From positions 1-63,794 of IMG/VR virus record IMGVR_UViG_3300004282_000002: a stretch of 63,794 bases of DNA. One strand, given 5' to 3'. Below are positions 1 through 63,794 of the stretch, in pieces. Origin of the DNA: a virus (taxonomy: Duplodnaviria; Caudoviricetes). Each line of letters begins with the position of its first letter. Positions within the stretch are counted from its first letter, which is position 1. Both the position numbers and the translations under genes were made by a program. Under the pieces are notes generated by a model that was given only the letters and a program-made list of their open reading frames with translations, was not told the DNA's origin and made no database searches.

Positions 1-1578
1 GATACGGATGATATTCAATTTCAGTTAAATGTCGGAATATGGATAACATGGACTCAGTGGCGAGCATTAGGGTTTGATGCACATTCACAGGTTATTGATC
101 CTAATTTTATAGATACAATTAACTTTGCTCCTACTGCACGACTCGACTATGGAACAAGTCTTGGTTCATCATATAATGAAGGATTGGCTGTTGATGCTGT
201 ATGGGGTTCAGGAGATCCGGCTACGGCAACGCAAAATGGAGACTGGCAGGTAGGTGCAACTATTTATGAAACATCACCAACGGCATTCTATGTGGCTACT
301 GATGGAGATAATGATGGTGCAGGAACAATAAGTGATCCCTGGGCAACATTTGGTAAAGCATTCAGTACAGCAGTTGCAGGCGATACTGTTTACTTCAGAG
401 GTGGCACTTATCCAATAGAATCATCTAATGGATTGGGTTATCAATATGATTCAGATAATCATAATGGTACGGCAGGAAATTGGGTGTGTTATTTTAATTA
501 TCCCGGTGAAGTGCCTATATTAGATTGTAATGCGGTTGTAAATACTGGATTTAATGCTGCTATTGTTCTTAATGATGCTGAGTATATTCATTTTAAAGGT
601 ATTCATATTATTAACGTTAATGAAGTAAACGACCCTCCTAATGGTGGTATATGTTATGGTATATATACAGAAAGGAACTTCCATGTTAAGTTTGAAAACA
701 TGGTATTTCATGATATTGGTGGTAAGGCATTAAATCAAGGAACATCATATTATACCGAGGTAATAAATTGCGATGCTTATGATTGCAATGATAAGTACAG
801 TCATGCTCCTGGTGGATGGGCAACAGGATTTTCAAATGAAAATTCAGCATCAGATGATTGTTATACTTATTACTACGGATGCAGGGCATGGAACTGTTCA
901 GATCAGGGATTTAGTACTGGTGGAGATCGTGGCACAGTTATTTATGATCGTTGTTGGGCTTATGATAATGGACTTAATACTGATGGGGAAGGGTTTAATT
1001 TCAAACTCGGATATATGAATATTAACCCATCAGCAAACGATCCTCATGTGATAATGAAAAATTGCATAGGTGCTTATGGAAGATATGGAGGCATGACTAC
1101 AAACGATCAGGGATATTACGGACAGTTTCTCTATGTCTACAATAATTTCTTTTATCACAATGGAAACTATGGAGTATTTGTGCTGAATCCGGCAGATAAT
1201 GACCTAAGAAGAACATTCAGAAATAATATAAGTTATGATAGTCCTGCTGAGTATGTAATTAATCCTTATACGGCAAGCAATAATTCATGGGATTCTGAAG
1301 TAACTGTTACAGCAGATGATTTTGTCAGCTTGGATTATTCACAGATGAAAGCAAGCAGAAAAGCAGATAATTCATTGCCTGATATTACATTTGGAACGTT
1401 AGTAGAGGGTAGTGATCTTATTGATGCAGGATTAGACGTGGAATTAGATTTTAATGGTACTGCACCGGATTTAGGTTGGGATGAGTTTGGTGATGAACCT
1501 CCAGAACCAAGTGTCTTTAAGTTTAAGTTTCATAATAATCACTGGATGATAAGTAAAAGAGGAAAACTATTAAAATGA
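1..1578 (+). CDS. Tail fibre/spike protein with PL9-like right-handed beta-helix (5'-truncated)
   Basis: Frame 1 is open from base 1, so the ORF-track start at 184 is not the real start. Motifs YVATDGDND..GT..PW.T, GDTVYFRGGTY, WNCSDQG and FKLG resemble pectate-lyase family 9. Paralogous to 5201..8095. Confidence 0.75.
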   Translation, partial: DTDDIQFQLNVGIWITWTQWRALGFDAHSQVIDPNFIDTINFAPTARLDYGTSLGSSYNEGLAVDAVWGSGDPATATQNGDWQVGATIYETSPTAFYVATDGDNDGAGTISDPWATFGKAFSTAVAGDTVYFRGGTYPIESSNGLGYQYDSDNHNGTAGNWVCYFNYPGEVPILDCNAVVNTGFNAAIVLNDAEYIHFKGIHIINVNEVNDPPNGGICYGIYTERNFHVKFENMVFHDIGGKALNQGTSYYTEVINCDAYDCNDKYSHAPGGWATGFSNENSASDDCYTYYYGCRAWNCSDQGFSTGGDRGTVIYDRCWAYDNGLNTDGEGFNFKLGYMNINPSANDPHVIMKNCIGAYGRYGGMTTNDQGYYGQFLYVYNNFFYHNGNYGVFVLNPADNDLRRTFRNNISYDSPAEYVINPYTASNNSWDSEVTVTADDFVSLDYSQMKASRKADNSLPDITFGTLVEGSDLIDAGLDVELDFNGTAPDLGWDEFGDEPPEPSVFKFKFHNNHWMISKRGKLLK

Positions 1579-1602
1579 TTAATTATATAATAATATATAT
1601 TT

Positions 1603-2091
1603 ATGGCAATTAACGAAGTAGAGTTATTAACTCAAATATTTGACGAAAGAATAAAAGGTCTTTATATAAAAATGGACTCTGAATTTACTGTCTTAAACCA
1701 TGAGTTGAGACAGATAAAAGAACAAGTGTTAAAGACAAATAATAGAGTTAATCATCTTGAAGATGACCTATGGGCTCTAGAAAAAAAGGCTGATGAGGCT
1801 ATTGCCGATGGTAAACACATAATAGATACAAGGGCTACAGAGTGTCCTAATGTTGTAAAGTTTGAAAAGCTAGATAATAGAATAGATGATACCATTATTC
1901 TATTTACAGAAAAACATAAAGAAATAGATAATGATATGAAGTCATTAAAGGATGAGCTCAGAGATGGTTTATTTTTTATGAGACATCCTAAGTTATTGGT
2001 AGCATCACTTGTAATATTAATAACATTTGTTGTGATAACATTAGTAAAAGATGTCTCACCAACATTATTTGGAATATTAAATAGTAATTAA
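1603..2091 (+). CDS. Coiled-coil protein with C-terminal transmembrane helix
   Basis: Heptad-like N-terminal region and hydrophobic LLVASLVILITFVVITLV near the C-terminus. Confidence 0.6.
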   Translation: MAINEVELLTQIFDERIKGLYIKMDSEFTVLNHELRQIKEQVLKTNNRVNHLEDDLWALEKKADEAIADGKHIIDTRATECPNVVKFEKLDNRIDDTIILFTEKHKEIDNDMKSLKDELRDGLFFMRHPKLLVASLVILITFVVITLVKDVSPTLFGILNSN

Positions 2092-2103
2092 AAATATAAA
2101 AAA

Positions 2104-2616
2104 ATGGCATTTTCTCTCGCATTTACGACTACAGATTATGATCAAGGCAAATCTATATTAATAGAAGATGCCTCAACTGGTACTCCTTGGCCTACATTAA
2201 CAGCAGCTACATTCACAATAACTTCTCTATATACAGGTACGGTACTTCCTGTCAGTCCTGTTGTCAAAACTTATACTCAAACAATAGCGGCTGGGTTTTC
2301 TTTAGAGTTGAAAAATACAGATCTTGGATTTGCCATTGATGATACGATACCTGATAGTGTATACAACATAGTGATGACAGTCACTGGTTCTGCCGATACA
2401 TATACTAGCGAGGAAGTTGTATATTATAATGCTATGTATACTAGGGATAATTTTATATCCACTAAGGCTGCATATATAGATGACGTATATAATAAAGATC
2501 AAGATTATGCAAACTGGCTAGACTTTCTTATTACTGCTATAGAATCAAATGCAGTTAGTGGCAATAGTTCAGCAATTTATTACATTTTTGATATTTTTGG
2601 TCGCCTAAATGAATAA
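2104..2616 (+). CDS. Putative tail hub/collar structural protein
   Basis: Beta-rich N-terminal part with helical C-terminus, located among tail genes, TAATG-coupled to the next gene. Confidence 0.45.
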   Translation: MAFSLAFTTTDYDQGKSILIEDASTGTPWPTLTAATFTITSLYTGTVLPVSPVVKTYTQTIAAGFSLELKNTDLGFAIDDTIPDSVYNIVMTVTGSADTYTSEEVVYYNAMYTRDNFISTKAAYIDDVYNKDQDYANWLDFLITAIESNAVSGNSSAIYYIFDIFGRLNE

Positions 2617-4067
2617 TGGCATTAACTACAGAGGAGATATTAAATTGCGTTGAGTTATTTAATGAATATTCTAACTCAAATGTTCCATTAGTTTATGATA
2701 CTAACACTAAATGGTTGGTAAATGAAGCATATGCTAAGTTCACATATGATAGAGTAAAGAACTTTAGATTAGGTGCTGATGATAATTATACAATAAGACA
2801 AATGTGTTTTATTAAAAATCTCTGGAAATTATTAATGCGATGGCTACTTGATTGGTTAACACCAACGCCAGTAGTTTCCCCATTGTTAGATATTGATGGT
2901 AATGAATATACTACGGTTACTATTGGAACACAGGAATGGATAGTTCAGAACCTAAGAACAACACATTATGCCGATGGTTCTGATATACCTAATATTACAT
3001 CTAATGGATCAGCTACAGATTATGATGATTGGTTTCTTCCTAGTAAGGATGAATTAAAAGAAATGCATGATGAACTTCATGCTTATTCCGTTGGTGATTT
3101 TGGGAATAGTGCTTATTGGAGTTCTTCGGAAAATGATGCAACAACGGTTTGGTGTCATCATTTTGGAACTAATATGCAATTTAATGATTATACAAAACCA
3201 GATCCATTATCAGTTCGTGCTTGTCGTTTTTTTACATCTATATCTCCTTCTTATTCATTAAGAGATGTAGGACCAGCAGGAGGATTAATATTTTATAAAA
3301 ATGGTAATGATTATTTAGAAACAGCGCCCACTGATACAGGCATTAATCAGGCATGGAGTAATGTAGATGATGTTGCTGTAACAGGAACAGGAACAACAAT
3401 AGGGACAGGACAAGATAATACTACTGCGATAATTGGGCAAGTTGGTCATACTGCAAGTGCAGCAAAGTCATGTAATGATTACACAATTATTGTTGGAGAT
3501 GGATGGGCTGGTGATACCATTGGTGCATATTGTTGGTACAATAATGATGAAGTAGGTTACGGATCAGTACATGGTGCTCTTTATAATTGGTATGCAATAG
3601 ATAATGCAAAGGATCTTGTTTATTTTGAAAGAGATAATATAGAAGAGTTAGGATGGAGGGTGCCTAGCGAAGTAGACTTTAATTTATTGGTATCATTTAT
3701 TAATGGTGGTTCATTAACTGGTGGTATATTAAAAGAAACTGGAATAACACATTGGGCAAATCCCAATACTGGTGCATTGGATTCTTATGGATTTAAAGCT
3801 CTTGGGTCTGGATATAGAGATGCTAGTGGGAACTTTTTATCAATAAACCAAACACTTATTCTTGGGAGTTCATATTTATTCTCACCTGGATTTAATTATG
3901 ATATAATATTACATTATGATTCTAGTTCATTAGGAAGTGGATATGAAAATACTTCTTATGGATTATCTGTACGTTGCGTTAGAGATATAGCAATCTCTTC
4001 TCAAGTAACAGTTGATGATACATCAGTATTAAGTGATAGTACAATAATAACAGTAGATAATGGCTAA
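2616..4067 (+). CDS. FISUMP (Fib_succ_major)-domain tail-associated protein with inserted DUF1566/Lcl-like domain
   Basis: DIDGNEYTTVTIGTQEW..NLR, GALYNWYA, GWRVPS and G.SVRCVRD are FISUMP motifs. DWFLPSKDEL, YWSSSE and GPAGG.IFY are DUF1566-like motifs. Confidence 0.75.
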   Translation: MALTTEEILNCVELFNEYSNSNVPLVYDTNTKWLVNEAYAKFTYDRVKNFRLGADDNYTIRQMCFIKNLWKLLMRWLLDWLTPTPVVSPLLDIDGNEYTTVTIGTQEWIVQNLRTTHYADGSDIPNITSNGSATDYDDWFLPSKDELKEMHDELHAYSVGDFGNSAYWSSSENDATTVWCHHFGTNMQFNDYTKPDPLSVRACRFFTSISPSYSLRDVGPAGGLIFYKNGNDYLETAPTDTGINQAWSNVDDVAVTGTGTTIGTGQDNTTAIIGQVGHTASAAKSCNDYTIIVGDGWAGDTIGAYCWYNNDEVGYGSVHGALYNWYAIDNAKDLVYFERDNIEELGWRVPSEVDFNLLVSFINGGSLTGGILKETGITHWANPNTGALDSYGFKALGSGYRDASGNFLSINQTLILGSSYLFSPGFNYDIILHYDSSSLGSGYENTSYGLSVRCVRDIAISSQVTVDDTSVLSDSTIITVDNG

Positions 4068-5199
4068 GCAAATAATTAATATAGGTACAGCTCCTAATGC
4101 TGGTAATGGTGATCCATTACGTTCAGCAATGGATATTGCCAATGATAACTTTACAGAACTCTATGATGCTGAAGCATTAAATACTGCTAAAGTAACAAAT
4201 GCTACACATAGTGGCGATGCAACTGGTAGCACATCATTAACACTTGCTACTGTAAATGCCAATGTTGGTAGTTTTACAAATGCGAATATAACAGTTAATG
4301 CCAAAGGATTAGTTACGTCTGCTTCTAGTGGTGTAGGTGGCGGTGGTGATATGGTATATCCTGGAGCTGGCATAGCGTTATCAAGTGGTTCGGCATGGGG
4401 TACTTCTATAACAAATAACTCCACAAACTGGGATACTGCATATAGTTGGGGCAATCATGCTAGTTCAGGATATTTAGTTAGTGCTACACACCTAGCTGCA
4501 TATAATCATGGGAATATTGCTAATGGACAAACGGCTTATGGTTGGGGTAATCACGCAAGCGCTGGATATCTTACATCCCAGACATCACATGCGGATGTTG
4601 TTGTTGATGGAGATTTCACTAGTAATGGTATTCTTAAAAGAACGTCTTCTGGTGTATATGGTATAGTTACTGATAATTCAACAAATTGGAACACAGCTTA
4701 TGGATGGGGTAATCATGCAGGGTTATATCTTGGATTAACAGCTACTGCCGCAAGTGCAACTATATTAGCTACAACTAGAACTATTAATGGTGTTTCTTTT
4801 AATGGTAGTGCTAATATAACTGTACCTAGTGATATAGCCCCAGGGGCGGCTGGAAATATATTAACATCAACAGGTTCTGTATGGGTAAGTGCTATAAATG
4901 GTGGTACTGTTACATTAACAGGAACTCAAACATTAACTAATAAAACATTAACATTACCAAAAATAAATGAAGATATTGTAGTATCAACCACTTCTACTGA
5001 ATTAAATGTATTGCATAATCTAGATCCTAATTTAATATATATAGGTGACGCTATTGCTGAAATACCAGTATATAATGCTACTACAACAGAGATAACCAAT
5101 ACTGCTACTCCCGTTGAGGGATTGATGAGATTTGATACAACATTACATGTGATGAAATTCTGGGATGGATCGGTTTGGAAAACAATAACAACTAACTAA
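4060..5199 (+). CDS. Tail fibre protein
   Basis: N-terminus MAKQ.INIG..PN.G.GDPLR.A....N.NF.ELY resembles the T4 gp9/gp10-type attachment motif. Contains TAY.WGNH repeats, RTINGVSFNGSANIT and TQTLTNKT fibre motifs. Confidence 0.75.
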   Translation: MAKQIINIGTAPNAGNGDPLRSAMDIANDNFTELYDAEALNTAKVTNATHSGDATGSTSLTLATVNANVGSFTNANITVNAKGLVTSASSGVGGGGDMVYPGAGIALSSGSAWGTSITNNSTNWDTAYSWGNHASSGYLVSATHLAAYNHGNIANGQTAYGWGNHASAGYLTSQTSHADVVVDGDFTSNGILKRTSSGVYGIVTDNSTNWNTAYGWGNHAGLYLGLTATAASATILATTRTINGVSFNGSANITVPSDIAPGAAGNILTSTGSVWVSAINGGTVTLTGTQTLTNKTLTLPKINEDIVVSTTSTELNVLHNLDPNLIYIGDAIAEIPVYNATTTEITNTATPVEGLMRFDTTLHVMKFWDGSVWKTITTN

Positions 5200-5200
5200 T

Positions 5201-8095
5201 ATGGCAACTAAATATGTATCACTTACTGGTAGTGACTCTAATCCTGGAACAATAACACAACCTTGGAAGACATGGCATTATGCTATGCAACCAGGTAGAG
5301 GTGATTCTCTAGCTCCAGGTGATACTTTGTTTGTTAGAGGTGGAACCTATGGATCAGATTATCTATATGGACATTCTGGAAGTAGTTATTATGGTGTTCG
5401 CGTTAGTGGTTTAAATGGAACTTCAAGTCAGCATATCATTATCTCCGCTTATCCTGGTGAAACACCAATACTTGATGGACAGAGTTTTCAAACTACCGAT
5501 CATCAACATGTTGGAATAGGATATTATTCTTGTAGTTATATAGATTTTATTGGATTACATTGTACTAATTTCATACAGTGGTCTGATAACGCATATCAGT
5601 CTCTTGGATGGTATGGTAGTGCGTGTAACCAAATAACTCATACATTATGCACTAACTATCGTAATGGTGATGGATTTGCACTTAAAGATGGATCAAATAA
5701 TATATGGTATACAAACTGTGATTCATGGGGTAATGGTGATAGGTATAATGGTGGTGGCGATACTCCAGGTGGATTGGCTAATGGATTTTATGCTGCACCA
5801 GTAGAGGGAGGACATATTTATTATAGAGGATGCAGGTCATATTGGAACTCTGATGATGGATGGGATCATTTTGGAGGTGCTGGATATATTGAGTATGATA
5901 ACTGTTGGGCATTTGGAAATGGTGTATGTCCTGCGGGAGATTTGCTACCAGAGATAACTGGTGATGGTGCTGGGTTTAAACTTGGTCCACAAGGACCCGA
6001 TTCTCCTATAGAAGATGATTACCAAAGGATATTAAAAAATTGTTTAGCGTTTGAAAATACAGAATGTGGTTTTGATATAAATACTGATGATACGAATACT
6101 AGGGTGCGCATAACTTTACTTAATTGCACATCTGCTAGCAATGGAGTTGAGGGATATCAATTCTACTGGGATGATTCATTGGGATTAGTCAAGAACTGTA
6201 TAAGTTATGATGAGCCATCTAGTATTGGCGACCTTACACATGGAGGTACTGTTCAGTCGCGCAATAGCTGGAATACTCCTCCTAATGCTACAGTCACATC
6301 TGCCGACTTCAAGAGTGTTGATTCGACTCAGGCTCTTAGAACTAGAAACTCAGGAGATGGTAGTTTGCCATTAATGGATTATCTTCATTTATCAGCAACT
6401 GCGACTGATTTGATCCATGTTGGTCTACAGGTTACTGCGTTTGATAACGTAACTGCATTAACTGAAGATGGAGATGGTGTTGCATATGCTAATCCACCGT
6501 CTATTGGAGCTTTTGAATACGTTGTTAGTGGTACATCATTACCATCTGTTACAACGACAGCAGTTACTAGTATTACTAATACCACTGCCTCTACTGGTGG
6601 TAATGTTACAAGTGATGGTGGTGCTACTGTTACTGCTCGTGGTGTATGTTATGCTACATCATATAATCCAACACTTTCTAATTCATACACAACTAATGGC
6701 ACTGGTATAGGATCATTTACATCATCCTTATCTGGATTAACACTTGGTACTACATATCATGTTAGAGCCTATGCTACAAATAGTATTGGTACTTCATATG
6801 GATCTGATGTACAGTTTACTACTACCGGTGGATCTGGTACTGTTCTAAATGTAACAGGTCAAACATATCTAAGTACTGATCCTGACGAGTCATCGTTATA
6901 TACAGCCGCTCACTCAGTTGCAACAACATTTAGTTTTACAAATAACTCTTTAACGTCAAATAATATAGCTGGATATCTGTTAGAGGCTGGCGATGAAGAT
7001 ATTGCTTCTACTAATAACTATCTAGATGGAGCCTTAATATCTGGGAATAAGTTTACTTGGACTGGCATACAAGATGGTAATATAATAACTCATGGTTTAT
7101 TTATTGGATATATGAAGAACGATATTATCCAATATAACTATATGAATAATTTACCATTTGCAATTGTTACTAAATCAGGAACTGCTGCTGGAGTTAATAT
7201 GATTAATACTACTGGTGTTATAGCATATAATGTTATAAAGAACTCACTAGTAGGTATAAGGATAAAAGGAATAAATGGGACATTGATTTATAATAATACC
7301 TTTTATGATAATCTTAGTAATAATGATAATTTTATTTATATATCACCTAATACAGATAAAGCTGTTCCAGCTAATTCAACTGGTACTGTTATAAAGAATA
7401 ATATCTTTTATACAACCAATGGTAATGGCATATTATATTTTGAGGAAGCTGGCGATTTATCTGGGTTGGTATGTGATTATAATATATATTATTCCGAGAC
7501 AGGTAATGTTTATTTTTGGAATGGGAGTAGTTGGTTGAATTTTACCCAATGGCAAGCGCTAGGATACGACTCTCATTCATATGTACAGAATCCAAATTTT
7601 ATTAATAATACTAGTTTAGTTCCTGCTGCTAGAATAGATAGAGGTACTAATCTTGGTACGTCTTATAATAGTGGCTTAGCTACGAATAATACCTGGACTG
7701 TAGCTGTATCTCCAATCACTGCGTTACAGAATGGTACATGGCAAGTAGGAGCTTATGTCTATGGAGCATCTGGTACTGTAGTAGTTCCTACGATAACAAC
7801 ATCATCTGTTACAAATCTTACTTCTACATCTGCAACTTGTGGTGGGACAATAACATCGGATGGAGGTGGAGCAATAACTAGTAAGGGAATATGTTATAGT
7901 ACTTCTCCCAATCCAACTATATTGGATACTACTATAGATGGAGGAACTGGATCTGGTACATTTTCCGTATCACTAACTGGTCTTACAAAGAATAACACAT
8001 ATTATGCTAGAGCATATGCAGTAAACTCTGCTGGTATTAGTTATGGCTCTGATGTATCATTTACTACTAGAGCATATAAGATTGTTGTATTTTAA
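5201..8095 (+). CDS. Tail spike/depolymerase: PL9-like beta-helix, FN3-like domain, second beta-helix, FN3-like domain
   Basis: YVS..GSDSNPGT..PW.T, WNSDDGWD and GDGAGFKLG are PL9-like. Two copies of P.VTT...T.T.A..GG..TSDGG.....G.CY.TS.NPT...YARAYA.NS.G.SYG.DV.FTT. Confidence 0.8.
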   Translation: MATKYVSLTGSDSNPGTITQPWKTWHYAMQPGRGDSLAPGDTLFVRGGTYGSDYLYGHSGSSYYGVRVSGLNGTSSQHIIISAYPGETPILDGQSFQTTDHQHVGIGYYSCSYIDFIGLHCTNFIQWSDNAYQSLGWYGSACNQITHTLCTNYRNGDGFALKDGSNNIWYTNCDSWGNGDRYNGGGDTPGGLANGFYAAPVEGGHIYYRGCRSYWNSDDGWDHFGGAGYIEYDNCWAFGNGVCPAGDLLPEITGDGAGFKLGPQGPDSPIEDDYQRILKNCLAFENTECGFDINTDDTNTRVRITLLNCTSASNGVEGYQFYWDDSLGLVKNCISYDEPSSIGDLTHGGTVQSRNSWNTPPNATVTSADFKSVDSTQALRTRNSGDGSLPLMDYLHLSATATDLIHVGLQVTAFDNVTALTEDGDGVAYANPPSIGAFEYVVSGTSLPSVTTTAVTSITNTTASTGGNVTSDGGATVTARGVCYATSYNPTLSNSYTTNGTGIGSFTSSLSGLTLGTTYHVRAYATNSIGTSYGSDVQFTTTGGSGTVLNVTGQTYLSTDPDESSLYTAAHSVATTFSFTNNSLTSNNIAGYLLEAGDEDIASTNNYLDGALISGNKFTWTGIQDGNIITHGLFIGYMKNDIIQYNYMNNLPFAIVTKSGTAAGVNMINTTGVIAYNVIKNSLVGIRIKGINGTLIYNNTFYDNLSNNDNFIYISPNTDKAVPANSTGTVIKNNIFYTTNGNGILYFEEAGDLSGLVCDYNIYYSETGNVYFWNGSSWLNFTQWQALGYDSHSYVQNPNFINNTSLVPAARIDRGTNLGTSYNSGLATNNTWTVAVSPITALQNGTWQVGAYVYGASGTVVVPTITTSSVTNLTSTSATCGGTITSDGGGAITSKGICYSTSPNPTILDTTIDGGTGSGTFSVSLTGLTKNNTYYARAYAVNSAGISYGSDVSFTTRAYKIVVF

Positions 8096-8105
8096 TCAAA
8101 GACAC

Positions 8106-8363
8106 ATGACATACACTACTTTAAAGTCAATAATAAACGAAGCATATTCTGAGTTCTCTAGTGACTATATTACTAATGAGATACTTGGTGCTAATAATAA
8201 CTATAGCACTAGGAGGATATGTTTTGTAAAAGCTATATGGAAAACACTTCTTAACCAAAGTGGAGATGAGTCACTTGATTTATTAACTAAGGTTAATATA
8301 CAAGAGTGTATTCGTCTATTCAATAAGTTCTCTAATTCTAAAATACAAATTGAATACGTATAA
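8106..8363 (+). CDS. Small helical structural protein (tail hub-like)
   Basis: Start reassigned to ATG 8106 (MTYTTLK) to avoid overlap with the upstream gene. Homologous in permuted order to the N-terminus of 2616..4067. Confidence 0.55.
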   Translation: MTYTTLKSIINEAYSEFSSDYITNEILGANNNYSTRRICFVKAIWKTLLNQSGDESLDLLTKVNIQECIRLFNKFSNSKIQIEYV

Positions 8364-9142
8364 TGAATTTATCAGGAAATAGAAGCGATTCAACAAGGGC
8401 ATTAGTTTCTCCTACAACTATTAGTACGTCATCAATGTCATTGTCTGGCACTAATGAATTGCCAATAGCATATGCATCAGAAACTGATCCAATATTCTCT
8501 GCTTGGAATAGGTCTACTGGTATTATTATAACTGAGGCGCAGATACAACCAGGAATAGCATTTCCGGTTACGTTAACAGGAATACAGACTCTTACTAATA
8601 AAACAATAACTAGTCCATTGGGATTAGTGAAAGCCGATGTTGGACTTTCTTTAGTTGATAACACTGCAGATCTTAGTAAACCGCTTAGTATAGCAATGTC
8701 TGTTGCGTTAGCATTAAAAGAAGACTTATCTAATAAGAGTTTGAATATAGTTACTGATGCTTTATCAGATACCAAATATCCATCAGTAAAGGCTACAAAA
8801 ACATACGTAGATAGTAAGATTGTTGGAATATTCGCTCACAATGATACTACTGCTAAACAGGGTGGTAGTGCTGGAGAATATTTCCACTTAACAACTGCAC
8901 AACATACTATTGCAACACAAACAGCTACTGCCGCTAGAGCTGGATATCTTAGCGCTGCAGATTTTATAGCATTTTCCGCCGCTGGAACTGGGGTTGCAAC
9001 ATCATTAGTTACAACTAATTTCAGTATAGTGGAATCAGGTGGTAAGTTACTAATTAAATATGGAGGCACAACTATAGCTTCATTTTCTAGTGCAGGTTAT
9101 TTTAAGGCTAAGGATGAAATAAGTGCTTTCACTACACCGTAA
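8363..9142 (+). CDS. Tail fibre protein
   Basis: ETDP.F..W, TQTLTNKT, K.DVGL..VDNT.D..KP.S and KYPSVKA.K.YVD fibre motifs. C-terminal module shared with 9146..9769. Confidence 0.7.
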   Translation: MNLSGNRSDSTRALVSPTTISTSSMSLSGTNELPIAYASETDPIFSAWNRSTGIIITEAQIQPGIAFPVTLTGIQTLTNKTITSPLGLVKADVGLSLVDNTADLSKPLSIAMSVALALKEDLSNKSLNIVTDALSDTKYPSVKATKTYVDSKIVGIFAHNDTTAKQGGSAGEYFHLTTAQHTIATQTATAARAGYLSAADFIAFSAAGTGVATSLVTTNFSIVESGGKLLIKYGGTTIASFSSAGYFKAKDEISAFTTP

Positions 9143-9145
9143 AAA

Positions 9146-9769
9146 ATGAATTCTTTAGATAGACAGAGGGAATTACAAAGTACTAAGGAAGCCAATAATA
9201 AGGCTAGGATTGAATCTGATGCTAAATTTATTAAGGTTCCTACTAGATCATCGCAAGTTTTATCTAAGGAGGTTATAATTGGGAATAGTGAGGTATTGGC
9301 TAATGCGATGACAATGGCTTATCCAGCTGCTGGTATCTCTATATCCACTGGAACTAGTTGGGGGACATCTATTACTGATAATTCTACTAACTGGAATACC
9401 GCATATTCTTGGGGAAATCATTCAATGATTGGATATTGGAGTGGCACTAGCCATCCAACTACAGTGTTAGGATATGGAATAACAGATGGGATATCATTAG
9501 TCGGTACTCCTTCTAATAATCAAATAGCTGTATGGACAGGCGCAAATACCATTGAAGGAACTTCGGGCTTAACTTATGATGGTAGTATTTTGTCCGTAAG
9601 TGGTACGGTTACCTCCGATGCCTTTAAAACAAGTAGTGCAACTGCTTTTACTATAGAACAGAGTGGAACAAAATTAATTATTAAATACGGAAATACAACG
9701 GTACTTAGTATTTCTTCAGCAGGATTACTTACAGCTTTAGATGAAGTTACTGCATTTGGAACACCTTAA
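9146..9769 (+). CDS. Tail fibre protein
   Basis: WGTSITDNSTNWNTAYSWGNH module shared with 4060..5199, PTT..GYGITD motif, C-terminal module shared with 8363..9142. Confidence 0.7.
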   Translation: MNSLDRQRELQSTKEANNKARIESDAKFIKVPTRSSQVLSKEVIIGNSEVLANAMTMAYPAAGISISTGTSWGTSITDNSTNWNTAYSWGNHSMIGYWSGTSHPTTVLGYGITDGISLVGTPSNNQIAVWTGANTIEGTSGLTYDGSILSVSGTVTSDAFKTSSATAFTIEQSGTKLIIKYGNTTVLSISSAGLLTALDEVTAFGTP

Positions 9770-9780
9770 GAAATATAAAT

Positions 9781-11223
9781 ATGGCATTAGGAAGTATTGA
9801 TATTACCACTGGTTTAGTTAGAACTACATTAAGCGAAGCTAATAATAATGTATTTGATTTAGATACATCTACCGCTATTAATAAGTGGAGTAGATATAAA
9901 CCAGTGTCTGGAACATGGCCAGCTGGCTCTAGTGGTAAGTATGGATTGAATCTTCCTACCGATTGGGATCATCTTGATATAACATCAAATGCTAGGCTTG
10001 GAGACTTTAGGGGTTATGAACATACTAAAGGATTAAATAATACAGGCGCTGGCCCTATTGTATATTGTGAATATATGGATCAGGTTGATGGTACATCATT
10101 TCAACCGACTACATCTACGTATAATGTTATACCTAGAACATATACATTTAGATTCGAGAAAAGCACTGTTAGTAATTCTATAAGAATACTGACTACTGAT
10201 GTTGGTCTTGATTCATACTATTGGGGTATAAGATTAGACTCTCCATCAACAGCTTATTATAAAACATTAAGTACCCTTAACACTAATACTAATTTAACAT
10301 TAGATTTATTATTCACTGATCCAGGGAGTCTATCTTTTACAAATGGTTTTGGATGGCCAGCAGATGCCGAAGTTGGTATATGGAATTGGTATTTATTATT
10401 ATGTTCTACAGAAAAAACAACATGGACTACTACTGCTGGAGACTTGGGAACGATCTTGTACTTACCGACAGAACCTGATTTAACAGTGTATTCTAGTGGA
10501 CATCTTCATCTTATTCCTTATATTATCTGTGGATATACATCAGGTACTTATACTCCAATAGAGACATTGCCAAAAACTGGTGGACAGTTTTCTGCCACTG
10601 GTGGTAGTCTTGGTGGAACAGAGGAAACACATTGGGATTATACTGATGTATACACTAATAGTGGCGTAGCATATACGTGTACTAGATATGAATCTGATAA
10701 GTCTACTCCTGCTGCGTGGTATAATTTTATACACTCTAATGCAGCTCATGATACTGGAGTGTGTGGATCGAATACAAATTGTAGTAATGCTATTAGTGGT
10801 TACTCTACACGATTCTATTGTGATGATAATACAGGAGAAGATAGATTTGGTTCTACAAGATTTGTTTCTGGTGGCGCTGAATATTGGGTTGATGTGTATC
10901 AGTATGGGGCTAATCCTACTTATGATGTACAATATGAAGGATGTACTGAAGTTCCTGGATATATAAGTGTAACTGGATTTGTATATGGAACTATAGATAT
11001 TACTGTAACTTTTAGAGTTAATGGTATGCCAAGTAGTCCACATGATGTTTGGGTAAGGTTATGGAATGCTACGCAGGGGTATTTTTATGATTTAGAATTA
11101 AGTGGTGGTAATCAAGTTACTGATAATGTATCTAAGACTTGTCATCTAATAACAGAGAATACTGATATATTAAGGGGTAGGGCATATACGATATATATTA
11201 CAACTACAGATCCTGATATTTAA
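9781..11223 (+). CDS. Virion structural protein with possible BACON-like segment
   Basis: N-terminal INKWS.YKPV motif typical of Bacteroidota phage structural proteins. NTGEDR.G......V.V.Q.G resembles the BACON N-R-Q signature. Confidence 0.5.
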   Translation: MALGSIDITTGLVRTTLSEANNNVFDLDTSTAINKWSRYKPVSGTWPAGSSGKYGLNLPTDWDHLDITSNARLGDFRGYEHTKGLNNTGAGPIVYCEYMDQVDGTSFQPTTSTYNVIPRTYTFRFEKSTVSNSIRILTTDVGLDSYYWGIRLDSPSTAYYKTLSTLNTNTNLTLDLLFTDPGSLSFTNGFGWPADAEVGIWNWYLLLCSTEKTTWTTTAGDLGTILYLPTEPDLTVYSSGHLHLIPYIICGYTSGTYTPIETLPKTGGQFSATGGSLGGTEETHWDYTDVYTNSGVAYTCTRYESDKSTPAAWYNFIHSNAAHDTGVCGSNTNCSNAISGYSTRFYCDDNTGEDRFGSTRFVSGGAEYWVDVYQYGANPTYDVQYEGCTEVPGYISVTGFVYGTIDITVTFRVNGMPSSPHDVWVRLWNATQGYFYDLELSGGNQVTDNVSKTCHLITENTDILRGRAYTIYITTTDPDI

Positions 11224-11230
11224 AAATAAA

Positions 11231-11262
11231 TTTGGAAAATTGAAATATTTTACGTATCTTTG
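11231..11262 (+). promoter_or_regulatory. Bacteroidota primary-sigma promoter (-33 TTTG, -7 TATCTTTG)
   Basis: TTTG at 11231-11234, 20-nt spacer, TATCTTTG at 11255-11262. Intergenic, upstream of the lysis-type cassette. Confidence 0.8.
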
Positions 11263-11289
11263 TATATTATTAATTAATAACGGATATCA

Positions 11290-11451
11290 ATGGAAGAAAA
11301 AATTAAAGTTGAATTAACAGCAAATGAATTAGAAATTGTATACCGTGGACTCTTGGAGTTACCAAGTAAGTTCTCACTTGCTGTTATTCAGAATTTGGAA
11401 AAACAACTTCGTAAAGAAGAGGATAAAAAAGATGAAACTCCTGTTGAGTAG
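11290..11451 (+). CDS. Small hypothetical protein (53 aa, not in ORF track)
   Basis: Translated by hand: MEEKIKVELTANELEIVYRGLLELPSKFSLAVIQNLEKQLRKEEDKKDETPVE*, directly after the promoter. Confidence 0.65.
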   Translation: MEEKIKVELTANELEIVYRGLLELPSKFSLAVIQNLEKQLRKEEDKKDETPVE

Positions 11452-11842
11452 ATCTTATGGTGACAAACAAACTACTGGGCTCTGTCAGATACTTGATGGA
11501 GCTCGGAAAGTGTTTGAGTTTTATTCCTTAGAACTTCCATTCTTGGGAAATGAACGTAATGTTTCATGTATACCCGAAGGTAAGTATAATGTTACAAAAA
11601 TATTTTCTACATCTAAGGGTAAGTGTTTTCAGGTTCATGACGTTCCAGAACGTAGTTATATATTAATACATAAAGGTAATTATGCTACAGGATCAAAAGT
11701 AGACACACAGGGATGTATATTAGTTGGTAGTAGGTTTGAAGATATAAATAAAGATGGTAATCTAGATGTAATAGAAAGTACTGATACTATGACTAAGTTG
11801 ATAGGTATATTACCAAATAGTTTTACATTAGTAATAATATGA
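11432..11842 (+). CDS. DUF5675-family L,D-peptidase-like protein (candidate endolysin)
   Basis: LELP......SCIPEG.Y, VP.RS.ILIH.GN and DT.GCILVG motifs. Start reassigned to ATG 11432 (MKLLLSR). Confidence 0.75.
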   Translation: MKLLLSRSYGDKQTTGLCQILDGARKVFEFYSLELPFLGNERNVSCIPEGKYNVTKIFSTSKGKCFQVHDVPERSYILIHKGNYATGSKVDTQGCILVGSRFEDINKDGNLDVIESTDTMTKLIGILPNSFTLVII

Positions 11843-12750
11843 ATTTGCCTCCAATAAAAATAAATATAATTTCTGTATGGAAAGCATGGAGGGCTATCCG
11901 TAAGTTTCTTCATGATCAAAAAGTTAATTCGGTAAAAACAAAAGATATGTGTATAAAAAAGATAATAGAATGGTTTAAACCTGATCCCATTCCAGTTCCA
12001 GTGACAACAAAGAAAGCATTATTCTTTGCTATAAATGATTATGCTGGAATGAATAATGATCTTAATGGTTGTATAAATGATCAGAAAGATTTTATTGAAA
12101 GACTTAATAAGGATTTTCCGGGGTTTATAATAAAGAATTTTATTGACTCTCAGGTTACAAGAAATATATTTATAACAGAAGTAAAAGATGCCATCAAATC
12201 ATTAACATCAGAATCAATGTTGTTGATCCATTATTCAGGACATGGGACACAGACGTATGATAAACATGGCGATGAAGAGGATGGTTATGATGAAGCGGTA
12301 TATCTTTATGATGGTAGTGTTATAGATGATGATATAGCTGATGCATTACTTAACATACCACAAGGGGCTACTGTTGTTCTTATGTTTGACAGTTGTTTCT
12401 CTGGTAGTGTTACAAGGAGTAGACGTGGAAATACACATCCTCCTAAGAATAGATATTATCAAAACCCTAATCTTAAACCACGCAAGAAAAAAAGAATTAG
12501 GATAGCTAAAGAAGATATGAAATGGATTGTATTCTCTGGATGTGGCGAACAACAGACATCTGCAGATGCATATATTAATGGGAAGTACAATGGAGCATTT
12601 ACGTATTATGCCTTAAAGACATTAATTCCTGGCATTACGTACAATGAATGGATAACAAAGATCAATCAATTCTTACCCAATTCTAAGTTTGATCAGATTC
12701 CTACACTAGAAGGGGACGAAACTTTATTTAATAAAATAGTATTAATTTAA
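11839..12750 (+). CDS. Metacaspase / caspase-family (peptidase C14) cysteine protease
   Basis: KKAL...INDY....L.GCIND, HYSGHGTQ..D..GDE.DG.DE, FDSCFSG, SGC...QTSADA and GAFT motifs. His-Cys dyad intact. Alternative start at 11947. Confidence 0.9.
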   Translation: MNLPPIKINIISVWKAWRAIRKFLHDQKVNSVKTKDMCIKKIIEWFKPDPIPVPVTTKKALFFAINDYAGMNNDLNGCINDQKDFIERLNKDFPGFIIKNFIDSQVTRNIFITEVKDAIKSLTSESMLLIHYSGHGTQTYDKHGDEEDGYDEAVYLYDGSVIDDDIADALLNIPQGATVVLMFDSCFSGSVTRSRRGNTHPPKNRYYQNPNLKPRKKKRIRIAKEDMKWIVFSGCGEQQTSADAYINGKYNGAFTYYALKTLIPGITYNEWITKINQFLPNSKFDQIPTLEGDETLFNKIVLI

Positions 12751-12762
12751 AAAACAAAAAGA

Positions 12763-12984
12763 ATGATTAAAGCAATTTATGACAAGAATGCACCAACTCG
12801 AAATTTGGTGACAACAATTAGTGGTATAGTGACGTTGGTCATTACATTACTATCAGGATTTAATGTTATTACAGCAGAACAATCTACTGTATTAACGGAA
12901 CAGACTAGTTTACTAGTTACGCTTATACCTCAGGTAGTAGCTGCTGTAGCTGCATGTATTTTAGTATTTAAAGCTAAAGACTAA
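12763..12984 (+). CDS. Putative holin
   Basis: 73 aa with two hydrophobic helices and a short charged C-terminus, in the lysis-type cassette. Confidence 0.55.
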   Translation: MIKAIYDKNAPTRNLVTTISGIVTLVITLLSGFNVITAEQSTVLTEQTSLLVTLIPQVVAAVAACILVFKAKD

Positions 12985-12986
12985 TT

Positions 12987-13454
12987 ATGAAGAAGTTTCT
13001 TATTATATTAGTTTTTGCGTTAGCAAGTCTTGGATTGTCAGGACAGGGGTTATTTACTAAGATCGACCAGAATGCCTTTAAGATCAAATCTAAGACACTC
13101 GGGGTTGATTCTATAGTATTGCCCTCAGTGAATAAACTCAGGCTCGTATATGGCGTTACAGGTACGTCCTTTAATCTCAAGACTGGTGAGATAGGATTTC
13201 TTAGTTCTACAGGTGTTGGATTATCATATATTAATTTTAAACTTAATGATGAGTCTAAGCCGTATGCAACATGGGGAGTCACTGGTATGGTATTATTAGC
13301 CAATAAGGAAAATGATCCATTATACCAGGAAGGTGGAGAGGTTGCGATGGGAGCGTTGATAGCAGGTAGTCTTGGTCCTCTTTCTGTAGGGCCAGCATAT
13401 TATCCTTCTATTAAAAAGCTACTTCTTAATTTTGGAGTACAGTTTACATTTTAA
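12987..13454 (+). CDS. Secreted/outer-membrane beta-strand protein
   Basis: Sec signal MKKFLIILVFALASLGLSG followed by Q, amphipathic beta strands, C-terminal FGVQFTF (beta-signal-like terminal Phe). Confidence 0.6.
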   Translation: MKKFLIILVFALASLGLSGQGLFTKIDQNAFKIKSKTLGVDSIVLPSVNKLRLVYGVTGTSFNLKTGEIGFLSSTGVGLSYINFKLNDESKPYATWGVTGMVLLANKENDPLYQEGGEVAMGALIAGSLGPLSVGPAYYPSIKKLLLNFGVQFTF

Positions 13455-13464
13455 ATTTTAGGTT

Positions 13465-14118
13465 ATGCTTTTAGATGACATTATTAGTTTATTAAGAGAA
13501 ACATCTCGTAATGCCCATGTTGTAGATAATGAGCGTATCGACGACAGAATTTGGCAAGACTATATTATGCTCAAGAGAAATGTTTGGGTTAAGAACTATA
13601 TTAATGAAAAGGGTAGTTTGGAACAGAACAATCTCCAGTTTGAATTACTAGACTTGGAGATCTATGATCCTGCTCTTTCATTAGGTGGTGTCTCTATAGG
13701 CAAATACATTCTACGGTCAGAGAAGTGCCCCATGCTTATTGAGGGGCGCTCTGGCGTAGCTGTATATGAATTAACTAATCCTGACATGGAGAGTAGGACT
13801 ATTGCGCATGTACCAATGGATAGATTACGTTGGTGTGGTAATGGGATAACAAATAAAGATACTGTCTTTGCTGCTTTTTATGATGGTAGGTTTTATGTTA
13901 AATCTAATTCGGAACAACAGAAGGCGTTGACTAGATTGCGTGTTGTTGGTATATTTGCTGATCCAACAGAGGTATCTACATACGTAAGAACAACTGATGA
14001 TTATCCATTAAATAATTATCAGGTTGAATATATGAAGAATGCTGTGTTACAACAAGATTTTAATATTTTACAACAGTCTAAATCTGATTCCAAGAATGAT
14101 GCTAGTGGGGAGATATAG
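13465..14118 (+). CDS. crAss-like structural (ring/connector-type) protein
   Basis: Position before the IHF-like, tubular and muzzle genes; C-terminal GIFADP...DYPL pattern. Confidence 0.55.
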   Translation: MLLDDIISLLRETSRNAHVVDNERIDDRIWQDYIMLKRNVWVKNYINEKGSLEQNNLQFELLDLEIYDPALSLGGVSIGKYILRSEKCPMLIEGRSGVAVYELTNPDMESRTIAHVPMDRLRWCGNGITNKDTVFAAFYDGRFYVKSNSEQQKALTRLRVVGIFADPTEVSTYVRTTDDYPLNNYQVEYMKNAVLQQDFNILQQSKSDSKNDASGEI

Positions 14119-14126
14119 TATGATAT

Positions 14127-14726
14127 ATGGATAGAAAAAAAGGAACTCATAAGATAAATATTACAAGTGGTTTGTGGGATGCGTACAAATGTTTTAGAGA
14201 GAAGTATAAACTAGTGTATCCTGATATAACAAGAAAGAAATATGTTGACTTATGCCATATGATAAATAAGGCAATATCTGAAAAGATTATAAAAGAGTCA
14301 TTTGAATTTAGAATGCCATATAGACTTGGCACATTATCAATACGTAAGTCTAAGCTCAAGATAAGTATTAAGGATGGTAAGCTTGAGAAGAATAAGATGG
14401 TTGTAGATTGGAAGAGGACGTGGGAATATTGGCTTGAACAATATCCTGATAAGACGAAGTCTGAGATAAAAGAGTTGAAAGGCAAGATAGCAATCTATAA
14501 CATGAATGAACATACTGATGGATATATAATGGGTTGGTATTGGGATAAGAACACATGTGTGATAAAGAATCAAACAGTATATTACTTTAAACCAACTAAG
14601 GGAAATAGATTAAACTTAGCCAAATGGATTAAGTCAGACGAGAAAGAGAATGATTATTATTTGAGCACGAAATATGAAAGTAGGAGTAAAAAGTCCATCA
14701 AGAAATTCCTTAAAGAAAAAATATAA
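14127..14726 (+). CDS. crAss-like IHF/HU-related basic DNA-binding protein
   Basis: Lys-rich, with F.MPYRLG.L.I.K, VDWKRT and NEHTDGY motifs, in the usual crAss-like position before tail genes. Confidence 0.6.
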   Translation: MDRKKGTHKINITSGLWDAYKCFREKYKLVYPDITRKKYVDLCHMINKAISEKIIKESFEFRMPYRLGTLSIRKSKLKISIKDGKLEKNKMVVDWKRTWEYWLEQYPDKTKSEIKELKGKIAIYNMNEHTDGYIMGWYWDKNTCVIKNQTVYYFKPTKGNRLNLAKWIKSDEKENDYYLSTKYESRSKKSIKKFLKEKI

Positions 14727-14737
14727 AAATAAAGATA

Positions 14738-15661
14738 ATGACTAGTAAATTTATAAGCTTATCATCTATTATAGAACGAGTATATAGGACTGCAGATTAT
14801 GAGAGTATTCCTTGGAGTGATGCTGCAGAAGATGTCTTAGATGTTCTCAGGTTAGTAGGAGTTCCTAACTCATATTTTGATAAGACAACTAATGGTCAGG
14901 GAGAGAATCCTGTTCCTATTATAGTAGATAACTTTAGAGGGGAATTACCTTATGATATGGCTATTCCTGGTCCATGTAGACTAATACAGTTAGATAGTAA
15001 TTATGAAATTACCTCATTTAGAATGATGACTGAATCACAAGATTTGTTCTATGCATCACCAACTGTTAGGGAAGAATATAATACAAGTACTACTGAATCA
15101 TCTAGCACTCTAGTCGCTACCTCTATGGAACTACAGATGGATCTCGCACAAGCGGAAATAGATGCAGGTAATTTAACAGATGCTGAGGCTATGTTAGAAG
15201 ATACTATATCTGATGTTAGACAATCACAATCAAGGATAGTTACATCATCTACTACTAATCAAGATTTCTTTCCTAGATATAAGCTGAACAATGATTATAT
15301 GTTTACTAACTTTAAGAATGGTTTTGTAGAGATGTCGTATAAGGCTTACCCTGTTGATGAAATGGGAATGCCTATGGTTCCAGATAATATAAAATTTATT
15401 AAGGCTGTTGAATGGTATCTTATATCTAGAATAGATTATAAGAGATGGAGGACTACACGTAATCCTAATGATGAGAAGATGTGGCTCAATTCAGATAAAG
15501 AATATTTATGGTATATACAATCAGCTAGATCAGCAGCTAGAGTACCAAGTCTAAGTATGATGGAATCTATTAAACGCATGATACTCAGATCAATACCTAA
15601 GATCAATGAATTTAATTCCTCCTTTAAAAATAGCTCAACTCAAGAGCAGAGAAAGTTCTAG
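14738..15661 (+). CDS. Tail tubular/ring protein
   Basis: V.NFRGELP.D and Y...N.Y..TNF..G.V...Y.A.PVDE.G.P..PD motifs; synteny. Confidence 0.65.
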   Translation: MTSKFISLSSIIERVYRTADYESIPWSDAAEDVLDVLRLVGVPNSYFDKTTNGQGENPVPIIVDNFRGELPYDMAIPGPCRLIQLDSNYEITSFRMMTESQDLFYASPTVREEYNTSTTESSSTLVATSMELQMDLAQAEIDAGNLTDAEAMLEDTISDVRQSQSRIVTSSTTNQDFFPRYKLNNDYMFTNFKNGFVEMSYKAYPVDEMGMPMVPDNIKFIKAVEWYLISRIDYKRWRTTRNPNDEKMWLNSDKEYLWYIQSARSAARVPSLSMMESIKRMILRSIPKINEFNSSFKNSSTQEQRKF

Positions 15662-15664
15662 GCT

Positions 15665-18600
15665 ATGATAAAAACGAATAAACATATCTCTACATTCTCA
15701 TCTGGAATAGACCAGGACACAAGCGTAAATAAAGTATCTAACACTCATTATTATGATGCTGAGAATATGCGTATTATGTCAGAAGATTCTTCTTCTATGG
15801 CCGCTATTAATAATGTTAAGGGGAATCAACTAAGATTAACATTTGATGCGGGTGATGTAATTATAGGCCATTGTAAGATACGTAGTAACTATACAGAGCC
15901 TACCAAGGATGCAATTGTTTTCTTCGCTTACAATGCATCTGGGACATCATCTAAGATATATTTATTCGAGGGTGATATATATAAGGTTCAGGAAAATGTT
16001 GTAATGGGTATTCCATTTCAAAGTCTTACTTATGGTACTTATGCTTATAAGGCTGGATATATATATGCTAATAGCGATCTTAATTTTAGCTCTAGTTATC
16101 CTATAAAAGCAGAGGGTAGGTATGAATCGGCTAATTTAAGAAAGATATATTGGGTGGATGGTTATAATAATATCAGATACATGATATTAGATTTAGTTGA
16201 TCCAGCAGATAATGTAAAAATATTTGAGATAAATCCTAGTTCAACATTATTACAACCAACTGTTAGTGTAATAACTGGTGGTAAGTATTTATCTGGGACG
16301 GTACAATATAGTTATCAGTTATATATAAAGAATGGAGCTGCTACAACATATGCTCCAGTATCTGATCTTGTATACTTAACGGCTAATAATAAAGGTTCTA
16401 ATTCTAGAACCTATAGTGGTAGTGAGCTTGGTCAAGATACAGGTAAAGCTGTTAGCGTAACAATAAATAATCTAGATGCTGCTTATAATAGAATACGTGT
16501 AGTAGCTATTCATTATCAGGAATATTTTGTTAATCCTACTGTTAATATAATAGGTGAGTTTGACTATAATGGCTCTCTTCTAACTATAGTTGACAATGGA
16601 TATACTACATATGGCACTATTGATCTTGCTGAGTTTAGATTATTTGGACAATTAAATTATAAGGCTAATTACTTAGCTTCAAAGAATAACTATTTATTTT
16701 TTGCAGATATAACTGAAGATAAATGGAATCCAACATGGCTTGATCCTACTAATGGTTCATTTTGGGATTCTAGAGCCATAAGGTTTAAGTCAACGGGAAC
16801 TGAGTCTAGGGTTCAGGATAGTGATCTTGGCGAAGTGGTTATTGATCAACCATTGTTTCCAACTCAATTGATATCATGGAATAATGCTGGGTGGACTAAT
16901 TATGTTGCGACACATAATGGTATTAATCAATTTAACGATACCGATAATGATGGTGATTCAACAAAGGAATATAAGCTAAAGGCTGATTGTGCTACGGTTG
17001 GCGCTGAGGGGCCTAATGTTATTATAGATATTGATCACGAACACCTTACAATAGATACGGAGAGTGTTGGTGCGGGTTATACAGAAGCTTCATATGCTAG
17101 TGTTGGAATAACCGATTATCCAACTTCCCCAGTTGAATCTCCACATAGAGAATCACAAAGGACTGAAGTGTATAGAATGTTCATAGTATTTATTAATACT
17201 AAGATGCAATATTCTGTACCACAATGGATATGTGATTTTAGGATGCCTAACAATAGTGAATATGCGCTCGTAACTTATAATGTAACTACAGGCGCTAGAG
17301 AGGCTCAGTATATATATCCAAAGGTTACATTAAGAAATATGCCAACAGATGCAGATCTTTATGGGTGGCAGGTATTTAGATGCGAGAGGGGTAGTACCGA
17401 TAGGAGTGTTTTATCTAGTGGAGTAATGTCTCCATGTTGGGATGAGACTGGCTATCTGGTGTCTAGCCAATATTCAGCCGATACATATCCATATTGTTTT
17501 GCAGAAACGGGATCTGTTATTCCTGGAACAATAGACAATTCAATAGTAGAGTTATTATCTCCAGAGATATCATTCAATAAAAACCTAAGATATTCTAGTG
17601 GTGATACTATTAGGGTTGATGGTAGGTATATGATATATGGGTCTAGGAGAACTATATGGGGACCAGACTCTGATAGGTTGGTAACATTATCTCTTGGCGC
17701 TACGTTGCCTACATATGGTGGCGATACTACTATTTATACCATAACCGATGGTGTATATCAATCTTTTGATGTAATGAGGGGAGATCCATTAGTATTTCCA
17801 GGTAGTCAGTTAATAGGAGGAAAGATGTACAGACACGCTTTATACTTTACTGATCTCACTACATATTGGCATGGCAATAGGGGATCGTCATTTATTGCTA
17901 CGCTAGGTGCTGATTTATCTTTAACGGCTACAGTAGATAGTGTTCCAATGTATTCATATGTTAGAAATGTTTTTAATACACAATATAATGGGAATACATA
18001 TGAAGCGCGTTCTTATAATGCCGTGATTCCTTATTCTAACGTTGTTCCTAAAGCTACACTAGAGTCTACATGTTATAATGGAGATACATTTATTAGCATG
18101 TTTGCATATCTAAGAGCTAGTAAACCTGATATATCTTATGGAACAGATACTATATTCCAACAGGAGATGGTTTATATCCCTTCAGAATCATCTATTAACT
18201 GTCATTATAGATTAGATGAAGTACAGAAGTATTATAGTCCAACTGAAATGGATTATATCCTACAGGAGACATTAGAGCAAGGGTTGGTATTACAACCATT
18301 AGATTACCCAATAGAGCTTGGTGATCTATATAGATACAACTCTGTGTATTCTAAAAGTGGTAATGCTAATTTGTTACAAAATACAGTCTTTGATTCTAGT
18401 GCAATAGAACATAGTGACGTAAAGATAATATCTACTGGTAAGAAAATAAATAATGAATATTTTGATAATTGGACTAATCTTTATACAAATAATTATATAG
18501 AGGTAGATCCTAGGTTTGGATCAATAAGAAATATCTTTAATTACAATAATAAGTTAATAGCAGGACAGGATAAAGCTATCTCTGTTCTTGCAGTACAGGA

Positions 18601-19471
18601 CAGATCAATAATACAAGACTCTAGTAAGCTAGGGTTAACACTTGGTACAGGAGAGGTTCTATCTAGATATGACTATATAACAACTACATCTGGATTTCAG
18701 GATTATTTTGATATGTGTCTTAGTGATAGGTCGTTCTATTATCTTGATAGGAGGAACAAAGTTATACATTCGTTTAGTGATGAAGGGGATAATTTGATAT
18801 CTGAGGTTAATGGATATAGAAGTTTCTTAAAGAGTCATGGTAATATATCAACTGTAAAGACTGGGTATGATCCACTCTATAAGGAAGTATTCTTTTACAT
18901 ATATGACGGTAGTATAAACAAGAATTCTCTATATAACGAATATACTACGTCATTTAATGGTAGGCATACATTTAGTCCGTCGTTATATGGAACATCTATG
19001 TTTAATCTAAATGATCAGTTCTATTCTTTGTATGGAAATACATTATGGATTCATAACTATGGAAACTATGGTGAGTTCTATGGGACTGTTTATGATTCTA
19101 CTATTACAACGATTATTAATCCTAATAGCAATATAGTTGATAGATTTGACGTATTAGACTTACGTGTTGATGTTATAAGTAGCATTGACGGTTCGTATAT
19201 AGAAGATGAGCAATTTGATTCCTTATACGCTAACAATAACTATCAGACATTATCTAAGACATTAACATTCTCGGGAGATGATCTTACTGAAGACACTAGT
19301 AGGGTGTTAGCTAGACAATGGCGTATTCAGTTGATACCCGATAACGATTCAAGTGAGGTGTATAGGATGACTGATACTTATCTTAAGGTTAAACTTACTA
19401 AGACAAATACTGATAATAATAGGTTAGTATTGCATGACATAATAACATACTATAGGCCAATTCGTGGGTAA
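15665..19471 (+). CDS. Tail stabilization/muzzle protein
   Basis: 1268 aa, F..GI.QD.S.......Y.DA.N.R N-terminus, IYWVDG.N..R, GDTFI, beta-propeller-like composition; follows the tubular protein. Confidence 0.75.
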   Translation: MIKTNKHISTFSSGIDQDTSVNKVSNTHYYDAENMRIMSEDSSSMAAINNVKGNQLRLTFDAGDVIIGHCKIRSNYTEPTKDAIVFFAYNASGTSSKIYLFEGDIYKVQENVVMGIPFQSLTYGTYAYKAGYIYANSDLNFSSSYPIKAEGRYESANLRKIYWVDGYNNIRYMILDLVDPADNVKIFEINPSSTLLQPTVSVITGGKYLSGTVQYSYQLYIKNGAATTYAPVSDLVYLTANNKGSNSRTYSGSELGQDTGKAVSVTINNLDAAYNRIRVVAIHYQEYFVNPTVNIIGEFDYNGSLLTIVDNGYTTYGTIDLAEFRLFGQLNYKANYLASKNNYLFFADITEDKWNPTWLDPTNGSFWDSRAIRFKSTGTESRVQDSDLGEVVIDQPLFPTQLISWNNAGWTNYVATHNGINQFNDTDNDGDSTKEYKLKADCATVGAEGPNVIIDIDHEHLTIDTESVGAGYTEASYASVGITDYPTSPVESPHRESQRTEVYRMFIVFINTKMQYSVPQWICDFRMPNNSEYALVTYNVTTGAREAQYIYPKVTLRNMPTDADLYGWQVFRCERGSTDRSVLSSGVMSPCWDETGYLVSSQYSADTYPYCFAETGSVIPGTIDNSIVELLSPEISFNKNLRYSSGDTIRVDGRYMIYGSRRTIWGPDSDRLVTLSLGATLPTYGGDTTIYTITDGVYQSFDVMRGDPLVFPGSQLIGGKMYRHALYFTDLTTYWHGNRGSSFIATLGADLSLTATVDSVPMYSYVRNVFNTQYNGNTYEARSYNAVIPYSNVVPKATLESTCYNGDTFISMFAYLRASKPDISYGTDTIFQQEMVYIPSESSINCHYRLDEVQKYYSPTEMDYILQETLEQGLVLQPLDYPIELGDLYRYNSVYSKSGNANLLQNTVFDSSAIEHSDVKIISTGKKINNEYFDNWTNLYTNNYIEVDPRFGSIRNIFNYNNKLIAGQDKAISVLAVQDRSIIQDSSKLGLTLGTGEVLSRYDYITTTSGFQDYFDMCLSDRSFYYLDRRNKVIHSFSDEGDNLISEVNGYRSFLKSHGNISTVKTGYDPLYKEVFFYIYDGSINKNSLYNEYTTSFNGRHTFSPSLYGTSMFNLNDQFYSLYGNTLWIHNYGNYGEFYGTVYDSTITTIINPNSNIVDRFDVLDLRVDVISSIDGSYIEDEQFDSLYANNNYQTLSKTLTFSGDDLTEDTSRVLARQWRIQLIPDNDSSEVYRMTDTYLKVKLTKTNTDNNRLVLHDIITYYRPIRG

Positions 19472-19538
19472 GGTATTTTTATTTATTAGAGGGATATACA
19501 CTTAAGATTATAGTGGATCAAAAATAATCGCATAATAT

Positions 19539-19570
19539 TTTGGATATTACAAATATATTTATTATCTTTG
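19539..19570 (+). promoter_or_regulatory. Bacteroidota primary-sigma promoter
   Basis: TTTG at 19539-19542, 20-nt spacer, TATCTTTG at 19563-19570, intergenic before ATG 19589. Confidence 0.8.
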
Positions 19571-19588
19571 CATTAAAATTATAATGAT

Positions 19589-20005
19589 ATGAAATCTAGT
19601 CAGATTAAAACGCTCAATACAAATATTGGTGCTAATAATACTAAGTACGTAGAGACTAAGAGATATAATGAATTACAAGCAGACCTAGAAGCTGCCATCA
19701 TTAGTCCATTCGTAGTACAGGGATTCGCTAATCCGTTAACATTCGACGCTAGAGAGAAAAAGGATTTTAGGTGTATAACTGTATCTGGTGATACTACTAT
19801 TAATCTTATTAATACTCTTGATGGAGATGCTGGATTAATAGAGTTGCTAATTACTGGTGCTGGTGGTTATGCATTAAGTCTTGGTACTATGTTTACTAAG
19901 GATGTTAGTGGTACAGCGTTAGATGCTACAGCCGCTGCTGATAATTTTATTGGATGGCGTAAGGTAGGAACAGATATAGTATATTCTATTAATCAAGTAC
20001 AATAA
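19589..20005 (+). CDS. Putative tail fibre adaptor/structural protein
   Basis: Beta-rich, first gene of the second fibre cassette, TAATG-coupled to the next gene. Confidence 0.45.
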   Translation: MKSSQIKTLNTNIGANNTKYVETKRYNELQADLEAAIISPFVVQGFANPLTFDAREKKDFRCITVSGDTTINLINTLDGDAGLIELLITGAGGYALSLGTMFTKDVSGTALDATAAADNFIGWRKVGTDIVYSINQVQ

Positions 20006-21183
20006 TGATACGTGGTAATCAATATTTCGGTTTAGGCACAGCGGGGAGTGGATGGTCGCCAAAACTAATTGAGTCTAAGTTACTTTACTGGGGCAAGGTA
20101 TCTGAGATTACTGGTGGACAAATGCCAAACAAAGTTACCGGAGCAACGGATCATATTGACATTGGCGGTTCTGCTGGAACATATACTTTTAGAGTACCTA
20201 ATACTGCTGCTTATATTTCTGCTGATACTGATTATATCTGGTTCAAAACAGATACTTCACAGAGAATAACAACCGAAGCTGAATTAGTTGGTTATGACCT
20301 TCCAAGAACTTCGGTAAAGTATGATAATACAACTCCTTATCTTTTAAGAGAGATTCTTATTTTAAAGGCAGGTGAAACATTAACGACTGCCGAAGAAAAT
20401 GCGATGAGGGATTATATGCAACTGTCTATATGGTGGAGTAACGTTTCTTCTACTCACGGAATGACTAAAGGAAATAGAACAGCACAACAAAATATATGGA
20501 CACCGGAAGCCGTGGGAATTGGATATTTGAGTAAGCCACTTGGAACCGAGTATGCTTACGTAGCGGATAACGGCGGTTTAGATGTTGGTGCAGGCCCATT
20601 TACATTTGCTGTATGGGTTAAGGGACTTTCAACAATAGGAGATGCTGATATATTTTATATCGCAGGAAAAGCTATTGCATTTTCAGTAAATGGCAGATAT
20701 AACTTTGTAACTAATACGGGAACGGGACAAATATCAGCAGCAAATCAGGGATACGGTGGTTATAAAAACATAGATTCAACCGTTTCATTAAAAGATGAAG
20801 TTTGGCATTTTTTACTTATGGAGGTTGCTGGTACGGGATATTTAAGACTTTGGATTGATGATACGGAGATAGGAACACAACAGGCAAGCGACTTTAATGC
20901 TACTCTTGATAATGCTTTTAAATTCTATATCGGTGCAGGTAATAATGCTGATGGATCTGCTGTTGCGTATATTTCTAAAGTATCATTTGCAAGAGCAATA
21001 GTTTATAAAAGTGCTTTATCAGCAGGAGAAAAGACAGCATTAATGAACGGAACTATAAAGGCGGGTTATACAGCCTATTGGAAATTGGATGCTTATCCGT
21101 TGGTTGATGAAACTGGTAATTTTAATCTTACAGGGGTTAATTTATCTGCTGCAAATATTCTAACAACACCAAGTTTACCTTAA
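20005..21183 (+). CDS. LamG/concanavalin A-like domain virion protein
   Basis: FTFAVWVK, WHFL, LWIDD, FYIG and AYWKLD..DETGN LamG-type motifs. Confidence 0.7.
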   Translation: MIRGNQYFGLGTAGSGWSPKLIESKLLYWGKVSEITGGQMPNKVTGATDHIDIGGSAGTYTFRVPNTAAYISADTDYIWFKTDTSQRITTEAELVGYDLPRTSVKYDNTTPYLLREILILKAGETLTTAEENAMRDYMQLSIWWSNVSSTHGMTKGNRTAQQNIWTPEAVGIGYLSKPLGTEYAYVADNGGLDVGAGPFTFAVWVKGLSTIGDADIFYIAGKAIAFSVNGRYNFVTNTGTGQISAANQGYGGYKNIDSTVSLKDEVWHFLLMEVAGTGYLRLWIDDTEIGTQQASDFNATLDNAFKFYIGAGNNADGSAVAYISKVSFARAIVYKSALSAGEKTALMNGTIKAGYTAYWKLDAYPLVDETGNFNLTGVNLSAANILTTPSLP

Positions 21184-21193
21184 AAATATAAAT

Positions 21194-22441
21194 ATGGCAA
21201 CATTCGGAGGCGGGATGACACCTGCAAACTTTTATACAGGACTAAATAAGCTACCTTATTTTAACATATTAGCCTATGGTGCTACAACTGCATCAGATGA
21301 TAATGTTACTGAAATACAAGCTACAATAAATGCTGCTGCTGTTAGTGGCGGAATTGTTTATATTCCGGCAGGAACATACAAAACAGGCAAGCTAACAACT
21401 TATTATAACGTAACAATAGAAGGTGATGGAATTGGTAGCGTATTACAGTCTATTGCCGCAGAGGCATTAATAGAATCTATTTATACCGCATATTATTTCC
21501 CAAATGGGGGTATTAAGAATTTAGTTTTAGATGGAGACAGTATAGGGACTATTGGATTTAATACACAAATGGTTTGTTGCTTTACAATAGATGGAGTATA
21601 TTTTCATCATTTTGTTACTTATGGAATAAACTTTCAAGGTTCACTTGTAGGCCTGATTAATAACTGCTATTTCTATTATAATGCTATTGCAGTCAACGGT
21701 AAAGGTATCACTGTACCAGCAACATCAATGGCTAATCTTGTTACATTTAAGGAGTGCCAATTTGCACATAATACTACATGGGGAGTAAAATGGGAAGATG
21801 GCAGTTTATTAAGATTTGAGAATTGTGATCTTGAATTAAATGGCACTTCAGCAAATTATGCCACGGGTTCTGTTTATGTAAAAAACGGGGATGGAACCAC
21901 AACAGGTAATACTCCTTCATTATATATGCAAGGCTGCTGGTTTGAGAGAAATAACGGCTGGATGGTATTTATAGATGAGTCTGCTGTTAATACTATGTCA
22001 AGTATATGCGATAGTGTATTTTGGTATAATTCAGCAGATGACGGACATAATATTAAGATAGTCGGAGCAGCTAAAGAAAATAGGTTACTATTAAGAGCCT
22101 GTGACTTTGCAGATGTTTTTAATCTGACTATTGATGGAGCCAAAGCGTTAGTTGTTAATGATAACTGTTATTTAGAGGGGACTGTTACATTAGCAAATAG
22201 TGGTAGGTATATAAGACAAAGAGATTGGAACGGTAGAGTTATTGCTCCGCAATTTATAGCAGCGTTAACGGATGACACACCTTCAGATAGTGAAATTGAT
22301 GCAGCAACAGGTCTGACTCCGGCAACCGCAGGAGCAGGATGGCAATGTACGATTAAAGATAGTTCAGGATCAGGATTGCTTTATAAGATAGAATCAGACG
22401 GCACTTCTTGGTATTATACAAAATTAACAGCAGCAATTTGA
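21194..22441 (+). CDS. Tail spike with pectate-lyase-3-like beta-helix
   Basis: NI..YGA....D....IQA.INAA...GG.VYIPAGTY followed by beta-helix repeats. Confidence 0.75.
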   Translation: MATFGGGMTPANFYTGLNKLPYFNILAYGATTASDDNVTEIQATINAAAVSGGIVYIPAGTYKTGKLTTYYNVTIEGDGIGSVLQSIAAEALIESIYTAYYFPNGGIKNLVLDGDSIGTIGFNTQMVCCFTIDGVYFHHFVTYGINFQGSLVGLINNCYFYYNAIAVNGKGITVPATSMANLVTFKECQFAHNTTWGVKWEDGSLLRFENCDLELNGTSANYATGSVYVKNGDGTTTGNTPSLYMQGCWFERNNGWMVFIDESAVNTMSSICDSVFWYNSADDGHNIKIVGAAKENRLLLRACDFADVFNLTIDGAKALVVNDNCYLEGTVTLANSGRYIRQRDWNGRVIAPQFIAALTDDTPSDSEIDAATGLTPATAGAGWQCTIKDSSGSGLLYKIESDGTSWYYTKLTAAI

Positions 22442-22791
22442 TGAAACTAATCCTTATATATATCGTAATTATCATTTTAAAGGCCATTGCTGACGGTCTG
22501 AATGATAAGGGTAGTAAACCACTTGGACATACTACCGATGCGCTGTGGCTTGGTATAATGCTTGTTTATCCGGTTGAATTAGTCTGGTATGTTAAATTGA
22601 TTTCTTTTACTTTGCTTATGATAGCACTTTTTGACTTTACATACAACATTACACGAGGATTGCCGCATCGGTTTGTCGGCACAACTTCCTGGTGGGATCA
22701 GGCAATTTCAACGGTGCCATTTGGATTCATGTTATTTGTAAGAGTGATTTGTTTGATAGTAGGAATATTTTTAATCTTAAACAATGACTAA
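22441..22791 (+). CDS. Multi-pass membrane protein
   Basis: ATG at 22441 (MKLILIY), with 3-4 hydrophobic segments. Confidence 0.6.
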   Translation: MKLILIYIVIIILKAIADGLNDKGSKPLGHTTDALWLGIMLVYPVELVWYVKLISFTLLMIALFDFTYNITRGLPHRFVGTTSWWDQAISTVPFGFMLFVRVICLIVGIFLILNND

Positions 22792-24944
22792 TGTCTAAAA
22801 GTAATATAGATATTAAAGAAAGTAAAAAAGGTAGTCTTCATAAACATCTTGGTGTATCGAAAGATAAGAAGATACCAGCATCCAAACTTGCTATTAAAAA
22901 AACAGATAGTCCTGCTATCCGTAAAAAGAAGCAATTTGCTATAAATGCTCGTAAGTGGAAGCATGAAGATGGTGGTTATCTTGATAGTATGGGAATGGGT
23001 AGTTGGCTTGTAGGTGCTGGTGAGGGTGCTTTAGGTGGCGCTGCCTTTGGTCCAATAGGTATAGCTGCTGGTGCTACATTAGGATTAGCTAAAGGTATAA
23101 TGGGTGATATAGGTCAGAATAAACAAAAGAAAGCACAGGAAGACGCTCAACGTCAACAGATGGAACAGGCTATAGGACAACAGAGATTAGAGGGTAGTAG
23201 GCAAGTGTCTAATATACCAACATTTCCATTAGGAGGTGATGTTAATCTTATAGGACAGAACCTAGGATTAGGATATAAGCTATATCCGTGGGGCGGTACA
23301 CCTAGTTGGGACCCCAATGAAAGGCCTATGCATAATATGTATGAACTTGGTGGTAATATAAATGAAGTATCAGATTTAAAAGGATATAGTTATAACCTTA
23401 TGGCTAATGGTGGCTCATTAGCCGAACTACCATCATGGTATCGCTCTAATGCGTTATCTATGGCTAAAGGTGGTCATATGCCTGAAGGTAATGCTACATT
23501 AAAAGAAGCTAAGGAATTTGAGAAGATGTATCCTAAAGAAATGGCCTTTGGTATGCAGACAGAATATGAACATACAGGGAATAAAAAATTAGCTATGCGT
23601 ATAGCTGCTGATCATATTAAAGATAGTATAAAGATTAATCAAGGTGGTGAACCTGATTATTATCAGAAGCTACAACAGGCTGGTATATCTGATGAGTTGA
23701 ATAAGATGCCACAGATGAAGGGTGGAGGGTTTCTTAAACCAGCCAAGGCTGCCGAGATGCTTAAGGATGGTAAGATACATGGTAAGCCAATAACAGAAAG
23801 ACAACGTAAGTATTTTCAAGCCATAGCCCATGGATGGAAACCTGATAAGAAGATGGGTGGTGGACCAATGGATATGCAACAAGGTGGTGATATTAATAAA
23901 CTTATATATAATAAAGAAAATATATTAAAGGCAGATCCCATCATTTCTGGAATGGAAAAGACGAGAAGTAATCAATGGGATGAATTTGATAGTTTAGTAA
24001 ATGATAAATATGAATCATTAGTTGGTAGGATTCCATATGATATTAAAGATAAATCTACATTTAAGATAATAGATATAGAGGAAGGAAAACCGGGAATAAG
24101 ACATGGTGCAAAGATTAACAAACAGATATTAGCCGATTTGTCTAAAGCTGCCGCAAAAGAGAAAGTTCCTCTTATGGATGCGCTAGAGACTTCAATGAGA
24201 GAGAGTGGAATTGGATCTTATTCTGGATATTCTAAATCACGCCAAGCTGAGGGATTAAATCCTGAAGTTGTTATGGCGGGATGGTCTTCTCGTTATATAA
24301 AAGGTATGCCAGATTCTTACGATCAATATTTACTGAAAAGAAATTTAGTCCCTAAGGATCTAATATATAAGGATTTCAATGGATATGGTGTCAATAGTGC
24401 ATTAGATGAGCAATGGTATTTAAGCAATCTTGATAAATATAAATCCTATTTAAATGATTTTAAACAAGATTCTACATTAAACGAACCATTCAGGAAAGAA
24501 ATGAGATACTTAAAAGATAATACTGGACAGAAATACAATCCTGGTGAAGGAGATAGAGAACAGAAACTTGCTAGGGAAAGAAAAGTTATTATGGCTAATC
24601 CACAATTATATAATTATGCTGATTCAGTATATAATGCTAATAAGGTATATGGTGGTTCAGTATTAATGGATTCATATGCGCTAGGAGGTGGATTACATAA
24701 GCTTCCAGAAACTGGTCGTATACTTGATAGAACAACTACTAGTGGTAATATGGATAATGGCACTTCTAATAATGATAATGTAGTTACTGAGTATAAAGGA
24801 GGAGGAACTCATGCGGAGAATAGTAATGGAGGAATACAGATTGGACAAAAAGCTCGTGTTGAAGAAGGTGAGGTTAGGTTTGATGATCCTGATGGTGATT
24901 CTTCTTACATCTTCTCAAATAGAATACCCTATAATAGAAAATAA
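22791..24944 (+). CDS. Cargo/ejection protein, multi-module, including a DUF5661-like segment
   Basis: Gly-rich hydrophobic hairpin, G...E.EHT.....A..IA.DH.....DYY..L (DUF5661-like), C-terminal GG.H....GG......VE.GE...YIFSNR, and about 12 aromatic/Met-x-x-GG linkers. Confidence 0.6.
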   Translation: MSKSNIDIKESKKGSLHKHLGVSKDKKIPASKLAIKKTDSPAIRKKKQFAINARKWKHEDGGYLDSMGMGSWLVGAGEGALGGAAFGPIGIAAGATLGLAKGIMGDIGQNKQKKAQEDAQRQQMEQAIGQQRLEGSRQVSNIPTFPLGGDVNLIGQNLGLGYKLYPWGGTPSWDPNERPMHNMYELGGNINEVSDLKGYSYNLMANGGSLAELPSWYRSNALSMAKGGHMPEGNATLKEAKEFEKMYPKEMAFGMQTEYEHTGNKKLAMRIAADHIKDSIKINQGGEPDYYQKLQQAGISDELNKMPQMKGGGFLKPAKAAEMLKDGKIHGKPITERQRKYFQAIAHGWKPDKKMGGGPMDMQQGGDINKLIYNKENILKADPIISGMEKTRSNQWDEFDSLVNDKYESLVGRIPYDIKDKSTFKIIDIEEGKPGIRHGAKINKQILADLSKAAAKEKVPLMDALETSMRESGIGSYSGYSKSRQAEGLNPEVVMAGWSSRYIKGMPDSYDQYLLKRNLVPKDLIYKDFNGYGVNSALDEQWYLSNLDKYKSYLNDFKQDSTLNEPFRKEMRYLKDNTGQKYNPGEGDREQKLARERKVIMANPQLYNYADSVYNANKVYGGSVLMDSYALGGGLHKLPETGRILDRTTTSGNMDNGTSNNDNVVTEYKGGGTHAENSNGGIQIGQKARVEEGEVRFDDPDGDSSYIFSNRIPYNRK

Positions 24945-24945
24945 T

Positions 24946-26055
24946 ATGGCAAAGAAACAGATGACTTATGCCGATATGGCAAAGAAGATAAAGGCTAAAT
25001 ATAGTAGAGCTGATTATGATAAGATGGAGCATGATGAGATGATTGCTGAGTTACGTAAGTTACGTGATGAGCAAGAGGAAGATCGTGCTGTTATGGGTAT
25101 TGCTGAACACGCAGATAATATGGATAAGGAAGATCAATTTGATGGATTAAATAATAGTCAATATTTACCTAATACGTTTAAAACAAAGCCGTTGGCTTAT
25201 GATATTCAAAAAGATAATGTTTATGGTGACGGTATCGGGTTGAATAATAATATAAATGCTACATCAAATAATTCTATGCCAGTAGATAACCCATATAGTG
25301 GGGTTAACGCTCCTGTTAATGTTAATAATAGTGCTTGGCAACCAATGGATAATCCTTCATTGTATGCTAATGCCAATAGATCTTTATCGTCTACTACAAC
25401 TAATAAATGGCAATTACCCAAGACTAGTATATTGCCAATGGCTATATCAGCTGGATCATCTATCATAGGTGATATATTACAGATGCGGAATATCAATAAG
25501 AATATGCCTAAGTCTGTAACGCTACCAAGGATGAATGCTGAAAGGATCTCACTAGAGCCACAGAGACAGGGTTTACAGCGATCATATAATACAGTTGGTA
25601 ATGTTATGATGCGTAACGCAAGAGATGTCTCAAGTCCTGGTAGTGCCTATGCTAATCAGATAGCTGGATTAACTGGATTGACAGATTCGTTAGGAACACA
25701 GATGGGAACATCATATATGAATGAGGCTAATACTAATGCTCAGATGAGGCAAGATGCTAGCATGAGAAATCAACAGGTAGGTGTGCAAGAAGCGTTGCAG
25801 AATGTACAGTTACAACAGCAGAATGCTGGGATGAAAGGTGATATTATAAATAGCCTATCACAAACAATACCAATGGCTTTAAGAGACTACGGACAACAGG
25901 CTAGTCAGACAAATATGTTAAGTACCATGGGGAAAGACTATGGATTATATAATAGAATAAATCCTAATGAGACATTCAGGCAGAGACTTGAGAGACTCAT
26001 GAATATGGCTCCATCAGAAGTAGTTAATAGAAACAATCCTTATATTAGACAGTAA
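24946..26055 (+). CDS. Cargo/ejection protein (Q/N/M-rich, helical)
   Basis: Start reassigned to ATG 24946 (MAKKQMTYADMAKKI); lies in the cargo gene block. Confidence 0.6.
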   Translation: MAKKQMTYADMAKKIKAKYSRADYDKMEHDEMIAELRKLRDEQEEDRAVMGIAEHADNMDKEDQFDGLNNSQYLPNTFKTKPLAYDIQKDNVYGDGIGLNNNINATSNNSMPVDNPYSGVNAPVNVNNSAWQPMDNPSLYANANRSLSSTTTNKWQLPKTSILPMAISAGSSIIGDILQMRNINKNMPKSVTLPRMNAERISLEPQRQGLQRSYNTVGNVMMRNARDVSSPGSAYANQIAGLTGLTDSLGTQMGTSYMNEANTNAQMRQDASMRNQQVGVQEALQNVQLQQQNAGMKGDIINSLSQTIPMALRDYGQQASQTNMLSTMGKDYGLYNRINPNETFRQRLERLMNMAPSEVVNRNNPYIRQ

Positions 26056-26056
26056 T

Positions 26057-28276
26057 ATGGCTTACGTACCACAGTTTATTCAAACAGATCCTTCAGTATT
26101 ACAGGGTACTCTTAATCAGTATCAACAGGCTTCTGACACAGAAACAGCAAGGCAGAATCAGGTTAGTGATACTTATAGTGCTATACCTACTGCTCAAATT
26201 GACGCAGCTGATAAGGCTCAGGTAATGGGTCAGTTTGGTAAGATCCGTGAGGAGTTAGATAAGAAATATAATTATGATAGGGCTAATAGTCAGTATGCAC
26301 AAGATCTTGCTAGAGAGATAACTAACCTACGTAGTAATCCTTTATGGGGACATCTACAACAGAAGGATGAATTGAATAAGATGAGGCAACAGTTAATAGC
26401 TACTAAAGGTGCTGATTACTATGAGAACTTTAATCCTAATGCTATTACTGTAAAAGATGCTAATAAGTTGCAAGATTGGAAGCCAGTAGACCTTAAGGAT
26501 GTTAGAGAGGCTGCCGCTTTAGCTGCCAAAGAACATGCTAAGAGTATTTATGCCACTACATATGACAAGACAACTGATCCTAATTATATTTTCAGAACAG
26601 AACATGTAGGATATAAAGACACTAATCAAGCTAGTCAGTTCCTTAATACTCCAGAGGGAGATGCTTGGTTGAAACAGTCTATAGCATCTAGAGGATTTGA
26701 TCCTAATGACCATATAATGTATAAAGAAGCATATACCGCAGCTTTAAGTAATCTTGTTGGTACTGAGAAGACTGATAACCTTATTAACTATGGTTATCGT
26801 GATGCTCAAGAAGAGGCTGCTAGAAAAAGGGTTACTACTAGTACAGACCAATTACCACTTGTTAATACTGGTAACTTTGGCGAACAGAAAGCATACGGTG
26901 TCACTGATCTTGCTGATGCTTACAAGAAACAACAGGAATTAGATGCGTTAGATAAGATACCAGAAGAGAATAAAACGACTGAACAAAGCGCACAGGCTGA
27001 TGCCTTACGTTACGATATAGAGAAATATCAATCATTGATGGCTGAGAAAATGAACTCTCCAATTGGTAAGCGTGTGCAAGAAAGAGGTCTTAGTCTTATG
27101 AATGAAAAATATGGACTTACTGGTGATGAGGCTCAGAAAAAATATAATGAATTAATAAACTATTTTGCTCAGACTAATGCCTATGAAAGATCATTTGAGG
27201 GTGGTGCTTTTGGTGGTGTAGGTAGTAAGATAAGTGCTGGATTATCTGTCATAGCTAATACAGAGAGAATAGCTAAGCAAGCTATGAAGTCAGCATTGCC
27301 ATGGAAGGATAAGGAGAAGGCAATGAATAATATATCATCATCTATAAATAATATAGCTAAGGCTATTGATGGTGACGATAAAGATGGTGAGAATGAATCT
27401 GATCAAAGCATGGTTCATTATGCCACCAACGAGGCTACTGATAAGCTAGCCGCTAAATATTCTGATCCTAAGGAATATAAAAAGATGTTATTATTAAGTG
27501 ATGCAAAGAAACAAGAATTATTTTATTCTGAGTTTTATAAATCCTATAGAAATATTAAAGAATTTAAAAAGTTCTATAAGGCTAAAGGAGATTACTTTGC
27601 AGATGGATTTGCTAATATAGAAAGACCCTTAAATGAAGATCTAGGGAAAGGAGAGACTGTTGTCTATCAAAAATATGCATTTGCTCCAGGAACAAAAGAC
27701 GCTACTACAAAGCCGTATTTTGATTTTGCAGTAGATCATCTAGAAGACTTCGACGTATATGAAGTTAGTACAGATAAAAGTAAAAGAGATACAAAGAAGA
27801 CATTTGAAGAAGCTTCTAAGGTGCGTGATGCCCTTAAGGCTGATCAAGTTAGTGGCGCATTCGCTTTCGAGAGAGAATCAGAACCACAAATTATACTTAC
27901 TGGAAAAGACGGAAAACAATATAAATTAAAGATGGATCTTAATAAGATGTCTACTGATGTGGCAATGAAATATGCTGAAGACACTGGTAGAATAGAGTTC
28001 TTAGATGGTAGATTTAAGGACATAAGATTCTCTGAAAGACCATACAGTGTTGCTGATAAAGATAATTACCTTAAGAATGTTCTTAAGAGAACATTTGGTG
28101 AGGATGTTAATCTAGATGCGTTTAAGGGTGTTCAGGTTTCTCAAAAGAAGATTGGGAAAGAGATACTTTATACGCTATATCATCCATCATTAGGGGCTAA
28201 TGAACCTATTGAATATGGAAGTAAAGCACAACTTATGTATGCATTAAACACAATTTATAAGACAAGAGTACAGTAA
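26057..28276 (+). CDS. Cargo/ejection protein
   Basis: 739 aa helical protein immediately upstream of the virion RNA polymerase. Confidence 0.6.
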   Translation: MAYVPQFIQTDPSVLQGTLNQYQQASDTETARQNQVSDTYSAIPTAQIDAADKAQVMGQFGKIREELDKKYNYDRANSQYAQDLAREITNLRSNPLWGHLQQKDELNKMRQQLIATKGADYYENFNPNAITVKDANKLQDWKPVDLKDVREAAALAAKEHAKSIYATTYDKTTDPNYIFRTEHVGYKDTNQASQFLNTPEGDAWLKQSIASRGFDPNDHIMYKEAYTAALSNLVGTEKTDNLINYGYRDAQEEAARKRVTTSTDQLPLVNTGNFGEQKAYGVTDLADAYKKQQELDALDKIPEENKTTEQSAQADALRYDIEKYQSLMAEKMNSPIGKRVQERGLSLMNEKYGLTGDEAQKKYNELINYFAQTNAYERSFEGGAFGGVGSKISAGLSVIANTERIAKQAMKSALPWKDKEKAMNNISSSINNIAKAIDGDDKDGENESDQSMVHYATNEATDKLAAKYSDPKEYKKMLLLSDAKKQELFYSEFYKSYRNIKEFKKFYKAKGDYFADGFANIERPLNEDLGKGETVVYQKYAFAPGTKDATTKPYFDFAVDHLEDFDVYEVSTDKSKRDTKKTFEEASKVRDALKADQVSGAFAFERESEPQIILTGKDGKQYKLKMDLNKMSTDVAMKYAEDTGRIEFLDGRFKDIRFSERPYSVADKDNYLKNVLKRTFGEDVNLDAFKGVQVSQKKIGKEILYTLYHPSLGANEPIEYGSKAQLMYALNTIYKTRVQ

Positions 28277-28293
28277 ATATAATTTAAATCTTT

Positions 28294-31200
28294 ATGGCTA
28301 CACCTTCAGTGTTGGGACAAGAACCTATTGTTCCAGAAAATTTATCTAAACCAACGTTAGATAAACCCGGTATTACTGAACCTGATCTTGCAACTAATTT
28401 GCGAGCTATCAGTGCTATGGACTTTGGTAGGCCTGCGCAAGCTACCACTCTTCCTGTTTCTGAACGTCAGTTTGCTAAAAGGCTTAGTCCTATGGCTCCT
28501 GTTGTTGGAACTAATATTATGGAAGACCTAGCTCAAGATCAATCAGGTTGGGAGCAAATGGCCTATCTAGTGCCAAGAGCATTAAGTAAAGCAGCAATAG
28601 AAGCCGCTAAACTTCCTGGTATGATAGAGGGATTTGGTGAGTGGGCTACTACTGGATTCTCTTCGGAAGACTATGGTAATGCTTTTAATAATGGATGGGT
28701 ACTTGCATTAGATAGGTTCAATGAACAGATACAGAAAGAAGGCTTGCCAGTATATGTCCCACAGTCAGTACAAGATGGAAATATATTTAAGAAGTTAGCA
28801 TCTACATCATTCTGGGCTACAGAGGGAGCTGATGGTGTTGGATTCTTATTGGGTATGATGGCTCCAGGCGTTGCTCTTAGGGCATTAAAGCTTGGTGCTA
28901 ATACTACAAAGTTATTTAGTGGAGTCAATAAACTAGTCAAGCCAGGATCAGAATTAGAGACTATGGCTGCTAGTATGAAAACAGCTAGTCGTATAGATGA
29001 TTGGTCAGCAGCTGCTGTTAACACAGTATATGAGGCTGGTATAGAGGGACAACAGGCATTCAATGACTATCTTAATCAATATCCTGGTGATGTAGAAGGT
29101 GCTGGTAGGGCTGCTAAGCAGACATTCGTAGCTAATAATGCTATACTGTTAGGGCCAAACCTACTTAATCAGAAATGGTTATTCAATGGATTCAAGAGAA
29201 CAGAGCAAGTAGCTAAGTCAGTTGGTAAGCCAGCCGTAACTAAAGCTATAGCTTCTACTATAACCCCTACTGGTGAACTTGGTAAATTAGCTACAAAAAC
29301 TACTTTTGATAAGGTATTTGATGTCACCAAGATTATAGGCAAGGGTGTTTTATCTGAAGGATTCTTTGAAGAAGGATTACAGTATGCCACATCTGAGAGA
29401 GCAAAGAAGACCAAGGGTAATCTAGATTTCGCTGGAATAGTTGATGAATATATAAAAGATATTACTGCCGATACGCAAGGTAATACTGAGATGTGGTCAG
29501 GTATAATACTTGGTGGTATCATGGGAGGTGGGATGTCTTCTTATGGGGCTATAAAACAAGCCAAGACCGAGGAGAAGTATGGTAAAGAGTTATATGGGTT
29601 ATTGAATAATAACTACATTAACTATAACAAAACATATAAGGATTTTGCTAAGACAGAAAATGGTCAGCCAATATATGATAAGAGTGGACAGATAGAGATA
29701 GACATACCTAAACTTATTGCTGGTGGCGCATTTGCTATTAAAAATGCAGCCTTGCGTGAGTCGGCATTAGCAGCTTATGAAGATGGTGATCAGGAGACAT
29801 ATGATCAAGTAATGAATCTCATTCACTTTGACTATATGTTACCATGGTTACAGATGGAAGGTGGTATAGATCTATTAAAAGAACATATCAAGGCTATAGC
29901 TGTTAAAGAAAAGGCTAGTGATGAAGCAAATGGTATAACTGATTCTAAGAGTGTTGCTGAGATAGAACAGTCATTAGTAGATAAGGCTACTAAGTTTCAG
30001 GAGATATACAATAAGATAAACGATACTCATGATCTATCGTTTGATATTAGTAAGAAGAAGACAGCTACTAAGGATGATATAAAATCATTTAGTGATCTTG
30101 TTAAGGCTAATAAGATGTCTGCTAAGGTGCAAATGGATCATTTTACTGATAGGGTTAATAAATTAAAGAATACATTATCTACTAATGGCGTAACATCCTC
30201 TTTTAGTAAGATGGATGATGCTATGGTTTCTGAGTTGGAAGATAGTTATAAGAAACTTGCCTCTACGAAGTCATTAGATAGCGTACAGCAAGCTGAAATA
30301 GAACAGACGATAGCAACTGTCAAGCAAGGAGTAAAGGTCTACAATGAGGCTAGAAAGGCCCTTAACGAGGCTTTTGATAAGAAGAGTTTAAATAAGGCTT
30401 TTGATCAATGGTTAACAGCTAAAGTAAAAGGAGAACAGAATAAGACTAATCTAGGTAAGCTTAAAGATCCTGGGTTGGCAAGTATATGGAATAATGCTAA
30501 CAAGAAAGGTAATCTTGGTATTAAATATACTGATGCGTCTGGTAAGGAACATGCTGTTATTGCTAAGATAAACAAGGTTAATGAAGATGGTACATTAGAT
30601 GTATCTGTATTAAACAAGAAAGAAGATGGTACGTGGGAGCCTAAAGAGAACATTACTATCAATAATTCTAAAGAAATAAAACTAAGTGATGGTACTGTTG
30701 TTATTGCTGATATATCTAGTTATGCTACTCCTGAAGAAGCTGAGAAAGGCAATCTTATAAATGGTAGTAGTGGTACTAATATAGAAAATGAGCTATCACA
30801 TTCATTTGAGATAGCAAGTGTTAGTTATGAGAAAGACCCAAAGACTCCATATTCTGGGTTTGATTCATTTCTAAAGATAACATCTAATCAGGATCAGGCT
30901 GGTACTAATTCTAATGTTGCTAGATTCTATGTCTTTGTAAATAACTATTGGAATAAAGGACAGACTTATCAGGGTAAGGTTGTAATGAAATATTCTTTCA
31001 AGACGTTTCATTATAATCAGATGGCTAATCAGAGCGACCTTCTAAAAGATAAATTACTATTCTATGTTGGTGATGGTAAGTTCATGTCCTATAATGAGAT
31101 ACAGAAAGCTGATAATAACGCTAGCATAATAGATAAAGCTAGGCAGGATATAAAGGTAGTTGTTGTTGATGCTATTACTAAGGATATAAGTAAGTTTGAT

Positions 31201-34200
31201 GATAATGGTGAACCTGATGAAGCTAATAATAATATAATATTCTCATCATTAGGTAGTGGTAGTGTAAAGACATCGGGTGATTTTGATAGGTTTAGTGGTA
31301 AGAAATTTGAGCAGATAGTTAAAGATCAGAAGATCAAAGAAGGGATGTCTAACAAAGATGCTGAGGAATTCGCTGCTAAAGCTTATAAAGACGACTTTGT
31401 TAAACAACTAGAAGCTTATCGTACTTTTAGAGGGACATTAGCTACTGAACAGGTTGTAATAGATATAACTGGCATTAATCCAGGTATTAGACAATCAGAT
31501 AATGTTGTTGAGATTCCATTGTTAAAAGCTACATTTACTCCATTAAATAAATTACATTTTACAGTATCTGCACCTATCCTTAATGAAGGTGGTGCTCTAG
31601 CTAAGCATATATATAGTCCGTATGGTATTGATCATAGTCTAATCAGTGGTCTTACATATGTGTGGATTCAAGGCAATCCAGTTGTTGTTAAGCAATTAAC
31701 TCTTGCTGATACTAACAGCGTACAGGATATACTTAATGCTTTAAGATATGTTGCTAGTGGTAAAGAGAAAGCTAATGATGTACTTACTTATCTGAAGAGT
31801 GTTATTCATATGAATACAGATAATGAAAAGTATAAGTTATTTTTTATTAATTCTGTTGATAATCATGGTGAGCGTGTTAGTGGGGCCTTTGAAGCACTAG
31901 TATTCGGTGGTAAGTCTATTACAGCAGATAACCTTGCTAAAGGAGAAGGTGTTGAAGAATTAGTTACCTTCCTTAATGATAAGAGATGGAACTTCTCTAA
32001 GAAGTTATTAGATCCCGCTAATAAAGCTGTACCATTTACTGAGTATAAGGTTAATAATAAGTTAGAGGTTAGTGATAGTCAGTGGAAGGCGGAGGATGAT
32101 GGATATAGAGGATTCTTGTTTAGTGATAAGAATAAGAACGTTCCTAAGGGTATTGTCCGTATTAACTATATGCCACAAAGTAAGGTAGCTTTAGCTATTA
32201 AGCCTCAGTTTAAGAATCAATCCTTACGTACAAGGGTAAGGCCTGGGCAGATAAAAGAGAAGGAAGAGCCAAAGGGTGAACCATCTATCTTAGATATGCT
32301 TGGAGGACCAAAACAAGAAGCGCCTTCTGATATAGATGTAGCATGGAATAAAGTTAAGAATGGTCGTACTGGCGATAAATATAGGGAGTTAGCAAGAGAA
32401 TCTATCGCTGATGATAAGATAGATGAGAAAGCATTAGAAGCCGTAGCTAAAGAAAACTACTATAAGGCATACGTACGTAATAATCAAAGGAACTCATCAC
32501 AGAGTTTTACAAGAAAAGTAAATGATGCCAAAGCTAAATATACCCTTGAGAGGGGAACTGCTATAACATGGTTTATAGATAAGTTTCCTGATATACCTAT
32601 AGATATAGTCAATGGTATAATAAATAGTAAGGACGGTGCTAGATTGTGGGGTCAGTTACTTGAAGGATCTAGGGTATTAATATCTAATCTTGCAGAAGAA
32701 GGTACTGCTTATCATGAGGCATTCCACGTATGGAACATCCTATTCAACGATGAGCAGAATAGAAAAATCCTATATAATGAGACAAGGAAGAGAATAGGTA
32801 ATGATAAGCTTACTGATCGTGAAGCTGAAGAAGTATTAGCAGAAGAGTTTCGTGACTTTATGTTATTAGGCGATTCCTATAAGTTTAATAAAGGTGAGAC
32901 AGTTAAGCAAACATTATTCCAGAGGATACTACAAGCTATAAGGAATATAATTAGAAGTATTAGTGGTAAGGATGCAAAAGAATTAAGCAGTAAAGAGATT
33001 GAGAATGCCTTTAAGAAGATAAATGATGGGACGTTCTATGGCAAGATAAACCAGACAACAGAATCATTTAACAGTATCGAAGGCGTAGCTCCTATGGAGA
33101 GACTTGCATTACTTAAAGATATAAACTATAACTTCTTCGATAAGCTTATAAAAGACCTTGGTAATGACGGTGATCTTCTCTTTACATTTGAGAAGTCTCC
33201 AGAGAAGATATATGATGAGTTATACGAACACTATGAGTCTATAAACAATGAAGATGAAGCTAGCGGTGTTAGTCAGATATATAAAGATGTTGTAGAGAAG
33301 TGGGATGACTTTATATATGACCATAAGTTATTCCTTACACAATATAAGATAGATATTAGAACAAGTAAAGAGAAACAGAAGGTATATGAATCACAAGAGA
33401 TTGATGAGGATGAATTAGATGGTAAGACACTAGAACATGTAGAGAGTTTTACTAGGCCTATATCTGACAATATACAGTCGCCTATACGCTTACTTGTTGG
33501 GTCATTGAAATACGTTGATAGTAACGATATAGATGGTAAGACTACCTTTATACCTATCACTGATGCTGAGTTTATGACTAACTCCAATGTGGAGTACAAT
33601 AAGACTATGAACCTTATTATAAATGAATTGACTCAGATAACATCTCCTAAGAAGATGATGGAGAAACTATTCTATCTTACTACTAAAAGAGACAAGAATG
33701 GTAGACTTATCTATCCTGAACTAACACAGCTATATAGACATCTTGGTGGAGATCAGTCTCATGATGTGATGAGTGAGACGAAGAAGAAATTACATATGCA
33801 GTTCTACTCTAGCTTTGCTACTAATAAGAATAGAGTTACTCTTGTCACCTTTAAGAACGATGGTAAGATGACCTATGCTGATATGGTTGACGACTCTGTA
33901 AAAGAAGTAACAAAGAAGACATGGATAGAGAATGCATTAAAGCTTGTTGAGGATAATAAAAGCAAATATATAAAATATGTCGATGGTGATTATAAGATAA
34001 ATATATCGTCATTACTTAATGATCTACGTGTTGCTAGTAATAAGGGGACACTTAGTTCTATATTAGCTAATCTAGGTATTATATTTGCATATCCTGAAGC
34101 TTCTATTAATGGTAATGAGTTTACCAAAGCATATGCATCTAGGTTGATAGAGGAGCTTAATAGGTATAATCATAAGAAGATAGACATGTCACTTAATGAT

Positions 34201-37200
34201 CTCTACGATCCTAATAGGGTACAGAATCAGGGTGAGTTAAATGCTATGGCTATATGGGGCTCAGAAGACCTTACTAACGATACTGATCTTATGTACTTCA
34301 ATCAGGATGGTAATATGGAGTGGTCTATAACAAGGAACTCCCATTTATCTGAGATGAAGAATAGGTTTAATGAGTTTGCTAGTGATAGAAGGATGGATGA
34401 GAATATTCCTGTCCCAATAGAATTACAGAAGCATATGCCTTATAATAGTACTAATGGTAACTTATTTGCTCTACATAGCAAGTATTGGGGTTATACATCG
34501 TCAGGTGTTAAGATTAAATTTGGCCCGATAAAAGCTATTGCTACACAAGATGGTGACGCTGTAGAGATGGATCATGCTAACTTTTCAGACTATAAGAGAG
34601 CGACTTTTGATCTTATACTACGCAATATAATACCATTAGTAAGAGCTGCTGATAGGGGTCCAGAATATGCATTTGAGGCAACAAAGACAGACTATAATAT
34701 AGGAGAGAATACTATAATAGATGACCTAAGAGATAGTTATCTATATGATGAGTTAATAACATCATTTGCATTGTTATCAGAGATAAACTACAATAAAGGT
34801 AATGAAGATAATCCATCTCATAAGTTTGGATCTAATCTACATAACTATAGTAATAATGCAAAGACATTACGTGTATTTAGCTTTCTTTTTGACAAAGATT
34901 TCAATAAAGGTAATAAATTACAGTCATTAGAATCATATGTAGGTGATAACTCAGATATTTCATTCGAGAAACTTAAAAGTCTTACATCTGAATATCTAAT
35001 AGCAAATAGAGAGATTATTGATAGTCTTATCAAAAGTTTCATGACTGAGAGTATGGCTTCTAATAAGGAGTCATTACTTGAAAGTATGATAATAAAAGAT
35101 AAAGGTGATGGTACATTCATGTATCCAGGTCTCAATGAAGAGACTCTTGGTAAGCTAGGTATTATACCATCGGCACGAGGTACTATATCCTCTAGCGATG
35201 TCAATAAGATGTTACGTGTGCATTTCTATAATTACTTTGTAGGTGTACAAGAACAGTTAAAGATGTTTCTTGGCGATATGGCTAGTTATGCTAGTGTATC
35301 AGATTTCCTTAAAAGAACAACATCTTCTGCTTCTACGAAACTACAGACAGCTAATGATGAGAAGACATTACAGTTGATGAATAGGCTTAGGCAAAAAGTT
35401 AATGGTCATGAGCATTCGTCTACTGTAAGAGAGTTAATAATATCTAATATAAAAGGAGATGCTTCTCCTGAGCTTATAGCATTTGACAAGGCTTATTCAA
35501 ACATGGATATAGCTGATGGTCAGATGTGGGGATCATTAGACTTTGTACGTGGTATGTTAGATCGTAATGGTACTTGGTCTGATGAACAAGAGAGGTCATT
35601 CCAGTATGAGATGCAGAAGCTCACATTAGAGGTATTGAGAGACCCAGAATTACGTGATATCTGGCCATTAGCAAACGAGTCTATGTTCACTGATGAGAAT
35701 GGAGTATTTTATAATCATACTAATGGACGCATACCAGGAGCTCCTATGTTTAATGGCGAGACAATTGATCCATATGATAAGGATGCAATGGGCCAGATAC
35801 CAGCATTGAAACCATTAGGTGCTGGATATATTGAACAGGAAGATCTTAATGTTGGTGTTATGGATATTAGTAAGATGTCTGTAGCTCCCATATTCCCATC
35901 ACAATTAACTAGAGAGAGGAAGAAGTTCCTTCTCTCTATGATGCAACATGATATAGACTCATTTGGTGATCCTAAATCTAAAAAAGGAGACTATTATCTT
36001 AACACTTTAAATCCCGATAATGGTGATCTAGTATCATTAGACTCTCAGGTAACACAGTTATTGTATAATGACTATGGTATACAGAATGAAGTAAACACTG
36101 ATGAAAAACGTAGGATAACAGATTCCACACAGAAGATATCTTGTATCTTTGTAGATATGTTTAGTGAAGGTAAGTTATTACCTCAGTTTGCTGATATGGA
36201 TGAAGATATAAAAGAACGTGATGCTATAATTAATGAGGTCAATGTTAGAAATCTTCATTGGGTAATAAAAGAACTTGGTCTTGTTAAGTATGATGATAAC
36301 AGTTATGGACTTCCTAAAGAGAATATTGAGAAGTTTAGAAAGATACTTATTGAGATGTTTGTACAACGTCTTATGCCTGATAATATAATAGAAGGATTAG
36401 GATATGTACTAGACAGTAAAGAAAAGGTATTAGATCTATTCACAGATAGTAATAAGGTAGAGAATGTCCTTAATGCTTTTATAAAGAATAATGTCATCAA
36501 ACGTAAGGTTAAGGGTGAGATGTTTGTTCAGGAATCATCATGGCTATATAGTAGAGACCTTAAGTTTTACGAAAAAGGAGACAAGGAGACATCTAGGGCA
36601 GAGGTTATGATACCTATTCCTGAAGAGTGGAATGCTTGGGTTAAGGAAATTGGTGGGATAGACGTGTTAAACTCTATGCTAGAGAATGGGAAGTTAGATC
36701 CTAGGATAACATCATTCATAGCCAATAGGGTTCCTACGGCTAGCTTGAATACCATAGAGGCTTTCACTATAAAGAAATTCCTTCCCACATATGTTGGTTC
36801 TAGGATAATATTACCAGCTGCTATTGTTGCAAAGACATCTTCTGACTTTGACATAGATAAATTATTTTCTTATCTTAGCAATGTTAAGATTACTAAAGAT
36901 GGTCCTCAGTATATAGAGATGTCTACTGAGAACACAGAGAAGGCTAAACTTGATAGATGGGCTCAGTATGTTTACTATAATTCTTCTAAAGATGAAGTAG
37001 TAGAAGAGCCTAAGACAATCAAAGATATAGCATTATTACTATTAAAACAGACAAAGAAAGAATTAGACTTACTTAAAGATGCTGAAGAGTTTAAATATGG
37101 CTTAAGTAAGATAGCTAGTGATAATGGACTAATGTCATTTGATGAGTTTACTAGTCAGTCTATGATATCTCAGCAGAGCCTACAAGCTCTTGAGAATAGG

Positions 37201-40200
37201 ATGAATGAGATACATGCTAAGGCTATCCTTCATAAAGATAGGTTTGAGACACTTATGACACCTCACTCGTCTGATAGGATAATAACACTAGCAAAGAATC
37301 ATCAACGATTAATAACTGATCTAGATAAACTAGAAGATAGAGATGGTAAGAAGTCGCACGTAGTATCTCAGTGGTGGCATAATAATAGAAAAGCTAAGTC
37401 TTTCTGGGGTGGTAAGCAAGGACTAGCTATTATTGCAGCTAATAACCCAGTTAATATATTAATGCAGAGATTTCCTATACATATAGATGATCCTGTAATT
37501 AATCTAGGCCTATTGTTCTTTAGAGGGCAAGAGATGACTTCAGGTGGTAGATATGGCACTGGACATATAAAAGATGCTAATAAGAATAACATAGCTGATA
37601 ACTATGGACAGATGATGGTAGCTGCTGTTGACGTGGCTAAGAATGATGCTGCTAGTAGGGTTAATATGAATCCTGATACGCTAAGTATGTGGACATTCCT
37701 TAACTCTAATGGATTGAATACAGGTGTTGGTTTGGATCAGATAGCTGCCATGATGAGTCATCCTATCATTATGGATTTTCTTAATAGGATAGATATAAGC
37801 CAGTCTAAGTTTGCAAGGAATAATAGATATACTGCTGAACGTGGTTTGCCATGGGAGAAAAACACATGGTTCCAGGATGAGATAGGTTATAAGTCAAATG
37901 TTATAACATCACTTATAAAGAAATACAGTCCTACTATTGAGGCTGATGTTAAATTCCATGGAGTGATAACAAGACAAGTTGTTCCTGCACGTATAGACGG
38001 TATACCATTTAACTACGAAGAGACATTAGCATCTGCTTTCTCTAATTATATATATGCAGCTGGTGATAAAGCTAAAAAGGTTGCTATGAAAAAGCTTATG
38101 GATAAGATGCGTACAACAACATCTAAGTTTAAATATCTCAGTACTCGTGATATAACAGAGAGTAAAGATGGCGCTGTCGCAATACAGATACTTGATAACT
38201 TTGTTATGTATTCATTAATGTCGCAGAAAGCTATATCATTGAGTAGTTCACTTAGACCATATGCTAGTCATGGATTCAGCAAGACCCAGAGTGGACTTGA
38301 GACAAAGGTAGAGAAGTTCTATAGAAACAGAGATGATAGTATCTTTGATTCTGGGGATGTGGATAACTTCATGGAGAATAGTTTTATTGGTAGTAGCTTT
38401 GATACATACGAGACAACACTTAGTATGTATAAATGGACACTATTAACACGTAAGTATCCTGAGTTAGCTAAGTTATTCAATGATCAGTTCTTATCTAGAT
38501 ATACTAACCTTAAAGATCAGACTAGGGAAGAGATATTAAGATCGGCACGTAATCAGTTTATGTCCTTTGTGGCATCTTACTACTCTGATGATGAGACAGT
38601 AATGAGAAATAGATACACGGAATTATTTACTGGAGCTAATTCACTACCTATCAGACTTAGACGGATTAAAGGTAAGATATCTAATAATGCATTAGAATAT
38701 TTACGTCCTGTTATCTCTGAGTTTTCGTTAGAAACAAACACTGTTAGAGAGAATCATTATATAACATCATTTAATAAGAAACAAGGTGTTATAGAACAGA
38801 ACATTAACGTAGCTATCGTAGAAGAGATGTTGGAATCAAAAGATCCTGAGGTAAGGAAATTTACCGAGGATTTTATTGAGTTCTCTATGTATCAGAATGG
38901 TATTGGCAATTCACATATTAGTTATATGAGTATTATTCCTAATATAAAATTCATACCTAAGATGGATGCTGATATGCAGACATTCCTAGATAAGTTTTTT
39001 AAAGGAAATGACGATAATCAAAGCATGATAATATCATCTTTCGTTGATCAGTTCATGAGAAATAACTATGCTAATAAAGATATAGTACATAGATATGGGA
39101 CTACCTTTTCAGAGAGTGATATTAATGAGGGCGAAACATTTACTAAGAAAGTTAGGAGGATAGAGGTTGATAAGAAGAGTCCTGCCGCTAGATATGATTA
39201 TATAACAGCAAGATACTATACATCCTCAGCGCAAGAGAGAAAGGATAATTACGCTAAGGGATTAAGAAATCCTTTTGAGATGATACTATATAAGTTCGAT
39301 AGTGTAGATGAAACTACTGGTAAGTATATATTTACATTAGTAGAGAAGCTTGGTGACGGTCCTAGATTTAAGGAATACTATCCAACACTAAGTGGTGCTA
39401 TAGTGCCTAGTATATTAAAAACTAATCAATATGCTAACATTAAGCCTAAGGTTGTTGAAAAGAAGGTTGTTACTCCTAATAGAGATATTAGTACAATGAA
39501 TAATGACGAACTCTATGCTTCATTAATGCAATTAGAAACTGATTATAATGCTAAGCCGATAGAGGAATTAGATAACTTAATGATGGATTTCTTTAACGCT
39601 GCAAAAATCTCTAAGAAACCTGTTGATGTTATTAAGTCTAGGCTAGGAAAGAAGATACCAGCTGTGGCTGTCTCTAGATTAGCTGAGATGACAGTAGAGG
39701 TTATTGATGGTAAGAGAAACATGAAGACATTACCAGAGGAAGCTTCGCACTTCTATATAGCTATGCTAGATGAGAATAGTGGACTATATAAATCTATGTT
39801 TAATGGTATTGTCAACTATCCTATATATCAGCAAGTAAGAGATAACTATGGTGAGATATATGAATGGAATGAGGTCATGCTTCGTGAAGAAGCAATTGGT
39901 AAGCTTATAACTGATAGGATGGTAACTGGGTTTGTTGATAAGACATTAACCACTAGGTTACAGGAGCAATCTAATAACTGGTTTATTAAACTATGGAATA
40001 CTATAAAAGAGATCTTTAAGAAGACTAATGGTGATCCATATACTAAGGTTGCTTACGATATATTAAATACTAAAGTAAGACATCTTACAGAGATTAAACC
40101 TACTAAAGCTGATGATAGATACCAATCAGTCTCTAAGTTAGAGCAATGGAATGAGATACCTGCTACATCGAAAGGTATGTACAAATATCTATATTATAGG

Positions 40201-40542
40201 AATATCAACGAAGCTAAGTCTTCCTACAATTCTTATGTTGATACATTTGGATTAAGTAGTGTTAGATTAATGGAGACACCTTATGATAAGTTTAAAGCTA
40301 AGGTAGCAATCACTAGGCCTATAGACAAGGGTGATATGACAAGTGTAATAATAGCCAAGGAAGATGTTGCTATAGATAATATGAAAGAGTTAGTTAAGGC
40401 TCCTGTACAGATAAATGCTGAACAAATGGTTATTAACTTTGATACATATTTCCCTGGAGAGGAATATCTTGATGATAGCGAGAAGAGAGCTAGAATGACG
40501 TTAGTTGAGAATGGAGAATTAAAAATATCATGTAAGTTTTAA
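28294..40542 (+). CDS. Virion-packaged DNA-dependent RNA polymerase polyprotein (crAss type) with zincin-like domains
   Basis: 4082 aa; NRVPT...SDFDIDK catalytic motif at about 36844; HEAFH zincin motif at 32713; degenerate EEASH at 39736; N-terminal membrane-like Gly-rich helices. Confidence 0.85.
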   Translation: MATPSVLGQEPIVPENLSKPTLDKPGITEPDLATNLRAISAMDFGRPAQATTLPVSERQFAKRLSPMAPVVGTNIMEDLAQDQSGWEQMAYLVPRALSKAAIEAAKLPGMIEGFGEWATTGFSSEDYGNAFNNGWVLALDRFNEQIQKEGLPVYVPQSVQDGNIFKKLASTSFWATEGADGVGFLLGMMAPGVALRALKLGANTTKLFSGVNKLVKPGSELETMAASMKTASRIDDWSAAAVNTVYEAGIEGQQAFNDYLNQYPGDVEGAGRAAKQTFVANNAILLGPNLLNQKWLFNGFKRTEQVAKSVGKPAVTKAIASTITPTGELGKLATKTTFDKVFDVTKIIGKGVLSEGFFEEGLQYATSERAKKTKGNLDFAGIVDEYIKDITADTQGNTEMWSGIILGGIMGGGMSSYGAIKQAKTEEKYGKELYGLLNNNYINYNKTYKDFAKTENGQPIYDKSGQIEIDIPKLIAGGAFAIKNAALRESALAAYEDGDQETYDQVMNLIHFDYMLPWLQMEGGIDLLKEHIKAIAVKEKASDEANGITDSKSVAEIEQSLVDKATKFQEIYNKINDTHDLSFDISKKKTATKDDIKSFSDLVKANKMSAKVQMDHFTDRVNKLKNTLSTNGVTSSFSKMDDAMVSELEDSYKKLASTKSLDSVQQAEIEQTIATVKQGVKVYNEARKALNEAFDKKSLNKAFDQWLTAKVKGEQNKTNLGKLKDPGLASIWNNANKKGNLGIKYTDASGKEHAVIAKINKVNEDGTLDVSVLNKKEDGTWEPKENITINNSKEIKLSDGTVVIADISSYATPEEAEKGNLINGSSGTNIENELSHSFEIASVSYEKDPKTPYSGFDSFLKITSNQDQAGTNSNVARFYVFVNNYWNKGQTYQGKVVMKYSFKTFHYNQMANQSDLLKDKLLFYVGDGKFMSYNEIQKADNNASIIDKARQDIKVVVVDAITKDISKFDDNGEPDEANNNIIFSSLGSGSVKTSGDFDRFSGKKFEQIVKDQKIKEGMSNKDAEEFAAKAYKDDFVKQLEAYRTFRGTLATEQVVIDITGINPGIRQSDNVVEIPLLKATFTPLNKLHFTVSAPILNEGGALAKHIYSPYGIDHSLISGLTYVWIQGNPVVVKQLTLADTNSVQDILNALRYVASGKEKANDVLTYLKSVIHMNTDNEKYKLFFINSVDNHGERVSGAFEALVFGGKSITADNLAKGEGVEELVTFLNDKRWNFSKKLLDPANKAVPFTEYKVNNKLEVSDSQWKAEDDGYRGFLFSDKNKNVPKGIVRINYMPQSKVALAIKPQFKNQSLRTRVRPGQIKEKEEPKGEPSILDMLGGPKQEAPSDIDVAWNKVKNGRTGDKYRELARESIADDKIDEKALEAVAKENYYKAYVRNNQRNSSQSFTRKVNDAKAKYTLERGTAITWFIDKFPDIPIDIVNGIINSKDGARLWGQLLEGSRVLISNLAEEGTAYHEAFHVWNILFNDEQNRKILYNETRKRIGNDKLTDREAEEVLAEEFRDFMLLGDSYKFNKGETVKQTLFQRILQAIRNIIRSISGKDAKELSSKEIENAFKKINDGTFYGKINQTTESFNSIEGVAPMERLALLKDINYNFFDKLIKDLGNDGDLLFTFEKSPEKIYDELYEHYESINNEDEASGVSQIYKDVVEKWDDFIYDHKLFLTQYKIDIRTSKEKQKVYESQEIDEDELDGKTLEHVESFTRPISDNIQSPIRLLVGSLKYVDSNDIDGKTTFIPITDAEFMTNSNVEYNKTMNLIINELTQITSPKKMMEKLFYLTTKRDKNGRLIYPELTQLYRHLGGDQSHDVMSETKKKLHMQFYSSFATNKNRVTLVTFKNDGKMTYADMVDDSVKEVTKKTWIENALKLVEDNKSKYIKYVDGDYKINISSLLNDLRVASNKGTLSSILANLGIIFAYPEASINGNEFTKAYASRLIEELNRYNHKKIDMSLNDLYDPNRVQNQGELNAMAIWGSEDLTNDTDLMYFNQDGNMEWSITRNSHLSEMKNRFNEFASDRRMDENIPVPIELQKHMPYNSTNGNLFALHSKYWGYTSSGVKIKFGPIKAIATQDGDAVEMDHANFSDYKRATFDLILRNIIPLVRAADRGPEYAFEATKTDYNIGENTIIDDLRDSYLYDELITSFALLSEINYNKGNEDNPSHKFGSNLHNYSNNAKTLRVFSFLFDKDFNKGNKLQSLESYVGDNSDISFEKLKSLTSEYLIANREIIDSLIKSFMTESMASNKESLLESMIIKDKGDGTFMYPGLNEETLGKLGIIPSARGTISSSDVNKMLRVHFYNYFVGVQEQLKMFLGDMASYASVSDFLKRTTSSASTKLQTANDEKTLQLMNRLRQKVNGHEHSSTVRELIISNIKGDASPELIAFDKAYSNMDIADGQMWGSLDFVRGMLDRNGTWSDEQERSFQYEMQKLTLEVLRDPELRDIWPLANESMFTDENGVFYNHTNGRIPGAPMFNGETIDPYDKDAMGQIPALKPLGAGYIEQEDLNVGVMDISKMSVAPIFPSQLTRERKKFLLSMMQHDIDSFGDPKSKKGDYYLNTLNPDNGDLVSLDSQVTQLLYNDYGIQNEVNTDEKRRITDSTQKISCIFVDMFSEGKLLPQFADMDEDIKERDAIINEVNVRNLHWVIKELGLVKYDDNSYGLPKENIEKFRKILIEMFVQRLMPDNIIEGLGYVLDSKEKVLDLFTDSNKVENVLNAFIKNNVIKRKVKGEMFVQESSWLYSRDLKFYEKGDKETSRAEVMIPIPEEWNAWVKEIGGIDVLNSMLENGKLDPRITSFIANRVPTASLNTIEAFTIKKFLPTYVGSRIILPAAIVAKTSSDFDIDKLFSYLSNVKITKDGPQYIEMSTENTEKAKLDRWAQYVYYNSSKDEVVEEPKTIKDIALLLLKQTKKELDLLKDAEEFKYGLSKIASDNGLMSFDEFTSQSMISQQSLQALENRMNEIHAKAILHKDRFETLMTPHSSDRIITLAKNHQRLITDLDKLEDRDGKKSHVVSQWWHNNRKAKSFWGGKQGLAIIAANNPVNILMQRFPIHIDDPVINLGLLFFRGQEMTSGGRYGTGHIKDANKNNIADNYGQMMVAAVDVAKNDAASRVNMNPDTLSMWTFLNSNGLNTGVGLDQIAAMMSHPIIMDFLNRIDISQSKFARNNRYTAERGLPWEKNTWFQDEIGYKSNVITSLIKKYSPTIEADVKFHGVITRQVVPARIDGIPFNYEETLASAFSNYIYAAGDKAKKVAMKKLMDKMRTTTSKFKYLSTRDITESKDGAVAIQILDNFVMYSLMSQKAISLSSSLRPYASHGFSKTQSGLETKVEKFYRNRDDSIFDSGDVDNFMENSFIGSSFDTYETTLSMYKWTLLTRKYPELAKLFNDQFLSRYTNLKDQTREEILRSARNQFMSFVASYYSDDETVMRNRYTELFTGANSLPIRLRRIKGKISNNALEYLRPVISEFSLETNTVRENHYITSFNKKQGVIEQNINVAIVEEMLESKDPEVRKFTEDFIEFSMYQNGIGNSHISYMSIIPNIKFIPKMDADMQTFLDKFFKGNDDNQSMIISSFVDQFMRNNYANKDIVHRYGTTFSESDINEGETFTKKVRRIEVDKKSPAARYDYITARYYTSSAQERKDNYAKGLRNPFEMILYKFDSVDETTGKYIFTLVEKLGDGPRFKEYYPTLSGAIVPSILKTNQYANIKPKVVEKKVVTPNRDISTMNNDELYASLMQLETDYNAKPIEELDNLMMDFFNAAKISKKPVDVIKSRLGKKIPAVAVSRLAEMTVEVIDGKRNMKTLPEEASHFYIAMLDENSGLYKSMFNGIVNYPIYQQVRDNYGEIYEWNEVMLREEAIGKLITDRMVTGFVDKTLTTRLQEQSNNWFIKLWNTIKEIFKKTNGDPYTKVAYDILNTKVRHLTEIKPTKADDRYQSVSKLEQWNEIPATSKGMYKYLYYRNINEAKSSYNSYVDTFGLSSVRLMETPYDKFKAKVAITRPIDKGDMTSVIIAKEDVAIDNMKELVKAPVQINAEQMVINFDTYFPGEEYLDDSEKRARMTLVENGELKISCKF

Positions 40543-40553
40543 AAAGTATCATT

Positions 40554-43500
40554 ATGGGATGTAAGGAATTAAATTTTACAAAAGAGGAGTTAGTAAATGC
40601 TCAGAAGAATGAGTCTCTGATAACACAGCCATCACCTAATCAGACACAGGAAGAGACATCTGCAAAGATAGACTCTGTAGCTGCCAAGGTGGTAAAGAAA
40701 GATGAGAGATATTGGTTCTGGGATTGGGTAATGGGAACTCGTGTGTCAGAAAAAGCTAAGAGAAGTAAGGGTATGCAAGCATCTAGTGTTAATCCTGATA
40801 ATGATATTAAGAGAGAGGCTGGTACATTCGTACATGAGATAATGAATGATCTTCTTAATCTCAGAGCTAATAAGAAAGGTGATTTCTTTGTCATAAAAGA
40901 AAAAGCATTACATGGCCCGGTTAAACTTACTAGTGATCATTTCAGCCAATTAAACAAACTAGCTGAACGCGTTGCTCGTGATATAAGGAGACAACAAGAT
41001 CTTATTGATAAAGACAAGGATGTAATAGTAAAGACAGAGATATTCGTTGGTGATTTCCTTAAGGATATAGGTGGCACAATAGACGTGCTTGCTATCTTTA
41101 GTGATAACACAGGCCTTATCTATGACTATAAAACTTCAGGGAAGAATGATCCTATTGAGATTATTGATGGCAATGCAAGAGTTGTGCGTAGGCCATTAGC
41201 ATATCAGGACATAGATGCTTATCATATAGCTATGAAGGAATACAAGAGAATCCTTGTAGAGAGATATGGTTTAAAGCATATACGTCAGAATAGATTACTT
41301 CCTATAGCAATGAGTTTTGTTAAGAAAGAAGGTAAGCTAGAAAAGGGCAATATATTAAAAAAGGAAATAGATAATCTTGTTGCTATTGATGAGGCTTCTG
41401 AGAATCTTAAACCTATTCCTGTTGGTGGAGAACAGACATCATGGAAGGGACTTAATAAGCTTATAGAGAAACAATATACTCAGATTGAGGAGCTCAGACG
41501 TAAGCTAAAGAATAAGAAGATTAGTCAAGATGAGAAAGAAGAGATTAAACGTAGGATAGAAGCTATAGATAAGAGTATCACAAGGACACTTGTAGATAGT
41601 GATATAAATGATATAATACAAACAGCTACTAATCTTGCCTTTGAGGTTAACAATAGACTTAAGGAATTACCGTTATTAGTTAATAATGACCCCAATCCTA
41701 ACTATATGACGTTAGAAGACATATCTAATTATATAGCTGAGATGAGTGTTTATAAGGATATGGCTAAGGAGACACATACATATTTCTTAGATATAAAAGA
41801 GTCTGATCCTAATAAATTTGAAAGACTAAAGAAATCTCTTAGGAAGATACTTCCTGATTTTGAAGAGAGGTTATATGAACTAGAATATGAATATAACAAT
41901 AGAGGAGAATCTATTGTTTCTGATGATTTTAAGGGCGAAGATGGACATCTGTTACCATTGCAGGAACTTAATTTTGGACAATTAAAATTCTTAAAGATAT
42001 CTGAGATTGATCATCCTATATACCAGACTGTATGGAAAGTCGTAGAGGAAGCTCAGTTTAAGATTAAAAAGAAATTTAATGACATGGATAAGAATGTCTA
42101 TGGTAAGACAGAAGCGTTGTTCAAATGGGCTAAAGATAACTTCGGTGGTATTAACTATAGGAAAGAAGCCTTCAAGATGCTAATTGATAACGAGACTGGG
42201 AATATGTATTCTATGTTAAAGAAGGGCTTTGTTAGTGAGTTAAATGCTACTATTGAGAAGGGTGGTTCAGATGCTATAGAGATAGTAAAAGATCACTATG
42301 AGTTTAAGAATCAAGCACAATGGAAGAAAGATTATGAGGTAAGGCTAGAAAGTTTTAGGGCCCTTACAAGGGCAAGATATAATATTAATTATGCTACAGG
42401 AACTTTTGAGGATGTTGTTGGCGTAGGAGATAAGATTATACAGACCGCCATACAGCAAGAAGAAGCCTATGAGAATGAGATATCTAACTTCAAGAAGAAT
42501 AATGATCTTGAGAATAGTGGTATAGCATGGCTTAACGTTATTAATAGAAGAAGCTTTCTTAAACTTAAGAAATCAACTATAGAAGATAACTATTCTGAAG
42601 AATATAAAAGAATAAAAAATATCAAACCGCTTAATGACTTTTATGTCATGTGGAATGAATATATGGAAGAATTTTCTCAGATATTTGGGGTTATGAACTA
42701 TAAGGAACTGCCACCTAATTTTATTCCTAATATCAGAAAAGAGATGTTAGAGCATATCAGTTCCGATGGTTTTCATCTTATGTCTGCTGTCAATGAGTTC
42801 TTTGAGTCGTTTAGTGTAAGAGAAGAAGATGTATATCTTAGCTCATATAGTCCAGATGGTGTAGAGCGTAGAGTTCCTATTCTATTTATGAATAAGTTTA
42901 AAGATAAAGATGGTAATGTTGATAATACACGCAAGTCTTATGATCTAAGTACATCCCTGATGATCTTTGGTAAGATGGCTTATAACTATCAACATATGCA
43001 TGAGATAGAACCTAAGATAAATGCTCTTAAACATGTATTAGGAAGACCATCACCAGAACAGGGAGGAACAGAAGCTACTGATAGGCTTGGTAGACGCATA
43101 GCTGGTAGAGTGTCCCCATATATTACAAGGGAAGGTAGTGGTACGGATACATATAAGCTATTAGAAGATATAACAGATTTTTATCTATATGGTGTTAAGT
43201 TTAAACAAACATCGTTAATACCAGGTGTTGATGTAGCACATTTTCTAACAAAGATGAAAAACTATAACTCTGGGATACGATTAGGGTTTGCATTTATTCC
43301 AGCTGCTGGAGCATTAATGGCTGGTAAAGTAGGTACAGTATTAGGTGCTGGAAAGGGGATTCATTATACTAGTGAGCAATTATTAGAGGCACATAAGTTA
43401 ATGGTTTCTAATCCTAAGAAATATAAGGCTATAACAGCATTTTTTGACGCTCAGAATGATGACTATACACAAAGAGAATTAGAGAAGCATCACTCAGATA

Positions 43501-44651
43501 TTAAAGGACGTTGGCTTAATAGTAGAACACTGTACGCACCATTGCGTGGAGCAGACACCATGATAACTAATCCTATAGTAGTGGCTATGTCACAGAACTG
43601 GGGCGTTAAGGACGATGGTACGATAGTAAGATTTACAAAGAAAGGTAAGGAAAAAGGAATATATAAAAATGTAAAGTCTATCTTTGAAGCTATCAAGCTA
43701 GACGATAAGGGAATGTCTATAGAAGGATTATCTGATGAGGGGTTTATGCAATTTAGAGCAGCTGTTAAAGCTGTTATATCTGAGACTATAGGTAATATGA
43801 ATCCTGATGATATAGGTGCTGTTGACACTAACCTTATCATGAATCAGATGATGGCTTTTAAGTCATGGATGCCAGCGTTAGTACAAGAATATGTAGGAGG
43901 ATTACGATGGGATCAGACAACGCAAGCTATGAGATGGGGTAGATTTAAAGCTTACTTTAATGATTATAGAAGAGATCTTAACTTCACGCCACACGAAATA
44001 GAGCAAGGTAGACTATTTTATTCATATATGAGTAAGGTTGTATTGCCTAATGTAAGTAAGCTTATATTGGACTTAACAACATTCGGACTAGCACCAAGAA
44101 TGGGATTACAGAGAGTGAATGAGGATCGTGCAAGGAAGATGTTTGTAAGATGGCAAAGAGAGCATCCCGGGTTGGTTAATAAAGTAACCTTTGATGATTT
44201 TCTTGAGATAAAAGAAGCTCAGATAAAGGCTATGCTGATGCAATTACGATTTATCTTTGGCTTCATGGCACTAGCAATGTTCTTAGGCGCTAAAGGAGAT
44301 GATGGAGAACCTAGATATTATGAGAATAGGGTTACAAGAGCTTTCTATAAAATATTCTCCAAGGCTGGCTCAGAACTAACGTTCATGTGGAATCCTACAG
44401 AGTTCTTAAGACTTGTAAGAAACCCATGGCCATTGACAAGTTTGCTATTACAAGTAAAGAATGTGGCTGTGAATGGCTTTGATGAGACTAGGGATATTAT
44501 GTTTGGTGAAGACTCTAATCAAGATAAAGCTCCTATTGGATATTATATGTTTCAATTTATGTATGGTATGCCACAGTTGATGAGGTTAACAGAAATGTAT
44601 GAGACTATGAAGAAAAGCCCATATCAAGTGTTTAATATTCAGAGTCAATAA
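40554..44651 (+). CDS. Large cargo protein with N-terminal PD-(D/E)XK nuclease-like domain
   Basis: GT..H, E......IGGTID.L.......IYDYKT motifs, followed by a long helical region typical of ejection proteins. Confidence 0.65.
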   Translation: MGCKELNFTKEELVNAQKNESLITQPSPNQTQEETSAKIDSVAAKVVKKDERYWFWDWVMGTRVSEKAKRSKGMQASSVNPDNDIKREAGTFVHEIMNDLLNLRANKKGDFFVIKEKALHGPVKLTSDHFSQLNKLAERVARDIRRQQDLIDKDKDVIVKTEIFVGDFLKDIGGTIDVLAIFSDNTGLIYDYKTSGKNDPIEIIDGNARVVRRPLAYQDIDAYHIAMKEYKRILVERYGLKHIRQNRLLPIAMSFVKKEGKLEKGNILKKEIDNLVAIDEASENLKPIPVGGEQTSWKGLNKLIEKQYTQIEELRRKLKNKKISQDEKEEIKRRIEAIDKSITRTLVDSDINDIIQTATNLAFEVNNRLKELPLLVNNDPNPNYMTLEDISNYIAEMSVYKDMAKETHTYFLDIKESDPNKFERLKKSLRKILPDFEERLYELEYEYNNRGESIVSDDFKGEDGHLLPLQELNFGQLKFLKISEIDHPIYQTVWKVVEEAQFKIKKKFNDMDKNVYGKTEALFKWAKDNFGGINYRKEAFKMLIDNETGNMYSMLKKGFVSELNATIEKGGSDAIEIVKDHYEFKNQAQWKKDYEVRLESFRALTRARYNINYATGTFEDVVGVGDKIIQTAIQQEEAYENEISNFKKNNDLENSGIAWLNVINRRSFLKLKKSTIEDNYSEEYKRIKNIKPLNDFYVMWNEYMEEFSQIFGVMNYKELPPNFIPNIRKEMLEHISSDGFHLMSAVNEFFESFSVREEDVYLSSYSPDGVERRVPILFMNKFKDKDGNVDNTRKSYDLSTSLMIFGKMAYNYQHMHEIEPKINALKHVLGRPSPEQGGTEATDRLGRRIAGRVSPYITREGSGTDTYKLLEDITDFYLYGVKFKQTSLIPGVDVAHFLTKMKNYNSGIRLGFAFIPAAGALMAGKVGTVLGAGKGIHYTSEQLLEAHKLMVSNPKKYKAITAFFDAQNDDYTQRELEKHHSDIKGRWLNSRTLYAPLRGADTMITNPIVVAMSQNWGVKDDGTIVRFTKKGKEKGIYKNVKSIFEAIKLDDKGMSIEGLSDEGFMQFRAAVKAVISETIGNMNPDDIGAVDTNLIMNQMMAFKSWMPALVQEYVGGLRWDQTTQAMRWGRFKAYFNDYRRDLNFTPHEIEQGRLFYSYMSKVVLPNVSKLILDLTTFGLAPRMGLQRVNEDRARKMFVRWQREHPGLVNKVTFDDFLEIKEAQIKAMLMQLRFIFGFMALAMFLGAKGDDGEPRYYENRVTRAFYKIFSKAGSELTFMWNPTEFLRLVRNPWPLTSLLLQVKNVAVNGFDETRDIMFGEDSNQDKAPIGYYMFQFMYGMPQLMRLTEMYETMKKSPYQVFNIQSQ

Positions 44652-44664
44652 TCTATTCCTTGAT

Positions 44665-44716
44665 AAAAAAAAGCAAGGGGGTTTGTGTTGCGATGCACTT
44701 GCCCCCTTTACTTTCT
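44665..44716. terminator. Probable bidirectional intrinsic terminator between the convergent arms
   Basis: AAGGGGG...CCCCCTT stem with an A8 tract on the left and T-rich sequence on the right. Confidence 0.7.
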
Positions 44717-44735
44717 CACCTTAACTACTTACAAT

Positions 44736-44966
44736 CTATATCGTTCTAATATTTTTATTCAAAGCTCTTTTTATTCTATATCCCACATCATAAAAGGCAC
44801 TATAGTCGTGCCATTCTTTTTTAAAAGTCCATTCTTGATAATCTATCCATGATCCTCTTTGTGTATCATAATGTATCACATATGGTTCTCCTGTTGAATT
44901 TGATGTAGTTATATAGCCAGTAGTACTACTATTAGGTTCTATCCATTCATATATTCCACTACTCAT
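44736..44966 (-). CDS. Small hypothetical protein ending in LNKNIRTI
   Basis: ATGA-coupled to the upstream gene, last gene before the terminator, carries the shared C-terminal motif. Confidence 0.65.
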   Translation of the reverse strand: MSSGIYEWIEPNSSTTGYITTSNSTGEPYVIHYDTQRGSWIDYQEWTFKKEWHDYSAFYDVGYRIKRALNKNIRTI

Positions 44967-45430
44967 ATTATTCTAAACATAAAGTTAGGATCGTTCTTTA
45001 ATATGTTGCCAATAGGCACTCCTATCATCTTCTTGCCAATATTAACAATAGCTATCTTGTCAAGTCTTCTTGGATCATCTAATCGTCTAGGATTAGTAGA
45101 ATAATGAGTGATGTCAGCTGGTGTATGAAAAGATCGTACTATAAATCTTCTTGTTGCAATTCTCTGTCTCTCTTGTTCTTCAAGTTCTTCCTTAGTAGAT
45201 AGTTTATATTTCCTATTAAGCTTCTTAAAGAAATGTCCAACATATATACCTTCTAATAGATCATGTTCTTTTATCAACTTAGTCTTATATGTAACAGTAG
45301 TTTCTGTCCTTGCAATGCCATGAACAGCATTCCTTATAGGAGCTCCTGTTAATGTCTTTCTCATATATTTATTGTTGATAATATTCATTGGGATATATGT
45401 GTCGAACTTCACCTTATCACCTATTTTCAT
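44963..45430 (-). CDS. Hypothetical protein
   Basis: MKIGDKVKF N-terminus (SH3/KOW-like start), coupled at both ends, PRRLD duplicated. Confidence 0.6.
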   Translation of the reverse strand: MKIGDKVKFDTYIPMNIINNKYMRKTLTGAPIRNAVHGIARTETTVTYKTKLIKEHDLLEGIYVGHFFKKLNRKYKLSTKEELEEQERQRIATRRFIVRSFHTPADITHYSTNPRRLDDPRRLDKIAIVNIGKKMIGVPIGNILKNDPNFMFRII

Positions 45431-46068
45431 TATTCCTCCATTTCTTTATATATCTCTTCATTTCTATTTAGTTGTAGCATCTGTGTTATATATGTCTTAT
45501 AGATACTTTCTGCTGTTGTAAGATGATTATTTGATTTCTTAAATCCATAATTCAATCTCTCCTTAATATCTAACAGTAGATCATTACTATTGTCTACATT
45601 ATCTATTGTACAAGATTTAATTATATCAATATCTTCCTCTTGTATATGTTGATTATATTCCATAGGAAGAGCTACCTTATCAGGTGTCTTTAAATTGACA
45701 ATAGAGGCTATTTTAATGAGGTCTAAAGAACTTATATATTTGTCAACATAAAATCCTATATCTGTATGACTCCATAGTGGAATCGCAAGCTTATTGCATT
45801 CCTTGATGGTCATGGATAATGTATATAATTCTTTAGTGTTTATCTTAGCTTGATGGAAGATGTAGTTTAGAATAATATCATTATGCTTAGAATTCCCTAC
45901 TCCAATGAATAGGGAATTACTTATAAGCATTTCTATTATGTCAGTCCTTACGTCTTTATCATCTATCTTATAACAAGTGAATTTCTTATTTGTCTTAACA
46001 TTAAGAAACGTTGCTATAAAGAAGTTACCTCCTACTACCTCTAAATCATAAACTATCAAGTTTCTCAT
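45430..46068 (-). CDS. Stand-alone, probably degenerate DnaQ-like 3'-5' exonuclease domain
   Basis: ExoI-like YDLEV present; the ExoII- and ExoIII-like positions are altered (VGNSKHND, CTIDNV); no polymerase domain follows. Confidence 0.5.
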   Translation of the reverse strand: MRNLIVYDLEVVGGNFFIATFLNVKTNKKFTCYKIDDKDVRTDIIEMLISNSLFIGVGNSKHNDIILNYIFHQAKINTKELYTLSMTIKECNKLAIPLWSHTDIGFYVDKYISSLDLIKIASIVNLKTPDKVALPMEYNQHIQEEDIDIIKSCTIDNVDNSNDLLLDIKERLNYGFKKSNNHLTTAESIYKTYITQMLQLNRNEEIYKEMEE

Positions 46069-46516
46069 TTCTAAGTGTTAACTCATCATTAAATGCTTTT
46101 TTATATTTTTCAGGTAGTCTCTCTTTCATAAATGCTATTACAGCATGGATATGATCTGTTTTCATGTCCTTTATTTTTATCCAGTTAGTCTCAGGCAATC
46201 TATTCATATCCTTATCATAGTTTTGGCCCCATAATAATATATCTCTAGATGGATATCCCAATGATAACAGTATATCGTCATCTTCAGTATAATACCACAC
46301 ACCAGGTATATTATCTAAAAATCCCATATTCACTAACACTTGTGAGAATCTTTCATCATGATTAGCGTTCCAATATTTTTTTATGGCACGCTTCTCTTTC
46401 ACGACTTTCTTCTCTACTTCTTCAAAATTGGTTTTAAACCAATGTATGAATAGTTTATGCATAAATTCCTCATTCACGTAATTCATGAATAATGGAATCC
46501 TTTCTCTATTTCTCAT
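46046..46516 (-). CDS. Hypothetical phage protein
   Basis: 156-aa ORF in operon, WG.N.DK...IKDM.TDHI motif. Confidence 0.6.
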   Translation of the reverse strand: MRNRERIPLFMNYVNEEFMHKLFIHWFKTNFEEVEKKVVKEKRAIKKYWNANHDERFSQVLVNMGFLDNIPGVWYYTEDDDILLSLGYPSRDILLWGQNYDKDMNRLPETNWIKIKDMKTDHIHAVIAFMKERLPEKYKKAFNDELTLRNEKLDSL

Positions 46517-46665
46517 TTTTTTAATTCATCTAAAAACCTATTATATATTTTCTCAGAACTTATCTTCCCAGTAATATATTGCTCAAGCATTTCATCATCA
46601 TACTTAAGCCAATCGAGTAATACTATTACTGTCTCTTTAATTTGTTTTTCTACTTTCTGTTCCAT
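46513..46665 (-). CDS. Small hypothetical protein (50 aa, not in ORF track)
   Basis: MEQKVEKQIKETVIVLLDWLKY...FLDELKK*, ATGA-coupled to the gene starting at 46516. Confidence 0.55.
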   Translation of the reverse strand: MEQKVEKQIKETVIVLLDWLKYDDEMLEQYITGKISSEKIYNRFLDELKK

Positions 46666-46748
46666 ATGTAATCCATTACCCAATATTTACCATTGTATGT
46701 AAATGTAACTCCAAAAAACTTCTTCTTGTCACCCTTCTTCGCTTTCAT
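46650..46748 (-). CDS. Micro-protein (32 aa, not in ORF track)
   Basis: MKAKKGDKKKFFGVTFTYNGKYWVMDYIWNRK*, ATGA-coupled to the upstream micro-ORF. Confidence 0.5.
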   Translation of the reverse strand: MKAKKGDKKKFFGVTFTYNGKYWVMDYIWNRK

Positions 46749-46846
46749 TTTGTAACAGATTTAATTATTACACTTAATATAATTAGTGTTACATATAATG
46801 CTATGTAGCATTCTATTATAAAATCATATATCTTTTTTGCTTTCAT
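46745..46846 (-). CDS. Micro membrane protein (33 aa, not in ORF track)
   Basis: MKAKKIYDFIIECYIALYVTLIILSVIIKSVTK*, one transmembrane helix. Confidence 0.5.
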   Translation of the reverse strand: MKAKKIYDFIIECYIALYVTLIILSVIIKSVTK

Positions 46847-46861
46847 ATTTTAATTAGATTA

Positions 46862-49252
46862 TTAACCACACTTTGAATAGCCACATGTCTTACATATTAG
46901 ACAACCACCTTCATAAGACATTATAGCCTTACATTCAGGACATAATATACTTGGTTTAGCTGTATCAGGTACATATTTATTCAATATCCTACCTATAGCT
47001 CTACCAAATGATGTTATATCTCCTGTAGATTTATTTAATTGTTCAACAATAAATCTAATGTTAGCACCATGTCTTAATGATGTAGATATCATTCTTGTTA
47101 AGAGATTCTCTTCATCAGAACATCCATTAGTTATATTTTGGAATGTTCTAGTTTCACTAGGGATATATAGATCATATCTTCCCTTAGCAAGTTTTATCAT
47201 CTCTCCTATAAACTTAGAACCAGATATTTCAACATTATTAAAAGCAAAGACCTCATATGGTTTATCTTCTAGCATACCAATAGATACCATCCAGTGATGT
47301 CCTTTAGACATAATAGAATATACCTCATGAGGTAATACCTTAGGTCTCTTAGGCGCATCATGTTGAATAAAATGTTCATCTGTATGTGTAGTTAATATAC
47401 CTTCCCTGCTACCATCTCTATAGATGGTCATACCTTTTAATCCTTTTTCCCAAGCTTCTAAATATAACTTAGAAACTTCAGTTTCAGATATGTTCTTAGG
47501 TAAGTTATATGTTACACTTATAGAATGATCAATCCATTGCTGTATGCCTGATTGTAGATCTATCTTGCTATGCACATCTATCTCATGAGCTGTAGCCTTA
47601 TAATATGGAGATATTTCTGCTAATGGTTTAATATTATCATCTAGCTTAAGGTCTAATTCATCTATTACTCTATAATCTAATAGACAATAAGTTTTAAATT
47701 TAGGATGTAATATATTATATTCCTCCCACCAATCTCCTTGTTTATCTCTAAAAGTTTTCCATGGATTATTGTCTGGAACTTTTCTTTTTCTTTTATAAGA
47801 TAATGCAAAGACAGGTTCTATACCTGACGTTACTCCTGCAAGCATAGATATGCTACCTGTAGGGGCTATAGTAAGATTGGCTATATTACGTCTACCATAT
47901 TTGAAATATTTATCTACATATTCAGGTGGTAGATTAGTAAGTATCCTTTGTATGAATGGATTATCTAACTCTAATGATCTATCATACGCTGTGAAATGTC
48001 CTCTTTCTTCAGCCATTATAATAGAAGATATATATGAATTAAGAGATATTGTTTTACTTACCTCTTCAGCCCATTCATTAAACTCCTTACTTCCATACTT
48101 ATATCCCATAGCCGCACCAGCATCAGCTATCCCCATCTGTCCTAGTCCTGTACGCCTACCAGTGACAAGCTTCTGATATATTTTATCCCATAGATCTAAC
48201 TCTATAGCTTTCACTTCCGTTGGCTCTGGATCACTGAATATCTTATGTATGATGGCTATTATCTTCTCAGCTTCTAGGTCTACGACGTTATCCATTATCC
48301 TTTGTGCTAACTGAGAATCTCTTGCAAGACTATCCCAGTCAAATGTAGCATTAGATGTAAATGGATTTATAACATATTCATAGGCGTTTATTGCTGAAAG
48401 CCTACAACTATCATAAGCACAGAGGGGTAACTCTCCACATGGATTTGTAGAGATAGTTTTAAAATCAGGATAACAATCAGCAGGACTCTCTTTTATTATC
48501 TTATCCCAGAATAATACTCCTGGTTCAGCATTCTTCCACGCTTGATGTATAATCTTACTCCATAACTTAACCTCATATTCGCTACTTATGGTTAATTGAT
48601 GCATAAAAGCATCACTCACCTTAACGGATATATTAGCTCCTGTTATCTTACCTGTATCATCTTTACTTTCCACGAAAGCCATTGCTTCGTCATGATAGGC
48701 ATCTATAGTAAGCATGAGAGCACCTCTACGCCCTTCTTGCGCCACTTCTCTTGTAGTATTAGAATATCTCTCCATGAAAGGTATTATACCTGTAGAGGTA
48801 TTAGCTGCATTATTAACGATAGTATCCTTAGCTCTTATAGTAGATAAGTCTACACCTACGCCTCCACGTCTCTTCATGAGCTGTGCAAGCTCTTGATCTG
48901 TCTTTAATATACCACCATAGCTATCATAAGGACTATCAACAACGAAACAATTCCCAAGAGTTGATAAGGTAGTATTATTACCTATACCAAATAATGGAGA
49001 ACCACCGAGAACAAATCGTTTATATACACTCATTAGACGATAAATATCTTTATAGTCTACTGGATTTGGATATACCTTTTCTATTCTATGTATCTCACAT
49101 GCTAACCGTATTATAGTGTGATCTGGTGTCACATCTATAATCTTGTTATTCTTTATATCTTTTAAGCAATATTTATCAAACCACACATTAGCTGTCAATT
49201 CATCTCCGAAATACTCAACAGCGTTCAACTTCACTTCTTCGCTTCTGTTCAT
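46862..49252 (-). CDS. nrdJ: Class II (adenosylcobalamin-dependent) ribonucleotide reductase
   Basis: NCFV, RGGVG.DLS..R, QEGRRGALM, TNPCGE, TIAPTGS.S, G.KG.T.YRDGSR and C-terminal CPEC...EGGC..C..CGYSKC; no beta-subunit gene nearby. Confidence 0.92.
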   Translation of the reverse strand: MNRSEEVKLNAVEYFGDELTANVWFDKYCLKDIKNNKIIDVTPDHTIIRLACEIHRIEKVYPNPVDYKDIYRLMSVYKRFVLGGSPLFGIGNNTTLSTLGNCFVVDSPYDSYGGILKTDQELAQLMKRRGGVGVDLSTIRAKDTIVNNAANTSTGIIPFMERYSNTTREVAQEGRRGALMLTIDAYHDEAMAFVESKDDTGKITGANISVKVSDAFMHQLTISSEYEVKLWSKIIHQAWKNAEPGVLFWDKIIKESPADCYPDFKTISTNPCGELPLCAYDSCRLSAINAYEYVINPFTSNATFDWDSLARDSQLAQRIMDNVVDLEAEKIIAIIHKIFSDPEPTEVKAIELDLWDKIYQKLVTGRRTGLGQMGIADAGAAMGYKYGSKEFNEWAEEVSKTISLNSYISSIIMAEERGHFTAYDRSLELDNPFIQRILTNLPPEYVDKYFKYGRRNIANLTIAPTGSISMLAGVTSGIEPVFALSYKRKRKVPDNNPWKTFRDKQGDWWEEYNILHPKFKTYCLLDYRVIDELDLKLDDNIKPLAEISPYYKATAHEIDVHSKIDLQSGIQQWIDHSISVTYNLPKNISETEVSKLYLEAWEKGLKGMTIYRDGSREGILTTHTDEHFIQHDAPKRPKVLPHEVYSIMSKGHHWMVSIGMLEDKPYEVFAFNNVEISGSKFIGEMIKLAKGRYDLYIPSETRTFQNITNGCSDEENLLTRMISTSLRHGANIRFIVEQLNKSTGDITSFGRAIGRILNKYVPDTAKPSILCPECKAIMSYEGGCLICKTCGYSKCG

Positions 49253-49485
49253 TTTTTCTTTTCTACCTCCTTTTTGGGCGTATATATTGAATCATTTATC
49301 TTACATGAAAACTCATAACTCACTTGGCCATTTTCTATGTAGTGCATAGTATCACAATCATCACACATTAATACTGTCCTTATTATCTCTTCATCAGTGA
49401 TGACATCAGGAACAGGAATATTTGTCAATGGTGTTAGATTGCCACTATTGCATACATGACAGAACTTTATATTTTCTAATCTCAT
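49249..49485 (-). CDS. Zinc-ribbon protein
   Basis: CHVC ... CDDC pairs. Confidence 0.6.
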   Translation of the reverse strand: MRLENIKFCHVCNSGNLTPLTNIPVPDVITDEEIIRTVLMCDDCDTMHYIENGQVSYEFSCKINDSIYTPKKEVEKKK

Positions 49486-49682
49486 ATTATTCTTGTATTA
49501 GCGTTTACATTCATTATTCTAATCTCTGATTCTCTTACCTCATTTCCACATTTATAGCAATATATGTAATCTAGTAATTCATTTATTTCATATTGTTGTT
49601 TTCGCCAATTCTAGATTACATTAGCCTCATAAGTAAGATCCTCATTACCACATTCGTCACACACATATTTGTACTTAGCCAT
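49482..49682 (-). pseudogene. Zinc-ribbon protein interrupted by in-frame TAG (not in ORF track)
   Basis: MAKYKYVCDECGNEDLTYEANVI*NWRKQQ...YCYKCGNE...VNANTRII*; TAG at 49611-49613; coupled at both ends (TAATG and ATGA). Confidence 0.65.
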
Positions 49683-50227
49683 TACTCGATAAATTTAAAT
49701 GTTTCATCTTCATAGACTATTTTACTTGTCAATTCACTATTCTCAGGCAATGTGATACCTAATTCTGTTTCCATTTTTTGTCTCCTACTCTTATGTCTCC
49801 ATAATACTCCTGTTATATCCTGTATCAATGGTGGATATTTGTATGTCTCAGCACTATATGATACTATTATTGCTTTAGCTTCATTGCTGAACTTAGAATA
49901 TTTACCATCTTTGAATAGTTTATATTCAGGAATAAATTCATCAGGAAATCTAAATATGTATAACTTCTTGTCTTCATTTATAATATAGCTACGATGGAAG
50001 TTAGGATGATTTATTAAGTATTCATTATACATAGAAAACTCTTCTGATTCTTCTAGTTCGTATAATATACCAAATGGATAATCTATATTTCCTATATCTA
50101 TATTAAACTTTATAAAACAATTAAGTAATAAATACGAAAACTGTATGTCTATCTCTTTTGTTAGGAGAGGTAAAAGATATGTCTTCGATTTATTATATAT
50201 TGTCTTTCTTTCTAGTTCAACTGTCAT
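49682..50227 (-). CDS. Conserved crAss-like hypothetical protein
   Basis: Y.LPLL, Y.F.FP....Y.LF..GKYSKFS pattern; follows the nuclease gene. Confidence 0.6.
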   Translation of the reverse strand: MTVELERKTIYNKSKTYLLPLLTKEIDIQFSYLLLNCFIKFNIDIGNIDYPFGILYELEESEEFSMYNEYLINHPNFHRSYIINEDKKLYIFRFPDEFIPEYKLFKDGKYSKFSNEAKAIIVSYSAETYKYPPLIQDITGVLWRHKSRRQKMETELGITLPENSELTSKIVYEDETFKFIE

Positions 50228-50337
50228 TTCTCTTTCTTTTTATGTTTCCGTTTATTTGATTGTTTTCCAACTTCATATCCAAAATAGAAAGTAAGAATAA
50301 TTATTAAAATTAATAAGAAAATATCTATTTCTGTCAT
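50224..50337 (-). CDS. Micro membrane protein (37 aa, not in ORF track)
   Basis: MTEIDIFLLILIIILTFYFGYEVGKQSNKRKHKKKEK*, ATGA-coupled at both ends. Confidence 0.6.
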   Translation of the reverse strand: MTEIDIFLLILIIILTFYFGYEVGKQSNKRKHKKKEK

Positions 50338-51362
50338 AATAACTCTATTTTCATGTTACCATTATTTTGTACTATTAGTCTTTCTGTAGAATAATACTGT
50401 GATTCCTTGTGGAACTTGTAATCTTCGACTAATTCCATGAAACCTCTTACTCTATCTCCACTAGAAGATACCCATCCATCAGCAAACTTATTAAGTAATA
50501 TTGTTGGCACTGTCCATATACTAGGAACTTCAGGTAATTTCTTACTTAGATAGATAAACTTGAAATCATTAATAGTGTAATCACCAAAGTCAGGATCATT
50601 ATTTATAATATACTGAATAGCTAATAGATATGATACCACTTGTAAATAATATTTATACTTATAAAATGGTGCCATAAACTTAGTTGGTAACTCAGCTCCT
50701 GTCTTTATATCTATTACCGTTATTTCTTTCTTCTTATGATCTATATTTAATAAATCTATCCTAGCTTTACCAGTAACACCCTTAAAATTATATCTCACAG
50801 AGGCTTGTTTTAGAACTTCAAATGTATCTGTTTCTATGAAATACTTATTAGTATATTCATGATTAAGTAATACCTTTGCACAATTCTCTGCCGATTCTAA
50901 CACTTCAGGAGAAACTATTATCTTACCTTTAGCTTCATAGCTTTCTTTTATGTAATCCCAGAATAATTGTACGTCATATTTAGCTTTTAATTTCTCTATA
51001 TCCTTTACATTATCCCATAATTTTAATTCTTTTATCTTATCTTGGATGTTTTCATGTGTCACGCGTTGTAATGTATCCTCATAGACTAGAATATCTAACA
51101 GGATGGCATCAGCGAGCTCTAGGAGCGACGCAGTAGGTTTCACTAGTGTCTTGGTCCAAAAGACATCATCCTTCCTCTCAGGGCTTGTAATGAGTATATC
51201 CACTAATGATCCAAATTCAAGTGCATCTCCACTTTTAGTGCTTTCTGTAATAAGAGATAACGGACCAGAATCATCTAATGCTTTTAATAATGAATAGCTA
51301 AAATCATCTAGATTTCTATATTCATCATCAGGTATAGTTAATATTTTTTCTTTAAATTTCAT
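50334..51362 (-). CDS. PD-(D/E)XK exonuclease (RecE/DUF3799-like)
   Basis: SYS.LK, FGSLVD, KARID, IDIKT and Y.Y.LQ...Y motifs. Confidence 0.8.
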   Translation of the reverse strand: MKFKEKILTIPDDEYRNLDDFSYSLLKALDDSGPLSLITESTKSGDALEFGSLVDILITSPERKDDVFWTKTLVKPTASLLELADAILLDILVYEDTLQRVTHENIQDKIKELKLWDNVKDIEKLKAKYDVQLFWDYIKESYEAKGKIIVSPEVLESAENCAKVLLNHEYTNKYFIETDTFEVLKQASVRYNFKGVTGKARIDLLNIDHKKKEITVIDIKTGAELPTKFMAPFYKYKYYLQVVSYLLAIQYIINNDPDFGDYTINDFKFIYLSKKLPEVPSIWTVPTILLNKFADGWVSSSGDRVRGFMELVEDYKFHKESQYYSTERLIVQNNGNMKIELL

Positions 51363-51897
51363 TTACTGTTACTTTTTTAATTGTTGCTTCTCCTACAACT
51401 ATACACATATCTGAATGTGGCGTATTAGACATCCTTGCAACTAATATATCATTAATAAAAAACTTAATTCTTTCATTATCCCAATCAATAGTGTATTTAT
51501 TAAATGAATTCCTTAATTGCTCTATTAGTCTTTTGTTAGTTAACTTTACTCTTTGTATTTTACACCCAAATCTTTCATCAGGAACATTTATTAATGGATT
51601 CCAATAAGATGTAAAGTGAAGTGATATCTTATTATCCTTTTTCATTAGTTCAATATCAACTTCTGCATAGAATTTCTCAGAGTTAACAAGCCATAATGCA
51701 GGTCTAGATACATCAGTGAAGTTACCATCTAGCTTAGCTATATATGTAAATACTCCAAACTTTTTTTTAAAGGTGGTGAAATACCAAACATCGCTATTCC
51801 ATTGTCCATCGTTAAATGATGTGCTATAAAACACTTCCTTATAACTCTGTTTTCTTTTAATTAGAAATCTTAAATAAAATAGTAATTTTCTTATCAT
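51352..51897 (-). CDS. GH16/concanavalin-like beta-sandwich protein
   Basis: PALWL......EVDIE and F..YTIDW....I.F.I.D motifs resemble GH16. Confidence 0.55.
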   Translation of the reverse strand: MIRKLLFYLRFLIKRKQSYKEVFYSTSFNDGQWNSDVWYFTTFKKKFGVFTYIAKLDGNFTDVSRPALWLVNSEKFYAEVDIELMKKDNKISLHFTSYWNPLINVPDERFGCKIQRVKLTNKRLIEQLRNSFNKYTIDWDNERIKFFINDILVARMSNTPHSDMCIVVGEATIKKVTVNEI

Positions 51898-51934
51898 AAT
51901 ATTTTTATATATACATTAGGTTTTTATCTAAATT

Positions 51935-52138
51935 TCATACAACTTTTACATTACTATTAATTTTACATTTTTCTTTTTTAAAATAACTCCATATAAGATC
52001 ACTATTAATATAGGCAGTGTCACCCCCATCCATATTAAATTCATGCTGTTTTTCTTTACGTGGAATAAGTGTATACTCCTTATTTTTTGTAATTATTCCT
52101 GAAAAATCATTTAGTCCTAGAACTTTCAATATTTTCAT
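51935..52138 (-). CDS. Small SH3-like protein ending in INSNVKVV
   Basis: ITKNKEY motif like 61592..62428; variant of the shared C-terminal motif. Confidence 0.6.
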   Translation of the reverse strand: MKILKVLGLNDFSGIITKNKEYTLIPRKEKQHEFNMDGGDTAYINSDLIWSYFKKEKCKINSNVKVV

Positions 52139-52491
52139 AATATTTTTATATATACTCCAGGTTTTTCTTTATCATATTCATATTGTTCAAATATTGGGAC
52201 TATCACGTCTGCGTTATCATCCTCAATCCAACCGTATTTTACCATAAGATCAAGCAAGGTCTGGGCTGGGTTTACATAGTCAAACTTATGTTTTGATCCA
52301 CGTATAAATTTAAAAGAGCATCGAATGGGATACTCATGTATAGCACTCTTAAAGACCTTCGCATTAATAGCCCATTCTAGCTCTGTCTCCTTAACATATC
52401 TCTGACATGTCTTTGACCATACCATAAACTTACCAGTCCAAACCTTACTATTCTTTGAGCTCGGAACATTCCCCTTAATAAATATCTCCAT
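52135..52491 (-). CDS. rusA: RusA-like Holliday junction resolvase
   Basis: VPSSKNS, D..N......D.....G.I.DDN and KPGV.I.I motifs. Confidence 0.8.
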   Translation of the reverse strand: MEIFIKGNVPSSKNSKVWTGKFMVWSKTCQRYVKETELEWAINAKVFKSAIHEYPIRCSFKFIRGSKHKFDYVNPAQTLLDLMVKYGWIEDDNADVIVPIFEQYEYDKEKPGVYIKIL

Positions 52492-52504
52492 ATCCTTTTA
52501 GATA

Positions 52505-52536
52505 CAAAGATAAATCAAATAATTGAGATTTCCAAA
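52505..52536 (-). promoter_or_regulatory. Bacteroidota primary-sigma promoter
   Basis: Minus strand TTTG (52536-52533), 20-nt spacer, TATCTTTG (52512-52505), upstream of rusA. Confidence 0.8.
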
Positions 52537-52541
52537 TTTAT

Positions 52542-52736
52542 TTAACTAAAACTATAAACTATATTAGGTAAATCCCAATCAGTGGCTCCTGAAACTTTTT
52601 TATAATATTTAACAAATGCTTTTTTATCATTAATTGCTAATGACTTAAGTTTCTTTAATTGTTTTTTAGATATAAATTCTTCAGTATCCTCTAAAAGAGT
52701 TTGAGTTACTCTATAAAACTCATCTATATCTTTCAT
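52542..52736 (-). CDS. Small hypothetical protein
   Basis: ATGA-coupled ORF. Confidence 0.55.
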   Translation of the reverse strand: MKDIDEFYRVTQTLLEDTEEFISKKQLKKLKSLAINDKKAFVKYYKKVSGATDWDLPNIVYSFS

Positions 52737-52936
52737 TGTTGTTTTTCTTTATACATACCACATGATACTCCACAACAATATGTTCCTAAAACATGATCGT
52801 CTCCATATTCACTAGCACAATAAGTACCAACTTTTTTACATGTTCCACTCATAATAAATCCTGTTCTCCAAAACTTATCAGAACCAAGTTTGTAATACAA
52901 ACACTTAGTTCTATTTCTTCTTTTCTTTACTATCAT
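52733..52936 (-). CDS. Small Cys-rich protein
   Basis: 6 Cys in 67 aa, ATGA-coupled. Confidence 0.55.
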   Translation of the reverse strand: MIVKKRRNRTKCLYYKLGSDKFWRTGFIMSGTCKKVGTYCASEYGDDHVLGTYCCGVSCGMYKEKQQ

Positions 52937-53181
52937 AATTGTTTTTTTAGCTTTTTAATTAATTTTTCAAGCATTGCAATTTCCTTTAACAATCTTTCTC
53001 TTTTTGATGGAACTATTATTGGATCTCCTTTATCATCCCTAATTTTAGCAGGACATCTATCTGTATAGCACTTATAACATCCATCTTTTTTGATTTTAGT
53101 CCAATAACCACAATTATAACAAACATCCTTAAGATTGTATATTGGTTCAGGATTTTCCATTTCTGATAAATAATGTCCCAT
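52933..53181 (-). CDS. Small zinc-finger protein
   Basis: CYNC, CYKC and a further Cys; C-terminal coiled coil. Confidence 0.55.
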   Translation of the reverse strand: MGHYLSEMENPEPIYNLKDVCYNCGYWTKIKKDGCYKCYTDRCPAKIRDDKGDPIIVPSKRERLLKEIAMLEKLIKKLKKQL

Positions 53182-53183
53182 AG

Positions 53184-53378
53184 CTATATATCATAAGTTC
53201 TAATTGCTAAAATAAGGGATACGATTGGTATATACAACAACAACCATCCCCACTGGTTGTTATGCCATGATAATATAAGTGGACCAAAAATAATCGCCAC
53301 CAATATAGGTAATAAGATTATCCATCCACCAAAATGTATTAGAAACTTCTTTAAGTCTCTTTTATTATATTTATCCAT
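53184..53378 (-). CDS. Small two-TM membrane protein
   Basis: Two hydrophobic helices. Confidence 0.6.
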   Translation of the reverse strand: MDKYNKRDLKKFLIHFGGWIILLPILVAIIFGPLILSWHNNQWGWLLLYIPIVSLILAIRTYDI

Positions 53379-53382
53379 AATA

Positions 53383-53413
53383 ATAAAATTAAGGGGGAAT
53401 ATTTCATCCCCCT
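53383..53413 (-). terminator. Intrinsic terminator after the amidoligase cluster
   Basis: AGGGGGA/TCCCCCT stem (53392-53413) followed on the minus strand by TAATTTTATT. Confidence 0.6.
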
Positions 53414-53419
53414 AGTTTT

Positions 53420-54871
53420 CTAATTAATATCCTTATACATAACAACACCAGAAAGTTCATTCCTGATCTCATTAAGTCCTATACAGTCACCACTACTCTC
53501 ATCTAATCTTCTATTAAGCTTCCTGTCACTGATATAATTAGTGAGATAAGAAGCTAATTTGATATTAGAGAAAGCTGAGTCGATAACTTGCCTAAGTGTT
53601 AATCCTTTCATCTGAACAACATCAATATTGTCTTTATAAGTAATCTCTGCATATTTGATTATTGCAGAACATATGTAAAGCCAATTAATGATCTTGATAG
53701 GATCTTGTGTTGGAACATGACACCTGAATTCTATTGTCTTGTTATCTCCAAACAACAGAGGAATAAAATTGACCCAGTGATAACGCTCTACGATACCCCA
53801 TTTGTGATCATCATTAGGATCAGAAGGATGTGTGCTACCAAGTCCCTGATATTTTTTACCAGCACCAAGATAAAAAGCTATGTTATTGAATGTGTCATCA
53901 AGATTAAGCTCTACGAGCTCTTTCCTTAATGGCATATTATAATCCTTACCTCTTGGCTTAAACTTACTTGTCTTGGAATAATACGCTGGGAACATGGAAT
54001 ATATCTCATTCTCAAGGACTGAGCATAATGTATACAGATAAGCAATAAACTTTGTGTTAGTTGGTATATTACCTATGTGTAAATGCAAACTCTCATTTGT
54101 TGTGAAGTTAGTGTACTTTCTTAATGTATCACACATATCACTTACAGTATTCACACCATTCTGTCCCGATAATGGTAATGTGGCAAACTCTATGCCTTCT
54201 ATACTACCATCTCTCAATGGTAATAACCCAGAATCCAAGATCTTATAATTAGGTATCTTACCCCTATTGGTCTCAAATTCAATCCCAAAGGAATACTTAC
54301 CTATGACACCACCGTAATTAGCTATCTTAGGAGCTTTATTACCAAGGAATGTCTTATTTCTCAATCCCTCCTCAAACCTTTTCTTTATCCCGACATCATA
54401 ATGCTTACAACAATATGGCAACTGAAATGGATAACTGTTATTGTTAAATGTATAGGTAAAGACTTTAGAGCTCCTTTTCTTTAGACCAACATGATTAAAC
54501 ATCCCAGTAACAGCATCCTCATTGAATATAGCATCTGGTAATATCTTATAATCAATACAACTATACTGACTTCCATTAGGAAGATTAACCAATACATTTT
54601 TGTAAGGATCAGAAGAATAACTACCAAGTATAACCTCACTAGTGAGTGAGTCATAGCCTATAATCCCTTTTATGAGATTGGTGTTATCTTTAGCTACCAC
54701 CCATGTTCTCTTCTCATTATCGAAGATGATAAGGCCACTATTAACGCGATACCATGTATCGTTGATTAAGAAACATTGTTTGTTTTTAATATAATATTTA
54801 CCTTTTATGAACCTACAATCTTTCCTGAATGCTACTGATCCATCAAAAGTTTCTACTGTATTATGTATCAT
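53420..54871 (-). CDS. Putative amidoligase (glutamine-synthetase/COOH-NH2 ligase fold)
   Basis: FGIEFET, DGSI.G.EF, LHLHIG, RY..VN and TIEFR motifs. Confidence 0.85.
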   Translation of the reverse strand: MIHNTVETFDGSVAFRKDCRFIKGKYYIKNKQCFLINDTWYRVNSGLIIFDNEKRTWVVAKDNTNLIKGIIGYDSLTSEVILGSYSSDPYKNVLVNLPNGSQYSCIDYKILPDAIFNEDAVTGMFNHVGLKKRSSKVFTYTFNNNSYPFQLPYCCKHYDVGIKKRFEEGLRNKTFLGNKAPKIANYGGVIGKYSFGIEFETNRGKIPNYKILDSGLLPLRDGSIEGIEFATLPLSGQNGVNTVSDMCDTLRKYTNFTTNESLHLHIGNIPTNTKFIAYLYTLCSVLENEIYSMFPAYYSKTSKFKPRGKDYNMPLRKELVELNLDDTFNNIAFYLGAGKKYQGLGSTHPSDPNDDHKWGIVERYHWVNFIPLLFGDNKTIEFRCHVPTQDPIKIINWLYICSAIIKYAEITYKDNIDVVQMKGLTLRQVIDSAFSNIKLASYLTNYISDRKLNRRLDESSGDCIGLNEIRNELSGVVMYKDIN

Positions 54872-56724
54872 ACGTTTAATTCTTTAAGTTTGTTATTTGC
54901 TTCAATTAAAATTTCATGTTTGTCTTTTACTAGATGAGCATATCCTGATATTTCTACTTCGTTGATAAGGCTTTCTAGATCATCCAATATAGGAGCTACT
55001 TCAGATCCTATTGTATGATATAAGCTTACGAGTATATCAGAATTGTCTTCTATGTTACTTTCTTTTTCGGTAGGAGTTTCTGCTGGTAAAGTACATTCTC
55101 TACATTTACTACCGTCTTTATAGAGATTTTTGTCAACACATTCCATACAGGATTTTATCTCTATGATATCATCCTTAGACTCTGGTTCTTTTTGTTTAGC
55201 AACTTTTCGTTGTTTACCAAAATCCATTGCGCTTAGATATTCAAATTCCTCAAGTAGATCGGCAAGGGTATATGTTGACCCAAGTCTTTCATAACCAATA
55301 CAGTCTCCCTCTTTAAAGTGAAGCTCTAAGTCTCCAAACGGTGGACTGAATGACCCACAGAAGAATGTCTCATTAGCAAAAGCTTTGTCGTTAGTGAAAA
55401 TAGCTGTCTGTTCCATGTAACCAGATGATGACTTATCAATCCTTCTAGTGTATGGCAACAATGCATTAGAATACAATATATCTGACATCCTTGAGAATAA
55501 AGCTCTGTCATAGAACTCTTCAGCATTTTTTATATGATATAGCTTAGCTTGTATATCTACTTGATCATAAGCATCGCTACTATACAATAATATCCCATAG
55601 TAGAAATACAGAAAATGTACCCCTATATGCTTTTCATATTTGTCCCTTATGTATCCCCATGTGTCTACAGTAACCTCACCATGAACAGGCACGTCATTTA
55701 ATAAAAACCATCCTTTGTCGTATCTGATACGATCTTTAGTGTTTACATTTATTAATGGTTTTATATCACAACAACATATATTATTCGTTAATCCTAGTGT
55801 TAATAATCTGTTTTTTGTATTGAGATTAACTGGTTTACTGTTGAATGGTATTTCATTTTCGGCAGAGCTATTCCAATAAGTATTTCTATTAACTTCAGTA
55901 TATTTTCTTAACACTGACTTCTCCCTGTCTATCTTCATAAATTCCTCTACACTATCACCCTGTAGCTTATACACTACATTATATTTAAAAGATGTGGCTT
56001 TATCTCCATTAGCTATCCACTCAAGAGGAGATGCTTCTGATGATATATACGTGCCAGATCCTTTTATTTGAACGTAATGTAACGGTCTCTCTTCAGTTAA
56101 TGTAGAATAGTTTTTTGACTCACCATGAAAAGCATACAACACATTAGGCTCTTTAATGAAATGTATCACCAATGCTGCACTACCCTCATATTCATTGAGT
56201 ATCTTAAATCCTTCTTTTTGTATTAGTTTTGACATTGTCACACTATCACTCTCATCGGTACTAACGGTGATGTTGTACTTAGTTGCCAACTCCTTATGGT
56301 TAGTTATTGTACCATTATGAGCTTGAACATATACCAACTTATCATCCTTTATAGTCCTTAGTAGTACTGGCTGTATGTTAATACTTGTCACGGCACCTAC
56401 CGATGCTTTCCTACAATGACCAATCACTATAGGCCATTTCCCAGGTTTTACTGTAGTGTGTAGCCTATGAGATTTTATTAGTGACTCATATTTAGCATCT
56501 GTACCTATTCCTGTTATCACTCCCCTATTGAAATACACACCACACGAATCGCCTCCACGACTATCATTCTGAGTACCTAGGAAGTTGAAGAGTAATGGTG
56601 AAAACTCACTAGAGGCATTACCTGTCCATGCAAATATGCCACAATTAAAACAAGATAATTTTTTCTTAAATAGAAAGTTATATATTAAACTTATTAGCAT
56701 TATTAATAGTAGCGCATTATACAT
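54868..56724 (-). CDS. Class II (Ntn) glutamine amidotransferase with N-terminal hydrophobic extension
   Basis: CGIF (Cys28), RG.DSCG, GHCRKASVG, QP, HNGTI.N, DS and RPL motifs. Confidence 0.85.
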   Translation of the reverse strand: MYNALLLIMLISLIYNFLFKKKLSCFNCGIFAWTGNASSEFSPLLFNFLGTQNDSRGGDSCGVYFNRGVITGIGTDAKYESLIKSHRLHTTVKPGKWPIVIGHCRKASVGAVTSINIQPVLLRTIKDDKLVYVQAHNGTITNHKELATKYNITVSTDESDSVTMSKLIQKEGFKILNEYEGSAALVIHFIKEPNVLYAFHGESKNYSTLTEERPLHYVQIKGSGTYISSEASPLEWIANGDKATSFKYNVVYKLQGDSVEEFMKIDREKSVLRKYTEVNRNTYWNSSAENEIPFNSKPVNLNTKNRLLTLGLTNNICCCDIKPLINVNTKDRIRYDKGWFLLNDVPVHGEVTVDTWGYIRDKYEKHIGVHFLYFYYGILLYSSDAYDQVDIQAKLYHIKNAEEFYDRALFSRMSDILYSNALLPYTRRIDKSSSGYMEQTAIFTNDKAFANETFFCGSFSPPFGDLELHFKEGDCIGYERLGSTYTLADLLEEFEYLSAMDFGKQRKVAKQKEPESKDDIIEIKSCMECVDKNLYKDGSKCRECTLPAETPTEKESNIEDNSDILVSLYHTIGSEVAPILDDLESLINEVEISGYAHLVKDKHEILIEANNKLKELNV

Positions 56725-57562
56725 GAATTGTTTTATTAGATGTAATTAATTGCTTATCCCATGTTATACCTAGTTGCTTATAGAAATGTGAATTGAAGGT
56801 AAACAAACCACCTTTGAACACAATCTCTGGCTTAGCAAGATATAGCAAGTTAAATAGATTCTCTTCGTCCTGTATGAATTCTATGGATTTCAATGTTTGA
56901 TCAAACACCCATGATAGATATTTCTCATCAACAAAGAAACCACCAAGACTTCTACACTCTAGACCATATGATGTATCTCTGTATTGCCCTAGGCCACCAT
57001 AGTTCTCAAACCTACGTTTATCAACATGTATAAGACATGATGGTATGACTACAAACACATCGAATGCTCTTGCAAGGATAGTGTTGATAGTCTCTCTTGA
57101 CCATATAACATCCTTCTCTATATCATAGCCAACGTGAATATGAAAGCCAGCAGTCCTAAAGTCTTCTGTAGATAGGTCATTAGCCCTATGAGATAGATCA
57201 TCCCACGCATTGAGATAGGGGCTACAGCCAAACAGCATAGCCTCAGGATGAGACAAGAATGCTGTGTTTATGTTAAGACAATCGGAATGATGAAGACCTA
57301 ACACAGGATATTTATCTTTTATATATTTTGTTATTCGGGATTTCAACTCTACCATCTTCGAGATAAAGTCTTCTTTTGTTGTCACTGGTGGCATGTTACC
57401 TTCAGCAAGGATATTATCCTTCTGTATGAAATAACCATCACCTAGAGCTTCAGGGCTCTCTTTTGTTCCATTTATAATTGGTATGGATGACACAATCATT
57501 CCTGTTGATTCATTCTTGATGAAATATTCAGGATCGCTTCCAAATGTTAAGTTGTTTATCAT
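56717..57562 (-). CDS. phiEco32-like COOH-NH2 ligase type 2
   Basis: GSDPEYF, GTK..P, DN..AE, FGC.P..NAW, RTAGFHIHVGY, RR..YG..G.YR...YG.E.R.L motifs. Confidence 0.88.
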   Translation of the reverse strand: MINNLTFGSDPEYFIKNESTGMIVSSIPIINGTKESPEALGDGYFIQKDNILAEGNMPPVTTKEDFISKMVELKSRITKYIKDKYPVLGLHHSDCLNINTAFLSHPEAMLFGCSPYLNAWDDLSHRANDLSTEDFRTAGFHIHVGYDIEKDVIWSRETINTILARAFDVFVVIPSCLIHVDKRRFENYGGLGQYRDTSYGLECRSLGGFFVDEKYLSWVFDQTLKSIEFIQDEENLFNLLYLAKPEIVFKGGLFTFNSHFYKQLGITWDKQLITSNKTIHV

Positions 57563-58497
57563 ATATCGAATGTCGTTCTTTTGTTTACTCCAGTTGGTAA
57601 TATAAGATCTATCTTTACTTGTTTTAGATCTGTTGATAGTAACAGAGGAACATTTTTGTCCATAGCTGCACTAAGATAAGATATCTCTTTTATTAGTTTA
57701 AGGTATACACTTTTCATCTCAAGATAATCTTTGCATATGAGTCTCAGGTTATTTCTCATTGAGCCAGGAATCTCATCCACTCTTAACACACCTATTAACC
57801 TTGCTATTATCTCTTTAGCCTCCAATATTACCTCAACATCACTAAAGAATGATCCTGTTATCTTAACCTTAGGATTAAAATATATTGGATACTTATAAAA
57901 TACCGTGTTGAATAATGTATTAGATTCTAACTCTTTTAGTATAACACTAAATGGCCTGAAGAATAGTAATCCCTCTATCTCGCTTGTTCGCATTGGCAAT
58001 ACAGCCCTACTCTCAGTCTCTTGGAATGAAAATGCTATAGCAAGAATATCCATAGGATCATCAAGTAACTCTAACCTATAGAGATTAGTGGCTATGATAG
58101 CCATGTTGGTATAATGCTGATACCATAGATATCTCATGGTATTATAAGCTACATTGAAATATTTATTAGATGTCAGTTTATCCGATGATATTCTTATTAC
58201 TATAAGATCTTCAGGTGTATATTTACAGCTAGTGTAATTGATATCTTTTCGTTCTTCTTCTGTAGCTACTGAGTAGTTTATGTTATAAGCTTTTGTTATA
58301 AGCTCCATATAACTATCGAGATTATTTTCAATAAAGAAGAATTCGTTCATCTCAACAGTAGGTATGCCTACATACATCACATGGCTATAGCTAAACCTAT
58401 CCCTAAACAGATTGCCAAGACTCTCACAGCAATCGTATGAGATAAAGCCATGTTTTGCTGATTTACTTGGTTTTGAAAATATTATACTATTTTGCAT
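57559..58497 (-). CDS. Hypothetical protein within the amidoligase cluster
   Basis: 312 aa, overlapping both neighbours. Confidence 0.65.
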   Translation of the reverse strand: MQNSIIFSKPSKSAKHGFISYDCCESLGNLFRDRFSYSHVMYVGIPTVEMNEFFFIENNLDSYMELITKAYNINYSVATEEERKDINYTSCKYTPEDLIVIRISSDKLTSNKYFNVAYNTMRYLWYQHYTNMAIIATNLYRLELLDDPMDILAIAFSFQETESRAVLPMRTSEIEGLLFFRPFSVILKELESNTLFNTVFYKYPIYFNPKVKITGSFFSDVEVILEAKEIIARLIGVLRVDEIPGSMRNNLRLICKDYLEMKSVYLKLIKEISYLSAAMDKNVPLLLSTDLKQVKIDLILPTGVNKRTTFDI

Positions 58498-59290
58498 TAC
58501 TATATTTGTTTATTAATACTTTTCTTATCTCTTCTCTATACTTAGCTATTCCTTCTTCAGCTAATGCTGGAGCTGAATTAACTTCGCATACTATAAACTG
58601 TGATGGGTCTTTAGAAGACACTCTTATATCTACACAACCAATATCGAGCCCAACACTGCGTATGGAGGCACTCGCTGCATTACACAGATCTTTCCAATTT
58701 GTGGGTTTGTCGAATAATTCATGGTTTTCTCCCACCCAATTACAGTTATGGGAGTTGAAAAACCATCTATCTTCAGCGTCACTCTTCCTGAGCTTTCTCC
58801 AGGACAAAAATACTTGTGTCTGCGTAGCATGTAGTCTGTACTCTCTCCCATAATTATAAAATAACTCTATAAAGAAATACTGTGGCGTATGTGTCCTACA
58901 AAAATCCATAAGTTGTGTATCATTCTCAATGAGTACCATTCCCTTTCCTTGAAAGCCACAAATAGCTTTCCCAACTAACTGATATTCCTCACTCTTGTTG
59001 ATACCAAAATGTCTTTTTATAGCTTCTACGTTGAATACTCCATGATAATACCTTGCTTGTGGTATACGTGCTTCTTCAAAACACCTTTTCATCCTAAGCT
59101 TATCTCTAGAGTTTTCTATTGATGTTATCGTGTTACACTCTAGGACGCGTCCTCCACGAGGAAATACTACTGAGGTAGGTGTTCTACTACCTAGACGACA
59201 TACTGCCAGAAATGGCACGAGAATAGCCTTACGTAAAGGATTTGATGATGGATTCTTAGTCCTTATGCGAACAGTTCTTTGTTTATACAT
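58487..59290 (-). CDS. ATP-grasp ligase (RimK-like, phage type)
   Basis: N.......S.DKL, G..GKGM, EYRLH, GLD.G.VD and CEVNSAP motifs. Confidence 0.85.
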   Translation of the reverse strand: MYKQRTVRIRTKNPSSNPLRKAILVPFLAVCRLGSRTPTSVVFPRGGRVLECNTITSIENSRDKLRMKRCFEEARIPQARYYHGVFNVEAIKRHFGINKSEEYQLVGKAICGFQGKGMVLIENDTQLMDFCRTHTPQYFFIELFYNYGREYRLHATQTQVFLSWRKLRKSDAEDRWFFNSHNCNWVGENHELFDKPTNWKDLCNAASASIRSVGLDIGCVDIRVSSKDPSQFIVCEVNSAPALAEEGIAKYREEIRKVLINKYSNAK

Positions 59291-59679
59291 TATTTTACTT
59301 TATATTTACGCCAACTTATTACTCCATTCTCATCTTGTGGTACAAGCCTATCATCAGAATATCTCCGTCCACTAGCTAACACATATATCTCAGAAGCGCC
59401 AAAAGGTGTCTCTATTACTCTCTTATCATAGAATGAAGGATAACCTTCTAATCTCTCTATTGAACGATATACCTTATCTGATACCTCATATGTCTCAACA
59501 AGAATCTTATTTGTTACACTCTCATCTTCTATGAGACCGGGGAATCCTCCTAGTGATACCATGACAAGATTATCCTCTAGAATATGTTCACCTAGCTTTT
59601 GTGATTCACTATTGTTAAGATGCCAATGCCAATTACCAAAACCTTCTAATAGACTTCCATAAACTGTTACTTTCTTCAT
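59290..59679 (-). CDS. Gamma-glutamylcyclotransferase (AIG2-like)
   Basis: VYGSL..G..N, G.FPGL, E.YEV and LEGYP..Y motifs. Confidence 0.88.
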   Translation of the reverse strand: MKKVTVYGSLLEGFGNWHWHLNNSESQKLGEHILEDNLVMVSLGGFPGLIEDESVTNKILVETYEVSDKVYRSIERLEGYPSFYDKRVIETPFGASEIYVLASGRRYSDDRLVPQDENGVISWRKYKVK

Positions 59680-60062
59680 ATTGTTTTTACATTTTTATTT
59701 AAAGTGCAATTAAAAAACATCTTTTCTATTGATTTTTGAGATTCAATAGAATACATATTTATATCCCTACTTATCACAAAATCATTATTTGTTTCGTTAC
59801 CACCTATGAAACAAGTTATTCTACGTGGTAGTCCAGATAATCTTAACTCTGGAGTATTGAGAGAACGTATTTTTACCTCCATATCACCCCTTATCTCAAT
59901 TCCTATATCATCAGTATTAATTAAATCATCTGGAGCCTTATTGCTAGAGAATATTAATCTACTCTTATCGAGTGTAAGCCTTAAACCTAACTGAGGATAT
60001 TGTTTATGTAATAATTTTATTGATTTGCTCATGTAATATTTTCTTAGATTGTTTTTGTCCAC
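59676..60062 (-). CDS. Hypothetical protein ending in LNKNVKTI
   Basis: ATGA-coupled to the GGCT gene; start may be ATG 60032; overlaps the primase 3' end. Confidence 0.6.
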   Translation of the reverse strand: MDKNNLRKYYMSKSIKLLHKQYPQLGLRLTLDKSRLIFSSNKAPDDLINTDDIGIEIRGDMEVKIRSLNTPELRLSGLPRRITCFIGGNETNNDFVISRDINMYSIESQKSIEKMFFNCTLNKNVKTI

Positions 60063-60984
60063 AATGCCACACTAGATCAGAGATATCCTTTGCTTGTGTG
60101 ATGAATATATATGGTAATCCCCATCGCTCTGATAATTTATTATTAGCAATCATCCCAGTTTCATCGGAGTCCATAAATAAAATAATATTCCTCCATCTAC
60201 TCTGATGCTTAAGCATGTATTGTTCTGGTACAAAGGTAGTTTCAGATGTTGGAGCAATAGCTGTGTAGCCTAACTCATAGAGAGTCATGACATCTTTTAA
60301 TGATGATGTGATGATAAGAAGATCTCCTTCTTTAGGCAACATACCCTCTCCCTGTACTATGAGACCACCATTGCTATACCACTTATGTACAGACAATGGT
60401 TGATAGATTTTCCTTCTAAAGATATCTTTTTCCCAATAGTATTCATAGCTATAAGCTAATGGATCAGCAAAATATATGTGATCATTAATAGTAAAGTGAG
60501 ATATTGGAACAACACCAAACCTATCAATAGTGCTCTTTGTTATACAATACCTACCATACCAATAGAAATCATCATTGACTGTCCACTCTCTACGTCTTAT
60601 TTTTATTATAGATGTTGCCTTCTCAGATATAATAGGATCTTCTACTTGAAGACTAGGCTCTATTACCTTATATACATGATTGATATCACCTAATCCAAGA
60701 TCAAAATCATCATTTATCTTATGTAAAGCATCACTGAAAGATAGATGGAAGAGCTCCATCACAAAGCTTATAGCCCTATAGCTACCTCTACCAAAATCCT
60801 TAAAAAGAAGATCGCCATTATAATGTATAATAAAAGAGCTAGGGTGAATATCGTCATCACGTAGCGGAGATTTGAATGGTTTACCCACCTCTTTAAACCC
60901 ATCGCAGTATCTCCTAAATATCTTGTAGCTACTAACCCTTTCAAGGATAGCCTCTTTAGTAAGTTCTCTGTGTATTCCATACAT
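60004..60984 (-). CDS. DNA primase (crAss-type DnaG, TOPRIM)
   Basis: SPLR.D..PS and DFG N-terminal domain; ITSSLKDVM, D.D..G and KDISD TOPRIM motifs. Confidence 0.85.
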   Translation of the reverse strand: MYGIHRELTKEAILERVSSYKIFRRYCDGFKEVGKPFKSPLRDDDIHPSSFIIHYNGDLLFKDFGRGSYRAISFVMELFHLSFSDALHKINDDFDLGLGDINHVYKVIEPSLQVEDPIISEKATSIIKIRRREWTVNDDFYWYGRYCITKSTIDRFGVVPISHFTINDHIYFADPLAYSYEYYWEKDIFRRKIYQPLSVHKWYSNGGLIVQGEGMLPKEGDLLIITSSLKDVMTLYELGYTAIAPTSETTFVPEQYMLKHQSRWRNIILFMDSDETGMIANNKLSERWGLPYIFITQAKDISDLVWHCGQKQSKKILHEQINKIIT

Positions 60985-61278
60985 TTATATTGTTTTTACA
61001 TGTTTTGGTAATTTTTCTATTCTATTTTTGTTATTACGATAATAATCAAACCAATCATAATGAAGAGTATTCCAACTTATCCCAGGGAAGTCAGCCCATC
61101 CAAAGGCTCTAGATATATATACATCTGTATGACGATCATTAAGATATTCATCTACAGAGATATTAATATCTCCACGATAACGATTGCCAGCAAGGGAATT
61201 AAAAGCATGATAATACGCATCATAGGCTCCATTTTGCTTTAAGAATTTATTAAAAAGCCTTATGTCTTTTGCTCTCAT
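60985..61278 (-). CDS. Small protein ending in LPKHVKTI (paralog of 61275..61595)
   Basis: F..FL.......Y..F...G..YR...I..AF.W.D....W..L shared with the neighbouring gene. Confidence 0.7.
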   Translation of the reverse strand: MRAKDIRLFNKFLKQNGAYDAYYHAFNSLAGNRYRGDINISVDEYLNDRHTDVYISRAFGWADFPGISWNTLHYDWFDYYRNNKNRIEKLPKHVKTI

Positions 61279-61595
61279 ATTGTCTTCACATTTTTAGATA
61301 ACTCTAAAGTACAATTCCATTTGCTAGGATGATCCTTTGTATCTCTATATAATTTATTTGATAGATCGAACCAGTCTATATGTGGATTGCCTATATCATC
61401 CCAAACAAAGGCACATGATATCCAATCAACAATAGGTATCTCTCTGTAATAGTCATATAACTCCGTAGGCCATTCACTATTTTCTCTATATTCAATACCA
61501 TATCCTGAACCAAATCCAATATAGAATAACTCAAAAGATTTATGTTTAATAAGAAAATTCTCAAACATATTTATTTGCTTATATATCTTTCTCAT
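61275..61595 (-). CDS. Small protein ending in LSKNVKTI
   Basis: Paralog of 60985..61278, ATGA-coupled. Confidence 0.7.
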   Translation of the reverse strand: MRKIYKQINMFENFLIKHKSFELFYIGFGSGYGIEYRENSEWPTELYDYYREIPIVDWISCAFVWDDIGNPHIDWFDLSNKLYRDTKDHPSKWNCTLELSKNVKTI

Positions 61596-61792
61596 ATAGT
61601 CTTTGTATTTTTATTCAACATACCAGGAGTTCTAATAAATCTTTTTGTGAATAAAGAAACCCTAAGGCTCTTATCATTTACTATTCTATATTTAGGATAA
61701 TGCTGTGATCCACATTTCTCTATTACTTCATATATCTTACCAACAGTGATGTGCATACTAGCACCCAGATTATCTATACATCTGACTCTCAT
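61592..61792 (-). CDS. Small SH3-like protein ending in LNKNTKTI
   Basis: V.CI......IT.GK.YE.......YRI.ND........RF. Confidence 0.7.
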   Translation of the reverse strand: MRVRCIDNLGASMHITVGKIYEVIEKCGSQHYPKYRIVNDKSLRVSLFTKRFIRTPGMLNKNTKTI

Positions 61793-62007
61793 ATTGTTTT
61801 AATATTTTTAGGCAATTCATTTATAGCTTTGTAGATATACAAATATTTATCTCTATCAGATTTATGTGTATCAGGATTATTCCATAGACATGATGGTGCA
61901 AGTGAAGCTCTTAGATTCATGCAATCAGCAAATGCAATATGTTTAGATTTATTAAAACAACAACCAACACATGTTTTATGTTTTTGCTTCACTAATTTGT
62001 ATTTCAT
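61789..62007 (-). CDS. Small Cys-rich protein ending in LPKNIKTI
   Basis: C.GCCF...C...C pattern, ATGA-coupled. Confidence 0.7.
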   Translation of the reverse strand: MKYKLVKQKHKTCVGCCFNKSKHIAFADCMNLRASLAPSCLWNNPDTHKSDRDKYLYIYKAINELPKNIKTI

Positions 62008-62204
62008 ATAGTCTTAGTATTTTTATTCAACGTATTAGGAGCTATCTTAAATCTAGATGACCAGAAAGACTCTATACAACCATTATCGCTCTTAACTCTA
62101 TATAAGCAACCGAATGGATCTTCTTCTATTTTTAGTAACTCATATTTCTTACCATTAGTAAGACTTCTGAGTTCATCATTAACACATATCACATATTTCT
62201 TCAT
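62004..62204 (-). CDS. Small SH3-like protein ending in LNKNTKTI
   Basis: V.CV......LT.GK.YE.......YRV.SD.G......RF. Confidence 0.7.
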   Translation of the reverse strand: MKKYVICVNDELRSLTNGKKYELLKIEEDPFGCLYRVKSDNGCIESFWSSRFKIAPNTLNKNTKTI

Positions 62205-62428
62205 ATAGTCCTTATTTTTTTGTTGAGGTTGAATTTTATATGAAAATAATTAGATATAGAATCAAGCTGAAAAGAAAACATAATGTTTTTTTCACACATA
62301 ACAGATATATAACTGTTTTTTGCTCTTAATATCTTATAGGTATTTCCTTTTATGAAATATTCTCTAAGAACAGGAATACTTTTAGAATCCTTTTTATAAA
62401 TTAATATCTGACCTTCTCTATATTTCAT
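62201..62428 (-). CDS. Small SH3-like protein ending in LNKKIRTI
   Basis: F.KG..YKI pattern, first gene of the array. Confidence 0.7.
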   Translation of the reverse strand: MKYREGQILIYKKDSKSIPVLREYFIKGNTYKILRAKNSYISVMCEKNIMFSFQLDSISNYFHIKFNLNKKIRTI

Positions 62429-62444
62429 AATATATATTTATTTG

Positions 62445-62522
62445 TGGAGTAGAAGGGAGTCGAACCCCCTTACTTAGTCTTACATTATTTCAGTAAGCAT
62501 TCAATTTCCAACAATCTACCCC
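62445..62522 (-). ncRNA. tRNA-like RNA resembling the tmRNA tRNA-like domain (G3-U70, no canonical D arm or anticodon loop)
   Basis: GGGGTAG/CTACTCC-A acceptor stem, GGGGG-TTCGACT-CCCTT T arm, CTTAC/GTAAG stem with a 9-nt loop, no encoded CCA. Confidence 0.6.
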
Positions 62523-62524
62523 AT

Positions 62525-62551
62525 AAAAAAGCCCCTAGGGTAAGGGGCTTT
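62525..62551 (-). terminator. Intrinsic terminator after the SSB gene
   Basis: Minus strand AAAGCCCCT-TACCCT-AGGGGCTTTTTT. Confidence 0.8.
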
Positions 62552-62571
62552 CACATTCAAAATCAATCACA

Positions 62572-63180
62572 TTAAAAAGGGAGATCGTCCTCCTTTTTCT
62601 TATTAGGAGTGATGGTTAAACCATCATCCTTCTTATCTTCATCCATGGCTATAGCCACAGGAGTAACCTTATCATACTCTGTTATCTTCATCTTAGTATT
62701 CTCGTCAGAGATAAGACTAGGATCTTCAAACATAGTAGGCCACGTAGGTAAAGTTGGTCTATTTTTCTTATCATAGACTAACTTAATACGCAACTCTTTC
62801 TTATGATAAGACTTGCCTATGTCAGCAATAATCCTATTACAGAACTCTCCAAATGACGCTACAGGCCCAGTTTCATAACTAGGTGACAATAACACATTAG
62901 TGAGATTCTTCATAGTCCTATTGAACTTATCAAGCTCCTTATCAAACGCAGCCTTGTCAGGCACATACATAGAACCAATTTTATTTGGGGGGAAATAAGA
63001 TTTTCTAGCCACACAATTGTTTTTGTCTACTATCTCAACGTTTAACCATTCTGCCTTATCGGTCTTACGATATTCAATCTTATTGATATACCGTCCTCTA
63101 CTAATAGCATTATCTTTAGTTACAACAATTGGAAGTAAACCTCCATCACCACTCTTAATTCCATATTCACTCATACGCAA
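62572..63180 (-). CDS. Putative single-stranded DNA-binding protein (crAss type)
   Basis: Acidic tail ending DDLPF; located in the replication module. Confidence 0.6.
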   Translation of the reverse strand: MRMSEYGIKSGDGGLLPIVVTKDNAISRGRYINKIEYRKTDKAEWLNVEIVDKNNCVARKSYFPPNKIGSMYVPDKAAFDKELDKFNRTMKNLTNVLLSPSYETGPVASFGEFCNRIIADIGKSYHKKELRIKLVYDKKNRPTLPTWPTMFEDPSLISDENTKMKITEYDKVTPVAIAMDEDKKDDGLTITPNKKKEDDLPF

Positions 63181-63189
63181 ATTGTTTTT

Positions 63190-63711
63190 TTAATTAATAC
63201 TTATTCTTTCTTCTGTTTCGCTATTTACCTTCACATTCTTATCCTTACCTATCGCTATTCGCTTGTCGTTGACATATGCGAACTTATAATAGTTATGGGA
63301 TATATCAAACTGTTCTCTGAACTCTTTTCCATAGGCACTCTCAGTGTTACATACTAATAGCTTAAACTCTGTCTTTCCTTCACCAAATAGTTCCTGTATA
63401 ACAGCGATTGTAGAGTCATGGAGAGGTACACTACCAGATAATATATCGCCGTCTTTTTTCTCTAGAGAGATACTGCGAATATGATCAGGAGGAAATACAT
63501 CTTTGACGTTTTCTAAGTCATCACATAACGAACCGTTTGTCTTCATAATAAGAAGTTCTTTTGGGGAGTTCTTCTTCTCTTCGTTTGTTGTCTCTATGAT
63601 AATGATTTTAGCGTCATCATGATCTAGATCCATTGTCTCTAAGGCTTCTACATTAAATACTAGCCTCTTATCCTCAATTGTTACTTTTGGAAAAAATTCT
63701 TCTTTTTTCAT
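63190..63711 (-). CDS. Hypothetical acidic protein
   Basis: 173-aa ORF in operon. Confidence 0.6.
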   Translation of the reverse strand: MKKEEFFPKVTIEDKRLVFNVEALETMDLDHDDAKIIIIETTNEEKKNSPKELLIMKTNGSLCDDLENVKDVFPPDHIRSISLEKKDGDILSGSVPLHDSTIAVIQELFGEGKTEFKLLVCNTESAYGKEFREQFDISHNYYKFAYVNDKRIAIGKDKNVKVNSETEERISIN

Positions 63712-63719
63712 AATTTAGT

Positions 63720-63794
63720 TTAAATAAATATTTGATCCCAATGATTAGTGAATACTCCTGTTTCTAAATCTTTCTCTATTAAAAGAAACGTCTT
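63720..63794 (-). CDS. 3' end of an upstream gene (possibly a crAss-type AAA ATPase), truncated by the window
   Basis: Open frame KTFLLIEKDLETGVFTNHWDQIFI*; product guessed only from the terminal W..IF and synteny. Confidence 0.35.
   Translation of the reverse strand, partial: KTFLLIEKDLETGVFTNHWDQIFI

Follow-up and report, generated by a model that had tools for sequence, protein, structure and literature searches.

A C-terminal octapeptide shared by small early proteins of freshwater crAss-like phages is probably a translated short linear motif

Introduction

Why should small, mostly unrelated early proteins of one phage end in nearly the same eight residues? The question is raised by positions 1 to 63,794 of record IMGVR_UViG_3300004282_000002, a fragment of a freshwater crAss-like phage; this whole 63,794-nucleotide stretch is referred to here as the window. 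An initial annotation had noted eight copies of a LNKNxKTI-like end, with two variants, and proposed that they are a peptide signal read by a common partner. No part of phage genomes is less well understood than the small early proteins, many of which act on the host. In the full-text literature outside subscription-only journals, we found no description of a shared C-terminal tail of this kind.

Results

The tail is confined to gene ends

The genes concerned lie on the minus strand and are listed here by descending coordinate, except that the two looser cases are placed last.

62201..62428, minus strand: 75-aa ORF, first gene after a tRNA-like element; tail LNKKIRTI (codons 62204-62227), stop codon TGA overlapping the ATG that follows
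62004..62204, minus strand: 66-aa ORF, paralog of the 61592 ORF; tail LNKNTKTI, ATGA overlap
61789..62007, minus strand: 72-aa Cys-rich ORF; tail LPKNIKTI, ATGA overlap
61592..61792, minus strand: 66-aa ORF, paralog of the 62004 ORF; tail LNKNTKTI, ATGA overlap
61275..61595, minus strand: 106-aa ORF, paralog of the 60985 ORF; tail LSKNVKTI, ATGA overlap
60985..61278, minus strand: 97-aa ORF, predicted to be helical; tail LPKHVKTI, flush with TAA
[quoted passage not shown]
44736..44966, minus strand: 76-aa ORF, last gene of the early/replication block; tail LNKNIRTI, flush with TAG
51935..52138, minus strand: 67-aa ORF; looser tail INSNVKVV, next start 37 nt downstream
49482..49681, minus strand: Zn-ribbon-like frame ending in VNANTRII, interrupted by an in-frame TAG; probably a pseudogene

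Each of the eight strict copies was confirmed at the position, and with the translated end, that the initial annotation had given. Its two variants fared less uniformly: INSNVKVV closes a real 67-aa ORF that groups with the eight by C-terminal 6-mer similarity, albeit with a looser tail, and the VNANTRII case is not a whole ORF, the Zn-ribbon-like frame at 49486-49681 being broken by the TAG. VNANTRII is comparable with LNANTRTI, found in a related genome (L018).

Across the six frames of the window, L[NPS]K[NHK]x[KR]TI occurs only at the ends of eight minus-strand ORFs, each time immediately before the stop; the relaxed pattern [LIVM][NPS]K[NHK].[KR]T[IV] likewise gives eight matches in six frames, every one directly followed by a stop. 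A search with the DNA consensus, allowing up to three mismatches, returned six matches where 0.02 were expected, each of them one of these tails. With a PWM the eight tails score 22.6 to 30.3, and the next best site in the window, away from a stop, scores 14.0. Similar C-terminal 6-mer pairs number 29 among the 62 called ORFs, whereas 100 draws of random internal 6-mers gave 0.4 on average and never more than 2.

The same sharing is present in three related genomes, L018, G004 and G005 (relatives' genes are longest-ORF calls made in the present analysis). Observed and random internal pair counts are 44 versus 1.1 in G004 and 34 versus 1.7 in G005. By this measure sharing is absent from G008 (0 versus 0.1), G010 (1 versus 1.0), G011 (3 versus 1.4) and the first 50 kb of phi14:2 (2 versus 0.7), so AT-rich crAss-like gene starts in general do not account for the excess. 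The tails of L018 are LNKNTKTI and LNANTRTI, about 15 ORFs of G004 end in xNxNIKIL, and about 13 of G005 end in xKLKIL. By genome, the window and L018 have L-N-K-N-x-[KR]-T-I, G004 has [LI]-N-x-N-I-K-I-L, and G005 has x-K-L-K-I-L; the check suggested by the initial annotation, whether related phages carry a genome-specific tail, is positive, with KTI ends in the first two and KIL ends in the others. Its statement that the motif is always flush with the stop codon holds for all tails, in the window (8) as in L018, G004 and G005.

Carriers are diverse and the tail looks like a free appendage

The carriers are small, fast-evolving, accessory and mostly unrelated early genes, arranged in arrays. 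Once their tails are stripped, the 38 tail-bearing proteins of the four genomes fall into 26 BLASTP clusters, and the only links within the window are 61592/62004 and 60985/61275. The at least four unrelated folds of the initial annotation, among them a putative SH3-like one, were examined in part: BLASTP without tails joins only these two pairs, and the one family modelled is predicted to be helical. A search of 5.8 billion proteins with the 61275 ORF returned no relative except itself. In an AF2 model of the 97-aa protein (60985), residues 86-97 have pLDDT <50 and no secondary structure; alignments place indels immediately before the tail, and the linker preceding it is variable and indel-prone. 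Judging from the model and the alignments, the tail looks like a free appendage.

Conservation follows the reading frame

The 10 tails of the window and L018 have an amino-acid identity and similarity of 0.71 and 0.84 in the true frame, as opposed to 0.32/0.53 and 0.38/0.56 in the other two, at a nucleotide identity of about 0.70; entropies summed by codon position are 3.7, 3.2 and 7.7 (permutation p = 0.014). The 14 tails of G004 give 0.57/0.79 in the true frame versus 0.36/0.51 and 0.37/0.47, with a third-position excess whose p is 0.059 when all 8 codons are counted and 0.006 for the last 5 alone. For G005 the frame test is weak and there is no third-position excess (p = 0.73). The leucine at -8 is written with five codons across genomes (TTG, TTA, CTC, CTT and CTA). 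In the window, the codon variety that had been reported is confirmed (Leu TTG/TTA/CTC, Thr ACT/ACA/ACG, Lys/Arg AAA/AAG/AGA/AGG), and all three stops are used (TGA six times, TAA and TAG once each). Codon choice is nonetheless biased: the lysine at -6 is AAA in 8/8 window tails, with genome fractions of 0.51 for AAA and 0.49 for AAG, and leucine is TTG in 4/8 versus 0.11 genome-wide, the copies not being independent in either comparison. This bias leaves space for nucleotide-level constraint. We favour selection on the tail at the peptide level, as the sequence comparisons suggest and as the initial annotation had argued against a plain DNA motif, given that conservation is frame-specific, that changes are mostly synonymous and that the tail is kept without a downstream start.

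The uniformity of the tails lies within genomes. The G004 orthologs of the 62004, 61592 and 59676 ORFs end in LSNNIKIL, LNINIKIL and LNKQITIL, and ortholog tails, with 3 of 8 residues identical between the window and G004, are no better kept than the bodies (33-38%). Gene conversion or cassette recombination could be an alternative source of this within-genome uniformity.

Signals in the DNA, recombination and the ligase cluster

On an alternative view, which we consider unlikely, the 24 nt would serve the downstream gene, either as an element specific to the lineage for translation initiation or coupling, or as an operator bound by an RNA-binding regulator; since the ATGA overlap sets the frame, the upstream protein would then acquire the same tail as a by-product. 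Six of the eight strict window tails overlap the next ATG, and tails are enriched at ATGA junctions (7/10 in the window, 9/14 in G004, 7/13 in G005). The invariable AAA at -6 points the same way, as do G005 copies of the tail DNA, TTAAAAATATTATGA, that stand untranslated or out of frame immediately before two start codons (20605 and 36239). In the window, TATAAAAATATT-ATG occurs a single time in non-coding sequence, before the start at 51897, and the G004/G005 tail end AAAATATTATGA matches the start context there. A precedent for motifs repeated at gene starts exists in the start-associated sequences (SAS) of Cluster K mycobacteriophages, as presented in the relevant part of the source (PMC3203893). 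However, many ATGA-type junctions have no tail (9/16 on the window's minus strand, in agreement with the initial annotation, 15/24 in G004 and 7/14 in G005), so ATGA coupling is possible without it. Distances from stop to next start are -4 (seven times), 0, 37 and none in the window, and -4 (nine times), 2, 3, 63, 128 and 133 in G004, and neither genome shows the fixed short distance between motif and start that is a trait of SAS and repeated initiation motifs. The tail is kept where no start is near: early-block terminal genes carry it with only a terminator beyond in the window, L018 and G005, and three G004 tails are followed by the gaps of 63, 128 and 133 nt, two of the three writing the last Ile as ATT. 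The earlier observation that the 44736 copy has no downstream gene holds, a terminator-like hairpin, common with the convergent 1365-aa gene, being all that lies 3' of it. Where the positions of stop and start differ, the tail follows the stop. Thus, the gene before primase has its tail flush with TAA in both the window and G004, with the ATG 0 or 3 nt past the stop; because the primase ATG comes after the TAA of the 60985 ORF, that tail is 4 nt farther from the start than those in ATGA overlaps. Most of the variation is at third codon positions, the other frames show little conservation, no untranslated copies of tail DNA were found in the window or G004, and nucleotide conservation independent of frame, which together with untranslated copies would be expected of SAS-like elements, was not seen in these two genomes; the two untranslated copies are those of G005. 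Moreover, the leaders of window and G004 genes preceded by an intergenic gap do not contain the motif, and no common tail is present in other AT-rich crAss-like genomes that have ATGA overlaps.

Uniformity within genomes rather than across orthologs would also be expected if the tail were a recombination joint without a function of its own, that is, a boundary repeat at cassette swaps and duplications, inherited with the cassette and homogenised by gene conversion. The carriers are accessory, fast-evolving and arrayed, the 67-aa gene at 51935-52138 is bordered on both sides by a perfect 21-nt direct repeat (51894-51914 and 52135-52155), and Pope et al. (2011) describe, in the part of the paper concerned, neighbouring mycobacteriophage genes with 18 common C-terminal residues (PMC3029335). 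We nevertheless rate this explanation as quite improbable. Rather than near-identical DNA at module borders, the window copies have a mean pairwise nucleotide identity of about 0.71, with differences mostly at third positions, which neutral decay would not yield, and, at 71% identity, repeats of 24 nt are ill suited to homologous exchange. The perfect repeat occurs only around the 67-aa gene, and the L018 gene syntenic with the 44736 ORF ends in LNKNTKTI-TAA even though the remainder of the protein is down to about 30% identity. The initial annotation had also raised the possibility that the tail is a substrate tag, such that the adjacent ATP-grasp, COOH-NH2 ligase, amidoligase, GATase and GGCT enzymes (identified with PHROGs and Pfam) extend or modify a common free C-terminus. 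RimK-type ATP-grasp enzymes act on the protein C-terminus, GGCT is immediately preceded by a tail-bearing gene in the window, G004 and G005, and tail-like small genes occur within the ligase cluster in G005, L189 and L193. Our results weaken this suggestion, to the point that we regard it as very improbable: tail and ligase cluster do not co-occur in phi14:2, which has the same annotated cluster without a shared tail, or in G008, G010 and G011, which have a homologous ATP-grasp and same-size neighbours (matched by size) without one. The tail has no acidic residue, LNANTRTI of L018 has no lysine, and most tail genes of G004 are 9-14 kb away from the ligase cluster.

Discussion

We propose that the octapeptide is probably a translated C-terminal short linear motif of small early proteins in a small clade of freshwater crAss-like phages. 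The idea of a shared peptide signal with a common partner stands in so far as the peptide is conserved; a reading partner was not found. We envisage a single trans-acting partner that would read the free C-terminal tail on every carrier. The likeliest role in our view, which we put forward tentatively and consider rather unlikely on its own, is a turnover signal for an AAA+ unfoldase or protease; the analogy is with the ClpX C-motif-2 of MuA, which the tail resembles in its basic residues, its small or beta-branched residue and its terminal Ile/Leu. Such a tail would give early, probably host-directed proteins a shared short lifetime. We give docking onto a hub protein much the same likelihood. 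The tail may pass easily to new genes, since a last codon ATA or TTA followed by a TGA stop creates the ATG of the next gene and since short boundary repeats permit cassette exchange. A broader and more speculative possibility, towards which we lean less than to the linear motif itself, is that a genome-encoded C-terminal address peptide marks unrelated early proteins and co-evolves with one dedicated reader, which would be a host or phage unfoldase or adaptor, or a C-terminal modifying enzyme. Co-evolution of this kind would give each lineage its own tag dialect (KTI versus KIL), and a single switch could time, place or destroy the early proteome.

If 8 to 15 early proteins per genome carry a portable tail, it offers a handle with which to find them and to pull down a common partner. 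Timing of the crAss-like early programme through protein turnover would become testable, and a transferable 8-residue tag active in Bacteroidota would be a useful tool. Shine-Dalgarno pairing is not relied on in the phylum concerned; if the 24 nt are a nucleotide signal instead, they would be a new start-linked element there.

Comparison with known systems

Tagging by tmRNA (ssrA) is rejected as a source of the tail, each copy being encoded within its own ORF; a tmRNA-like match at 62442-62522 is below Rfam's threshold, and a search for a tag frame in it found none. The C-terminal acidic tip of SSB is a docking tail on a disordered linker, by which one protein meets many partners, and the same phage carries a D-D-L-P-F end of the SSB type (62572-63180). 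The phage tail would likewise be a short, free peptide at the C-terminus, carried on a disordered linker and presumed to be read by a partner; unlike the SSB tip, many proteins carry one tail, presumably for one partner. Internal proteins of phage T4 have a common capsid-targeting sequence, N-terminal and cut off by the prohead protease. There, too, several unrelated small phage proteins bear one short address peptide, whereas the peptide here is C-terminal and its carriers belong to the early/replication block.

Comparisons with published systems are limited to the parts of the sources that describe the elements concerned. Gp67 and gp68 of mycobacteriophage Island3 have 18 C-terminal residues in common, through recombination at about 50 bp (PMC3029335), and are likewise otherwise unrelated neighbours with a common C-terminal stretch at a gene boundary. 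In contrast to that one pair with about 50 bp of matching DNA, our tails are in many genes per genome, have short, diverged DNA and are conserved at the amino-acid level across genomes. The Cluster K SAS are 13 bp long, nearly invariant and situated in intergenic gaps (PMC3203893). They resemble the tails in being a lineage-specific repeat at many non-structural gene starts in one orientation; unlike the SAS, the tails are translated, abut the stop, have about 71% DNA identity with most differences at third positions, and occur also without a following start. The ClpX C-motif-2 degron of MuA is CILEQNRRKKAI (PMC12723719). Both signals are at the extreme C-terminus, which is free in the carriers of the window, L018, G004 and G005, and both are transferable in principle, with K-A-I in MuA and K-T-I or K-I-L here. 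Compared by eye, K/R at -3 and I/L at -1 agree, but the phage tail lacks the basic run, and its conserved Leu(-8) and Asn positions have no counterpart in the MuA end as given in that part of the source. The putative phage signal further differs from C-motif-2 in that one tail is found in 8 to 15 unrelated genes per phage genome.

A shared C-terminal tail on early proteins

Eight minus-strand ORFs of the window, 66 to 118 aa in length, end with the octapeptide L[NPS]K[NHK]x[KR]TI directly at the stop codon. A six-frame search of the window with this peptide expression returned eight matches, all eight at a stop; the DNA consensus, with three mismatches allowed, matched six times, against 0.02 expected. 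The PWM scores of the eight tails range from 22.6 to 30.3, and the next best site in the window scores 14.0 and is not at a stop. A count that used no pattern found 29 pairs with similar C-terminal hexapeptides among the 62 called ORFs; random internal hexapeptides of the window average 0.4 such pairs and never exceed 2. The shared tail proposed in the initial annotation is thus present in eight copies that occur only at stops. The two variant copies listed with it fared differently: the one at 51935 (INSNVKVV) ends a real ORF, whereas the one at 49482 (VNANTRII) ends a Zn-ribbon-like frame (CxxC...CxxC; 49486-49681, minus strand) cut by a single in-frame TAG. The break marks a pseudogene or else an error of assembly; stop-codon recoding is unlikely because large genes are intact under code 11.

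The tails lie in the second of two gene blocks:

1-44651, plus strand, structural gene block
44736-63711, minus strand, early/replication block

Six of the eight overlap the next ATG (ATGA). The tail at 60985 is flush with a TAA, with the primase ATG coming after the stop, and the tail at 44736 closes the early block at a TAG with only a hairpin beyond, which confirms the earlier observation that this copy has no downstream gene. With the tails removed, BLASTP among the carriers linked two pairs only, 61592/62004 (E 0.005) and 60985/61275 (E 2e-9). The 106-aa tail protein had no relative but itself, and the 118-aa tail protein gave no lead in the ESM Atlas (best score 0.87). In the model of the 97-aa tail protein, which was built from only three sequences (mean pLDDT 69), residues 86-97 are without structure (pLDDT <50); an indel-prone stretch precedes the tail. 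The start of the 118-aa gene overlaps the primase 3' end by 29 nt in a different frame (60004-60032, minus strand), and a GTG start at 60062 would extend this overlap.

Genome context

At 63,794 bases, the window is the complete record. It represents roughly two thirds of a genome, as judged from the complete 99.9-kb genome of the related phage G005 and from CheckV-type estimates for relatives. Its 1268-aa structural protein matched 85 phage records at ~26% identity, nearly all of them crAss-like, including Cellulophaga phage phi14:2. The minus block keeps the phi14:2 gene order (primase, GGCT, ATP-grasp, COOH-NH2 ligase, glutamine amidotransferase, amidoligase, RusA, exonuclease, ribonucleotide reductase), and its end abuts two large plus-strand proteins at a convergent junction:

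28294-40542, plus strand, 4082-aa protein at the position of the phi14:2 virion RNA polymerase (2180 aa)
40554-44651, plus strand, 1365-aa protein at the position of the phi14:2 RNA-polymerase-associated protein

The G005 counterparts have 4506 aa (34% identity) and 1360 aa (38% identity), respectively. Start regions in the window are A/T-rich, with Shine-Dalgarno motifs absent except in a few genes; a Bacteroidota host would fit such starts. Window DNA is present in freshwater metagenome runs, no RNA run being listed among the holders, and contigs from four of these runs are identical to the window across the tails, such that they offer no population variation.

Several other elements of the early block stood out. 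The Pfam match of a 181-aa protein (51352-51897, minus strand) to glycoside hydrolase family 16 (E 9e-10) is unusual for a gene in a replication setting. Between an SSB-like gene and the first tail gene lies a tRNA-like element (62442-62522, minus strand). It comprises an acceptor stem whose third pair is G-U, a 5-bp hairpin closing a loop of 9 nt, and a T-arm. Rfam places it nearest to tmRNA, at 25.3 bits (E 8e-7) where the threshold is 47, and ARAGORN made no call; the same site holds tRNA-Met in the related phage G004, and tRNA-Lys and tRNA-Thr in G005. A 202-aa protein (62572-63180, minus strand), for which PHROG and Pfam gave no match, ends in EDDLPF, and its homologs in G004, G005 and other relatives have DDLPF-like tips. 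We take this end to be of the acidic tip type known from SSB proteins.

Related phages carry their own versions of the tail

A search of 50,697 phage records with early-region DNA gave no match, the primase as a single query found no relative in viral contigs, and the gp65-like C-terminus, alone or as a two-row alignment, yielded no further locus. Contigs L001-L003, recovered through the 1268-aa structural protein, have neither the early region nor the junction. In G008, a crAss-like comparison record, one TAA was reported within the matched frame of the gp65-like gene (G008:C1:613-4662); the ORF call is nonetheless 1349 aa, and the TAA probably sits at the match end.

Tail-bearing relatives were reached by two routes. 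The first was a metagenome scan with a degenerate tail pattern, which recovered L018 (1309 bases). This contig has a minus-strand ORF with 56-58% identity to the C-terminal part of the 1365-aa protein and therefore represents, in a related phage, the same convergent junction. In L018 the last early gene, of 72 aa, has the end LNKNTKTI-TAA and nothing but a hairpin beyond it, and the penultimate one ends LNANTRTI with an ATGA overlap. The terminal protein of L018 can hardly be aligned with that of the window (E 0.032, 30% identity across 69 residues); the best stretch takes in the tail. The second route was an alignment of 24 metagenomic homologs of a protein from the ligase cluster:

57559-58497, minus strand, 312-aa protein between ATP-grasp and COOH-NH2 ligase; site empty in phi14:2

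It yielded two records that are syntenic with the window: G004 (a fragment of 43.6 kb) and G005 (complete, with terminal repeats). About 15 small ORFs of G004 end [LI][NSP]xNI[KTQ][IV][LI] (e.g., INNNIKIL, LPKNIKIL, LNINIKIL, LNKQITIL), and about 13 ORFs of G005 end x-K-[LIVM]-K-[IVLF]-[LI], such that related phages do bear genome-specific tails, as the initial annotation had suggested checking. Enrichments of regular expressions fitted afterwards to these data serve as description only, since the counted sequences also gave the patterns. G004 suggests that the third of the genome missing from the window holds further tail genes. The four window-G004 ortholog pairs of tail genes have body identities of 33-38%, compared with 60-74% for primase, GGCT and ATP-grasp, and in all four pairs the tail end changes from T-I to I-L. 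Across the four genomes, the 38 tail-bearing proteins fall into 26 BLASTP clusters. In G004 (loci L185/L186, 18.9-31.8 kb), genes preceded by intergenic gaps have in common TAATTTAAA-like letters ~10-20 nt before the ATG, a candidate promoter or leader element for the early block.

As controls we used four AT-rich crAss-like records, each with ATGA overlaps and an ATP-grasp homolog. Similar C-terminal pairs stayed at background level, with 2 in the first 50 kb of phi14:2 (background 0.7), 0 in G008 (0.1), 1 in G010 (1.0) and 3 in G011 (1.4), and no shared tail was detected among 60 annotated early CDS ends of phi14:2. Generic gene-start composition does not explain the tails. Chance matches to the DNA pattern rarely fall at the ends of ORFs of at least 60 codons: the strict pattern had no match in viral contigs, and the looser pattern had nine, none at such an end, and 49 in prokaryote genomes, of which four were at such ends and none was related. 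One of these four is a Tenacibaculum gene, recovered also as loci L021/L099. Metagenome contigs gave 112 matches at 111 loci, ten at ends of ORFs of at least 60 codons; only L018 and L087, which is the same phage as the window, match window proteins. The tail is real and reproducible in related genomes.

Peptide or nucleotide conservation

The tails could be conserved as peptides, as nucleotide sequence, or as both. At a nucleotide identity of ~0.70, the ten tails of the window and L018 have an amino-acid identity of 0.71 (0.84 similar) in the true frame, and of 0.32 (0.53) and 0.38 (0.56) in the other two. Summed column entropy is 7.7 at third codon positions, compared with 3.7 at first and 3.2 at second positions (permutation p = 0.014), and five different codons write Leu(-8) across tails. 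Such frame-specific conservation, which argues against a purely nucleotide-level role, was repeated in G004 and not in G005. The tail also keeps its place at the stop where a start shifts or is absent, as in the terminal genes of the window, L018 and G005; beyond three G004 tails there are 63-133 nt without a start, and two of these three write the last Ile as ATT rather than ATA. Moreover, ATGA junctions often lack a tail (nine of 16 in the window, 15 of 24 in G004 and seven of 14 in G005), and where a gene follows an intergenic gap in the window or G004, its leader lacks the motif.

Nonetheless, several features favour a contribution of the nucleotide sequence. K(-6) is AAA in all eight window tails (usage 0.51), TTG is over-represented for Leu, and tails are over-represented at ATGA junctions. 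In G005, tail DNA is untranslated or out of frame before two ATGs; of the genomes, this one is the closest to a pure start-region case. TATAAAAATATT-ATG occurs in non-coding DNA of the window at 51897, and identical letters code the conserved RusA end YIKIL at 52138. A promoter role is unlikely, since the distance from tail to next start varies; in phi14:2, early transcripts were reported to be without a common upstream motif (bioRxiv 10.1101/2020.03.07.982082). A peptide-level function is the best-supported reading, and we consider it moderately probable. We read the tail as a peptide signal that, in most copies, doubles as the region where the next gene starts; the last tail codon together with TGA provides the ATG.

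How the tail may work

If the tail is a peptide signal, we infer a common reader of the free C-terminus. The tail may then serve as a shared turnover signal, which would suit early proteins that need to act briefly; a degron, suggested by sequence likeness, is our tentative first choice of mechanism, with docking to a hub about as likely. A Pfam scan of the early block for a candidate reader found no PDZ, TPR or protease-like domain. That tails are uniform within genomes and diverge between orthologs calls for one of two processes, co-evolution with the reader or recombinational spread. Boundary repeats do occur in the window: a perfect 21-nt direct repeat (51894-51914 and 52135-52155, minus strand) flanks a 67-aa gene (51935-52138). 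The repeat consists of the RusA end and the next ATGA, and resembles a scar left where a cassette was inserted between genes.

An alternative, also offered in the initial annotation, is that the tail is a substrate tag for the neighbouring C-terminal ligases. This is weakened by four records in which no shared tail accompanies the same annotated cluster (phi14:2) or an ATP-grasp homolog with neighbours of the same size (G008, G010 and G011), and by the tail itself, which has neither an acidic residue nor an invariant lysine. The 312-aa protein within the cluster gave a confident model (pLDDT 90) with no clear match among solved folds (best Foldseek E 0.083); the best VIA Z was 6.5, to KH tandems, with Z ~4 to Dop/PafA.

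Comparison with known systems

Our literature search, which covered main texts, found no report of a common C-terminal tail on phage early proteins. For the degron reading, the tail end (K/R, then T/I/V, then I/L-COOH) recalls the ClpX C-motif-2 degron of MuA, given as CILEQNRRKKAI in PMC12723719. The nearest nucleotide-level precedent is the start-associated sequences of Cluster K mycobacteriophages, which are intergenic and nearly invariant (PMC3203893). For shared C-terminal ends, the nearest precedent is boundary-sequence recombination together with the Island3 gp67/gp68 pair (PMC3029335).
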